A stretch of DNA of 64,000 nucleotides, taken from Catajapyx aquilonaris (lineage: Eukaryota). This document shows positions 1-64,000 of this stretch, in pieces. The stretch lies in assembly GCA_000934665.2 (NCBI GenBank), contig JYFJ02001128.1:1-64000 (forward strand). The letters run 5' to 3'. The notes beneath the pieces were generated by a model. The model saw only the letters and a program-made list of their open reading frames with translations, made no database searches and was not told the origin of the DNA. The translations under genes were made by a program, and so were the position numbers. How positions within the stretch are numbered: position 1 is the first letter of the stretch; each line of letters opens with the position of its first letter.

Positions 1-37
1 GCAACAGAGTGATGGAATGTATGTTTACGGGCATGGG

Positions 38-912
38 CTAGCTAGTTATGAACAAAAATCCCAAATCCCAGACCAAGGCTAGTTCCCCATTGTGATTCCG
101 GCAGCTTTCAACTGCTTCCCACCAGTTCAGCTCTTGGTTGCTGAAATAGTAGCACCCTGTAGCCAGCTGGATAAACGGAGGATCACACAAATTGTCACCT
201 GCACAAGGAAAGTAGAATCCAATTTATCTGCTAACAATTATTATACCCGCAGGTTATACTCACATGCACTAGTTTGGATTGTGAGCTTCCCGGTTTCCGA
301 GCATCTTTCCATCAATTGGCAGCACGAACCTCTGATTCCTTCATTTCCTTCTTTTTGGATCTCACTGGATTCAAGCTGACTCTGAATCTCCTTCTCGCAT
401 ATGTAAGACTGCTTCCGCTGGCAGTCTGCGTCGTGCCATCCGTTGTATGTACCCTGGTGTGACTTCAAGTACAACAAACAGTGCTCGTGGTCCAAGTTAG
501 GCTCGCCTGGTTCCCATGCCGAGTACAAGAAAGTCTTGCCTGTAGATTCCCAGACCCATCGATTGGCTTTGACCAAGTCTGATGCCCCTAACCAGAAGTG
601 TACTCGGCCCACTGAAGGTGTGGTTGTTATTTTCAATAATGTCTAATAATAATTACTGATTACGACAAATTATGACTTACAGAGGGCAAGTTTCTGGCGC
701 AGCGCAGCATCCTCCTCGGCTGTTTGCACTGTAGCCAACACTGAGTCGTGTGTAAGACACGTGTCAAATGCGTCCCACCAGTTCTTGATGTCCAAGCTGA
801 AGAAATAGCATCCTGTTTCCAGCTGGACAAACGGAGGTGGACACTCGCACCGGACACTCGATATCATAAACACCACAACAACGTACCCTGGAATCTCCCA
901 GAAGCTTTTCAT
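38..912 (-). CDS. Lectin K: secreted dual C-type lectin, second domain apparently truncated
   Basis: Signal peptide MKSFWEIPGYVVVVFMISSVRC; CTLD1 (CPPPF..GCYFFS..WWDA, FWLG, EPN, WHD, YICE). Exons ~912-681, ~611-264 (CTLD1b fused to linker) and 199 onward. Exon 4 matches paralogs up to CRNHN (~89), then diverges and reaches TAG at 38-40. Confidence 0.75.
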
Positions 913-1074
913 CCTTCAGATCACTGACAAGAACTGTTTTGTATTATACTATGCCAAGCAAAATAATAATTCGTTCTTGACCTTTTAACTCGCTTTCTAT
1001 CCTTATCTCCTTCTGTGCTATACTTGTTAGAGGCAAAAATGTACTCCTCGGTGTGGTAAGGTCATAAAAATAGT

Positions 1075-1145
1075 TGCATCGGCCGGGAATCGAACCCGAG
1101 TCACACAGCTGCAAGCAATATTCCATGCCTTATAAGCATGACTGC
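1075..1145 (-). pseudogene. Degenerate tRNA-Gly copy (tRNA pseudogene or SINE head)
   Basis: Minus strand ends CGGGTTCGATTCCCGGCCGATGCA, the T-arm and acceptor of insect tRNA-Gly(GCC), followed by ACTATTTTT. GCA start is 71 nt upstream; the D and anticodon arms are decayed. Confidence 0.7.
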
Positions 1146-1245
1146 ATATAACACATTTTCTAACATGCTAAATAATAAAGCAAGTCCAAAGGCAGGATTT
1201 ACTGTAAGTTATTTTATTAACAACCACTCTGGTTATTCTCTGATT

Positions 1246-2708
1246 TTATTTCAATGTTGGCTTGTTGATATTATTGTCAGCCAGGCAATTACAATTTTTG
1301 ACCGGATTTGTTGAGGAAATGCTTGAAGCAGTGGTATGTATGTGTACTTCAGGACAAGATGGCTTGTGATTTGAAATGCGCTTACATACATATGGAAATT
1401 TTTGATCGCAAGGTGCGTCGTTCCACTTAAAGCGAGATTCAGAGATTAAGAAAGTAGCTCCATCAATCAGTTGGAGGCAATGCTCGTTTCCTCCGTAGTT
1501 GTCTGGTACATGGTATTTAACTCCTGCTTTAGACACTAAAACGTCCCAAGCGGTGTAAACTAAAGGTTTCAGAGTCGATTCCCACAGCCATCGACCTTCG
1601 CGGCCAATGTCGAAGGCTCCCAGCGAGAAGGGCTTCCCTCGGTCCACTGCGGAAAAAGTTATAGTTGAGAAACAACGAACACAGTATTTATCACAGTTAA
1701 TAATTTAAATAGCGTACATTTTCGGACTTGCATTTTTATAGCTTCGTCTTCCTCGAGTGTATCAACAGTGGCCAACACCGAATTGATATTGCGACAGCTC
1801 TCAGCTGCCTCCCACCAATTCAGCTCTTGGCTGCTGAAGAAGTAGCACCCTGTAGCCAGCTGGACAAACGGAGGGCCACATTCATCGTCACCTGCGTAAA
1901 AAAGCATCATCTCATCGCACATATGTGCCACTAATAAGGAATTAATGCCAATGGTAAGCTGTAATTGCAGCCTCGATTATTATCAGAGGAGGCACCGAGT
2001 CAATGTAATAAATTATCACTTACGTTCCCTATTCCTGAAACAGGACTGGATTGGCAGATTTCCTGTTTCCGAAAAGACTTTTGCCAATAAATGATAGCAC
2101 GAATCTCTGCAGTCTTCAGCATCTTTCAGGCTGGCAGTCGATGCATGCTGATTGCAAAATATGAATATTGATAAACATAATAAACCAGCGGATGATATTA
2201 AGGGTGTACCTGATCCATCTCGCAGATGTATGACAGTTTCATGTCGCATCTACCGTCGTGCCACTTGTACTCGGAGTACTTCCAGTACACCAAACACTTT
2301 CCTTCCTCACCTTGATTAGGCTGATCTGATTCCCATCCAGTGTACAAGAATGGATTCCCTGTCATTTCCCAGACCCATCGACCTTCTTTGACGCCATCAG
2401 ACGCTCCCAACCAGAAGGGCCTGTCAACTGAATAATTCAATTATTTCAAAATTACGGATTATATGGCCTGTGCACTTACACTCTGTAACCTGTTTGATGA
2501 GGATTGCGTCCTCTTCAGCTGATTCGACAGCAGCCAAGACCGCATCATGTTGACGGCAAGAATCGGCCGCGTCCCACCAATCCTTGACTTCCGAACTGAA
2601 GTAGTAGCATCCTGTCTCCAGCTGGACAAATGGCGGTGGACACTCGCACCGGACACTAGATATCAGAACAACAACGATGACAGACACAACTTTCCAGATG
2701 CCTTTCAT
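1246..2708 (-). CDS. Lectin J: secreted dual C-type lectin, 5 exons
   Basis: Exons 2708-2480, 2427-2210, 2147-2024 (linker), ~1891-1718, ~1647-1246. GT-AG, frame intact. CTLD1 QPN/WHD; CTLD2 VPD/WND; tail CNCLADNN. Confidence 0.9.
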
Positions 2709-3298
2709 TCTTCAGATCCCTTATACAAGCCTACAAGGACTGATTGGACTATGATGAAACACGACAGCGCAGCAGCGTGGTGTAGACAGATTTCTGTTGA
2801 AATAATTATCTGGTCTTGTGACACAAGGCATCTCTTCACGACCTTTTGACATACGTACTATTTATTTCCTTTCTGTGTCGATGATATTGATAAACTCTGG
2901 GTATTCCCACAACCGATTCTGATTTTTATTAGTTCCAAGTGACGTCATTGTTATAATTAGTAAGCAAGAGGAACAACAATCTGAGGTTACATTCAGTAAC
3001 GCAGTAAGACAGTATCTTGGGGGATGAGGGAGAAATTATCTGGATTGAAGAAAACCAAACTACCTACAATAGCAGTGAATCGGGCTTGACCATACTTCAT
3101 TGAGTTACATTATAGCATTGTTGTTGCGTTGTAATGATGTTGCTATGATTGTGTTGATTTACTGATGATCATGCAACACTTGATAAGCTCATCGGTTCAT
3201 GTCTGAAATACAAATGGTGTGGATTTTATTTACATAAAAAATCTCCATCCTGCATCAATTACAATTTATTACAGTCGTGTATGAATAATTGGCTCATT

Positions 3299-5125
3299 TT
3301 ATTGCAAGGTGACAATGTCTACATTGTTGGCGGCCGGGCAGTTACAACTTATCCCCGGATTGAATGCAGATGTTGAGGCATGAACGTGGACAGTGCAAGC
3401 CGGCTTTGAATCGGCGAGTCTCTTGCAAACGTATCGATTCTTGTGATCACAAGGTGCGTCGTTCCACTTTAAGCGATCTTCAGCGATGAGATGGGCTCCA
3501 CCAACCATCTGGAGGCAATGCTCGTTTCCTCCTGAGTTGTCGGGTTCAGGGTATTTAACTCCTGCTTCCGATACTAAAATCTTCCAAGAGGTGTAAACTA
3601 AAGGTTTCAGAGTCGATTCCCATAGCCATCGACCTTCGTGGCCAAAGTCGAAGGCTCCCAGCCAGTAGGGGTAGGGGCTTCCTTGGTTCACTGCAGAAAA
3701 TATAGAACTTTAGTTGCACATCATCGAAATGGCCTGCGATACTCTTATAATAATTAGCATCAAAATTGCAATTATTAATTATTTAATATGGCGTACACTT
3801 TCGGGCATGCGTTGTTATAGCTTCGTCTTCATCGAGTGTTTCAACCGTGGTCAACACCGAATTAGTATTCCGACAGCTCTCAGCTGCCTCCCACCAATTC
3901 AGCTCTTGATTGCTGAAGAAGTAACAACCTGTAGCCAGCTGGATGAATGGAGGGTCACACTCATCGTCACCTGCACAAAAAGGGATTATCCAGCTACCTT
4001 ATATTCATTCCCAACAATAAATTATATATCAATGACGATTGTTTCACGTGCCATACCAATTACAGCTAGAGTTAGATCGAAGAAGTGAATGGTCTTTGAA
4101 ATCAATGTATTGGATGTGCAGTGAGTTATCGTCTTGCTTCCTCTCTACGGAATTTTTCTGGGTTGAAATAATTAATTATATTCCCTTTACATAGTTTATT
4201 TTGTGACTATTATTTTAGGTGCACTGCACTAGAAAAAAACTGTAGTAATGTTCCACATTACATTAATACATGCTAAAATGGGCGACAAAAATGGTAAAAA
4301 ATTGCAGAATTTCTCTCTGCATGCGACAATTTAATTTAAAAAAAATCAAACATTACATCATGCCAGAATCTCATATAATTCTGGTCACTTACGCTCTCTG
4401 CTGCGTGAACACATCGTATGAACTGGAAGCTGTCCAACAGCCGAGAAGATTATCCCTAAGTGGCCGCAGGAATCTCTGATGCATTCGCCTGCATCCTTCC
4501 ATTTCACACCATGTCGACCCTAAAAGAATATTGTATGTACAGAAGTCCCCTTTAGAAGGGAACCAAGTACGTTAGAAAATGAGATGGAAAATATTATACT
4601 TGTGCTTGCTTCTTCTCGCAGATGTAGGACAGTGCAGCGGTGCACCCACCGTCGGCCCATTTGTAAGTAGGAGGACCCCAGTACACCAAACAGTTTCCAT
4701 TGGCGCCGTTGTGAGGCCATCCCGCACCCCATCCGGTGTACAGGATGTGTTCCTGAGTCGATTCCCACACCCATCGACCTTCTTTTGCCAAGTCGGTTCC
4801 CCCAAACCAGAAGGGCCTATTGACTGAAAGATCATGGGAACTTGATGGCTCAGCTGGATATGGCCCAATAACTGCAATAATTAAACTTACACTCTTGAAC
4901 CTTCTGATTCAGGATAGTGTCCTCCTCAACCGTTTCCACCTCTGCCAAAATCGAATCGTGTTGACGGCAAGAATAAGCTGCGTCCCACCAGTTCGTGAGA
5001 TCTGAGCTGAAGAAGTAGCATCCTGTCTCCAGCTCCACAAACGGAGGTGGGCACTCGCACCGGACGCTGGATATCAGGACAATGACAACGATAATGGACT
5101 CGACTAATTCACAGCTTCTCTTCAT
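3299..5125 (-). CDS. Lectin I: secreted dual C-type lectin, 5 exons
   Basis: Exons ~5125-4890, ~4823-4600, ~4520-4392, ~3971-3797, ~3691-3299. CTLD1 WPH/WAD; CTLD2 EPD/WND. Confidence 0.9.
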
Positions 5126-5298
5126 CCTTCAGATCTCTGACTAGCACTGCTGCAAGCCCAGCGATGGCATAAAATTATGTGATTTGGCACTATCGCGAGA
5201 ACAGTCATGTTGACATCTGCCTTCTAACATGTGACATTCTGATTAATTTATTCGCATTGATATCAGTGGTGGCAGCAGCAGATTTGTAGAATAATAAA

Positions 5299-5416
5299 TG
5301 TGTAGCATATTACGGTGATAATGATAATAATTATCATTATCACCGTAATATGCTACACAGTATAAAGCAAGAAAACCACAAACAATAATTATTATTGCTT
5401 GTGGTTTTCTTGCTTT
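5299..5416. repeat. Two adjacent near-perfect palindromes (30-bp and 26-bp arms, 1-nt centres)
   Basis: 5299-5359 tgtgtagcatattacggtgataatgataat-a-attatcattatcaccgtaatatgctacaca. 5364-5416 aaagcaagaaaaccacaaacaataat-t-attattgcttgtggttttcttgcttt (1 mismatch). Confidence 0.95.
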
Positions 5417-5825
5417 GCCAATTCTACAGTCATGTGTAATAAACTAATATCTTACCAATAACTGCACAAATTCCACACATCTACAACTCTACATTTACTG
5501 CTCTTTGAACGGAAAATAGATTGCTGAAGCACAGCATTAAGTATTGGCTCATAATAATAGTAAAATATTATTTTACGGAACATGTGTACATCTCAAACTT
5601 GTCTGTTAATATTGCTGTCAAATACTATTTATCAATTGGCTCAATTGGCCGTATTTGATTGACTAATAATGAATTTGGTGCTAGATAATCCCTTACGTAA
5701 AAATATCATACTAATCTTGAATAGTTATGCTTGTCTTGGTGTTGTCACGTTGCTATTTTGTGCATGTAAGCAACTTTACGTGCTAATAGTAAATACCTCA
5801 CAACCAGTAGATAATTTTAAAATAT

Positions 5826-6260
5826 CCACTTTCCAGGTTCGGTTCATCCTTCAGATAACCAACAAGGACTGCTTGAACTATATGATGAAACCGAATAACC
5901 GATGAAACCTTGGATGAAACACAAGAGCGTGGGGTAGACAACTTTCTACAGAAAAATATTATCTGCGTTTCATGACATAGGCTATGGCATCTTGTCGCGA
6001 CCTTTTGACTCTAATATTTTATTTCCGTTCTGAAGCAGTGATATCGCTAAAGACCAGGAATTCTTCTGGGCAATCCCGCAGTTTATTACTCTGATATTTG
6101 TTAGGTCAAAATGACATTATTGCTGCCATTGCTAATAAGCAAGAGGATGTAGGCAATAGAGCAGCATGGAGGAATCTTGGGAGATGATTAAGAAATGTTC
6201 TTGATTTGAGAACACCAAACTGTCCTCAATAGCTTTGACTATAGGGTATATGACCATACT
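5826..6260 (-). pseudogene. Orphan lectin promoter plus first codons (relic of a J-like gene)
   Basis: Parallels 2690-3110 upstream of lectin J. ATG at 5847 reads MNRTWKV (J: MKGIWKV), after which homology ends. Confidence 0.7.
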
Positions 6261-6430
6261 CCATTGAGATAATTATTTTCGTTGCGTTTTGCTATTTTTA
6301 TTTTTTTTTTGCTCAGGAATACCCTACTCTTTATCATATCTGAAATAATTGGTGTATATTTTTATAAATAAAGTCAACATCCTGTATCAATTATTTATTA
6401 CTGTACACATGTATGAATAAGTCCTTCATT

Positions 6431-7013
6431 TCATTGCAAGGTGGCAATATCGACATTGTTGGCGGCAGGGGCAGTTACAGCCAGTTTGGTTGTAGAAGTT
6501 GCAGTATGAACGTGGACTTGAGTGCAAGTCGGCTTCTAGTCGGCGAGTCTCTTGCAAACGTATAGATTTTTGTGATCGCAATGTGCGTCGTTCCACTTGA
6601 AGAGAGACTCCGAAGCGAAAATAGGACCAATCATTTGGAGGCAGTGCTCGTTTCCACCTGCGTTGTCTAGAGACGGGTGTTTCGCTCCTGATGGTCTTAC
6701 TAATGCCTCCCAGCAGGTGTAAACCATTGTCTTCTAAGTCGATTCCCATACCCATCGACCTTCGTGACCCCTATTTAAAATATTGTGGACATTTTGAATA
6801 TGAAGTTACCCATAATATCATCAGTATAAATAAATACCTTTTAGAGCATGGGTTCTTAGGGCGATATCCTCCTCCTGTGTTTCACATTGTGGCCAAAACC
6901 GAATTTACATTTCGACAGTTTTCCACCGCTTCCCAGCAGTTCAGCAACTACTTGCTGAAATAATAGCACCCTGTAGCTAGCTGAATAAACGGATCTCGAC
7001 AACCACCATCATC

Positions 7014-7055
<42 letters not shown>

Positions 7056-7631
7056 TAACGTCCACACATGAAGGCTGCGACTTGTGTCATTATGATGTAT
7101 TCCCGATTGCTTAGCTCCAATAACTGTATTATAATGAATTGTCCAAGACATATTCACAATTATTGTGAATATATCTTAAGACACTTAATAATAAATAATT
7201 TACAGTAGCAGACAACATTCTCACTTTCACTTTCTATAAAAACAGCGTATATTAGACTCATCTAGTTTTCCCAGATGGCATCAGTCAACGACTGACCATA
7301 TGAAGACCTGAAGCACTCTTCTGCTTCTTTCCAGCTGGCCTTTGACCCATCTCGACTCTGAAAGTAACATATACAGTAGCTTATATACACTGGAAAAGTA
7401 TTGTCGAGAATGCAGATGTGCTTAATATCGGTTCTTTCTTCTCGCAGATGTATGACCTGTGGAGTGAACATCCACCATCGTGCCACATGTAGCTCTTGGA
7501 GGTAGATTTATAGTACACCGCTAGGCAATTCCGGGTTGCATCTTCATTGGTCTCATTATAGGATCCCACCCAGACCCATCGTCCTATTCTCTTAGCCAGG
7601 TCCGATCCCCCAAATAAAAAGGGCCTGTTGA
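6431..7631 (-). pseudogene. Lectin H pseudogene
   Basis: No exon 1. Exon 2 has an internal deletion after WVW and no GT donor. TAG in the linker (7262) and in exon 4 (6948). Exon 5 lacks its 5' part. Confidence 0.9.
7018..7051. repeat. (GA)n microsatellite
   Basis: About 17 GA units; forms the pyrimidine tract before exon 4 of pseudogene H on the minus strand. Confidence 0.95.
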
Positions 7632-7748
7632 CTAAACGATGATAAATTAGCCTCCAGGCTTTTCCTGTAGTTTAATATAAATCAAACGATCAAATGCTTC
7701 ATTTTATTCAATTTATTTCTTATGCACTGTCTAATTTTAGTGCTTTGT

Positions 7749-9286
7749 CTAGATGCCAACATTGTTCTCGGAAGGGCAGTTGAGGTGTTTTGCTGAATTT
7801 GTTTCAGGGGCTGCATGAACGTGTATTTCAGTGGAAATAGACTTAGAAGAGGCAACTCGCTTGCATATGTAAGGAGTTTTCGTCTCACATGTGTAATCAT
7901 TCCACTTGTTGCCGTATATTCTACCTGCCAGGTTGAAGCAATGCTCATTCCTGTTGGCCCCCCCATTGTCTGGTTGAAAGTGTCTTGTTCCTTCTATTAA
8001 TTCTCCCCAAGCGGTGTAAAGGAAAGGTTTTAGAGTCGATTCCCACACCCATCGACCTTCGTGACCCAGGTCAAAGCCGCCCAGCCAGTAATGTTTTTCC
8101 GGGTTCTCTGTCGAATATAAGAATGACGAATATGTGATGTTATGCAGCATGGAAAGGGAAGTGTCTGCATGAGCACCATGGCTGATGCTTACCTTTTTTC
8201 ACTTGACTTTGTATTGCGACGTCTTCCTCTAGTGATTCTATTGTGGCCAAAACCGAGTCATGATTTCTACAGCTTTCAGCTGCTTCCCACCAGTTCAGAT
8301 CTTGTCTGCTGAAGAAGTAACACCCTGTAGCCAGCTGGACAAACGGAGGGTCACACTCATCATCACCTGCACAAAGATATATAATTCAGGTAGTACACTT
8401 TGGCTGACAAAACAAGTAGAAAAAATAATAATGTACTTCACAACAATAATATTATACTTCACGATTGTTACGCGTGCCATATCAGTGATAGTTAAGCATT
8501 GCATCATTACGAAAATCACTTTAATTATGATCTCTTACTCTTACTGCTGCGTGAACACGTGTGAACTGGAAGCTTTCCAACAGCCGAGAAGACTATGCCC
8601 AAGTGGCCGCAGGAATCTCTGATGCATTCCCCTGCATCCTTCCATTTGACACCATCTCGACCCTAGAAGTTAGTGTAGGTTCAGAAATACCTATAAGTGA
8701 AGCAAGTACATTGAAAGTGAGATGCGGAAAGTATGGAAAGTAAGCCTATACCGGCGCTTGCTTCTTTTCGCAGATGTAAGACTCTGGAACGTGGCACGCA
8801 CCGTCGGCCCATTTGTAAGTAGGAGGACCCCAGTACACCAAACAGTTTCCAGCAAGGTTTCCACTGGCACCACCGGCAGGCCTATTGGTATCCCACCCGG
8901 TGTACAGGATGGGTTCCTGCGTAGATTCCCACACCCATCGATATTCTTTTGCCAAGTCGGATCCTCCAATCCAGAAAGGCCTATTGACTTAAAGAACATG
9001 GAAACGATATGGATCAGCTGGATATGACCCAATAATTGCACTTGCACTTACACTCTTGAACCTTCTGATTCAGGAGAGTGTCCTCCTCAACCGTTTCCAC
9101 CTCTGCCAAAATCGAATCGTGTTTACGGCAAGAATAAGCTGCGTCCCACCAGTTCTTGAGATCTGAGCTGAAGAAGTAGCATCCTGTCTCCAGCTGCACA
9201 AACGGGGGTGGGCACTCGCACTGGACACTGGATATCAGAACGATGACAACGATGATGGACTCGACTAATTCACAGCTTCTCTTCAT
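7749..9286 (-). CDS. Lectin G: secreted dual C-type lectin, 5 exons
   Basis: Exons ~9286-9051, ~8987-8752, ~8663-8545, ~8366-8193, ~8108-7749. CTLD1 RPA/WAD; CTLD2 QPD/WND. Confidence 0.9.
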
Positions 9287-9789
9287 CCTTCAGATCTCTG
9301 ACTAGCACTGCTGCAAGGCCATCGATGGCACGACATTTTTATACGCATGATTTGGCACTATCGCGAGAGCAATCATATCGGCATATGCCTGCATAACATG
9401 TGACATTTTGACTTATTTCTTCGCAATGATACCAGTGGTCCTTATGCAGATTATTTGAAGGATAATAACATTTTCAGCATAGCGCGGAATAAATATAAAA
9501 AAGAATTGTTGTTATAGCTTTGTCAATAATGATATTCACATGATACCAATAAATGCACAGATGCAATGGGTTTAGCGTTATCTGACCTGAGAATAAAGAA
9601 ATGTTGATAGCGGAACAAGAGCCATTTCATATTATTTTGTCAGTGGATTTTTCTGTTCCTAGACTCACATCCCTGCTGCAAGAAGGGCCGTGAGTAGGAA
9701 ACTTTTCATGTACAGTATAAATTCATAATGTGAAACGATAAAATCCTTTACTTTATTCCATTCATTTATCACACACTGTACATTAATAT

Positions 9790-11267
9790 TTAGCGCTTTG
9801 TCTGTATACCGACATTGTTCTCGGAAGGACAATTGAGATGCTTTGCCAAATTTGTTTCAGAGGCTGCAGGAATTTGTAATGCAGTATAAATCGGCTTACA
9901 AGAGGCAACTCGTCTACATATGTAACGAACCTTTTCCTCACACGGTAAGTCATTCCACTTACCACCGTATATAATTCCACTTGCCAGGCTGAAGCAATGC
10001 TCATTCCCATTGGTATTGTCTGGTTGAAGTTCCTCCCAAGCGGTGTAAAGGAAAGGTTTTAGAGTCGATTCCCACACCCATCGACCTTCGTGACCCAGGT
10101 CAAAGCCGCCCAGCCAATAATGTCTCAACGTGTCATCTGTCGAATGTAAGGATATTGAACCTGTCATGTTATGCAACATGGAAAGGGCAGTGTCTGAGTG
10201 AGCAGCATGACTGATGCGTACCTTTTCGCACATAATCTTTTACTGCGACGTCTTCCTCCAGTGATTCTATTGTGGCCAAAACCGAGTCATGATTTCTGCA
10301 GCTCTCAGCTGCCTCCCACCAGTTCACCTCTTGGCTGCTGAAGAAGTAGCATCCTGTAGCCAGCTGGATAAACGGAGGATCACACATCTCGTTACCTGTA
10401 CAAAGTGAGATAATGTATGCCTTTACACATTCTTCTGCCTCTGATTCTTCTTCCGAACAATTACCGTATAGTACTTGCCGATTGTTACATGTGGCATACA
10501 TTACATCATACGAGATCCGCTTTAATTCTGGTCACTTACGCTCACTGCTGCGTGAACACATCTGGACTGGAACCTTTCCAACAGCTGAGATTATCCCAGA
10601 GTAACAGCAGGAATCTCTAATGCATTCGCCTGCATCCTTACATTTGACACCATCTCGACCCTACAGGAGAAGGGTATGTAGTACACAGATATCAAACCTA
10701 ATCACGATTAGCACCAACGGCTTCTGCTTTAACATCTCTATAATTATTATACCTGAGCTTCCTTCTTCTCGCAGATGTAGGACAGTGGAACGGAGCAGGT
10801 ACCGTCGAACAACTTGTAAGTAGGTTCCCAGTACAGCAAACAGTTTCTCGTGGGGTCATTTTGAGGCTCACCCGGAGCCCATCCGGTGTACAAGATGGGT
10901 TCGTGTGTCGATTCCCATACCCATCGACCTTCTTTTGCCAAGTCGGATCCTCCAATCCAGAAGGGCCTATTCACTTAAAGAGCATGGAAACGATATGGAT
11001 CAGCTGGATATGGCCCAATAACTACCTGCACTTACGCTCTTGAACCTTCTGATTCAGGATGATGTCCTCCTCGGCCGTTTCCACATCTGCCAAGACAGAA
11101 TCGTGTTGACGGCAAGAATCAACCGCATCCCACCAATTCCTGAGATCTGAGCTGAAGAAGTAGCATCCTGTCTCCAGCTGCACAAACGGAGGTGGACACT
11201 CGCACCGTGCACTGGATATCAGCACGACGACAATGATGACGGATCCGAAAACTGCCCAACCTCTCAT
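9790..11267 (-). CDS. Lectin F: secreted dual C-type lectin, 5 exons
   Basis: ATG 11267 (MRGWAVFGSVIIVVVLISSARC). Exons end at ~11036, ~10753, ~10540, ~10221 and 9790. CTLD1 EPQ/LFD; CTLD2 QPD/WND. Confidence 0.9.
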
Positions 11268-11606
11268 TTTGCCGATGCAGAACTTAATAATATTATGTGA
11301 TCCTATTTTGCGAGAAGAAGTAGTGTTGACATCTGCCTGCATAACGTGTGGCCTTTTGCCTTGGTTCTTCATAACGATATCAGTGGTGACACAAGCTCCA
11401 CTGACCCTCAACCTGCAGTTCCATATCAAAAAATGCCATCATGGAAGCTGCATGGACGGGGCAGATCACTGTATAGAGTTTATACCAAAATATTTTGCTC
11501 TAAAACTACGCGAATATCATTACGCGTATTTTTACGTACGATAATACACACAATTTTCTTTATTCTCCTCCACTGGCTTGCAAGTTGTACAACCAACCAG
11601 TTATTT

Positions 11607-12973
11607 TTAATTAAGTGCAGTGATGTTGACATTGTTGTCAGCAGGACAGTTGCAGCTTCTCGCCGAATTTCTTGCAGAGACGCCATGGCAAGTAGAAGTC
11701 GCAACTCGCTGGCATATGTACGGAAATTTGATGTCGCATGCAGCATCGTTCCATTTGTAGTCCTGCACTCGATCAGTCATATGGAGGCAATGCTCGTTTC
11801 CACCTGAATTATCCGGCTGTGGATATTTGACTCCTGCTTCCGACACTAATTCTTCCCATGCTGTGTAAAGGAAAGGCTTCAGAGTCGATTCCCACACCCA
11901 CCGACCCTCGTGACCCATGTCGAAACCTCCCAGCCAGAAAGATTTGCCGTGGTTTTCTGTCAAATATAAAGACGCTTGTAATTATCCGACGTTTCTCAGA
12001 AAGTAAATGACACACGTAAACATTGTACCTTTTTTCGCTTGTGTTTTTATAGCCAGATTCTCCTGGAATGATTCGACTGTGGCCAAAACCGAATTGTGAG
12101 TCCGACAGCTCTCGGCTGCTTCCCACCAGTTCAACTCTTGACTGCTGAAATAGTAGCAACCTGTGGCTAGCTGCCTAAACGGAGGATCGCACTCCGCGTA
12201 CCCTGTGCACATAAAGCGTAATGATTAGAGACGGAAATACACTAAATATTACAATAATGCAACTCTTTGCGATCACTCACTGAGGCGTGAACTAATTCCA
12301 TTTCCCCAGCGTGAATCTGATGACAAGTGACCACAAGAAGCTCTGAAGCATTCCTCAGCTTCTTTCCACGACCCTCGACGTTTCTTTTTAAAAAAATCGT
12401 TCACAACTTCGCAGGTAATATATTAGGTGCATAATTATGTGCATTACCTTACCTGTGACTGCTCCTTCTCGCATATGTAGGATCGTAGGTAAGTGCAAGT
12501 ATCGTCGTGCCACTTGTAGGTCTGGACTTTCCAATACACCACACAGTTCTCTGTGGCACCACCAGACGGCTGACCACCAGCAGGCTCCCATCCCGTGTAC
12601 AAGAAAGGTTTATAGGTCGACTGCCAGACCCAGGCACCTTCTTTGACCCCATCCGACCCTCCCAACCAGAAAGGCCTCCCAACTTGAATATTTCATAAGA
12701 GGATCAAACTTTTGCATGTTACCAAACTATTGAGTTTCTCTTACGTGCGGTAACCTGCTTAATGATGGCTGCGTCTTCTTCTGCTGTTTCTACTGCAAGC
12801 AAGCCTGAATCGTGTTGACGGCAAGAATCGACAGCGTCCCACCAATTCTTGGTATCCGAACTGAAGAAGTAGCATCCTGTCTCTAGCTTCATAAAAGGTG
12901 GTGGACATTCGCACTGGGCCTTGGATACTACCAACACAACAATGACTGACCCAAGAACCACCCAGCTTCTCAT
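11607..12973 (-). CDS. Lectin E: secreted dual C-type lectin, 5 exons
   Basis: ATG 12973 (MRSWVVLGSVIVVLVVSKAQC). Linker KRRGSWKEAEECFRASCGHL. CTLD1 QPS/WHD; CTLD2 QPD/WND. Confidence 0.9.
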
Positions 12974-13407
12974 GATTCTGATCCAACAAGAACTGCTGTA
13001 AAAAAACGACCATGACACGACACTAATTTCAACTTGGAGGTCGCAGCATTGATCTGGCATTAGGAATGTAACGTCTGATCTTTTGACTTTTTCCCTTTAA
13101 TACCAGTGACGTCAGTAATCGCAACCAAAGCATACTATCAGCAGTTTAATGACGTAGTGTTATGCAGGATCAGACGGTATGGATAGGATCATTATTTAGA
13201 GTGCTGTTTACTTTTAATGTGATCACTATATGCATTAACACATTTTATTACAACCTTTTATGATATAGTTTTAAATGTTTCTGGCCTCGTTCTTTGGTAT
13301 TGAGATTGTGAGACAAAAAATGGCTTCCTGCCGAGACCATTGGACACAAATTATGGGAAACAGTACACAGAGAGTTAGGCCCAACCGTTTGTCAACACGT
13401 CAACTTG

Positions 13408-14509
13408 TTATGAGTACGTAACAGCCGACTGGCATATGAATTCATGGTGTGAGGTGCATGCATCGTTGCTCCAAGAGTCCATCGTTCTGTCCAGAAGCAG
13501 GCAGTTCTGATCAGGTCCTGAAGGAATCGGGACATCATCCTGGCCAGACATCAATCCTGATGGGATGTCTTCCTCCCCTACCTGTACGAGACCGGTTGCA
13601 GCCACCCACATGCTATCATCTGAAACTGAAACAGAGGAATGGTCCTGATGTTGCACAATATGTTAAAAAAAATATTCAATCGAACTTACTGCTGCCAGTC
13701 AATCGTGCAAAAGCCTTCAACTGAAGCAAATCCCTGTCTCCATGCACCTCTGCCATGTATCCTCCCAAGGCTCTGCAATACTCGTCAGCTTCAGACCAGC
13801 TGGAAGTCAGTCCCTTGCTGTGAAGGAAGCACTTGCTGGACAGCATGGTGAACATCGGAGGACACGAGGGCTTTCGAGGCAAATGACAGTGACAGCTGAC
13901 GTTCAGTGGATCAGGACACGGCTGTCCAGAAGCCTTGTTCTTCTCGCATATGTAATGCATCTGCCCGTCGCACCTGTAGTCATTCCAGGAGTATCCGGTC
14001 TTGTGAAAAATCATGAGACAATTCTCGTTGCCTTTCCAGTTGTCTTCATCAAAGTCAGATGACATGTACAGGAGTGGCTGGTAGTTCGATTCCCACAACC
14101 AGCGTCCTTCGTGACCCAGGTCAAAACCACCTATCCAGTAGCTTCTTCTGGCTAATCTCACAGAGAATAAATAAATAACATTACAAAGACGCTTTCCAAC
14201 TGGGCAACCAAATAGTTTAACCCAAACCATATTATCTGGAGACATTTTAATTAACAGACCGTACAGGCGATACTTACTGGATCGTGCGTAGTCTTTCAGG
14301 CGCGTGTCTTCCTGGAAAGAGTCGATTGTGGCCAACACTGCGTCATAATTTCTGCATTTTTCTGCTGCCTCCCACCAGTTTGACTGCTGGTCACTGAAGA
14401 AGTAGCATCCTCCACCGTTCAGGCTAACAAAAGGTGGACTACAGTCCTGGGCGGCACAAACCACTAGCACAAAGAAGCCTCCGAATAGAGCTGTTGCTTT
14501 TCCCATCAT
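13408..14509 (-). CDS. Lectin D: atypical dual C-type lectin (domain-2-type CTLD followed by a divergent CTLD), 3 exons
   Basis: ATG 14509 (MMGKATALFGGFFVLVVCAAQ), downstream of a TATA-like site and TCATTC. Exons 14509-14278, 14151-~13689, ~13620-13408. First domain carries the GGFDLGHEGRWLWES and WND signature of domain 2; second domain CPPMF..KCF..WSEADEYC..WSND.C...FIC. Confidence 0.85.
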
Positions 14510-14959
14510 CTTGATGACTGGAGTAATCAAATGCGAATGAGCCGTCTTGAAGTAAGAGCTTATTTTGTCCATATTTATCTGACCCTTGGACCTGGACTTT
14601 TTTTTCTATATCGCTAGTCTTGTGATATCATATTCACGCGATTCGATCTATATAGTCAGAAAGTCATGTTTCCAAGAGAAGGACAGAAAGACACTCAACC
14701 CTTCAGTGCATTGACCATGAAAGGAGTGATAATCAAATGTGTTGTCAATATTTTTACTCTCATATCAAATAAATATTAGTAAATATTTCAGGGACTGCAG
14801 GACGACACTATATGCAGGAAGTTTTAATCATTTTGAACAAAAGTGTGCATTGGCGTCTGTCCATATCTTCTTTTTCTATATACGCGTTCTGTGCACTGGA
14901 CACTTGATCTTGACCATTGAACCATCCTGTACAATATCGCCAAACACATACAGTAATTA

Positions 14960-15230
14960 AATAGCTATCAAAGTTGCATTGCATTTTAATGACTTGCGAT
15001 GTCCTTGGAACTCCAGGAAAAGTCATGAAGAAGTTAATACTAACTTGTGCTTGGTGCCTTGTGCAAAACACCAGGAGAGCAATGGTGAAACTAGAGGAGG
15101 AAAACTGATGGTGACATACAGGATCAGTCGAAGGGCAGTCGAGGCTGACCTCGGGTCAGGATGTCTGTAATTTCCTCCGCTCACAGATACATGACACTTT
15201 CAATTCGCAAAAGCCGTTGTGCCAATTAAT
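14960..15230 (-). pseudogene. Decayed relic of a D-type lectin
   Basis: NWHNGFCELKVSCICERR* followed by cctgacccgaggtcagc...cctcctctagtttcaccattgctctcc, which resembles the lectin D linker and CPPMFTML coding sequence. Confidence 0.55.
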
Positions 15231-15394
15231 TGCATAATTTGCTTTCAGAAAATATCTCTGCTGCGACCGCAAATATTTTCCTCGTAGACATGTTTCCGAT
15301 ACATTTATAGATATTAGATACAGACAGGTTACACAATGTAATAAACGTACAATGTTATTTATTTCAGCAGTCACCGACTATAGTCACAGTTTGT

Positions 15395-16854
15395 TTAATT
15401 CAATGCAGTGAAGTTGATATTGTTCTCAGCAGGACAGTTGCAAGTCCTCGCCGAATTTCTTGCAAAGGCGCCATGGCTAGTAGAAATCGCAAGTCGTTGG
15501 CATATGTAAGGAGATTTGCGATCGCAAGGGTAATCGTTCCATTTGTAGTTGTGAACTCCACCTGCCAAATGAAGGCAATGCTCGTTTCCACCTGAATTAT
15601 CCGGCTGTTGATATTTGAGGCCCTTTTCAGTCACTAATTCCTTCCATGCTGTGTAAAGCAACGGTTTCTGAGTCGATTCCCATAGCCATCGACCTTCGTG
15701 ACCCATGTCGAAACCTCCCAGCCAGAAAGATTTGCCGTGGTTTTCTGTCAAATATACAAGTGAGATTTAGTCTGACAGTCATCCTGCCACATCGAGCTTC
15801 TCTTGCTTGCCTTTACGCGCTTGCTTTATAAGAGCAAGATTCTCCTGGGGCGTTTCGACTGTGGCCAAAACCGAATTGTGATTGCGACAGCTTTCAACTG
15901 CTTCCCACCAGTTCATCGACTGGCTGCTGAAATAGTAGCACCCTGTGGCTAACTGGATGAAAGGAGCATCACACTCACCTGCGAAAAATATTAATCCTGT
16001 GATACACTGCATTTTCAGTCCTCATCAGTTCTGATGGTGGCATAGTTATTTCTTATAAATATCACAATAAAGATGCCCACCATCTCACACTTGACTCACC
16101 TTCATATTGGCTGCCTGATGAGTATGTCTGGGTTGGAAACCGTTTGGTTCCAAAACACACGTCTGGAAGAGAGTAATGGTCGCACGAAGAAGCTCTGAAA
16201 CACTCCTCGCCACCTTTATTCTCACCAGCAGTCAACTTGTGCCGACTCTAATGGAAAGAGTTACATATGCCTCAATATTGCTAAAAGTAGGGTATCTGTA
16301 AGTTCATAATATGTAGGCTACAATACTTTACCGTGACTTGCCCCCTCTCGCATATGTATGTGGCCTTATTGAGACAACCCCAGTCGTGCCATTTGTAGGT
16401 GTGATGCTTCCAGTACACCAAACAGTTATGAACCTCGCCTGTCTTGGGCTGACCATTTTCCCATCCCGTGTACAGAAAAGGCTCGCAAGTTGCCTCCCAG
16501 ACCCATAGCCCTTCCCGGAATCGGTCAGATCCTCCCAACCAGAAGGGCCTGTCAACTGAAATGATTTAAATCAATCAGTCATTTATCCTGATAGAATAAT
16601 GAGTCCAACTTACATGCTGCGACCTGCTTAATGATGGCTGCGTCTTCCTCAGCTGTTTCCACCGTAGCCAAGACCGAGTCGTGCAAAAGGCAAGATTCGT
16701 AAGCTTCCCAATAATTCCTCAGATCTGAGCTGAAGAAGTAGCATCCCGTCTCCAGCTCCACAAACGGAGGAAGACATCCGGATTGTGCCCTGCTGGTGCA
16801 GACCAATAGTGCAGCTACAATGCACCAAATTGCTTTCCACATGGTGTTCTTCAT
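15395..16854 (-). CDS. Lectin C: secreted dual C-type lectin, 5 exons, GC-AG intron 4
   Basis: Exons ~16854-16614, ~16555-16332, ~16247-16100, ~15978-15811, ~15745-15395. CTLD1 QPK/WHD; CTLD2 QPD/WND. Exon-4 donor is AAG|GCAAGC. Confidence 0.88.
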
Positions 16855-17546
16855 CTTTCAGCTTTCTTATTGCAAAGACTGGCAGAAAATGTATACTGAG
16901 TTTCAACCACTCTTGTTGCGGTCACTGGTGGCACCCTTTAATATAATCCATGGTTGACACTTTGAACTGTTCTAATTTTCATACTTTGATTGACATACGG
17001 AGCATGTAAGCTGATAAGGAATAGTTACATCATTAACGTTTGGAGATTATGCTATAGCTAAGTGCATTCCTACATAACTATACTTTTTTCAACATTTTCT
17101 CAAACAATAAAAATGTGTTTGCAATATTTATCACTTTCGTGTCTCTCCCACCACATCACTTTACGTTGCTATAACAGTGCACATTATCCACATGTGAGGT
17201 ATATTTTTGTTGTTTGGTTTTCCTCCATGTTATGCAATGTTTGATTCAACATGCAAGTGGCATATATCCCGATTCCGCGAAGCAATGAATTAAATATCAA
17301 CACTCTGTTATTACAGATTTGCGTACAACAAGTCTCATATTTTAACATAGATTACAAGTTATATAATTTCCGAATTGCTTTACTTTCAACAGTATAATAA
17401 TGACTTACTTTGGTCATGTCGATCAATGTCGTGTTACCTGTCGGTACAACAAACAAAATATTGGTTCTGCACTTACAATAATATTCTGCCTAATAATGCA
17501 CAAGAGTGTGTCTGGACAGTTTGATAGATGAATACAACAAGAAGCG

Positions 17547-17605
17547 TATAAAAGTGGGAGTGCATGTCGACTTCCTACATTGAAGAGTTGCAGAGTTCCA
17601 GCCAC
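17547..17605 (+). promoter_or_regulatory. TATA box and non-coding first exon of the Cys-rich peptide gene
   Basis: TATAAAA at 17547-17553; donor CAC|GTGAGT at 17606; acceptor ccctcttttag at 17708, 17 nt before the ATG. Confidence 0.7.
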
Positions 17606-17725
17606 GTGAGTAACTCCAAGGTACTTTTATCTTGTACACGATAATTTTTAAACCTGTATAGTTCTAGATATTAATGTCGTACTCTCATATGTTTGTTCCC
17701 TCTTTTAGTTAGAGGAGACGTCACA

Positions 17726-18339
17726 ATGATGAAGGGGATTGCTTATGCATTGCTGCTTTTATCCGTGTTGCATATTGCCACTGGTTTTTTTACCTTCAGC
17801 TTGACTGACCCATGTACTGGACGTAAGAGTCGTCTCATTCTAATATTCAGGGTGGCCACGAAATAAGGAGCACATGTTAGTGAGTAGTAAAACAGTGAAG
17901 AAAATTTAATAGAGTACACGCAAGTGAAACTACGGTTCAATAAAACATGTTTTATTGTAATTTCACTTGCTTTTATGAAATATTTTCTTAATTGCTCCAG
18001 TCCTTATTTAGTGGCCACGCTGGTATTTCAGAGGTATACATACTCTAGACCGTGTCTCAACGATAGAAGTGATAACGCAGTCATTTTGCGGAGAGTTAAA
18101 CGAATGTCACATTTTCGTTGAAACATTGCATACACACTGATTTTTCCCTTCATTTTCGTTTAGAGATGTACTCTCAGACCCAGGGTTGTCCATATACAAG
18201 CCAAGAGTGCTACGATCCTGCGGAAGACAAGTGCGTCACCTGCAACTGCGCTGGACCCGACCCTAACGACATGTTCAGCATGTTCACTATGTCCACAATT
18301 ACTTGCGCTCCAAATGAAAAGGTGGCTCCAAACTGCTGA
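17726..18339 (+). CDS. Small secreted 8-cysteine protein (90 aa), family unknown
   Basis: Exons 17726-17822 (GAC|gtaag) and 18164-18339 (tttag|AG) join in frame: MMKGIAYALLLLSVLHIATG-FFTFSLTDPCTGQMYSQTQGCPYTSQECYDPAEDKCVTCNCAGPDPNDMFSMFTMSTITCAPNEKVAPNC*. AATAAA at 18410. Confidence 0.85.
17848..18022. mobile_element. MITE-like element (Tc1/mariner-type ends) in the peptide gene intron
   Basis: cagggtggccacgaaataagga ... tccttatttagtggccacgctg form 22-bp imperfect terminal inverted repeats. Confidence 0.65.
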
Positions 18340-18680
18340 TAATTAATTTATATGTGTGATATCAACATTTAGTCTTATTTAGAACCATGCTGTACAGACC
18401 AAAGCGATCAATAAAATGTGCAAAAATCATGTTGATTCACTTATCATTTCAACAAAGCACTTTATTATTATTTTAGTTCCACACTTTCAGTTGCAGCACT
18501 GTCATACTGCTGCTGATGGCAACCAGACAAATGGAAACTCCCAAATTAGTGGAAGCGGCAGGACGGAAATATTGGTACAATACTGCAAATTGTGATACAA
18601 GCATGCCGTTTGGCACAGTTGTTCTCTGGACCAAAGTAAGCGATTTGACCCGCAGCTCACTTGATTTCGTCACTTAGGAT

Positions 18681-19136
18681 TCAAGATGGCGGCCAATAAT
18701 CAAAATGGCCGCCGTTGGTACAAAATCGGTATTTTTCGTCGGAAATTGACGATTGAGGAGTCAATTCCAAGCAATATGAAGTCGCTGAACACGAATCTAA
18801 TGTCAGAATGCAGTTTGAACACGCTTTAAACCAATATGGCGGCCAAGAATCAAAATGGCCGCCGGTGATGGTACAATAAATCGGTATTTTTCGTGGGAAA
18901 TTGACGATTGAGGAGTCAATTCCAAGCAATATGAAGGCGCTGAACACGAATTTGATGTCAGAACACAGTGTTAACACGTTTTAAACCAATATGGCGGCCA
19001 ACAATCAAAATGACCGCCGGTGATGGTACAAAATCGGTGTTTTCCGTGGGAAATTGACGATTGTGGAGTCTATTCCAAGCAATATGAAGTCGCTGAACAC
19101 GAATTTGATGTCAGAATACAGTGTTAACACGTTTGA
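18681..19136. repeat. Three tandem ~150-155-bp units, probably transposon-internal
   Basis: atggcggcc recurs at 18686, 18836 and 18991. Each unit has a ggcggcca...tggccgcc stem and ggaaattgacgattgaggagtcaattccaagcaatatgaag. Confidence 0.9.
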
Positions 19137-19228
19137 AAGTCATTGTGAACAGGCATTATACAGTGCAGAGAGTACAGTCGGTTAAAGGAGTATGTTACCA
19201 GACCCCTAACCTAGAAATTAGCCTCCAA

Positions 19229-19333
19229 CAGAGGTGCTGCCTAGGGGAGTGAGATTTATTGTATCAGGGGGAAGAACAGAGGTGCTGCTTCCCCCTGATA
19301 CAATAAATCTCACTCCCCTAGGCAGCACCTCTG
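19229..19333. repeat. Perfect 46-bp inverted repeat with 13-nt loop
   Basis: Arms 19229-19274 and 19288-19333 are exact reverse complements. Loop aacagaggtgctg duplicates 19227-19239. Confidence 0.97.
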
Positions 19334-19377
19334 GAATTAAGTCCAAAAGTAGCATATTTTAAAATTTTATTTTACGG

Positions 19378-20687
19378 TCAGTGCAAAGCAGTAATGTTGA
19401 CATTGTTATTAGCGGGACAATTGCATAACTTTTCTGCATTTCTTGCAGAAACGTCAGTGAAGTCAGGTCGGATGTGAACACTTATTGGGCAAGCAGGTTT
19501 AGTAGCCTTCGTGCGCTTGCATATGTAAAGTATCTTGTTATCACACATGCATCATTCCAGCTGAAGTTGTACACGCCACCAATCAGCTGTAGGCAATGCT
19601 CGTTTCCTCCTGAGTTGTCAGGTTCAGAGTATTTAACGCCTGTTTCCGACACTAAAACGTCCCAGGCAGTGTAAAATAAAGGTTTCAGAGTCGATTCCCA
19701 CAGCCAACGACCCTCGTGGCCAATGTCGAAGGCTCCTAGCCAGTAGGACTGGCCATGGGATTCTGTCAAAAATAATGGCAATTAGATTCGCATTATGCAA
19801 CTGGCAGTGCTTTAAATGCTTATTACCACTTCGCGCACGCGTCTTTACAGCTTCGTCTTCCTTTGGCGACTCGAGTGTGGCCAAAACCGATTTCTGATTT
19901 CGACAGCTCTCAGCTGCCTCCCACCAGTTCAACTTTTGGCTGCTGAAGAAGTAGCAACCTGTGGCTAGCTGGATGAACGGAGGTTCGCACTCATCGTAGC
20001 CTGACGTCCTGACTGGAAGGCATCCATTACAGGAGCATAATTCTGCCCTCTGATTACATGAAGCCGTGGAACATCCATCCACTTCTTTCAATACCTGAAT
20101 CGATTGCTGAAACATTCAGAAATCACCACACCATAAAAATCGAATAGAGTTTCTGTGTACCAGTATAATGTACCTTCTCCTTCTCACAGATGTAAGAGAG
20201 TTTTTCGTGGCAATTACCGCTGTGCCAACCATTATAGGTACCCAGGTGTGTCTTCCAGTATACTGAGCAGAGATCCGTCGATGATTTAGGCTCACCTGGT
20301 GCCCATCCTGAGTACAGGAAAGGCTTGCCCGTTGATTCCCAGGCCCAGCGACCTGATTTGATCAAGTCCGATCCGCCAAACCAGAAGTTCCTATCCACTT
20401 AATGGGAGTTAATGAAAACAAGTCAACTATCAAGAACTCTATACAGTCTACTTACACGTAGCAATGTGCTGGAGCAGTGCATGGTCCTCCTCAGCCGATT
20501 CCACAACTGCTAAAACCGAGTCGTGCTGTCGGCAAGAGTCACCTGCATCCCACCAATCCTTCTTATCCTTGCTGAAGAAGTAGCATCCTGTGTTTATCTC
20601 TACAAAAGGTGGTGGACAGCCACAGTGGGCCTTGGATATCCAAACGACAGCAATGACAAACCACACTACTTCCAAGCTCCTCCTCAT
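19378..20687 (-). pseudogene. Lectin B: dual C-type lectin with a 1-nt frameshift in the last exon (pseudogene, null allele or sequence error)
   Basis: TGG AAT GAT GCA TG- TGT GAT at ~19546. Adding one base restores CDNKILYICKR...LCNCPANNNVNITALH*. CTLD1 EPK/WHS; CTLD2 EPD/WND. Linker is fused to exon 4. Confidence 0.8.
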
Positions 20688-20980
20688 AGTTCAAATCCCT
20701 GGAAAGAACTACTTAAAAAACTGTGATAACGTCATGATAAATGAGAAGCCATAGAGAAATAATAATCATGGCGTTTCCATTATAGGGTGTGACCTTTTGA
20801 TTCGCTTCCCCTTGACAACATTGATATCAGTAGGCCTGTGAGGTCCAGAAGTACACATTTGATTTTAAATTGGTTTCTGGGTTAGGATATACGCTATTAT
20901 GCTAGTAAATGAAGTACGGTACTGTATAATAATATTAATTATATAATTGCTTTATTTGACATAATGTTGTAGCCTATTTT

Positions 20981-22447
20981 TTAGTGTAAAGTCATGAAGT
21001 TGACATTTTTCTCAGCAAGACAGTTGCAATAATTCCGTTCCGAGTCTGCCGCAGAGGCAGCAGCATGAACATATTCTACTCTGCATGCTGGCTTAGAAAT
21101 GACGACTTGTTTGCATATGAACCCATACTTGTTATCACACGGGGCATCATTCCACAACCTGGCATCCTTTATCAGCTGGAGACAATGCTCATTTCCACCC
21201 TTATTGTTGTCTGGCTGATGGGTGTCCCAATTGGTATACAGCAAAGGCTTGAGAGTTGACTCCCACAGCCATCGACCTTCGTGACCTAGGTCGAAACCTC
21301 CCAGCCAGAAGGATTTGCCAGGGGCCTCTGTCAAAATGTAGAGAGTTTCAATTTGGGAAGTTACTCTCAGCGTTTATCTACATTCTGCGCACCTACTTTT
21401 TATGGCTTGTGCTTTTATAGCTTCGCTTTCCTCGAACGAGTCGACTGTCGCTAAAACTGAATTGTAATCTCGACAGGTTTCAACTGCTTCCCACCAGTTC
21501 AGCTCCACTTGGTCACTGAAGAAGTAGCACCCTGTATCTAGCTGAATAAATGGAGGTTCACACTTGTCACCTGCACAAAGACAGAAAGATCCACTCACAG
21601 GTTTGTCACACCATATTGCTTAGCACAATTAATTTGGTTTGATGTACTGTACGTTATTGATGTACTCACGTTCACTGTAGTCGCATGAATACCTTTGGGT
21701 TGGAATCTTTCCAGTTCCAGAGCATGTGTCTGATGACAAGTGACTACAAGAAGGCCTGAAACATTTGTCTGGGCATTTCCTATGTAGACTCTAAAAGAAC
21801 GGCACTTATTGTACAGATAAAACTGCTGAAGGTTTGATCAAAGTACAGTACAACGAAATACCCAGTGGTACAGTGCCCAAGTTACCAAATAATTTCACAT
21901 GTCTGCATAAAATATATTGTGTTCATAAGTAATTCCATACCTGTGTTTTTCCCTTCTCGCAGATGTAGGACAGCATTACACTGCATTCACCGTCATGCCA
22001 CTTGTAGGTGGGATGCTTCCAGTACACAAGGCAATTGTGCGTCTTAAGATTCTTAGGCTGGCCTACTTCCCATCCCGTGTACAGTAGTTGTTCGCCTGTT
22101 GATTCCCAGACCCATCGATCATCCCTCAAACGGTCAGATCCTCCAAACCAGAAGGGCCTGTCAACTTAATTATTTTAAAAGAGATAAGTTGGGTGACTCC
22201 TCTGAAAGAATAATGAGTTAAGCTTACTAGTGGTAACCTGCTGGATCAGTACAGCATCCTCCTCTGCCGTTTCTACTTCAGCCAGTACTGAGTCATGTTG
22301 GCGGCATGTGTCGGCTGCGTCCCACCAATTCCTGGCATCCAAACTGAAGAAGTAGCATCCAGTCTCTAGTTGTACAAATGGCGCTGGACATTCACATTTA
22401 GTCCTGGCTACCAGAAATGCAATGAAGATAAGCCAGCAGCTCTTCAT
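20981..22447 (-). CDS. Lectin A: secreted dual C-type lectin, 5 exons
   Basis: Exons 22447-22228, 22164-21941, ~21790-21670, ~21570-21397, ~21327-20981. CTLD1 QPK/WHD; CTLD2 QPD/WND. Confidence 0.9.
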
Positions 22448-24587
22448 CCTGCAGATTTCCAACAGCAACTTCTACTGCAAGGCGCATGCAGCGACTATGA
22501 CATAATATAATGCCATCTACGAAAAATAATCACTGGTGTTCGACCTTTTGACTTGTTGCTTCATTTTCAAAACTGTAGCAATGACAGAAAGGTCAAAATT
22601 ATCCACATTAGCTAATACCTATGATGAGCGATGCACAAAACATGCTCTTCATGAACCTGCACCTAGTAGAAGTCGAGGACATCATTCCAGCAGGTCAGGA
22701 AAAAGTGCAAGAAACACAAGTATTTAATAAAAAACGTTTGGCAATATTTTATTCCAAATTTCCAATGAGGATTCACACACACTATTTCAATTGGCACTAT
22801 CCTCGTGGATCATCCACTACAGTCAGGATCAATGCAATGAGTGGGTTTCAAGTGAGAAAATTGAAGTGACAAAGACTACCCAAGGAGCACGAAACAGGAC
22901 AAACATCACACGATTAGGACACTGCTTACTGAAACTCTCTGGTTACACTCCTTTAAAAAGATGTAAAGACATTTGCTTTCAAAATGGGCCTAATCTACAG
23001 TGTAAGGAAAAGTTCCAAATATACTTTTTTTTTTGGGTGTGGTTCAGTGGTATAAAAATGCAAATTAAGACACCTGTTGCAGCTTAGAATCATCTGCAAT
23101 GTTGAGACACAAGACACATTATTATGTACTCATGTTCAGACGCAAGGGTCCAAATTCTATCGACGTTTTCATACCCAGTACCAACTTGAATTTACTTCCA
23201 TCGAATCCAACTCTAAATATGGTAAAACTTCACAGGACATTACAGTCACTCACAAACCTTTGAAACTGAATATCTTGTATACTTTCTCAAATAGCTAGCG
23301 CAAAGGTGAAAATTGAGAGAAGAAAAAAACAAAGTTTGTAACTCATAAGCACTCGTGGATACAAAACACAACTCACTCATAATCCTACTTATCAGTGCAC
23401 TTCGCTAAAAATTCATCATGACTAGTTTTACCATTTGTAACTATTAAGTCTTCGGTTCACCAAATTATTTACATATTTACATCTAACCTGCAGGGCAACT
23501 CAATGGGCTGGAACCGTAAAGGTTTAGAAATAACTATACAAGGAATGCAGCTAACTCACAATATAAAAACTGAAATAATGGCTTTTAAAAAACAAATTGA
23601 AAACATAATAAGCTACTGCAATAAATCATCATTTGCAAAATGACTATGGCAATAGAACCCCCAATATTGCTGACATACATTTCCCAAGTTGGTCTGTGCA
23701 TTGTACAGACATTGGGAAACACTCTCGAAGTCAATTACTTTGCCTCACATTCCTGTGCATACACCAAGTCAGAAAAGTGAGATTACACTATTCCATTGCG
23801 CACTCTCTCCGACTGACTCATACCAATGTGGGCTATTATTACAGGAAAATGTACATGGATTGTAAATAAATTTTCACGCAATAAAATACTATGAAGGAAC
23901 TTGTGAAAATAAACCAATACATTCTGGGACTTGTACTGTGCTAAACCTCTTACACAATGAAAACAACCCAAGTATCCATAACAATTTACTTGTGCGGAGG
24001 ATTGTCTAAAATTGAATCGTGGCGACTTGGGATGTTTTTGAGCTGTAGTACTTCCTAACGAATGATTGAGATTCACTGATATGATATCCAAAACAGGGAT
24101 ATACTGAACACGTGGCACACATAAGGAGTGAATATTATTCACCTGCACATCACTCTGCATTCACCTTTGCAAATAATGGCAACTCACAAAACCATGCTCT
24201 ATGACACACTACTGTGCCTTGCTGCTTTCTTTTAGCAAAAAGAAATTACATATTTGAAATTATGGCTTGCTTAAATTCACATAACTATTGAATTCTTCTA
24301 CAAAATTCTATTCCAGAACATGCGAAATAAGAGCTAACTCCTCAGCTCCTTCTACATATACATAATGTGCGGAAATTTCAACTCTCCAATTTGCTCTTAA
24401 TAAACTCTGTTTTCTAAGCAATTCGCAAATTATAGAACTACATATGTAGTGGTAATTACGTATGTCTCCACAACAAATTCAGAATTGGCCAAGTGCTTTA
24501 CACGGTATCACATCAATTTTAACGAACAGAAGTACAAGCCACCAAATTGGAACATCACTCCTTCGGTCACTCCTCAAACACAAAATT

Positions 24588-27500
24588 TCATATGACACTG
24601 GACTGAAGCTTTGGGATGGCGTAGTTCTCCCTATGTATCCGCTTTCTCAACGTTGGCGACCTATCCTCTGGAGAAGGCGACCTGTTGTTCTCCATGCTCT
24701 CGGGAGGTGACTCCAGATGATGGTTCAGATTGTTGGGTGGGACCATGGGAGAAGCCAGTGGGGTCACTGACTTGGGAGGGAGTGGGGGAGGAGGAGGGGG
24801 AGAGGTGGAAGGGGGGCGGACTAGGAAGGAGATGGCATCGCTGTCTGGAGAGTCTGGACGAGAAGAGTTCGGCAGTTCCACGCTCACCTCCATGGAGACC
24901 AGGTCCATGCTAATTATGGCCGGAGATGAACTCTACAATATGTTGAGAGGAATGTCATCTCACCTGCTGGTTAACTTCATGCTTACGTATGTACAGTACA
25001 TGCTCATTTGCACTTATGTTCCGCTAAACAAGCTTCAGAAGCCAGTTTGCAAAGCTCTTCTTGTAATTAGGCACATTTGTGAAGCTAATGCACAAGGGAT
25101 GTTTCTTTTAATACAAGCAATTAGTTTACTTCTCCAAACCTAAACGCAATCAGATAACAACAGGATTTTCAAAAATATATCCCTCCCTGCAGGGTGAGTC
25201 AAAACTCCAGGCAACTCCTTTAGCAGTTGGATAACCTAAAGTTCTGACTCCCCCTGCATAAGAAACAGTCCCTCACTTCACAACTTGCACGTCAATTACA
25301 CTTGGACATTTTTAATTAATTCTGCAGTTTATCAAAGCTGTCATTGTTTTCCGCAGTTTTAAGCAGCATTGCATGATCAATCAGTACCACGGCGGTTCCA
25401 AGTCTTTACACTGTACTAGCCAACCAAAGATTCTGGCTGCACCAAAAGTGCTATGTACTTATGCCTTCTCCCTGCGTTATTTGATTCCTGGCTATTGATA
25501 TTGGAATGTTAAGAGGAAAATGAAGAATGCTTCCAGCTTTTCCAGTAAGCGACACAAGGTGACAATGGTGTGAATGGAATTTTCCTTGCACTCTCAAGGA
25601 GAGGCCAGAATGAATGGTTGGCCAGTAGTCAGTGAAGCAAAAAAAGGTTCTGCAGTACCGTATTACTCATCGTCAATGGGCACATTTCAGCAAAATTTCA
25701 TGCCACTAAGCCATGAGTTTCAAGACATGTAGGATTTAAATTTCCTCCAAAATATATTGCTCCTAGTGTATCAAAAAGGATCTGAAAATTTCAACAATCT
25801 TCAAAAATCACAATATTGACCCTGAAAGTTGAAATTAATCCATACTCTTATCATCTGCTTTAAAATATTAAAAAATAAAAACAATAGCTAATATTCAAAA
25901 CTGACCATGCACCTCTCTAGCTGAACTAGCCTCGTGCATGAGCCATGCTTTTGCTAATAATGGAACTACCGCAGACACTATGCCCTTTGGTAACTACTAC
26001 TGTTGTTTACCTTCTTAACAAGTCTCTTGGGTGGGGCAGGTGGAATCTGGTCTATGTCAAGTGTAAGGTGATTTGCACGCTTATCTGGTGCTGGAAAGAT
26101 TGCAACGCCTTCGTCACATTGGCAACACAAAAAAAAACCAAACCAAAAATATATTTGAAAATTTCAACAAAAGAGAAAACAAAGGATCAGTGTATATTTT
26201 CTGGGGGAGTAACCAAACTACTGGTCTAACAGGAACTTGTACATCTTGGAGAAGAGACTGCTTTTTGAAAGAGCTACAACTACGATATGACACATCCAAA
26301 AATTTACTCACTGCATCCTCTAGGAGGTAATGGAGGCGCTTCATCGCCTGATGCTTCAGACCACGAATTTCTGAGGGAATCGCAGGTTGAACTGTGAGAA
26401 TACTTGGAAAGGAGCTTTGGACTTGTGGGTTTACTCCGACAGAGTGGCTTTGGAGGACGAGGCAGCGGGAGGTCTCCTTCAACCACTTCCCTGGTAACAT
26501 TATAACAATAAAAAATCTCATCGCAGACCAGTACATAGTGGGACTAAATCCAAAACCCAAAGTCTTGCTACAGTCACATTTCCAAGTACCAAAGTACCAA
26601 ATGACCAGTGAAGAATTTGATCCTTTCTAGCTTACAATCTTATTAGTAGTCATTGTTAATGAAATCGTAACACTGGCTTCATAACCAACCTGTTTCGTCC
26701 AGCTGGTATCAAAATGTAATCTCCGCTCCTGGAAGATGGTCTGCAGCTGATTCCGGAGTCAACTGATCCTGTACTGTAGGCAATTGACTTAGGCCTTGCT
26801 TCTCTAGATGGTATGGGAGGTGGTGGGTTCACCAAACTTCTTGGAGGAGTCGCTGGAGTCTCATTTGTGGTTTCCTGAAAATAAGCACTAAGCACGTGAA
26901 ATTGTTCGGATTGACCACTTTCATAGATTTACAATCAGTCATACAATCACCTCCTAATTACATACGAGTGACTTACACTGTTCAACATTCTAGTCTTTTA
27001 CTGTCAAATGCAATGAAGTTTGAAATCATTAATTTCTGCCATAAACGATATGAAGTCACTACAATTAAATGTACAATGCATATACATATGCTTACCACTG
27101 GCTTGCTGTAAATTGCCTCATCGTCTGAAGCTGTGTCATCTGGAACCAAGTGTCCGTACATACTGCTGCTGGAAGTAGATGATCGGTTGCTGGGCGGATC
27201 AGCAGGAATCAGCTTCTTCTCAGTTGGGACTGGAGGCAGGGGAGTGCTGCAAATGTAATAGCACAATTAATTCCTTTGTCAACACTTAATAACAGGTTAA
27301 ATGGTTGCTCACTTGATGATGCTTCCTGGCTTTCTGTATTCGCTTCCGGTGTCACTGTCTGACCTCCGGAGGGTGCAAGAGCTTGCTGGTCGCAACAAGC
27401 TTGGTGACCCCGACTCCTTGATAGCTTGTTTCAGCTGATTACAGCATTCCACCAACCTCTTGTGCAAAGGCTGGACTCCAGGTGGGGCCAAACGTCCATG

Positions 27501-30500
27501 AATGCTCAAGCCTGCCTCCAGTATTTCCACCTGGAACAACGACGTCATTCTCATTTTAATTACTGCCTTACAAAGACTCTGACAATTTCTTTAAATCCAA
27601 AAGTGCATCCAACTATACCTGATCCACAATGAGTGTCCTGAGCCTGTGAATATGGTCGTTGTACTCAGGATGGTTCTTGACAAATTCTGGCTTGAAGAAA
27701 GCTTCCTGATACTTGGAGATCCCTCCCATCACATTCGCATCTATGGTCCCTTGCAGACGCATGCTCAGTGGATTTATGCTGCGATGTGGATCCGCACTGT
27801 ACTGTGAAATCAGTTGCTTCAGTTCTCTGCTCACGCTTTCCACGGTCTCACAAGCAAACTGCACAGGAGGAACCAATTCCAGGCTGCGCTCGGTAACTTC
27901 GAACCACCGCAGAATTCCCGGGAGAGGAATCCCAATGACTAGGGTGGTGCGTTCTATCCACAAGCTCTTAAATTCATTGTCCTTATCCACCGGCCCCTTG
28001 TGCACAGGGCGGTCAAACACAAAGATCTTCACATCGTTTACTTGATAAAAATTCTTGATCTTAGCAGGGACATCTAGGGCATCATCAAACATGGGATTCT
28101 CCTCAGGAATTGGCTTCACATTGCAGATCTGTATGTCTGTGTACATTGTTAAGGACCATTACCATACATTGTTGTACACATGTAATATGCCAACTAACAT
28201 GACAAAATGATTTTCATTGTTAATACCTGTCCAGGTAGTAATTAATAGCAATAAAAAGCAAGACTGAATCACACAACTTTTGCGCCATACATACAGCGCA
28301 ATATTTTTACATGACTTTTGAGCTAATTATTTTCAACTCATAGGGTTAAAAGATTAAGAGAGGTCAAAAGTGCCAAAAGGATACACTGCCCATCAGATTT
28401 GACTATGCTGTCATCAGGAGGAGTGTTTTTCATCAGAATCTGAGCTGATGGAAATTCCATCTGTAACCTTTGAGTAAATGCTTCAATCCTTTCGTATTCC
28501 AATCCTCTGTACACAAACAGCTTGTTCTGTTGAGAAAGTTAGCAGTCAGTAACATGTTATTTCAAAATAGATACCACAGATGGAAATGTGCTTACCCGAA
28601 CAAAGAGAGGGAAGCTCTGGCCGTAAAAACCAACCCTAAAATATTCCGGCTCTGGTCGGAGCTGGGTCAGTATGTTGTCGTAGAATTTTGCCTGGGTAGT
28701 CAAAATGTGGCTCAGCTTGGCATAATCAAAAAGCTTCTTCTCATACAGTTCAGCCAGCTCTTTGCACAAGGGGATACCTTTCTCCCAAAACTGCAAAATG
28801 GAGGAAAAAAATTCTGAATCTGCTCACAAGATATGCTATACTAAAAAAAGAGCCAATGTAATATACCTTTCCCTTATCGAAATACTCAATAATCTTGAGG
28901 TACAGCTGCTCCTTTCTTTGCCATTCCTGTTGTGCCGGGTAGGTCAGATCGGCATGGAGGGTCTTCTTGCTCCAAGTCAACTGATCCGCATGCAGTTTGA
29001 GGGTGAAGGCAGCTTCAGTGTAGTTTTCGGCTGGCAAGTGCAGGTCATGAAGCTTGTATATGTACCTCAGATACATCTCTTTGCGGTTGATCTCATTCTT
29101 GTAAAAGTTCTGAAGAATACATACGCAACAAATTTCAGGGAGATAACAAATATTTAAAAATCTGGCTTTGAGGCCCTCACTAATACAACAGTTCTCACCA
29201 GAAGGTTCACAGTGCAACTCATCCTTTTGTCCCTATTTTCATCTCCTTGAATAACATTTCTGTAATCCAGCAGGCGTTCCAACAAACGAGTGACTGAGTT
29301 AATGAAAGCCGCCCCACTGTCCTTCCAGGCAGGATCATTTGAACGAACCCTCTCCAACAGTCTGCGAGAAGAAAGTTAAAAGTGTTACAAAAGTTGACAA
29401 TAGGTTACAAATTCTTTAAAAAAAGCATGGTCCCAGTTGCCACTTACACTTCGCTCAAGTGTTCCCTGATTGCATGCACAAAAGAAGAGTAATCAGAACA
29501 CCACCTAGCCAACTGCACCTCGTTAAATGTTATGCACTACACTAGACACATTACACTATTAAACAGTTACACAAATGAACAACTACACAGTCACTAATGC
29601 ATAAACACTAGGTTAGATTATGGCTAACGTAGTCAATTTTGAAGTCCGATATTAATATTATTTCATTGTAGAACCAGAAATTTTGGTTATTGCTAGCCTA
29701 TAATTGTATTCAATGCTAAACTAATGCCTCCTTACATAGTATTAAAGAGCTGCCTGTACTCATCATCCCCTTTGTTCTCGCTGACCAGTATGTCCAACTT
29801 GTCAATCAGCTCGCATTCCACCTGCTTGAAATTTCCCCTGCATCGCTGCTCGCATTCCATCATGTCAAAAAAGATGTGCAGTGTTGCCTTCCTCAGGTCA
29901 GGTTCAGGAACAAGGGTCACCTCGAGGAATGGTCCCACCATGGACGGTATGAAGTCCACCTTCCGCTCCCCTAGGTTGGACCACATTGATAGGATCTGGA
30001 AGCCCATCCGGACACGCATGTCCCCGTATTTCTTTACAATCTTCTCTCGCTTGACGTCACTGAACGTCTCAAGCTGCAAGGCTGGTTGAGTCAGAAATGC
30101 AACTGCTAGGTTGAAGTAGTTGGACCATAGTTCGTTGTCAAAATGAGGCCCTTCCAAGAAGTACAAGATCAGTGGTTGAGCCAGCTCTTGAAAGGCGGAG
30201 AGTGCGACACTGTTGGTGGTCATCTGCATTGCAACCCAATCAGCAGGGAACGCCTCCTGTTTGACTAAATCATGAAACACTGAGAAGACATCTAGCAAGA
30301 AGTGTTTCATTTCCTTTCTCTCGGCAAACTCATCCCAAAGTCGCTTGTAGTGAAACTCATCCAGCAATTGCAAGAGGCCAAAGAAGCAGGCCACAAGGTT
30401 GCCCACCACAGCAGCAGATCTCTCAATGATGAGGACGGTTTGAACTAGGACATCCAGGGTGGCCACACATACAACCTCAATATCCTGGTGGATGCAGTTG

Positions 30501-33500
30501 TTGACCTTGATCTGTGACTGGGGACGGCTGTGGCGATACAGGAACTTGAGGATCTCGCCCAGAATCTCAGTGCATAAACGGAGCTCCTGGCGTTGTGCCA
30601 GGTGTGTGCGGAGATGCTTGCACAGTGTGGACAGGAGAAGGTTGCGAGATTCTGTTGACAATATTAGACATATTATATCACAACCAGGGCTGATGCTAAT
30701 GTTTGCAAATTCAAGACTATAGATTTGATGACAATCCAGCAAAACACTTCATTGTAAGTACTCACCATGATCATCAAAGAGCTTCGATGTAACCATGTGC
30801 TTTATGGCCGTGAGCTTAGCCTGAGTCAGTTGCAGTGGTGGCTCTTTTGGCAGGCTTTCCAACATGGCTGCCACCAGTTTCGCAATGTCCACCATTGGAA
30901 GTACGTGAAGAAGCTGCTCATACACAGCACTTATGCTGTGCAGCAGTGCAACCTGGACAATTAAGCATCATAAGTAGCATCAACAGTTCTTCTCATTAGC
31001 TTCGCAGCATACCTGAGTGGGAAGCACAACATCGCATGTCGATGAAAGCATTTTGTTGAAGGAGGTGAAGAGGTCAAAAAGGTCTCTCCTGAAGCTGTCC
31101 TCATACTGTCCTCCTGTGGCACGTGCAAAGAGCAGTCTGGACTGGATAATAAATTTGAATATGTACTCTAGGGAGCGGAAGCACTTCTGAATAGCCTCCT
31201 GCTTGTCCGTAGCCGGAACGAGATCAGCACAATGCTTCACACTGCTCAGGAGACCTCTAATCAGAAGAGGGGAAAAAACCAGAAATGAAATGTATATCAT
31301 TCAGCATTATTCATGCATCAGGCGGGGGAAAAAAAAACACTTACTTATACACAAGAGCAGCTGCAAAGTGTCCTGTTATGTATGCATCAATTACAGACTT
31401 GAAATGCTCGAACTTGCTGTCTTCTAACAAACTAAATACATTGACCTGAAAGTTAAGGATTGCATTAAGTCAAGGTGAGTTTATGTCTCCATCTCAGCTT
31501 TCGCAACTAACCAGAACATGAAAGACTAGCCCAGAGTGTGACGTTGAGTTTCCATCTTCAGTGGAAAACATGCTGAATAAAGCGTCCAGCATGTCCTGCA
31601 AGAATTTGACAATTTCTTCCCCATTCAGTTTGATGAGTCTGTTCAGGGTGTCTTGAATCTTGTCAGGTTGAGTCTTCCACTTCAGCAAGGACAACAAATC
31701 AACTGCAGCAAAATAATAAATTAATCAGTTTAAAATATTCATATTCAATAACACTTTCAGAAAATTGCATCCGCACCGTTTTGTGTCAGCTTCGTGGAGC
31801 AGAGCATTGTTTCCACATACAGAAATTCCTTCACACTTCGCTGAAAGTGCTGGTTCCCTATTATGGCCTCGTTGCCTTCCACCAGGCAAAAAGGTAAGGA
31901 CAGGTACAATGACGGGTCCTGTAGTTTGGTCTTGTCTTCACATTTGTACACAAACAGATCATGCTGTCCATTATGCAGAGTTGTCCCTTCTTCATCCATT
32001 AGTTTGGCAAACGCAAACCCAAACAGCCTCTTTTCATTTTTATCTCCTGAAAATATTCATTGCATTAAACACAGGAGTCTTAATAATTCTGTGTCGACAA
32101 TGATGTCAATAATGATGTACGTCATGTACTCTTACTTGAGCAATGCCTAAATTCCAGTCTTAGATGGGACCCATAAAACTTCTCGATAGGAACAGCCAGT
32201 CGGATTGTCTCTGTCCAATGAGGTGAGTTATGGTGGTAGAGAATCATCGAAAGGTACTCTGAACATCCTTCTTGTCCTGTGGCTCCCCATATGCAGTTCT
32301 TGAAAAGTGAGAAGAACTTTAAAATTCCATCCACTGGCACACAAAGTTATTCAAATCACCTCTAGAATGTTCCCTTCTGAATCCAGAAGGAGGACATTGA
32401 CTTCGATATTCTTCCCTGTTGACCTCCCGCCCTTTTCAAATTCTCCTCGGTCAATGGTTAAATACATATCATTTCTGAAACACATAATAATTGTAATATT
32501 TTACTGATTACAGTATTGTCATCTTCCAATATTGAGTGTCACCTAACCTGACATCTCCTGGCATAATCACATCTGAAAACCCAATCTTTTTGGTGAGCGA
32601 TATATTTTTGAACAGCAGCGGATTCTCCTGCCGCACTTGAGATAGTTCACCATGAAGCATTTTGAGAGACACAACAATTCCTGAAATCAAAATTGTCGTA
32701 ATCATTGTACTTGTCTCAACAATAATTTCAAAGTTGCAAGCAATACCCTACCGTAGTTTGGCTGTCCCGACACAAGGCTGTACTTGTTGCTTTGCTTCTT
32801 GATGATCAGTTCGTGCATCTGGTAGAAGTCTTTTTCCTCGCTTTGGTATACCTTGAAAGTGAATTCTCTCTCCTCCGCACCCATTTCTTTGCACATCAGG
32901 ATCTCATTTACATTGAGCACTGCACAGCCATGCGGCCTCTTGAACACTTGGGAACCAGACTTCTTGGATGAATCTGAGAACAGCATCCGTCCTATTCGCA
33001 TCACATGAGCAACCAAGTAGAGGTCCTTGTTCAGGTCTGCATTTCCCAAGTCCTAAGAAATGCCCAATTTATTAAGTACAGTAATTGAGTCACTATTAAT
33101 TTTTCAACACAGTGCACAATTTAAAACTTACAGTGAATGTCGTGCAATTGTGGTGAAGCTTCTCCACATAGTTCGAAAACCCATCCTTTGAGATCTTGAT
33201 AAGGAAGCGCTCACTGCAACAAAGTTAGCAAAACTTTCAGCACTGATGCCTAACTTCACTCAATTGCATTACGCACCTGATGTACTTGGCTTTTTTGGCA
33301 TTGTATAGCGAGAAATAAACCTCCACATCTTCGCCAACATGATACCCAAAGTGTCTCATGCAGAAGAAGAGATGATGAGTTGAAGATCTCTTCACTTCTT
33401 TCCTCTTCACAGTTCCCCTTGCCTGGAAAAAAAAGTCATTAATTAAGCCTTTGACGAAAAAGGAAAAAGTTCATTATATGCAGCGCATCACTGTGTTAAA

Positions 33501-36500
33501 AAAGTGAAGATACTTACGGAAGCTCCTTGAGAGTTTTCCGCGCTTTGGACGTGCTGGAAATGCAAATGAAAGTGAGCTTTAAGTGCACTTGACAGTCGCT
33601 TCTGTGGTAATGTAATGTGATTCAGTGCCTAATTACCACTTGATGCACTTCCACTACGCTGGTGGATGACGCATCTACCATCTCCGATCCTATGCGTGGA
33701 ACCAAGTCCAAACCCAGTTTCCTGCAACAAACCAACCAATTTAATTAATTATTAATTAATAACAATTATTATAATCATAATTGCATATGTTCGTCCAATT
33801 ATCATCCATTATTAGAAACAATTGTTCATCAACCCCCTCCAGCATTACAGTTGCGCACATTACCAAACGTGCTAATTGCTGACGTGATATCTTTGTCATT
33901 AGTAATCCAACATGTGTCATTTCGATGCCCAGTCACATCCTGTCCTCCTTACATGATTTATGAGCAAGTTCCACAACATTTTATTGCCAATTCAAGACGC
34001 CCGGAAGTTTGGCTCCTTTGTCCACTCCAGGAATTGTTCACTCCAGCAAGCCAGTTGAAACCAGAGTTTTCTTATCTTTCAGGGGTGTGTACTTGAGTGC
34101 CCTTGAGTACAAACCAAAAGCACGTGTCAGCAGCTAGGGGGCTTGCTATAAGCCTGAGGGGAGTCGGATTACCGGAATAATGAGTTCCATTTTTGGAAGA
34201 AATGTGACTAAACCAAGGGACCTTTGTACCCGAAGACACCAGAGGGGGGCTTAAGGAGGGAGGGCTGGAGAAAGTCTTTTTTGGGGGGGAGGGAGGGTTG
34301 GCGTCTTCTCCACCAACCCCTCTCACCCTTCCCCATGTGCTCACTACATTTCCCAACAGCATCAGTCAGACAGTCGCTAGCTTCGGTGTCAGTTGGGGGT
34401 TGACACATTTCTTTCAACACAACGACGCTCAAGAAAAGGGGTAAGCCACACAAAATTTGGTCAAAAAAAATTGGTGGAAATTGCTCCCTTCAAAATTCAA
34501 TTGCGGTCCTTTTATTACTGAGGGAGGGGGAGAAGGCAATTACCACACAATTGGATTAAAACCTCGTCTCTACCAGTGCTGATGTAGAGAAGTGATTTTG
34601 GGAGAGCATAGCATGAACTTTCGGAGAGATTGGTGCATTCCGGGGCCATAAGTGACGTCGTGTTTATTAATCGGGTGGAGTTTTGATAAAAAGGCCAAAT
34701 ATTTGACCAGTGTCGGACCAATGACCTGAGGCGTGTATAGTTTGGCTTCCTGGGCGTTTTTCACGTGGAGGTTAAAAGCTTTCCTTTTAAAATCACGTTG
34801 AAGGGTAGTAAATTAGATGGTTTATTGTTGGAAGTGACGGGGGATTCGTCACGTCGTTCGCTCAAAGAGTGCAGTGCTTGCAATGGCACTGAATTTCCTA
34901 GTAATTAACGGTTTTAATAATCATGTTGCACTGGGCGTCTACAGGTCGCCAAATACGTCCAATCCACCCAGCATGAATAAGTACATGCTAATTACATGCA
35001 AAAAAATTTCAAATCCGTCCCTGGACCTCTTAAAAAAATCGCCAGGCCTGCCAAGATGTAAACAAGGAAACAACCTTGAAACCTTGCTGAAATTACAGCC
35101 CCAATTTTTGCAAAACACTTGCATCATTATGTTAGCCCCAGCCAGGATGCCACTACTTGATACCACGATTGGATGAGCACCGTTGCAGATTGTCTCAGAG
35201 TTCGACCTCGTGTAACAGCCCTCCCCAGCATCAGCTGCATATCTTCTGAGAGCTGGTTGGATGGTAGGTTTTGGTGCAACGGCAGCAGGAGTCTGAGGCC
35301 GAGCCTTTTTGAAAGGCCCTAAGGCCAGACACGTTTTAGTACCCAGCCAACCACCAACCTGTTTTCTTCGGACAAATTCAGCCTACGTCACTTCATTCCT
35401 AAAGTCTCTCCCCAAATTTTTTTTTTCTCATAAACCTCAGTGGAATCCGGCTGCTGGACGTGGTTAGTGTGTGAACAGTGTGTGTGCTAGTTGTTATCTA
35501 TGTGCAAGTCTAACAATTGGGCATTAGCAAGTCGGCCTTAATAACCGCTCGCAAATGAGGCTATTATCGGCCTTGACTTTTGATTGAGGCATGTGACCCC
35601 ACCACAGTCTGACATATCCCTTTGCCAGCTACATATTAGCATAACTAACCACGTGTTAGTATGTAAAATGTAATCGACTGATTGTCTCCCAGCCCCACTT
35701 AATGTATGTTGAGGTTCAAAGTCCTCGGGAGCCACGGTGCGTGAAAACGAGTGCAGTGGGTGCAACCAGTAGGAAAATTACTTTTAGAGAGAGAGGCAAA
35801 AGTACACAAGAATGTCCCTACAAAATGGCGCCAACAGTACACTTCCATCCAAGGACCAGGAAGGTGCAAAAAAAGAAAGAAAGAAGACTGTTTAAACCGG
35901 TCCTGTCTAAGCGATCACCGCACCTTGCACGGAACACAATGGCGACTTGCTCCAGTGGTCAGCGTCCTTGGTTTATTCGCACCTTATTCTCATCATTAAA
36001 TTCACACATAAAAATACGAGCTCTGCTATATTACAATGTAATCTCAGTGTTACATCCTGTGCCCACACACACTTATGTACTGTACGAGGCTTATAATGCG
36101 ACGCTTCATTTCTGCACAAGCAGCTCCAGACGCTTCCATAAAAATCGAGAGTATCTGGAGGGTCATACGTGTGGTCACCTCTTATCAGGAAATGTCCTCA
36201 GTAAACCTTGACCCCGCGATCATTTTTTTTTCCTGGATCGTGTCTGGTCCAATGGCGCAATATCCGCACCACCTGTAAAATCTATTAATAAAATGCGCTT
36301 TAAAGAATTCATTCCCGCACTCCCTCCTGTCAGCTTATTTGATGTTGGAGTTGTGTACTTTTCGAGGTCACCTCATTACATCATACATGTGCAGTCTGTG
36401 CTCATCAGCGTGTCGAGTTACAAGTGTCCCTCAGGGCTGGTTGCACCAACTGATTTTTTTTACTCGGTTGTTGTGTAGTTTCAGTTTAACTTAACGTACA

Positions 36501-39500
36501 GTTAGCTGATAACGGTACGGTGATTTCATTTAATATTATTTTCATATTGTGCAGGATTGGTGATCAGAAGAGGCAATCATGTCGGTGTTTCCTCTTCTGT
36601 CATCGGTGGCAGGACTGATTAAAGTCCGAGTGGGTACCGACAAGGCAGTCATCGACAATGCGGTGTTCCGTCTGCACTACCGTACCACCGCCACAATGCT
36701 GTTCGTCTGCTGCATCCTGGTGACGGCCAACAGCCTGATAGGAGCACCCATCAACTGCATCGCACAGAATGGTATCCCGGAGAATGTCCTCAACACCTAC
36801 TGCTGGATCACATCCACCTTCACTCTTCCGGGTCGGTACCTGGGTCGTGTTGGAGAGGACGTTGCCTACCCGGGGGTGGGAACCGCGGGCGGACCCGAGG
36901 CCGTCTACCATACCTACTACCAGTGGGTGCCCTTCATGCTGTTTTTCCAAGGTGGGTGCAGCAACATGACAGGTTCATTGCCACTTATTATTGGAGGCTG
37001 AACCGGTACACAAACAAGGACTTCTGCATTGGAAGTTGTCTATATAAGAAATGGCAATGGCTCACGCTATACGTAAAAAAATGGGTGGATTTTTCGTCCC
37101 ACTGCTAGTTACTGCTAAGTTAGTAGTAACTAGCAGTGGGACGAAAATTCCACCCATTTGAATGACAGCAAATGTGTTCATAATTTGAGACAGAAAGGAC
37201 TGATTGTTGATGACTACGTGTGTTGTATGCCATTGCATAAGTCTATCCACACGGGCTTTTTTGCTCACTTCAGGCGACAGTCGAGCACAGTGTGCGGTCC
37301 TTTTGAGGTCTCATTGCCTAATCGGCGATTCAGAGAGTTGCACTCAGCATATCCTGTGAGAATGACAAGTGTATGACGCTGCTGATTTTGACCACAGTTT
37401 TGTTGATTCAGCTGTATTGACAAAGCTCGCATTTCCTTGTCATCAAGTTATGCGTCAAAATTCATGAATATCACTGACAATCTGTCGTTTTTCCAGGTGC
37501 GTTGTTCTACTTCCCCCACTGGCTATGGAAGACCTGGGAGGAAGGTCGAATGCGCAGCATCACCGATGGTATGCGAGGTGCGGTGCTTCATCTGGGAGAC
37601 CGAAAGGACCGTCAGACGCTGCTGGTGGACTACATCTCAGAGTCCATGCACATCCACACCCTGTACGCGGTCTCGTACGTCTTCTGCGAGCTGCTCAACC
37701 TGATCAACGTGATCGGCAACATCTTCTTCATAGACACCTTCTTGAACGGCGCCTTCCTCCAGTTCGGAGCCAAGGTGGTCGAGTTCTCCCAGGCCGACCA
37801 AGAGAACAGGACTGATCCAATGATCGCTGTGTTTCCTCGAGTGACCAAGTGCACCTTCCACAAGTTCGGTCCTTCAGGCACCATCCAGACCCACGACTCC
37901 ATCTGCATCCTGGCCCTCAACATCCTGAACGAGAAGATCTACATCTTCCTCTGGTTCTGGCTGGTCATCCTCGCTGTGCTGACCGCCGTCAACTTGATCT
38001 ACCGTTTGACGCAGGCCTTCTCTCCGTTGGTCCGTGCCTATGTCATCCAACGTCGTACGCGTCTCAACTACCTGGTCGGACTGGACGCGCTCATCCGACG
38101 CCTGCAGCTAGGAGACTATTTCATCATCAACCTCCTCGGGAAGAACATGGACACTCTCATCTACCGGGAGGTGCTGGACGAACTGGCCCGAAAATTGCAT
38201 TTGGAAGGAACCATCTCTGGACTGTCGCCGCCAACTAACGAAGGAAAGCCGCCCAAGAGTGACGCGTAAAGGATGATTCACATAGCGGCGATGTGGAACT
38301 GAAAAGCGAGCTATGTGGAACTAAAAAGCGAGCGATTTTTTCCAGCGATTGTCTGCTTTTTGGCCCCACATCGCCGATATGTGAAACACACCTTAGCGCC
38401 TTCATTTTCGTTGTTTTTTTGTGCTTTTGGTGCCATATGTCAACCAAGGCTTCCATTCATGACAGTGCATTTGTTTCCCCCTCCCCCTTTTTTTAAAAAA
38501 GTGTCCTGCCAGGATTAATGTGCAAATGAGTACGGTTGTGGTTATCATATCGCTAAGCATTCCTACCCCCCATCTTCTTTTTTTTGTTTTCTTACCATGC
38601 AGAATCTGCCAGAACTGTTTTTCTTCCTTACATGGTTTAGTTTTTCTACTTAATTTTATTTTAGACATGTGATATTTTGGAGCACCAACATTTACTGCCG
38701 TGTAGCATTTCATTGGAATAAAGTCACCGTTTTTATAGCCAATGGATTACAGTCAGTGTGATTGACCCTATAGATGCACTGCAGCTCTATTTATAACTGA
38801 GAGTTAAAATTATACACATAGCGTATGCTAAATTCCCACTGATTAACATGATTTCGCAGTCTCATTGATTAACGCTTGGATAATTTAAACATTGATTTTC
38901 ATATCCTTTGGTTCTCGTACATTGTGACATTATCGCTCATTCTGTGTCCTCGTAGATTCATTCGCAATATTACATTGTCCTACAGTTCAATTCGTAAATA
39001 ATGTAGATTACATCTTGCTCATATTCCTAGCCATTATTGTATGCAATGAAGGTCAAAGGCACAGAAAATGATTTCGATCATTACTTCTAAAACCCTTTGC
39101 GGTCATTACGCGGGCAATGCCATATATGCACTTACAAGTGTACAAAAGAAGGTACCGGCATTTCTTTCAGTGAAGTTAAGAGTTGGGGATGCCCACAGGA
39201 AAAAAAGAGGTCGTTCCCTGAATCTGACCAACCGTAATCGCCCAAGCAAACGCTTCTTCCGTAATGAGAAGGCGTAATAAATTGCATCATCCGGCCACTG
39301 GGAAGACACTTACGACCTGCGTAGGCCTACCTGCATACTTCCCATTACCAAGGCCGTCTGGTCTGGCCTAATCAAGTTCATTGATTTAAAAAAATATATA
39401 GGTGAACGGTCTCACTTGAAAATACACGACTCCCGGCTATTGCCCCGGGGGAACCAAAGCCATACACGGAAAACTTATGCGTCACTGCCTCTTACTAGTA

Positions 39501-42500
39501 CTTACAAAAAAAGTCACCTAATTAACCACACCAGCTTCCTTTACGATAATCAACGACTTTGTTATATATGAGGGTCAGCATGATCACTTGTTCCAGTTGA
39601 CACCGACACGACATTTGGGGCACATATTGTCCAGGTAAGTGCGGAATATATCCGACAGTATTGTACAGCATGGTGAAAGTATTTTTCCTCTTTTTGCCTA
39701 ACCTTCACTTGGCGTTAATGCTGAAGAATACATTTGTCCAAAACTTTTAGGGCGTACATGCCAGAAACTTCGATGTAGTGTGGTACAGGACATCCTCCGT
39801 TATCACCATGTTTTTCTCAGTTGCGACGACGTGACGGATGCATATCCGCAAGCTGTTTGTACTTCAGATAATGGACCACGAATTTTCTTTCGTCTTCAGG
39901 CAAGCACAGAGACAACTTCAGCAGCATGCTGTTGGCTCTTTTGTCTCAAATATCATGGCTTGTCCGAGTACGGGGTACGACGGACAAGGCGTCGATCGAC
40001 AACTTCGTCTTTCGAATGCACTACCGGGCCACCACCACCATCTTCTTCGTCTGCTGCATACTCATCACAGCCAACAGCCTCATCGGCGATCCCATCAGTT
40101 GCATACCACCGACGTCGGATATACCTAGTTCAGTCTTCAACAACTACTGCTGGGTGCATTCCACCTTCACGTTACCCGAACTGGCTGGCACCAACCAACA
40201 TATCTTCCACGGGATCGGTACTCCGCTGGGACATCTCAAGCAGCTTAAACATGCTTATTACCAATGGGTGCCGTTTGTCCTGTTCTTACAAGGTATGTTT
40301 ATCCCTTTATTGTGGTCAGTCGTTCCATAAAACAACAACTCGAGCTCATTTCATCCACCGAAACAGTTATAATGTTACTAACATCAACTATTTCGGAGAA
40401 TGACATGAACTCCAGCGAGAGTTAATTTTAACTCTTCTTTTTTAGAGAGTATGTTAGCATGAAATCAGAGAGTCAGATTGTACTGTGCAGATGTTCTCGT
40501 AAATGCCACCAAATGTACTGATCATACCCCTTTTTTTGGTACAGGTATCTGCTTCTACCTCCCTCACTTTCTATGGAAATGCTTCGAAGGTGGTCGCATA
40601 TCGTCGCTCACAGAAGGAATCAGGGGAGTTTCACTCGGCGACCAACAGGACAAGATGAATGCACTGGTGAAGTACATCATCGATTCCCTGTACATCCATC
40701 GTTGGTACGCAGCCAAGTACATCCTGTGCGAGATCCTCAACTTCGTCAACGTGCTGGGCAACATCTTCTTCATCAACCTCTTCCTCAAAGGAGCCTTCCT
40801 GAACTTCGGTCCTCGAGTGCTGGAGTACGCCAGCTCCGATTCGAGCAACGCCACCAATATATGGCTCGAGGTCTTTCCGAGGGTGACCAAGTGCACCTTC
40901 TACACATTCGGGCACTCCGGAAGCATCCAGATCCACGACTCCCTTTGCGTTCTGGCCCTCAATATCCTCAACGAGAAGATATACATTTTCCTCTGGTTCT
41001 GGCTCATCTTCTTGACCCTGATCTCCGGTCTCAACGTGCTGTACCGGATGGCCATGGTGATCTTCCCAGTGGTGAGGGTCTACGCAATGGAGCAGAGGAC
41101 CCGTGTGGCCAGAAGCGCCAACCATCTGATCCGAAGGCTTCATCTGGCCGACTACTTCATGCTCTGCAGCCTCCAGAGAAACATGGACATCTTGGTGTTT
41201 CGAGACTTCCTGGCCGAGCTATCAGAGGCCATCATACCACCCAAGAAAGTGGCGGCACCTGATGAAACCCTAAACCTCCAGAGGATGTACCCAAATGGTG
41301 TGGAGTCCGCCCCTTCTTTCGAGGCCCTAAATCGCAGGCTCAAATCTGAATTCCATCAACTGTGACAATAACGTGTTGAATATAATACAGTGTTAATTCA
41401 ATAAAATTGAGGCGATTGTTTCGTACGAAAAATGTTTGATTATTTTTTACACTTGTTAAAAGCGCAAGTAATTCGGGGCGTTCCCTGATATCTGCAGCAG
41501 TGTACAGTTCAAAACCGCAATTGTATTTCTCAATGAACTTTCGCAAATCATGGTTAGCCCCTTATCTTCATGCCAATATTCCGCGGAAGCGTCAACAAGA
41601 CATGGTTATATACAATATGTCGGCAAGATGACACAAGACCTACTCGTCATTTCACTGATTTCAAAGAAAAGCCTGCATCATTGCGGAGCTGTGAAGCGCA
41701 AACCTCTCGAATCGCCTGCTGACACTTCTTCCATTGTTAAGAGTAACAAATAACGTCACCGCAGCAGACATAGGGGCGGATATCTTCACCGCAATTTCCA
41801 CCAAAACCGCAATGAGCAAAGGGAATTCGTGGTGCGGAAAAATGGCGCCGATTGAACTGGCGTCGCCGGATGTAAAGTGTACAATAAAAAATGTAAAAAC
41901 AATATCAGAATTTACCTGTTTCCCCAGTCGATCTTAGCTGTAATCTTGAGTTTGAGCTCTCTGGTTTGGTCCTGAGTCAGTGTTCCGACGATGAGTTGTC
42001 GCCTCCAGCTCTGAAGCTCTCGCATCACTTTGCCCAAGGTGTCGAACTTGTACTGCTCTCGTTCCTGCCACGAGAGAAAGTTTGGCCCATTAAAAATACA
42101 TTTCAGCTACGGTTTTGTATCAGCATTGTTCTTACCACAAAAAGACGCTTCCAAATTCCGCCCCATTCTCTCAGAACCAAAGTCACTTCGAGGACTACGG
42201 GGTCTTCCATAGGTGTTATGGTCTCGTACAACCTGAAAACCAAATTGTAGCAATGTACATATTGTAATTTAGAATAAAAATAATGGATATTCACATCATG
42301 TGCCTGGGTTATTAATGCTATTTTTTTTACTCAAAGAATAAGCACCAACAATGCTTCTAATTAATGAACTGAACTTGAGCAGTGTACCACCCTGTGCATG
42401 ACTCAGGATTGGCCAGTAAATGGTAAATATGATGTACGTCATCTTATAAGGAAGCAAATGTGGGTCATCTGATAAGTCCTACTCCGCCCTACTCCTGCTC

Positions 42501-45500
42501 ACTTTGTTCTAACCTTTACTCTCCACTGATGTGGCTAAATGCGTTATCTAATGAAGTAATACACATATCATCATCATGGTGCAAACACAGTCAATTCTTA
42601 GTGCGGATTATTACAAATTACTTGTTAGCTCAACTCAAAGCCATGTAATGACAGAACTAGACAGTCATTAATCGACGCAATAAATCACCCAGTTGGAGGT
42701 GCTGAACAGCATAATAGAAAACTCAAAATAGCGCGCATCAACATCAACCCTTTCAAAGGCAAAATTCCCTCGATAATAATAATCAATTATATTCAAATCC
42801 ACTCTATTAACCGCACCCGACGAAACAAAACACCGCTTTAGTTAAACGCCACAACAGGCGGTAAAACCCTCGCCAGAATGTTATTTTATTTTCCTCCCAC
42901 CGAAGCATAATCCCAATAGAAAATTTAAATCATCCTGAGAGGTGCTCTCATCAATCAAACCCCCTAAACCCAATTTATTCCCAATCCCCCATAATGACCC
43001 AAAAAGTGCGTTGGACCCTTACGCACATCCGCAAAAAAAAAGCAGAGTAATCCATTAATGTAACTTACCCGTCGTTATCGATTTTGAATGGCTTCAGATG
43101 AATGTACGCTGCTGGAAATATTCCCTGGAAAAGAGCGACACATTATGATTGCAGCTTCCCACACTATACGAGAGGCCTGTCACCTATACAAACAACAGGC
43201 GTGTTGTGAAATGCAATATTCCCTTTTACGCTAATAATGACAGGGGGGAACATGCAAAAAAAAAAATCCGCATATTGATTAGCAGTGTTGCAAATCTGGT
43301 TTGAACCTTGCGCCAATTTTTCATACTGCATGTGTTTGTATACTGGCAGAGGGCACTGCTTCCTTGCGGTTCGCCAAAGTTGGCTTAACTTTTTGCGCCG
43401 CCTCGCTGCACACTTGCGAACTCTTTCGCCTATATTTTTTTTTGCACACGGTCGGTTTAGAAGGGATTTCCAACACTGCACTGGTCGCACTCTTGCCAAT
43501 TTATGCACTGCATTCGATGTAAATTTTCCCAGGCATTTGCATACAGCTCGTGTGAACGGAAGCCAGCATCCACCCTCTTTTTTCCCCAGTTTGAAAACAA
43601 ATCTAGATAAATGCTGGTTAGTCCAACACTCTGAACACTGTATATCGTATGTGGGCATTTCGCCTGGGACTGTTTGAAAACCACACAGCCAGAATCTTTT
43701 AAGAATTTTAATTGTTGGCGATAAAGCAACAATAAATACAGCCAAATGTACATTTTCCCCACGTTTATGAGGCATCAGTATAGGTGACAGTCCTATATGC
43801 AAATACCTGTAATATGCTATTATAATATTGGACTGTACAGTATTTAGTCTTGCAACAAACAAGCAATTGACTTGTGTCTAAATGTTGTTGCTTCAGCAAG
43901 TCACATGGTTGCAATACCACTCATTTAGTAATATCGTTCATAGCTGGAGAATGTTGTTGACTGATGCAGAACAGATTGCCATACACCACCATCAACATTT
44001 ACTTAGCAAAATTACACTTCACAACATCAAACAATCTGTTGGTTCACTCAGCTAGTAATTTTAGAAACAACTAAAAATGCATCAATTATACATCAGAGTT
44101 TGGTGCAATGGCTGTCACGATCTATCGTGAGATATGCAACAGTCCAAATAAGCTGCGATATGTTCAAGCAGCTCATACAACCAGCCTCTGTAGCTTGGTT
44201 TAAAATTTCGCATCAAACCCGCCCACTCAACAGCCCATGCAGAGTCCTTGGCAAGAAGCAAGCACTAAAAAGAAACCCTGTGTTTGTTACAAGGATGCAT
44301 ATTTTTTCACTCTTCACGTCACATCTTTCCACATGCAACGCATGCAACCTGGATTATTCCTCTGGGAAGAACAACACTCTCTATAGTAAAGAATCTGAAC
44401 AATACTTCTGTACAACCCATTTAAAAAGAGTTCAACGACCTTTAGCTTGGACATTACATCAATAATGGATCTGGACTCACCCGAAGCGATCTGTTCCTGG
44501 TTGAGCATCCACGAAACCAGCCTGGAATAATAATAAAAAAGGAAGTCAATATGAAGATGTCAGAAATGTCTCCATCGCTCCAGATGACAAAAGGTCAGTG
44601 GCCATGGGCAATTACGAGGTCTCCAAGAGCTCTTTATTAGCCTCTCTCCACCACAGCATTACACGTCGCCTAATTTCGCAAGCTATACGCGAGATGCTGT
44701 GAGATCCAAATGAAATAATTATTTCCCTCTCTCTCTAGACTTCCACTTGAACGAATAGCCAGGCGTTCAAGCTGTGACCAACTTTGCATTTATTATTCTC
44801 GCACCTCCTCCCATGAGAATCAAGCAGAACTTTGATCATTAGAAAACGAGCCGAAAAGGTGTAGAACTTCGGCATTGACTGGCATTTTCTAGGGAATGTC
44901 TGGAGCTTGCTTCTGCATTAAGTGAACTCTCAATAAGGTATCTCGTTAATGACTGCTCATGTACCATTCATTCCAAGCTATGCATACATTTCCTCTGGGT
45001 ACTGCATGGCAAAGAAGGATTCAACAGTCAGCACTATATAGCATAGTGAATATTTTAATTCTAAAAATAATTTAATACTCCTAGAATGCTCAGGAGCTGA
45101 AATATTTTTTTCGTGAAGGCCACATCTGCGAAATTTCAACGCGTCTATACCTGTATACCCTTAACAATGACTGGCAGACCCCAGCTGCGTGGGAGACAAT
45201 GAAGGAGAAATAAATTGGGAAAAAGAAGTAGACGACAACGACAGAAGACGGCAGCAAAAATCATCTCCGAGATGAAAATTACAGAAAGACAGACTCAGCC
45301 CGGAAGATTACTCTGGTTCCCTCGAGATGAGAAAAGATCGAGATAAAAGGAAAAGGGGAAGAAAAATGAATCTAAATAATTCATCCAGTTTTAACGGTTT
45401 TAGGCTGCTAGTCCCCCCATCAAATTAGAGCAAATCCTCCGCAATTATTTTTAATGAGCTGTATATTTGCCGAATAAAACTCACCTCCACATTCCTCCAG

Positions 45501-48500
45501 TATGTGCACCGTTTCGCCAATTTCCAGAGGCAGCCCGTACTTGACGTCGCTGTTCCATTTGTACACAGCTGGAAAGTAAAGAATAAAAAAAAAATCAGCA
45601 CTGAAAATCACGCGCCGTTTGAGGAAATGTACCACTATAGAGATACGCTTCCGCCACCCATTGTTACCGCTAATTGCGGATTCACAGGAAGCAAGTGCTC
45701 GGGGTCTGCAAAGAGTTTAATTTGCGCCTGAATATGAGAATGGCTCACATCCAACGCTCTGAAGATCCGCGAGACCCGGGCATATAAAAGCTGGCAGACT
45801 GTGAACACGGGTCGACCATGTTTTATCACACCTGTCTCACACACACGCAAAAAAAAATTTTAGTTTCATTTTGAACGCGACAGGAATTTCATTTAACTAC
45901 GACACGCAGAGCAAAAAAATAAAGGACTCGTGTTTTTGGCAACGACTAAACACACGTGATGAATTCTGTCTCTCGAGGCGCATTTACATCTGTAAAAATA
46001 ACCCGTGGGGGCTTGGTCACCATCAGTGACCACATTAAAAAAATTGTTTCCTGTCCATTATATGCTCGTACATCATGTAATCTGCTTAAAAAGGGGTCTA
46101 ACGCTATTAACACAGAGAATTCCCTGAGGCTGTGTTGTCCCACACACTCTCAGGCATCAAAATTGTTGCAGGCATTTTTTCACTGTGAAAAATGGCTATA
46201 CCCAAATGCTTCCATAATATGATAAATAAAATTATTCCATTAAAGCATATCCGGAACATAAACGTTAGCCTGTCGCTATTCAGCTATTCGTATCCAGCTG
46301 AAAAATTCCCATTTTCAATTCGCCTTTTTTTTTACCATTCGAATGGTTTTGTTATACAAAAGCAAACTCCACGGGAAATGATAGACCTGTCAACCAGCTT
46401 AGGACCCATCCCTGTTCCCTTAAAAAAAATTGCGAACTGAAGGCAATGGGAGGATGAGGGAATGGCGACATTTCCTTCCCAAGTCTCTGACGGAACCAAC
46501 TCGACACTTGAATAAATGCATTTCTTCCGACTTGCGTTCTTCAGCATTTTTTTATACCTTATTCCGCTCCATCTCCATCCGGAAAAAAATGGTTTGATAC
46601 CGAATTCTCTGGCTAGTACTTCAAGCACGTATGAACTATAGAACGAAGCCTCCAAATGTACTTGTTTACTTCTTCGAATGAAAAAAAAAAAAAATTTGAA
46701 GTGGCGGGAAGTACGTGGCGGGGAAATCTCCGCACTATTGGATTTCCTTCACATCAAAAGGATTGCGAGAAAGTTTTTGCGCTCAAGACGCTTGGGGAAA
46801 AGGGTACGAATTTTATAGAGCCCATCAACCGAATCCTCAGGAAAAAAAAATCAGGAGGGGAAAAACCTGGGATCCTGGGTATATAGGAAAGGCCAAAGCT
46901 TCGGTTGTGGGGTAATGCGGCAACCTCGTTGACTTCACAAGCCCTGCGGCACTATCGGAGTCGTGATGCGATTGACAAGTCAACTAACCAAGTCCTTATT
47001 TCCTTTTCTACCTTCCTGCATCCGCCATGGGATCACTTTTCACCAAAATATGTAGAATTCTGCACCGGAAAACTCGTTTTTAAATAGTCAGGATACGTAT
47101 CTTGGGATTATTCATCGCATAATAATCAATGCAATTTTACTTGTGCAATGACGTCACGATAGCAATGAAACAATGTAAGCGGCATTTAAAAGATAATGAC
47201 GTCATTACACAAGCATGATTACAGCTGTTTTGTTTGTTACACATTCCAGAATGGTCCAGCCTGCAAAGTTCGTCAGGTCATGTTGTACAGTCAGTGTTTT
47301 CGCTCAGTTTGTTTGCTAAGCTGAAACGTGATTATCGTCTACATGCACACACACGTACATATAAACAAAAATGAGTATCGGGCGACATAAGTTTGTTTTC
47401 CCCGGCATACTAACCCCTCACGACACTGACACAGATAGACTCTGCAAAACAATGGCCAGCAGGCAGTTCGCACCAGGTCCGCTTTCACCTATTAAGATAG
47501 TGAAAACATATAGTGATCGAAATTGCGCTACGTAAGAGCCATACCCTGCATTCGTCTGGCCAGCACAAAACCTCCCTTTGTTTCGTAACAGGACAGGAAC
47601 TCCGCGGACTTGAGCGCCCCTTCCGATTTTGCACAATAATGTCTGCCACACCGCCTCTCAACACTAAACTCCAGAACAATGTCAGAGACAAATTGAACCT
47701 AACTGGCGAAAACAAGGCCCGAATAACCTAATAAACCAGGGTCTCTCGTCTCCTGAGGTTTTCCTTTGCTGCTGATGAGACCAAACTCCATTTGGGCAGC
47801 ATCTGACCAAAGGGACAGAAACGTCACCAAAAAAATTAAATAATTATGTAAAAAAATATAACTGCATAATATCAGTCAAAAATAATCGGTATTTCAGGTT
47901 CGCGAATGAACCCATTAACACAACTCGTAAATGCACTTCATTGCTTCCAAGTGCACGTAATTTTTTAAAAGAGGTTTTTACCGTCCTTTTGCTTCCAAGT
48001 CACGTTCAAAAATCGGGTCTAGGGGCTATAAATATCAGGCGCCTAACAAGCCGTGCTCCAAAAGGGTCTATCGTCTTGGAAATCATCCGGGATTTTGAAC
48101 CACTCCCTGGATTGCGCAATAACAAGCACGAAGACACCGAGCCTGGAGAAAAAAGATAAATCTTTGCTTTCCTGCTGGAAACCTTCCCAACCAAGAGAAT
48201 TGGGGGATCTTCGATGGGAAACTTCCCCTTAAATGAAACCCATCTATTTCCACCCCCACACACAAAAGCCAGTGCTCTTGTTTTCACAGCGATCCTCATT
48301 CTCATCAGGACAAACATCGCACAAATAATTAATAGCAACCTCCACCAGTTCCTACCCAGAAATCCTCCAGCATTCATCGACCCGGAAACATTCCCCCTGA
48401 AGTTAAGGTTCCGGAACACATTTCTCCAACACCAAAAACACCATATAACTCCCATCATTTTGAAAATTGCAAAATTCTGTCCTCCATTAGGACACCTGTT

Positions 48501-51500
48501 CGATCCGCAAATAGGGTGCTGCAGGGAAGCCCCCCTTTTTATGCGGTCCCTAATGTCATAACATGGTCCGGTGAGTCATTGAATTTATCCAGCGGGTTTT
48601 TAGCTCTTGTTCCGTGACCGACTCACCATCAAGCAATGAACTGGCTCTGAAAGCAAATTTATTTAAGCCAATGAGGATGCACGTTACATGCTAATAAGCC
48701 AATCCAAGGATCAGCTAAATTTTTCCAGAACCAATTTACACTAAAAAATGTTCCTGGATAGTGAAGATGGCTAGCCTCGTGACCTCACCTCATTATAAAC
48801 TGACCTCAGGCGCATCAAGCCAAATATTGAGCCAATGAATAAAGGTGCTGGGAAGGGCGTGGTGGTGACGTCATTTCCGGCAACCGTGTGCTCCATGAAA
48901 TACTGCTGCCCAGCAACTCTGAAGTTTGAGCCGCACGAAACGGGCATAAATCGCCTCAAAAAAAAAACCTCCCACCTCATTTATTATTTTATCCCCTGCG
49001 AGTTTCGCAGCCTTCCAAAAAAGACAACCCAACATGCGTATATCGGTCTCCATTTTACTCTCCTAGGCTCTCTCTCCCCTTCTCTTCCTTTTTCCATCGA
49101 TCGACGCCTGCCGGCTACAGAAAGCGAAATCCCCTCTCGCCCCCCCTCTCATAATCATGAGAAGAAAACTGCCTTCTGCTTCTATCATGTGTACTCACTT
49201 ATTAAGCCCTGTGCAAGTAAGACGAATTGCCAAATAAAGACATTCTGAGCCAAACGGATAAAATGGCCTATCGCGTTATTCACCCCTCAGTGTAATTCCG
49301 TGTCGCAGTAATTGACCGTGCCATAATGTATAGGGCCAAACACGAACACTAGTGGACACATAAATTGGGACACTTGGCTGTAATGAAATCTAGCAGGCTG
49401 AGGGCTTGTTGCGAAATACCATACGAATTATCTGCCCTTTAATACGGCCAAAAAATGCGTTGCTCATTTCCAAATCTAACACAGCAGCAGCGTCACGAAC
49501 TTCATATTTAATATTATTCACATTCGTGCCAATAGTATCTCGCCTGTACAACAACCTGATAAAATGGCCTTCTCACTTTCTCACTTGAATTTTACAATAG
49601 TTTCACATGCCTGCAGGCTGTATCGTATAAAACGCTGAGTTCTCAACAGTCTGGAACATACACACAGCCAGCGAAAGAGAAAATGGCGAAAAATTCCTCA
49701 TGTTTGTATCCGCTTAAAAATAGTCGAGCTCTCTCATTTATTAATTACCTCCCTTTAAATTATCAACGAGCTGACCCTCTTTATTTTTTTGTGCGAAACC
49801 TGTCGAAACTATTCTTCAGCTTTATATGTGTCCTATTCAATTCCACGCCGTTTACTACAGGGCAAACTCGAGTTTGATCGTTCCAGTATCGACAAATGGT
49901 TGAATTTTCCCGTCGTCGCCCACCCTTAGGAATAATGTCACGCAAGAAGAGCTCTTCCTCCTGGGAGTCATGTGGCCATGGAGGCAGCACGGATCCGAAA
50001 TCCTTGACGAAGCTTCCTGTTCCTTTCAAGATGCAACGGGACCCGCTCGTTGGAAAAAAAAAGGCAAGCACAGACGAGTATACTGGAGAAGAAAATTCCC
50101 CTTCGCGATTAGGGAAACGTCTTGTCGTGTCTCATCAAGAAGCCTCGGCGCTCTGCATTGATTTATCTTCCGTCTCCTGCCACCATGGATACCAAACTAG
50201 GAAGATTGGGGAGAGAAAATTGATGGCCATCCAATTTAGTTTTAGAAGGGGACATATATTGCCACAGTTCAGGTGATTAATTCTCATTACGATTCGATAC
50301 AATCTGACCAGGCGCGCCATGAGGAAATAATTATCTAAAAAAAAATTAAAGATCTTCAGTGTGTGCTCAACGCAAGGATAATCACGGGCAAGGCCAGCCA
50401 GTGTCAGAAATACGGAACCAAAACACAAACAACATGAAGATAAGAAACCAGCTGAAACAACTTGGTGTCACGCTCCCGAGGAAGTTGAGAAACTTTGTAA
50501 AGTCCAGTCGCAACATTGGAATTGTCGCCATTTATTTTCCCTTGTGCTCCGTATTGAGTTGCGCTCGGCTGCAAATCGAAAGTGTAACCAATTGTGACTT
50601 ATTGGACACAAAGAATGCAGCCAACATCAACCGGTTTATAAGCCACACCAGTTTTATCTGTAGGAAATATCTAGATCTGATACATCCTGGGCGATAAACC
50701 AGCAGCATTTCCGGATGCCATACGCTGACACATCTATACAACAATGGAGCGCACATGTGGAAAAGCAGCTGGTAGATGAAACAGATCGTTTTATGCCAAG
50801 TTCATCGCCCATGGATGAGCCAAGAGTCACACCAACAGTGATCTCATCCTGGACCTGACGTGAGCAGTCGATATCCAGCCTTCTACGCCTTAATTACCTT
50901 CTTTGTGCCCCCGAAAAAAAAATTGCAGGACCGGCAACACGGAAGACTGTTACGTGGGAAGAGTGCAGCCTCTTTAGAGATGAATAACGACCTGAATTTA
51001 AGCCCTGGTTCCTTGAGATAATACTTGCTCTAGCCCATTTTCAGGATTATATTCCCCGGCACCATCACTCTTAACAATATCATCAAAATTCACCAAGGAA
51101 ACGTGCTCTTTCGGCTTCCCTCCAACAGAACCGAAAATTGCACACACAGAGCGTATAAAGGTAGCAGGTCACTAATTAGGTCAGCGCACTGGGACGACAT
51201 CAAGTGTAATTTTAGACCCATGTGGGCAGGCTTGTAAGGCATGAATGTTTCAGGAAGTTGGCCGCACGCCTGTGCTCCTAACGACGCCTACGCTACCCTC
51301 AACTCCGCATCAATAATTTCGCACATTAAAAAAAAGAACTAACGTTAATTAACGCCTTTCATATACACATCGCCGATAATCGACCGTCTGAAAAAAATGC
51401 CAAATTTTCATCATTATTATGGCCAAATGCTGCAGTACATTGCACCGGAAGAATGAACATTCACATGCCTGCCTCCCTACAATTTTTTTAAAACTGTTTT

Positions 51501-54500
51501 TTTTTAAAATTGAAGGAAGTACTTGAGAGGCTCCAGACATTTCGGTGCCTATATAGAGCTAGGATGATGCCCTTCATAAATATCCGGTTCCAGCATCCAG
51601 CAGGGAAGGGAAACCATTTTCCCTTTTTCCCATATAGGTGCAGCAGGGGCTACACAGCTCTCTGTTGGATGGGGAGAGTTGGTGCTGGGGGGAAAGGGGC
51701 TTGGTTGGTTGGATGGGGGGTGAGATAGATCGATCGCAACATGCGCGAGCAAAGCCATGGTTTTCGGAGGATGGGGGAGGGCACTGCTCTGATGCTGGCC
51801 ATGGTGGGTGGTAGGGTGGTAGAAATGGGGGGATGTCACCGACCCACAGCACTAATTCGACATTTATCGCACTCATTTTCCGGAAGTACTTCAATGCACA
51901 CCGAGAGATGAGATGGTCATGTCCTGTATCTGAACAAACTGGCTGTCATTATAGTTTGTAGTACAGTATAGTGACTCACAAGGTCAGTAAAACATATTAC
52001 GAACAACCTTAATGCGTCTAGCAATCAGACTCAAATCATCCGTGTAAGTCTCCTTCACGCTTCACTAATTGCAATCACGATGCATGTAGGTCATTACCCT
52101 GCTTCCGATGGTGGTCCACTGTCCAGAGGCCAGACCAACAAAGGGTTGCGTCTCCTTAAACCGGTCCTTCCCCTTTTGAACTGTGACACCCTGTGATGTA
52201 TAGCTTATGTGCAGGCCACCCTCAGAAATCAACGACCGCCAATTCATACAAGCTGTCAAACTCAGCTGCTGCGTTACCTCATCCTAATGTTATCCATGTC
52301 TAAACCTCAAGGCAGAGAAGGGGGGGCCAAATATTTTAACGCGTTTGTTATGTCACCGTGCGCGTATTGCCTGCGATTACTCATCGTCATTGCCAAAAAA
52401 AAATAGCTTGTTTTCGGGAAGGTCGCGAGTCTCATATCTACACGCCCTATCTCAAGCCTGGCACCGACTGTCGTGAAAAAATTCCTCCAATGGACATTGC
52501 ACCCACATTATTATTTTTATTTCATGAACTAAGACCCATAAGTGAATCAGCTTTACTGATTCATTTACTCGAGGACGTCATTTTTTCCTCGACCTTACGA
52601 ACTCTGGATAAGGCCTCAGCTGCAGCAGCAGACGCCCAGCATGCTCTGGGGAACAAATATTGACACGGACAACACGGGTAATACAAAGAGGGACTCTGTT
52701 CCGGAGACAAAAGCCGCCGGTCTATTTGCTCCCTGGTGGAAACCCACCCCCACCATACTAAATTCAGTCGAGTCTTTTTTTTCCCCCTATTTCCTGGACG
52801 CATCACTTACAGTCCTGTCAGTCAACATGGTTACCCAAGAGATACATCTCATTAGCTGATTAGACCCCACAATGAACGGGGGAAGTCCCATCATAATAGC
52901 CTGAGTGCACAGTGGGTGGCTATATAAATTCCGCCCAATTAATTTAACTATGTGCAACATTTCCGGAAATCAGTGGGATTCATCTATTTTTTAAAAAAAA
53001 TAGTTCTCGGCGAGATCAGGTTCCATAATACAAGATCGAGCCCATATCCTTGCCCCTCAACAAGATTCGGATTGCCTTTTCTCTAATTCATTCGGCTTCT
53101 TCCGGATTACGCCGAAAACCCCAGAGCCCATGAAGAATGCAGCACATCCCGGCCAAAGGAGGCTTCATACGTGCAGAATAAGGAGCGGAACCTTCGCTTT
53201 ACCTGTAAATAACGGGCTATCGAACGGAAACCAAGGTGCGTGCACGCATTTCTCCGTGACTCACACGCGTGATTGGGTTTAATGGAGAACCATCCCTTCC
53301 TTCCCCCTTCACTTTTGCAAGGGAATGAAAAATATCCTCTATACAACAGGAACAGAAAAAAAGAAGAGGAAACCATCAAGAAGGGTCAATGGACCAATGG
53401 CCTCTTTCCCCCCACAATCCAGTCCAAAAAATTTTGGGATTCTGTAGATGTCGCGGATGTCGTTCTTCCCTTTTAGTGTCAAGGTTTCCTGGAATTTTTT
53501 CCCCTTTTCCAGGGCGTTCCAGGGTGCAAATCCGGGAAGGGCCTCAATAAGGACGGAAGTTGGGGAGGGGAAAGAGAGTGGGTAAATTAGACCCAGCTTG
53601 AGGGATAGTAAAAATTTTACGGTCACTCAAGGCGTTGGAAAAGAAGCACAGTGAAAATTGTGGAGCCTAACACGTGCATGGAGCTGGATTTAAAAGGAGT
53701 GGTCTGTAAATATCACGCATCCAGCCACTTTGGCAAAAATATTTTAGACGTAGAGCATTTTAAAAGGAAACTTTTAATATAGCTAATTTTGACGTAACAT
53801 ATTTGCGACCAAACCTGTTGTTGATTGTCATGTTCACAAGTGGTTTTAGAGCACTATTTATGTACTAGTACGGGCTGAGTTATTACCCAGCTGGATCGCG
53901 TACTCTTAAAATAGCATGACAATCCTGCGAGTGTCATTAACACACAGCACTTACAAGTGGCAATGACACTGGTTGTCAACGTGAATTCTGTAATAGGACA
54001 GGACAAGTGCGTTGCACATGTTTCAGGCGTATGTGAGTAGCGAATTGCTGTTAACTACCAGGTAAATAGAGTAATTACTGTCAAGACTGCCAGCGAAGCC
54101 TTTTCCTCCTGTGCTTCAACCCGGCATAAATTCTTCATTTCAAAGCCTCCCCCCCAAGTTTCTGTAAACCACCCTAGTTAATCCATCATTCATGATTTGC
54201 AGCAACTGCGGGGGGAAAACCTCCGCAAAATGAGTAAGGGTTGACTATGATTTTTGTGGACCACCCTGCCGCGTGTTATAAATTCTGAAAGGGCGCATAA
54301 TCTCCCCTCAGCATGGCTCCCAAAGAGGTGACGTAATGTAAACCGCAACATGGCAGAGATCCCACTTCCGAATTGACACTCAGAGTCACTTGGCTCTTAC
54401 AGCACATACAAGGACGGGTCATAACACTCGGTACCAAACAAGTGCGCCAAAAATGTCCAGATATCAAGATGTCTGGATTGAATGGCTGCCCGGAAAGGAG

Positions 54501-57500
54501 TTATTAATTTTTAGGGGAAGGTCTCCACGGGTCTCTCCCCTCTTCATTCAAGTTCTGGTCGGTATCGAACCCCCAACCAGTGAAGCCGTTATACACACAC
54601 ACACTAGGTCTGGCAGATGAAATGTCTGGCTTAGGTCCAAGTGCCAATGACACGTCCGCCTTTTCAACGCCATGGCTCAATATGAAGGATCGGGTGGCCA
54701 ACATGCTGTCACCGTGGGGAGGTCCTGATTTCATATCGACATCCAGCACAATGCTCCGCAAAATGCCATTCCTATCAATGTGCACATGCCGGTCAAAAAA
54801 GGTTGAGAATTTCTAATAATTATTAAAATGATCGGTTCCATACAAGTTAACCCTAATTTTGCGGCATACCCTGTAGATATCGGGGGCAAAGGTGTGGAAT
54901 GCTGAATTGCCAATTCCATATATTCTTAGAGCGCAGTCGCTGTCGTGGCGACGACAAAAATATTTCAAATAATTACTCACTTTTTTTAAAAAAACAAAAA
55001 GGAGGTGGACTCACCCTCGAAGCTAAGAAAGTGGTAAAAACAGGCGCGATAATTTGCATACTCTCTTTGTAACCTACTTATCAGCAGGTGCTGGATTACT
55101 AAGGCGGTTCGTAATCAGACGGGCGTGAATTGGAACGCATCGCAGGCTAGATCTACCTCTTTTTTTCTCCTTCTGCGGCCATTGAACAATGCGTTTGGAC
55201 CTCCCTTCCTCTCTACATGCCAATCGATCCATTCCCCCCTCAAATGTTGACGCTGGAGTAAAATGAGTGAAAGGTAGTGAATGGAGACTCTTTTTTTGGT
55301 CCCATCGCCGCTGAAGAGGACCACCAGGGGAATTTTAAAAGGTTTCTGGCATATTGAGTGCAGGAACACCAGTTAAGTGTCAGCACACAGAATTAATTCA
55401 GAAGCTAGCTAAACACAAAACGAGCGGAAGTCAGAAAGGCAGACAGTATTTTTTTAAAAGACATTTTAGGTGCAGAATAGGTGAACACCCACAAAATAAT
55501 GTCCAGTAAAAAAAAGATTAACGAACGGTACATGTAACTGCAAAAAAAATATTTTTACAGTCCATCCGATATTCCGCCACATTCCTCTGCGTTTATAGAT
55601 AACAAGCACGATTTTAATGTGTCTAGGTAACACCAGCTGAAAAAAAAACTTGATAATGACACACCTACGGTTCAAAACGTAGCAGCCGTAACTGTACATT
55701 GCCACATCAGTTGTATATAAAAAAAATCCACCTAAAAATTGGGTACATGCCGAATTATTACTTTTCTGCAACTGCAGCCCAGCAGTCATCCAAAATTACT
55801 ACTGTATGTTCTGCTGCAACGGGAATATGTAAAATATGCATATTTTTGCCCTTCAATAAAGAATCAACCTTGCAGCTTTGCCTGGAGCTGATCTCCGGCT
55901 GCACGGACAAATTCCATCGTAACAAAAAACAGGAAGTGACTGGTTACCGCAAAAAAAAAAATTGAGCCTCCGAATTGCAATTCAAACACTGCGCACCATA
56001 GGGATTCCCTCAAGGTCACGTATACAGGTGTATTAAATATATACAATTTAATCGCAATTCAGATTTCGCAACCGCAGGGTTCATTTCCCTCTACCATTAT
56101 TATTAACAATTTTTTTGTCAGCTCTTTATCTGGCCACAGATAAAGACACAATTTCCCAGATTGGAATGAAGCGAAAATCCTGCGGAACTAAACTGGATTG
56201 CATGTTGGCCAGTCGTTTTGGTCCAAGTTTTTTTTTCTTCTTCTGTTGGCTCCTGTAATTTTATCTGCGATACTCAACGTGCTCTGATAGGTTTAAATGC
56301 TACTCTTTCGCGCTTGTTCTCGGAAAGGAGGAAAAAAGAAAAGAAGTTGACAGCTCCCTTGCGTGAGTCCCAGCCCCAAAGCAATGGAGGCGATGGGGGA
56401 CACAAAATGGTCGATATTTCTCGGAGTGACCAAAAATTACAGTAAGTGTATAGGACACCCTGTAACCAATTTAACTGCCGTACTTTAAATCTAAAAACCA
56501 ATTGTTTTGCATGATTTATTTTACATAACTATAAGTGCAGAACCAACTCTCGATGCTATGCAACAACCGTAATTACAACTCCATACGCTGATGGTATCAA
56601 TGGTATTGCGTGTCGAATGCCACTCTAATTATTCCCAGTTAATTTACTAGGGGCTCAATTAAATCCCATGAACAAGTAACACGCAAACTCTGCCCTCATT
56701 TTATTTTTCAAGCCCATTCCAACAAAACCTTGTTTACATAAATACTAAAACCTATTTCACAGTGCCAAGGCGTGGCAGGAAATTACACCCCCCCCCCCTT
56801 AAAAAAAACAGTCCTGGCATGTTTATTACATGGACAAAAGGCAAAAAGGAAGCCAAACGAAATTACTAGGCGCTGGATTTAAGACAATGGTCGGCTCATT
56901 TGTTTGTCATGTCTCATCCGGAGTCATGAAAGTCAAGAAGTCCGAGAGCCCCTCTCTGAATCGCGAAATAGGAGCGTTGCACTCTGTGGTGTTGAACCGC
57001 CACAATTATTTTCAACTAGTTTCAATTGCATTTTATCAACATACTGTCCTGTCCGGTCAGGCAAACGACCCTGCACCAGTTGGCCCAGCTAAACCAGGCC
57101 TATCTAATTTTAAAACTTTTGGCACACTCTGTAAGGATCCAAAAGGTAAAAACCGGGACAAGGTTAATCCATTCATCAACCCGGAGTCATGAAACAATAA
57201 TGAACCATCAAATCCTTCCAGTTTCATACATTTAATCACTGTACACACTATTTACTCACAGCGCACAGTTGCAACGAGATAAGGCCAAGTTCACGTACCT
57301 TAAGCCCTACTTAATTTTTTTTTTTTTTTTTTTCGTGTCTTGGTCGCATCTGCCATTCTTCACGCAACAACCCAGCAGCCTTTTAATAGCCGGTTCGTGA
57401 TTACTAACTGGGAATTTGTTGGTACACACAAGACCGTGTTACTGGCTGCGTTTATTTCGGAAACCCAGAGATCACGAACTTGGCAAATGGCGTGACCGCA

Positions 57501-59705
57501 AAACCGGAGTCGGATAACCTTTTTTGCAAATTCATCCTGTAGACTAGTCTACGAGTAATTATTGTGAGCAATGTTCTGTTTCAAGTACAGGCACAGAATA
57601 ATTTAAATACTGAATCGAAAAATTGGCAATCCAGCAGTTCACCTGATTGGAAGGTTGCTTTGCATGATGCCCCTCCCCAAGCACACAGAATATCAAAGGA
57701 AGCCAAAATTCTGCTCCCAAAAGTTCTGGGAATAGAAACGATCTTGAGGTATTGATCTTAAACGTGAAAGTTCGAGCTGGGTAGATTCTTCAGCCAAAAT
57801 TCGCGCTGGCCCGACTCAAATTACGGGCTTGGGATGTCTTTAGTTGGTCGGAGAAAACTCCCGGGTGTGGAAGAAAATGGCCACGCTTCTGCTTCATTGC
57901 CGACTTTCTTCGCCCTTTGGTGAAAGCGACCGATTCCCGAAAAAAAAAAGTCGTTAGCACCAAACAACACAGAGTTCGAACGACCTTATTTCCTACTTGT
58001 CAGGTAATAATGAGACCGAAAATCCGCCAATATGCTAAATTTTTTAAAAGGTTTGCAAACGAGACCAATCAGCACTATAGTTATGGAAAAAAAAGTAGTG
58101 AGTCACGGCAGATAGAGTGCGATCAACTCCTCATAATATGTGTCGTCCTTCACTATCTTTTCTGAGAAAATGACGTGGGACGAATAACTTGAATGGTCAC
58201 TTCCTCTTTGCAGAATGAAACTCGCACTTAATTTCCGCAAAAGATGTACACGACACGCTCCATATCCTGCAACAATTGAGATTTTTTTTTTCTTCAATTC
58301 CTCCAACTATAAAAAATGGGGGTAATTAACCCACCTGTTAGACGGCACAATACAGCTCATTTTTAAAAGGGGCCTAAAATATTTAGAAAATGGCCTAAAA
58401 TTTTTGTTATGTCACGCACATTGTTCAGGTGCAGCGTAAAAAAAAATCGGAACTGAATCAACATTTCCCACATGCTCTGGTTGCTGACGTCAGCCACACT
58501 ATACTAATTAGCCCACCATGAGATTGCATCTCATCACTTTTATTGCGGATGAGGAAGCAAAAGAAGGGCCTCTTTTTTTTCTCTCTGTGCCCTCTTGCTG
58601 ACCCTAAAAAATTTTGGTCACAAGAAAAACCGTTCAGGAAGGACACAACCTGCAATATGCAAAGCAACTTTCGCTTCTTTTTTTTTATTAAAGAAAAAAA
58701 AATCGGAACAATAGGGTGCATGCAATGCAATTTCTAAACCTGACAAGAAAACACGTCTTGGAATCACATTTTTAGTCCAAAATTCTGGTTCGGCAAAATC
58801 CATGGCTCTAATCTAAGCTTCCTGTCACGTAATATCGGAGAAGAAAAAAAAAAAGAAAAAGGAGGGCCGGATTTTTTTTTTTTTTTTTAAAAAAAAGAGA
58901 AGGGTTTGGAAGCAGTTTGCAGCATCTCTGGAGATATCGGGCGTATGCAAATGAGGTCGATAAGTCGAAGTACTTTTCCATATAGCAACGCTTTGTGATG
59001 CATCTTCCAGACGGTGCCGCGAGGTTTCTTTTTTATTACCATTATTTATCCATGCATGTAAGAGAGCTTACAACATTGCGTAATTGCACCGACAATTCTG
59101 GCCATGTTGTAATATACGGTCAATATAATGGCAAATTGCATGACATGGCTGACATATGCTGTAATGACACACTCCATTTGTGTTACCCGGCCACCAAATA
59201 TCAAACAAATCAGGTCAACAGTATTGTTTGCCTTCAGGGCAATGTGGCCTCAAAAAAATCAAGACTGTTCAATCGGCAGTTATGCGAAAGCATGCATTTC
59301 GCAAGTATGTAAAAAAAATTTGCGCGCAATAAAAATATATAAAGAGGAGGCTGTACGTCCCACATTCCGTCCTGCAGCAACCTTGAAAAGCATGTGAGTG
59401 AAGCTCACGCACACGTGTTCCGTCTGCCCCGCATATTTTTGCACAAAAATTTGCGAATACGCTGAATCGTACTGGCAGCCATTTTTAAACTCCCCGGCCT
59501 CTCTCTCTCTCATAATGTCCTAATGTGACACCCCCTAATGAATGGCAAGATTGTCCACTCCAGCAAGTTGCTGGGGTCAACAATCAATATCTATGCAACT
59601 ATAATATAGCCTTTCTGCTGCTGCTGCTCTCATTGTTGGGCCAATATTGTACACTGGTGTGTACTCACCAACGCCGTATTTTTTGCTCCTTGTTTGTGTC
59701 CACAT
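24588..59705 (-). CDS. spg: Dedicator of cytokinesis, DOCK-B class (DOCK3/DOCK4, sponge-like) GEF, about 31 exons
   Basis: Exon 1 59705-59669 (MWTQTRSKKYGV). SH3 exons 45568-45485, 44521-44481, 43124-43069; then 42232-42136, 42064-41916, 33721-33637 and onward. DHR-1/C2 (YHHNSPHWTETIRLAVP; LCSTKLTQN), DHR-2 (YFRVGFYG; LSMRLQGTIDANVMGG) and a proline-rich tail. Last exon 24932-24588. Confidence 0.95.
25188..25258. mobile_element. Short fold-back / MITE remnant in the last DOCK intron
   Basis: tgcagggtgagtcaaaact ... agttctgactccccctgca, 19-bp imperfect inverted repeat with CAGGGTG ends. Confidence 0.55.
25382..25660. mobile_element. Degenerate inverted-repeat element (MITE-like)
   Basis: cactgtactagccaaccaaagattctggc (~25410) pairs with gccagaatgaatggttggccagtagtcagtg (~25604). 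Confidence 0.5.
28137..28384 (-). other. U12-type (minor spliceosome) GT-AG intron of the DOCK gene
   Basis: Donor T|GTATCCTTTT at 28384; branch site TCCTTAAC at 28155-28148, 11 nt before the 3' junction; no long pyrimidine tract. Splicing gives GQ-Y-IQICNVKP. Confidence 0.92.
36579..38269 (+). CDS. Inx3: Innexin 3-like, copy a (381 aa), nested antisense in DOCK intron 6
   Basis: Exons 36579-36951 and 37497-38269. DKAVIDNAVFRLHYR, YYQWVP, FPRVTKCTFHKFGPSG, LALNILNEKIYIFLWFW; N-terminus is Inx3-like. 5'UTR intron ~36514-36554. Confidence 0.93.
37079..37159. repeat. 81-bp near-perfect palindrome in the Inx3a intron
   Basis: 40-bp arms, 2 mismatches, 1-nt centre (37119). Confidence 0.95.
39563..39634 (+). 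promoter_or_regulatory. TATA-like box and non-coding first exon of Inx3b
   Basis: TATATA at ~39563, CCAGTT about 30 nt downstream, donor CAG|GTAAGT at 39635, acceptor cttcag at 39899. Confidence 0.6.
39926..41365 (+). CDS. Inx3: Innexin 3-like, copy b (395 aa), nested antisense in DOCK intron 6
   Basis: Exons 39926-40292 and 40545-41365. Same intron position and phase as copy a; innexin motifs intact; C-terminal SAPSFEALNR; AATAAA at ~41399. Confidence 0.9.
56023..56464. mobile_element. Possible decayed Tc1/mariner-type non-autonomous element
   Basis: Right end ggacaccctgta (TACAGGGTGTCC-type terminus); left end tacaggtgt matches only weakly. Confidence 0.35.
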
Positions 59706-60422
59706 TGTTGTCCTTTCCCCGTGTCCTCTTTGTTGCTGGATTTTTTGGTCTGTAGATCCGGATATGACCACCGGTTTACTTCACATCTCACTCACATTCC
59801 TTGCCATGGGGTTGTTGGAACTTTGTGTACCCAGGGGTAAGGGTTTCTATAAATGGGTGAGGAGGGGTTGGGTAAAAACCCGGCGAGTTTAACGGTACTT
59901 TGTTGGGGGATTGAGAGCCAGGCAGCCCCCCTGTTGATCCACTTCCCTCATCCCAACACTGGACTACTACTGAGACTGACTCGATTTACTGAATGGACCG
60001 CCACACCGACAGAGTGGCGCCCCTGTTGCTCAGACAAGCTTGGAAACAACAAGGTTGTCAGGAAATTCTGAGAGGGCCTGCAGAGTATTCTACAGAATCT
60101 TGCTGCTGGTATACACCTACAAACTCCCCCAAAAAATATAACGTGGTCAGGGTGTAAGAAAACTAATTATCAAACTTGACAACATCTACTTCATCTCTAC
60201 ACCCACTCACTCAATGGCAACATATTTTGACATTTTTGTTTCTTGTGAGAACCATTTGTCCTGCCGATTTTACACTCGCAGTGAGAGCACGGTTTGGAGC
60301 TTCGCAGCGCAAACCGGAACAAGACTAGCGTGCACGCTAAGTATGCCTGCCGTGATCACTAATCCTCAGGATTTTTTTACACTCATTTTTTAATCATCCA
60401 TATAATTTGTTTTAAATATCTT

Positions 60423-63991
<3,569 letters not shown>

Positions 63992-64000
63992 CTAGATAGT

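Follow-up and report, generated by a model that had tools for sequence, protein, structure and literature searches.

A minus-strand array of dual-CTLD lectin genes in Catajapyx aquilonaris pairs a first domain depleted in calcium ligands with a canonical second domain

Introduction

A functional immulectin is a microbe-induced haemolymph protein that binds LPS, LTA or glucan and acts in agglutination, encapsulation or prophenoloxidase activation. The immulectin (IML) class itself is defined by architecture, namely a signal peptide and two tandem CRDs, and is described in PMC9316843 as not monophyletic. In addition to Manduca, Mythimna and Thitarodes, immulectins have been reported from Tribolium, Anopheles and Bacillus rossius (PMC8235521, PMC7379682, PMC9316843). 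The insect dual-CRD lectins described so far are mostly immune-induced according to PMC8235521 and PMC7379682, independent dual-CRD origins and odd triplets have already been described among insect lectins (PMC9316843, PMC8235521), and ligand binding is still possible for insect CRDs whose motifs are incomplete, as stated in PMC9316843.

Here, a window of 64,000 nucleotides from Catajapyx aquilonaris (contig JYFJ02001128.1) was analyzed, in which a minus-strand array comprises nine related dual-CTLD genes (A-C, E-G and I-K) together with the divergent dual-CTLD gene D and pseudogene H. The predicted products have the architecture of the IML class: a predicted signal peptide and two tandem CRDs, the first and second referred to as D1 and D2, with no anchor or other domain. 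The literature search, which covered main texts and few subscription papers, returned no description of the present array or of any dual-CRD family with a degenerate D1.

Results

Organization of the array

The original prediction of a lectin array at 38..22447 proved correct, with the start codon of gene A at 22447 and the end of the open frame of gene K at 38; all features below lie on the minus strand. Gene A (20981..22447; 361 aa in five exons) encodes a signal peptide, D1 with QPK/WHD motifs, a Cys linker, D2 with QPD/WND and a Cys tail. Five exons were also found in gene C (15395..16854; 376 aa; D1 QPK/WHD, D2 QPD/WND), whose intron 4 is of the GC-AG type, gene E (11607..12973; 361 aa; QPS/WHD, QPD/WND), gene F (9790..11267; 364 aa; EPQ/LFD, QPD/WND), which is a whole-gene duplicate of gene G (7749..9286; 375 aa; RPA/WAD, QPD/WND), gene I (3299..5125; 383 aa; WPH/WAD, EPD/WND) and gene J (1246..2708; 381 aa; QPN/WHD, VPD/WND).

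Gene B (19378..20687; D1 EPK/WHS, D2 EPD/WND) has four exons and lacks intron 3. In the present contig it carries a 1-base frameshift directly after the WND motif of D2, with a shifted-frame stop at 19482; the frame is open and the frameshift absent on an alternate contig (L002, 99% identical), and B was rejected as a fixed pseudogene. The 5′ part of gene K (89..912) lacks intron 2 and encodes an intact D1 (EPN/WHD), while its D2 is interrupted in exon 4 by the end of a DNA transposon (1..88) with a perfect 14-base terminal inverted repeat and a 2-base AT target duplication. This transposon breaks the contig. The remainder of K was located on L001 (G000:C10335); there, close to the end of the D2 domain, the reading frame contains a stop.

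Gene D (13408..14509; three exons, ~301 aa) encodes a D2-type first domain without the central Pro but with WND kept, a short Cys linker and a divergent second CTLD; this layout is that of dual genes on other contigs. Pseudogene H (6430..7635) lacks exon 1 and has frameshifts and stops in D2. An intergenic or promoter stretch at 5926..6479 is a remnant of the J-type unit, with 65% similarity to the region preceding J (blastn, 5926-6479 against 2774-3346, E 7e-32).

The PF00059 profile scored above cut-off for the D frame and for exons 5 and 2 of A, whereas exon 1 of A and exon 3 of D, searched singly, scored under it. At least six Cys residues occur in all nine D1s and six in 7 of the 9 D2s (those of B and K are truncated), with 2-5 extra Cys in the linker of 42-56 residues and 1-3 in the tail. 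By hydropathy only, 10/10 models have a hydrophobic N-terminus and no membrane segment. At least 150 lectin-exon matches were counted in the genome.

Sugar-site motifs and calcium ligands

The motifs read originally from the letters were reproduced in full. Eight distinct D1 triplets occur among the nine genes, with WHD (five), WAD (two), LFD and WHS as second motifs, and D2 has QPD (six), EPD (two) or VPD (one) with WND throughout, the D2 motif of K being taken from L001. The ligand set of calcium site 2 is given as E185, N187, E193, N205 and D206 in PMC8235521. In D2, four of these five positions are invariant in 9/9 copies and the remaining one is Q/E in 8/9, so that the full set (E/Q185, N/D187, E193, N205, D206) is present in 8/9 and only J has Val at the first position. 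In D1, E/Q was found in 7/9, N in 2/9, the Glu193 equivalent in 2/9, the WND Asn (N205) in none and D in 8/9. A complete five-ligand site was sought in all nine D1s and found in none, the best being K with four of five. The D1 triplets had been taken as alternative sugar specificities, a reading that did not hold: in the absence of the other calcium ligands, they are not readable as a sugar code. Of the two marks of a galactose-type CRD, QPD is present in six D2s, and a Trp adjoining the triplet, as in the MBP-A QPDWG mutant, was found in 0/9; this Trp is not conserved in the insect CRDs covered in PMC8235521. In the solved-structure matches, the triplet, Glu-x-Cys and WND align in register with the array domains.

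Substitution rates and positive selection

D1 had been predicted to be hypervariable and D2 more constant. Mean pairwise identity among eight genes (K excluded) was 0.648 for D1 and 0.678 for D2, lower for D1 in 21 of 28 pairs, and dS was likewise higher in D1 (1.36 vs 1.16). Domain-wide omega was 0.296 (D1) and 0.299 (D2), and on these near-equal values a domain-wide hypervariability of D1 was rejected. The scaffold gave 0.21 (D1) vs 0.23 (D2). Nor is D2 constant, since its loops evolve as quickly as those of D1: omega at loop positions other than the ligands was 0.61 for D1 and 0.55 for D2, and loop length varies more in D2 (35-51 residues) than in D1 (33-38). Recognition-segment identity was 0.47 (D1) vs 0.57 (D2), and the corresponding omega, 0.60 vs 0.47, did not differ significantly (p=0.16). 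At the five ligand positions of calcium site 2, omega was 0.66 in D1 vs 0.04 in D2 (2dL 26.8, p<1e-4, a p-value that is optimistic, since the contrast had already been noticed when the test was run), and the contrast persisted when double and triple changes were allowed (2dL 18.6). The D1 ligand positions thus evolve at the rate of their neighboring loop residues. An excess of D1 loop diversity was therefore absent outside the five ligand positions and present at them, and the contrast between the domains, as read from these rates, is explained by a release of the five calcium ligands.

A possible but less likely account than the one we favor (see Discussion) is that D1 would be a diversifying, calcium-independent sensor under positive selection near the old sugar pocket, with D2 as a common glycan anchor and half-swaps creating new pairs. 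Under single-hit site models, D1 gave a signal (M2a vs M1a, 2dL 12.8, p=0.0017, omega ~7; M8 vs M8a, p=0.0014), with omega >1 at ~4% of codons around the binding face, whereas the same tests on D2 gave p=1.0 and 0.28 and no sites. The top D1 sites were the residue after the triplet and the residues on either side of the Cys following the W-x-D motif; their placement on the binding face is by alignment, an AlphaFold2 model of the half-domain exon having a mean pLDDT of 41.5. The signal persisted after dropping gapped or ambiguous columns (p=0.003-0.015) and after dropping F, K or B+K (p=0.004-0.005), and none of 109 simulations under the null matched it. Without G, I or both, however, it fell to p=0.07-0.08. 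When double and triple substitutions were allowed, the fit improved by ~20 log units and the D1 test gave 2dL 2.3 (p=0.32); false positives of M2a and M8 in the presence of multinucleotide changes are reported in PMC6332903. The equal loop omega of the two domains outside the five ligands also speaks against diversification. In the recognition segment, pN exceeded pS in 3/3 of the closest D1 pairs vs 0/3 D2 pairs, which are non-independent and have few synonymous sites. Taken together, diversifying selection in D1 is weakly indicated, with the single-hit models for it and the multinucleotide-aware models against it.

Exchange, decay and transcription of the copies

The per-domain phylogeny proposed in the original prediction gave conflicting trees, in which the D1 and D2 topologies reject each other (AU 7.7e-72 and 3.5e-5). 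Gene I is a chimera of G and J: its D1 is closest to G and its D2 to J, with the switch in intron 3. Its 5′ half is a G-like block of promoter and exons 1-3 (4348..5330), which aligned to the G region (4348-5270 with 8494-9439 at 84% identity; 5101-5330 with 9262-9501 at 79%). G and I are 96% identical in exon 1 and 92% in exon 3, while exon 2, at 84%, is near the level of the introns (78-81%). Both the low identity of exon 2 and the pairing of a G-like D1 with a J-like D2 would fit the diversifying sensor, against which stands that only one of the nine genes is clearly chimeric.

Not all copies are intact, as seen from pseudogene H, the transposon-split K with its D2 stop and the frameshift in one form of B; H and K bear out the proposed birth-and-death repertoire. 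D2 is the broken domain in K, H and one B form, and D1 is open in 9/9, as would be expected if D1 were important by itself. As judged from the genomic sequence, tandem copies arise, decay and exchange halves at the interdomain intron.

Several copies are transcribed, as indicated by spliced contigs of one run of unrecorded kind (X1), which skip 13 introns in the array and cover A, D, E, G, H and I. All four introns of A are skipped, both of D (the second acceptor, 13625, lying 6 bases off the gene model), introns 3 and 4 of E, introns 2-4 of G and intron 4 of I; the GC donor of intron 4 of C is present in one joint. Pseudogene H is covered by spliced contigs (joint 6769-6837). Another piece, at 7340-7954, is unspliced and runs from the 3′ end of G into H. 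The cross-paralogue joints 4785-16525 and 11956-15811 were rejected as chimeric transcripts or alleles, and the difference cluster at 4708-4756 was rejected as alleles; all were taken as contigs of other paralogues. Outside this cluster, X1 differs from the contig at 14 coding positions (7 synonymous, 7 not; too few to test), none of them within a D1 recognition segment.

We consider it improbable that these are non-immune secreted proteins (components of the cuticle, of eggs, of gland secretions or of the gut matrix) under relaxed constraint, in which the Cys-rich linker and tail would cross-link. The extra Cys residues noted above fit such a role, and the closest solved structures include, at low similarity, the non-immune CTLDs tetranectin and lithostathine; rapid turnover combined with a strictly conserved D2 sugar site fits recognition, as does the predominance of immune induction among insect dual-CRD lectins (PMC8235521, PMC7379682).

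Origin and relatives

A long branch (90/100, length 0.66) sets the D1s apart, and the D2s group with the first domain of gene D and with a single-domain gene on L003 bearing the same Cys tail. On a further branch, all 24 domains of this genome were separated from 22 foreign domains (SH-aLRT 90, not starred), a foreign set without lepidopteran immulectins. A clade of D1 with the first domains of five foreign proteins was rejected (AU 1e-11); D1 joined with the sole Penaeus domain past the score filter was not (AU 0.39, long branch).

The profile search of longer proteins yielded 63 matches, all generic CTLD proteins and none named immulectin. Representatives gave 1363 matches at E ≤0.001 with no close relative among them, and of ten looked up, two were named, neither informatively. 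None of the 358 candidates from a homologue search with the gene D open frame passed. Atlas look-ups returned generic CTLD clusters for K exons 2-3 and no match for the small Cys-rich gene. In line with the independent expansion suggested originally, no close described orthologue was found, the best single-stretch relative having 53% identity, and the two-domain layout is probably lineage-specific in origin, as judged against a set of proteins containing no immulectin sequence. Inheritance as a two-domain gene orthologous to lepidopteran immulectins or crustacean dual-CRD lectins is very improbable: the architecture class is shared and the Penaeus tree is not rejected, but the other trees and the non-monophyly of the IML class (PMC9316843) argue against it.

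Discussion

With modest confidence, we favor the view that the array is a lineage-specific tandem family of secreted dual lectins, in which D2 would be a calcium-dependent glycan binder and D1 a calcium-independent partner. The sequences show a single origin of D1 from the lectin domains available locally and a release of its calcium ligands from constraint, while purifying selection still maintains the domain as a folded unit (scaffold omega 0.21). D2, whose canonical calcium site 2 is complete in almost all copies, would bind glycans of the QPD/EPD type, with paralogue-specific loops tuning fine specificity. D1 may provide a second target contact or serve as a protein-binding or oligomerizing module, its triplet drifting like any surface loop residue. 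Several observations count against this view: the single-hit D1 signal, pN above pS in the D1 pairs, the four of five ligands in the D1 of K, ligand binding by insect CRDs with incomplete motifs (PMC9316843), and D2 being the broken domain. By analogy with immulectins and crustacean dual-CRD lectins, we infer an extracellular recognition role, which might be opsonization, agglutination or the triggering of melanization.

A bolder picture, which we think rather unlikely, is a combinatorial innate repertoire in which a calcium-independent D1, diversifying around its former sugar pocket, and a calcium-dependent D2 anchor are re-paired by recombination in the interdomain intron; it would have originated separately from immulectins, in an arthropod lineage that has received little study and whose genome makes wide reuse of dual-CTLD modules. 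If D1 binds non-glycan or calcium-independent ligands, the nine D1/D2 pairs and one recent chimera would be a compact natural series in which the exit of lectin domains from the EPN/QPD code and the division of labor in two-domain lectins could be probed. As a caution, triplets alone do not justify inferring sugar specificity or hypervariability.

Like the immulectins of Manduca, Mythimna and Thitarodes, the array proteins are predicted to be secreted, with two tandem CRDs and no other recognized domain; lineage-specific expansion and non-canonical triplets in some domains are likewise shared, as is, with Thitarodes, the occurrence of QPD mostly in the second domain (PMC8235521, PMC7379682, PMC9316843). 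Unlike immulectins, D1 lacks the WND Asn in every copy and has EPN in one of nine, the proteins have a Cys-rich linker and a Cys tail, and the domains group with lectins of their own genome, with no sequence evidence of orthology. A Penaeus merguiensis C-type lectin (P0331) likewise has two CTLDs, QPD and EPN motifs and an N-terminal hydrophobic stretch; it differs in showing 33% identity over the matched exon and in lying outside the own-genome domain clade. The best solved-structure matches were to mosquito mosGCTL (PDB 9t9z, 9ta0; E 1e-12 for the D2 exon, 2e-10 for the D1 exon), single-CRD lectins whose similarity does not go beyond that of CTLDs in general. The closest relatives of D1 and D2 are the first domains of own-genome genes on L003 (single domain and tail) and L004-L006 (dual, with the layout of gene D). 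These have the phase-1 intron common to the array, and the Cys tail of L003 is that of the array; the L004-L006 genes differ in having the canonical domain in first place, followed by another kind of CTLD, and in lacking the derived D1. As known now, the array is a local variant of a common invertebrate kind of gene family, one more lineage-specific lectin expansion.

Gene Models and Array Anatomy

Ten minus-strand gene models were built from the raw sequence of the array (38..22447), which consists of nine related genes with two C-type lectin-like domains (D1 and D2; genes A-C, E-G and I-K), the divergent gene D and the pseudogene H. The architecture was of the secreted type, with a hydrophobic N-terminus in 10/10 models and a later membrane segment in 0/10, and the introns were GT-AG throughout, with a single GC-AG exception. 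Seven of the ten models had five exons with intron phases 1, 0, 1, 1: exon 1 encoded the signal peptide and the first half of D1, exon 2 the second half of D1, exon 3 a Cys-rich linker, exon 4 the first half of D2, and exon 5 the second half of D2 and a Cys tail. Gene B was without intron 3 and gene K without intron 2; gene D had a different layout of three exons, with a D2-type domain first and a divergent domain second.

Gene decay was evident. Pseudogene H was without exon 1 and carried stops and frameshifts, and exon 4 of K was interrupted by a transposon. The inverted repeat of this element measured 14 bases, and the target duplication 2 bases (AT, reminiscent of the ISL2EU group). Judging by the matching repeat ends and the reading frame, K would continue on L001, another contig piece of the same genome, where a stop lies close to the end of D2. 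The transposon is a young repeat: its end (window 1-88; L001 3341-3436) recurred, with 100% identity over 96 bases, at the other end of C470, the contig from which the window comes (L007, last 96 bases). The frameshift in B is either allelic or an assembly error, since it was absent from the piece L002, 99% identical over 314 bases. In the genome assembly searched (285.6 Mb, 20,583 contigs), at least 150 matches to one lectin exon were found (150/150 scored, of 249 candidates), and lectin domains are therefore strongly expanded; lectin expansion is mentioned also for a non-insect hexapod (PMC6938034). On two other contigs (G000:C3201 and C6362), single-domain lectins, of which many have EPN, formed additional tandem arrays.

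Neighboring Elements

In the interval separating B from C, a two-exon gene on the plus strand (17726-18339), covered by contigs of the sequencing run X1, encoded a secreted-type peptide of 90 residues with 8 Cys, for which no match was found in Pfam or Atlas. Just downstream of B, the stretch 18552-19332 contained a short inverted repeat together with three copies of a ~150-base repeat (88-91% alike). Since L002 has ~220 different bases in its place, the stretch has the look of a polymorphic insertion. The minus-strand gene at about 24600-45700 is, judging by its sequence motifs, a putative DOCK-family GEF, and two plus-strand innexin genes (36564-38269 and 39872-41365; innexin confirmed for 37478-38266) appear to sit inside one of its introns on the opposite strand. 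The innexin was 88% identical to one protein and 48-63% identical to the other 119 listed, and the named proteins among the matches listed were all from insects, mostly annotated inx3. We take this to indicate an arthropod, most likely a hexapod that does not belong to the well-annotated orders of insects. Minus-strand exons at 60717-63991 were taken by us to resemble dihydrolipoamide dehydrogenase.

Transcription

Contigs of X1, the only sequencing run used, were compared with the stretch 2501-22500, outside which K and most of J lie, and covered 26/30 bins. Among the 15 joints listed of 27, 11 were modeled introns, one was the second intron of D (acceptor 6 bases from the model), one was an intron of pseudogene H, and two linked different paralogues. 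The first intron of D (14278-14151, minus, 126 bases) was in frame and stop-free, yet spliced. Spliced transcripts of A, D, E, G, H and I were thus observed in one run of unrecorded kind, a result that speaks to splicing rather than to tissue, level or condition. The H region (6382-7954, minus) lay under one spliced X1 contig and one unspliced contig running from the last exon of G into H, possibly as read-through from G.

Mosaic History

The D1 tree contained (F,(G,I)) (100/99) and (B,K) (89), and the D2 tree (I,J) (100), (F,G) (100) and (C,E) (99); the D1 and D2 alignments each rejected the other's topology (AU 7.7e-72 and 3.5e-5). Gene I was a chimera. By segment-wise identity its nearest relative was G for the upstream sequence (0.77) and for exons 1-3 (0.96, 0.84, 0.92), J for exon 4 (0.88) and for intron 4 (0.76), and H and J for exon 5 (0.78, 0.77). 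The switch from G-like to J-like sequence lay inside the long intron 3, and a J-like intergenic remnant was found upstream of the G-like block. The simplest reading is that a J-type gene acquired a G-type half in place of its own 5' half, via conversion or unequal crossing-over. The remaining tree conflicts, which involve B/K and C/E, date further back and are less clear-cut.

Substitution Rates and Selection in D1 and D2

The original prediction paired a hypervariable D1 with a more constant D2. Its triplets and second motifs were recovered exactly when the models were re-read; the contrast held for the five calcium ligands, but not for the whole domain, the other loop codons or the scaffold. 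Over 28 pairs, D1 and D2 had mean identities of 0.648 and 0.678, dN of 0.259 and 0.215, and dS of 1.36 and 1.16. The one-ratio omega (dN/dS; nine sequences each, own GY94 implementation, with the D2 end of B from L002 and of K from L001) was 0.296 versus 0.299, and the domain-wide contrast is small.

The ligand set comprised the five calcium-site-2 ligands of MBP-A as listed in PMC8235521, positioned by alignment. Site 2 was intact in D2, with four positions invariant and the fifth Q/E in 8/9, whereas the D1 positions had E/Q in 7/9, N in 2/9, E in 2/9, N in 0/9 (His in 6) and D in 8/9. With intervals conditional on a fixed tree scale, the partitioned omega of D1 versus D2 was 0.66 versus 0.04 for the ligands (2dL 26.8), 0.61 versus 0.55 for other recognition-segment codons (p=0.63) and 0.21 versus 0.23 for the scaffold (p=0.29). 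When double and triple changes were allowed, these values became 0.46 versus 0.04 (p=2e-5), 0.42 versus 0.42, and 0.16 versus 0.17. Because the difference is confined to the five ligands, the asymmetry is real but narrow: the D1 ligands are released and now evolve as fast as ordinary loop residues, and the loops are equally fast in both domains. A conserved aromatic motif (Tyr-Trp, Thr-Tyr-Lys-Trp) is particular to D1. In D1 of A and C (near 22030 and 16420), His occupies both the Glu193 and Asn205 equivalents beside the conserved Asp, where one could conceive of a site that binds a transition metal or responds to pH.

Under standard site models, M2a was preferred over M1a in D1 (2dL 12.8, p=0.0017, omega ~7 at 4% of codons) and M8 over M8a (p=0.0014), while the same tests gave no positive selection in D2 (p=1.0 and 0.28). 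The top D1 sites lay after the triplet and on either side of the Cys following the W-x-D motif, and the best D2 sites, non-significant, fell at homologous places. The D1 signal was reached by 0/109 null simulations and held after gapped or ambiguous columns were dropped and without F, without K, or without B and K; it weakened to p=0.07-0.08 without G, without I or without both. Once multinucleotide changes, a known source of false positives in such tests (PMC6332903), were modeled, p rose to 0.32. The evidence for positive selection in D1 is suggestive, and the rival reading of D1 as a diversifying sensor, which the standard models favor and the multinucleotide model does not, is possible but doubtful.

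In D1, site 2 is degenerate yet the domain is under purifying selection. On balance, a joint reading is slightly favored in which D2 would bind glycans via calcium, D1 would supply a calcium-independent contact or adaptor function, and the proteins would act in extracellular recognition. A non-immune role of the array proteins is considered improbable. The array is real and partly as first described, although less striking than its title.

Origin and Relation to Known Dual-CRD Lectins

Elsewhere in the genome, L003 encoded one D2-type domain followed by the Cys tail also seen in the array genes, and L004-L006 contained dual genes with the layout of gene D. A long branch (90/100; length 0.66) separated the D1s from the other domains, and the D2s lay in an open fork with the first domain of D and L003. 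In a tree that excluded L5a and the second domain of D, the 24 own domains stayed together against 22 foreign domains (SH-aLRT 90, not starred). A tree that united D1 with first domains from five foreign proteins was rejected (AU 1e-11); one that united it with the single Penaeus domain was not (AU 0.39). We infer that D1 was added, in this lineage, in front of a D2-plus-tail gene. From these trees, which were without any lepidopteran immulectin, the array is likely independent of lepidopteran immulectins, and inherited immulectin orthology is highly improbable.

The immulectin (IML) class is described as not monophyletic, with multiple independent CRD duplications, and its proteins often bind ligands despite incomplete motifs (PMC9316843). 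Lineage-specific expansions are reported, as are triplets such as QPS, HPD, KPA and QPN, and in Thitarodes QPD is mostly in the second domain (PMC8235521, PMC7379682). The array proteins share the architecture of the IML class and differ from the described IML lectins in having lost the WND Asn from every D1, in the linker and tail, and in visible domain exchange.

Follow-up and report, generated by a model that had tools for sequence, protein, structure and literature searches.

The window analysed here, a stretch of 64,000 nucleotides from Catajapyx aquilonaris (contig JYFJ02001128.1), carries on its minus strand at least ten genes for predicted secreted C-type lectins, followed by a DOCK-family gene. 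Between two of the lectin genes, on the plus strand, lies what is very probably, judging from the sequence, a spliced gene for a predicted secreted, acidic, disulfide-locked peptide (Table 1). Both strands of 16800-19200 were inspected, and the gene model was rebuilt from its coordinates. The TATA box, untranslated exon, two in-frame coding exons, hydrophobic signal peptide and AATAAA signal listed in a preliminary description were all found at the positions given there. The peptide of 90 residues and eight cysteines, with the spacing C-x10-C-x6-C-x7-C-x2-C-x-C-x18-C-x9-C and a terminal Cys, was likewise recovered exactly. The same description had placed the gene antisense within the lectin array. 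The orientation is indeed opposite to that of the lectins, but the gene occupies intergenic DNA, clear of every lectin exon, so that "antisense" can mean no more than opposite orientation.

Table 1. Features of the peptide gene and its surroundings (positions in the window)
Feature	Position	Strand	Remarks
Junction of two lectin domains (end of one, CxC linker, beginning of the next) in the array's most divergent lectin	13814..13972	-	Sole stretch weakly like the peptide
Left neighbour, two-domain C-type lectin	15395..16854	-	Head to head with the peptide gene; start codons 872 bp apart
TATA box (TATAAAAG)	17547..17554	+	Sole plus-strand TATAAA within 16900-19300
Exon 1, untranslated	17579..17605	+	Predicted 5' end about 30 nt past the TATA box; lacks a consensus initiator
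Intron 1	17606..17708	+	103 nt, GT-AG, 32% GC; donor GTGAGT at 17606
Exon 2	17709..17822	+	ATG at 17726; encodes predicted signal peptide and Cys30
Intron 2	17823..18163	+	341 nt, phase 1, GT-AG; donor GTAAGA at 17823
MITE-like element inside intron 2	17848..18022		175 bp; 22-nt terminal inverted repeats
Exon 3, coding part	18164..18339	+	Seven of eight Cys; stop at 18337-18339; 51% GC
9-nt unit in three copies	18271..18297	+	Encodes Met/Phe-rich part of Cys61-Cys80 loop; TRF score 33, 83% matches
Polyadenylation signal AATAAA	18410..18415	+	71 nt past the stop
Right neighbour, two-domain C-type lectin	19378..20687	-	Tail to tail with the peptide gene; frameshifted in this haplotype

The coding sequence consists of 273 nt, that is 90 codons and a stop, and exons 2 and 3 join in frame in phase 1. 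Exon 3 is richer in GC (51%) than the introns (32-36%). Seven GTRAG donors occur within 16900-19300, two of which are used by the model; from the same interval the model takes the two best acceptors (13 of 15 pyrimidines) among five plus-strand candidates, and the minus strand has none. The acceptor of intron 1 follows a pyrimidine tract and ends at 17708, and a second possible AG at 17712 lies within the untranslated region. A minus-strand AATAAA at 18461-18466, about 45 nt beyond the gene's own signal, may end the convergent lectin transcript, in which case the two 3' ends would nearly touch. The inverted-repeat element in intron 2 was absent from the list of features in the preliminary description. 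It has 27 matches on 20 other contigs of the C. aquilonaris genome, where three distinct relatives with both ends measure 513-537 bp, and it is a short derivative of a dispersed family.

Several features of the surrounding array can be recorded. Most two-domain lectins of 1-22450 (minus strand) end in a conserved C-N-C-P or N-C-P followed by Asn-Asn, a tail that lies outside the lectin domain. A lectin copy at 6300-7700 (minus strand) contains stops and broken frames and is probably a pseudogene. The most divergent lectin (13400-14509, minus strand) carries a further degenerate lectin domain past its CxC tail; its first intron is free of in-frame stops, and its nearest relatives, on other contigs, share 34-40% over the linker region. 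In the right neighbour a frameshift is located in the last exon near 19548. The corresponding copy on C16615 reads through, and positions 1-634 of that contig look like the other haplotype of 18451-19645, being identical over 97 bases at each end and 99% identical over the lectin exon. There, 223 unrelated bases replace about 785 bases of repeats. Two repeat structures of the window are absent from C16615:1-634, namely a 155-nt unit in three tandem copies, each opening with a short palindrome (18682-19184), and, just beyond the lectin stop, an inverted repeat of 46 nt, perfect and with a loop of 13 nt, accompanied by a direct repeat of 14 nt (19227-19333). Farther along, plus-strand innexin genes (36564-41365) are nested in an intron of the minus-strand DOCK-family gene; one was confirmed by Pfam, and a second, together with a further exon set, was recognised by likeness. 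Compared with the listed innexin-3 proteins of named insects, one of these innexins shows no more than 60% identity across most of its sequence, and it shares 88% with one assembly protein.

To assess coding potential, 16 exon pieces of the window were used to train a codon-position Markov model. In the predicted frame exon 3 received an LLR of +5.8, and the five alternative frames lay between -4.8 and -40.1. A score as high was reached by 6 of 6344 presumed non-coding windows (5 of 588 among those free of stops), and 3 of 32 held-out coding pieces scored at or below it, so that exon 3 ranks among the lower-scoring of genuine exons. Its synonymous codon use was equalled by none of 5000 nulls, and that of the whole coding sequence by 18 of 5000. 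The signal-peptide exon, exon 2, is not coding-like (LLR -6.4; equalled by 2112 of 5000 nulls); signal peptides can be expected to behave in this way, yet the result counts against the gene. The presumed non-coding DNA, 23.5 kb in all, contains 157 open stretches of at least 57 codons, of which one has seven cysteines and none combines at least seven with a terminal Cys.

The sequence evidence leads us to regard the gene as real with high confidence. That its signals were assembled by chance, or that the locus is a silent relic, is very improbable. Such a reading would be consistent with the failure of the searches described below to find an orthologue, with the codon tests of exon 2, and with an ESM recognition value of 1491, below the 2300 reached by 91 of 100 known-family proteins, although this measure says nothing on whether a gene is real. 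Against it stand seven signals in correct order and frame, the codon use of exon 3, which is better than all 5000 nulls, and an intact frame with an even number of cysteines and Cys as the last residue.

The cysteines of the peptide occupy residues 30, 41, 48, 56, 59, 61, 80 and 90 (spacing 10-6-7-2-1-18-9), the last being the C-terminal residue. Hydropathy reveals a single hydrophobic segment, with its peak at residues 9-17, and no second anchor. Cleavage sites of the (-3,-1) type follow residues 19, 20, 25 and 27 of the predicted signal peptide, and the predicted mature chain would therefore comprise 63-71 residues of about 6.9-7.7 kDa, with a pI of 4.05 and a net charge of about -6 (eight Asp or Glu, two Lys, no Arg). 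Dibasic, N-glycosylation, amidation and propeptide signals were sought in the peptide and are absent. The Met/Phe-rich loop pointed out earlier is present, and it is encoded by the 9-nt triplication at 18271-18297. AlphaFold2, applied to the 57 residues of exon 3 alone, gave five short strands and no helix (mean pLDDT 62, pTM 0.36), with one strand each at Cys48 and Cys56, one immediately ahead of and across Cys61, and one preceding each of Cys80 and Cys90. Foldseek returned three rows in all for this model, each of them the BCMA ectodomain. At low confidence, the last exon is predicted to be all-beta with no fold match.

Remote protein searches were carried out with single exons, mostly exon 3, which accounts for 57 of the 90 residues and seven of the eight cysteines. 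No family match was obtained in Pfam, no match to PDB sequences at E 10, no usable match in the ESM Atlas and no match in Rfam. Among 5.8 billion proteins exon 3 had no word-sharing candidate of 31-100 or 101-2000 residues. A phmmer search of 1.84 billion representatives yielded four matches at E <=0.001, which were rejected as tandem-repeat proteins with 5-9 matched stretches each; two are Kelch proteins, and the cysteine frame is present in none of the four. Of 42 pattern matches in metagenomes two passed, and both were rejected, one being a 15-residue match in an unrelated protein and the other lying among stops. Among the articles listed by a literature search none dealt with such an orphan gene, judging from titles and the opening of abstracts; text searching is blind to cysteine patterns, so this peptide may exist in print.

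Within the C. aquilonaris genome, loose protein and DNA searches returned nothing but the gene itself. One cysteine-pattern scan gave 5 matches (control 7) and another 17 (control 2), the latter made up of 13 triplet repeats, the gene itself and three others. A broad paralogue pattern gave 867 matches against 302 in the control, mostly triplet repeats among the 100 listed. Seven non-repeat loci from the cysteine-pattern scans were examined as sequences and are not paralogues. The gene thus looks single-copy in its own genome, as far as sequence can tell, and the best reading is a lineage-restricted orphan driven by a TATA promoter of its own. Orphan genes for secreted Cys-rich products are common in general. 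The earlier statement that the peptide fits no recognised family was borne out for the families searched, that is for Pfam, PDB, the protein and metagenome sets and the family tests that follow.

The CxxCxC core had been said to recall VWC and pacifastin folds. Like pacifastins (PF05375, MEROPS I19), the product would be a small secreted arthropod Cys-rich peptide with a predicted beta-sheet; six of its exon 3 cysteines can be aligned with C...CxxCxC...C...C, and a Gly is found in the loop after CxC. As given in the available text of PMC13388995, pacifastins have six cysteines paired 1-4, 2-6 and 3-5, a C1-C2 loop of 9-12 residues (conventional) or 13-20 (ancestral), an invariant Asn directly after C2 and a four-residue reactive loop, C5-x-P1-P1'-x-C6, in which Phe or Leu at P1 directs the inhibitor to chymotrypsin-like proteases. 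For comparison, 41 PF05375 matches at E <=10 were collected from the C. aquilonaris genome, and 30 of them supplied one domain each. The 41 include 21 over the Pfam cut-off, and clusters are found on contigs C3308, C5235, C6058, C712 and C9994.

The peptide departs from this set in several features. It has two extra cysteines, and its spacing is 7 (or 14)-2-1-18-9, whereas most copies in the genome have 9 to 11-2-1-6 to 9-4. Its C1-C2 loop has seven residues if Cys48 is taken as C1, or 14 with an internal extra Cys if Cys41 is. C2 is followed by Val57 and not by Asn, which 28 of 30 genomic domains have. The C4-C5 loop contains Gly63 but is 18 residues long, compared with 4-9 in all 30, and nine residues separate Cys80 from Cys90 where 28 of 30 have four between C5 and C6. 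The peptide has no Pfam match to PF05375, and its locus is not among the 41 genomic matches at E <=10. It scored 10.1 bits against a profile of the genomic pacifastins, whose members reach at least 33, and 509 of 1000 Cys-keeping shuffles did as well; pairwise tests with cheap gaps agree. Pacifastin membership was rejected on four defining features and on the profile scores. What survives of the suggested resemblance is the CxxCxC core and the low-confidence all-beta model, and nothing beyond these.

SVWC (Vago) proteins carry a vicinal CC near the C-terminus. With them (PF15430) the peptide shares eight cysteines and predicted secretion, but it has no vicinal CC, a different spacing and a shorter mature chain. 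There was no Pfam match to PF15430, and the locus is not among 20 genomic matches at E <=10 in a loose search; these 20 loci contain 12 distinct CC-bearing halves, found with a pattern that itself required CC. The family is described, in the part of PMC13115929 consulted, as arthropod secreted proteins with eight cysteines and four disulfides.

The Foldseek rows direct attention to the TNF receptors. The available parts of PMC8024323 and bioRxiv 10.1101/2024.07.27.603686 assign CxxCxxxC and two helices to Grindelwald and an Asp-x-Leu tip to BAFF-R, BCMA and TACI, and the former source gives the Grindelwald ectodomain eight cysteines and places a Tyr directly behind a Cys in its N-terminal hairpin. 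The peptide resembles these receptors in its predicted beta-hairpin closed by CxxC and, for Grindelwald, in its number of cysteines. It differs in having CxxCxC and not CxxCxxxC, in lacking the helical C2 module in the model, in showing Asp50-Pro-Ala in place of the Asp-x-Leu tip, and in having no membrane anchor, given the stop right after Cys90 and the single hydrophobic segment. Its locus is not among 16 genomic PF09256 matches. Service as a decoy that captures an Eiger-type ligand, in the form of a soluble TNF-receptor-like hairpin (X2 module), would fit the exclusive BCMA hits, the Tyr-after-Cys hairpin and eight cysteines of Grindelwald (PMC8024323, in part) and the TNF-domain exons encoded in the genome (three matches), but it is an extremely unlikely role. 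The TNF domain of C. aquilonaris is split by introns.

In eight-Cys TIL inhibitors CxC is formed by the fifth and sixth cysteines, and the reactive loop lies between the fourth and fifth. The peptide agrees with them (PF01826) in predicted secretion, in having eight cysteines and, with the TIL spacing as generally known, in the position of CxC; it differs in that only two residues separate Cys56 from Cys59, in the lack of CxxxC and in the absence of a Pfam TIL match. By analogy, these inhibitors may serve as a fair functional model, although the general TIL spacing would leave no room for a reactive loop. In the available part of PMC10004685, the eight-Cys TIL proteins BmSPI38, BmSPI39 and BmFPI-F have four disulfides and inhibit microbial subtilisin-type proteases, and eight-Cys insect subtilisin inhibitors are reported to tolerate Met or Phe at P1. 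The CS-alpha-beta motif is CxxxC...CxC, and ten cysteine scaffolds of remipede venom peptides (xibalbins) are listed in Table 2 of PMC5577568, a source likewise available in part; the peptide has neither CxxxC nor the CC of ICK peptides, and its spacing equals none of the ten. Overall, the peptide is a member of none of the pacifastin, SVWC, Grindelwald/BAFF-R, CS-alpha-beta/ICK, eight-Cys TIL and C-type lectin families.

The C-type lectins (PF00059) of the array are secreted neighbours of the peptide, which differs from them in strand and exon layout and has no lectin domain match, but one member has a CxC linker with a weak likeness to it. The best non-self tBLASTn match in the window covers 13814-13972, with 32% identity over 56 residues and one 3-residue gap. 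In the masked window its score was reached by none of 500 full and none of 500 Cys-keeping shuffles, and taken as the best of 32 lectin tails by 1 of 500. Exon 3 alone, compared with the same stretch, was matched by 4 of 1000 shuffles in the pairwise test and by 4 of 300 in the best-of-32 test. Five profiles of lectin linkers, tails and N-termini scored the peptide no better than 90 to 674 of 1000 shuffles. Over the aligned stretch 67 of 159 nucleotides are identical, 6 of 15 identical residues use a common codon, and 7 of 300 codon shuffles are as good. No DNA remnant was detected when any exon or untranslated region was compared with 11 lectin loci, the matches being equalled by 6 to 41 of 60 nulls. 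Two further resemblances were dismissed: the N-terminal hairpin of the lectins (Cys-x10-Cys, Gly before the second Cys) was equalled by 25 of 500 shuffles as best of 32 and by 333 of 1000 in a profile, and the best of ten comparisons of the signal peptide with lectin leaders reached 6 of 300 before correction for ten tries.

Descent of the gene from the lectin at 13.4-14.5 kb, as an ancient partial duplicate in reverse orientation whose domain junction came to form a free four-disulfide peptide, is quite unlikely. The shuffle tests of the linker likeness argue for it, as does the distance of 3.2 kb from that lectin's start codon. The linker, tail and N-terminus profiles are nevertheless blind to the peptide, the DNA is saturated, matching no better than chance, though many of the common residues are particular to that one lectin, and the lectin is uninterrupted over the aligned stretch, within which the peptide gene has an intron. 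Remnant DNA is absent from exons, untranslated regions and upstream sequence, and most cysteines would need new partners. The fuller scenario of a scaffold born in place, with an inverted lectin-junction fragment gaining an intron, a promoter, a signal peptide, re-paired cysteines and a Met/Phe loop grown by slippage, is more doubtful again. If it were true, it would offer a traceable instance of a disulfide fold arising at the junction of two domains, and the lectin link in itself would mean that peptides with another fold can originate from a lectin array.

A functional tie to the lectins, as implied when the peptide was presented as an effector clustered with them, found no support. The upstream DNA of the gene shows no likeness to that of 10 lectins, since 5 to 56 of 60 nulls matched as well, so that promoter sequence is not shared, and 16900-17580 contains no kappa-B match and no excess of GATA (3 seen, 2.0 expected). 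Its place within the array is probably positional and not functional.

With regard to function, the gene would very likely be transcribed and spliced, and with only slightly less assurance the signal peptide would be removed and an acidic peptide of 63-71 residues and about 7 kDa secreted. The eight cysteines would probably form four disulfides, the last of which ties down the C-terminus. The core may, at rather less than an even chance, be a small antiparallel beta-sheet round CxxCxC that works in a VWC- or pacifastin-like manner, with Cys56 paired to Cys90, Cys59 to Cys80, and Cys61 to Cys48 or Cys41. Such a scaffold would present the 18-residue Cys61-Cys80 loop, lengthened by the 9-nt triplication, as an exposed Met/Phe patch that would bind an extracellular protein partner; this patch would be the sole large hydrophobic surface on an acidic peptide and hence the likely binding site. 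A secreted disulfide scaffold that binds protein through its Met/Phe loop has close to an even chance of being correct. An inhibitor or another binding effector is possible. Since Phe at P1 is a mark of chymotrypsin-type inhibitors and eight-Cys insect inhibitors of microbial subtilisins accept Met or Phe, a role as bait or inhibitor of a chymotrypsin- or subtilisin-type protease, with the loop as the bait, is the best single guess by analogy, though a speculative one.

The protease role was ranked above a structural or reproductive secretion, then an antimicrobial or toxin-like peptide, then the TNF decoy. A non-immune component of cuticle, egg coat, glue or seminal fluid, which cross-links or self-associates through its cysteines and hydrophobic loop, is unlikely but has some appeal: a strong TATA box and a compact layout with an untranslated exon fit an abundant tissue-specific secretory product, such secretions are often orphans, and the upstream region is devoid of kappa-B matches and of any GATA excess. 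The peptide, however, has none of the repeats or low-complexity blocks typical of structural proteins, and its even number of cysteines suits a closed monomer. In its size, its signal peptide and its four likely disulfides the peptide resembles antimicrobial peptides and toxins at large, and the location among lectins would suit such a role, which is nonetheless improbable in view of the net charge, the lack of Arg and of propeptide or amidation signals, the single copy and the absence of any database match to toxin or antimicrobial families. The CC of knottins and the CxxxC of CS-alpha-beta peptides are also missing. The toxin-like character proposed at the outset is not supported, given this charge and copy number, the absence of dibasic or amidation sites and the lack of a match to the xibalbin scaffolds in the part of PMC5577568 available.

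The locus thus adds a small, unannotated secreted gene of the sort that is missed by ORF-based annotation, with a cysteine frame that matches no tested family. In the search for inhibitors and binders, stable disulfide peptides that tether a hydrophobic loop are useful leads, and the short chain of this one would allow direct synthesis and assay.
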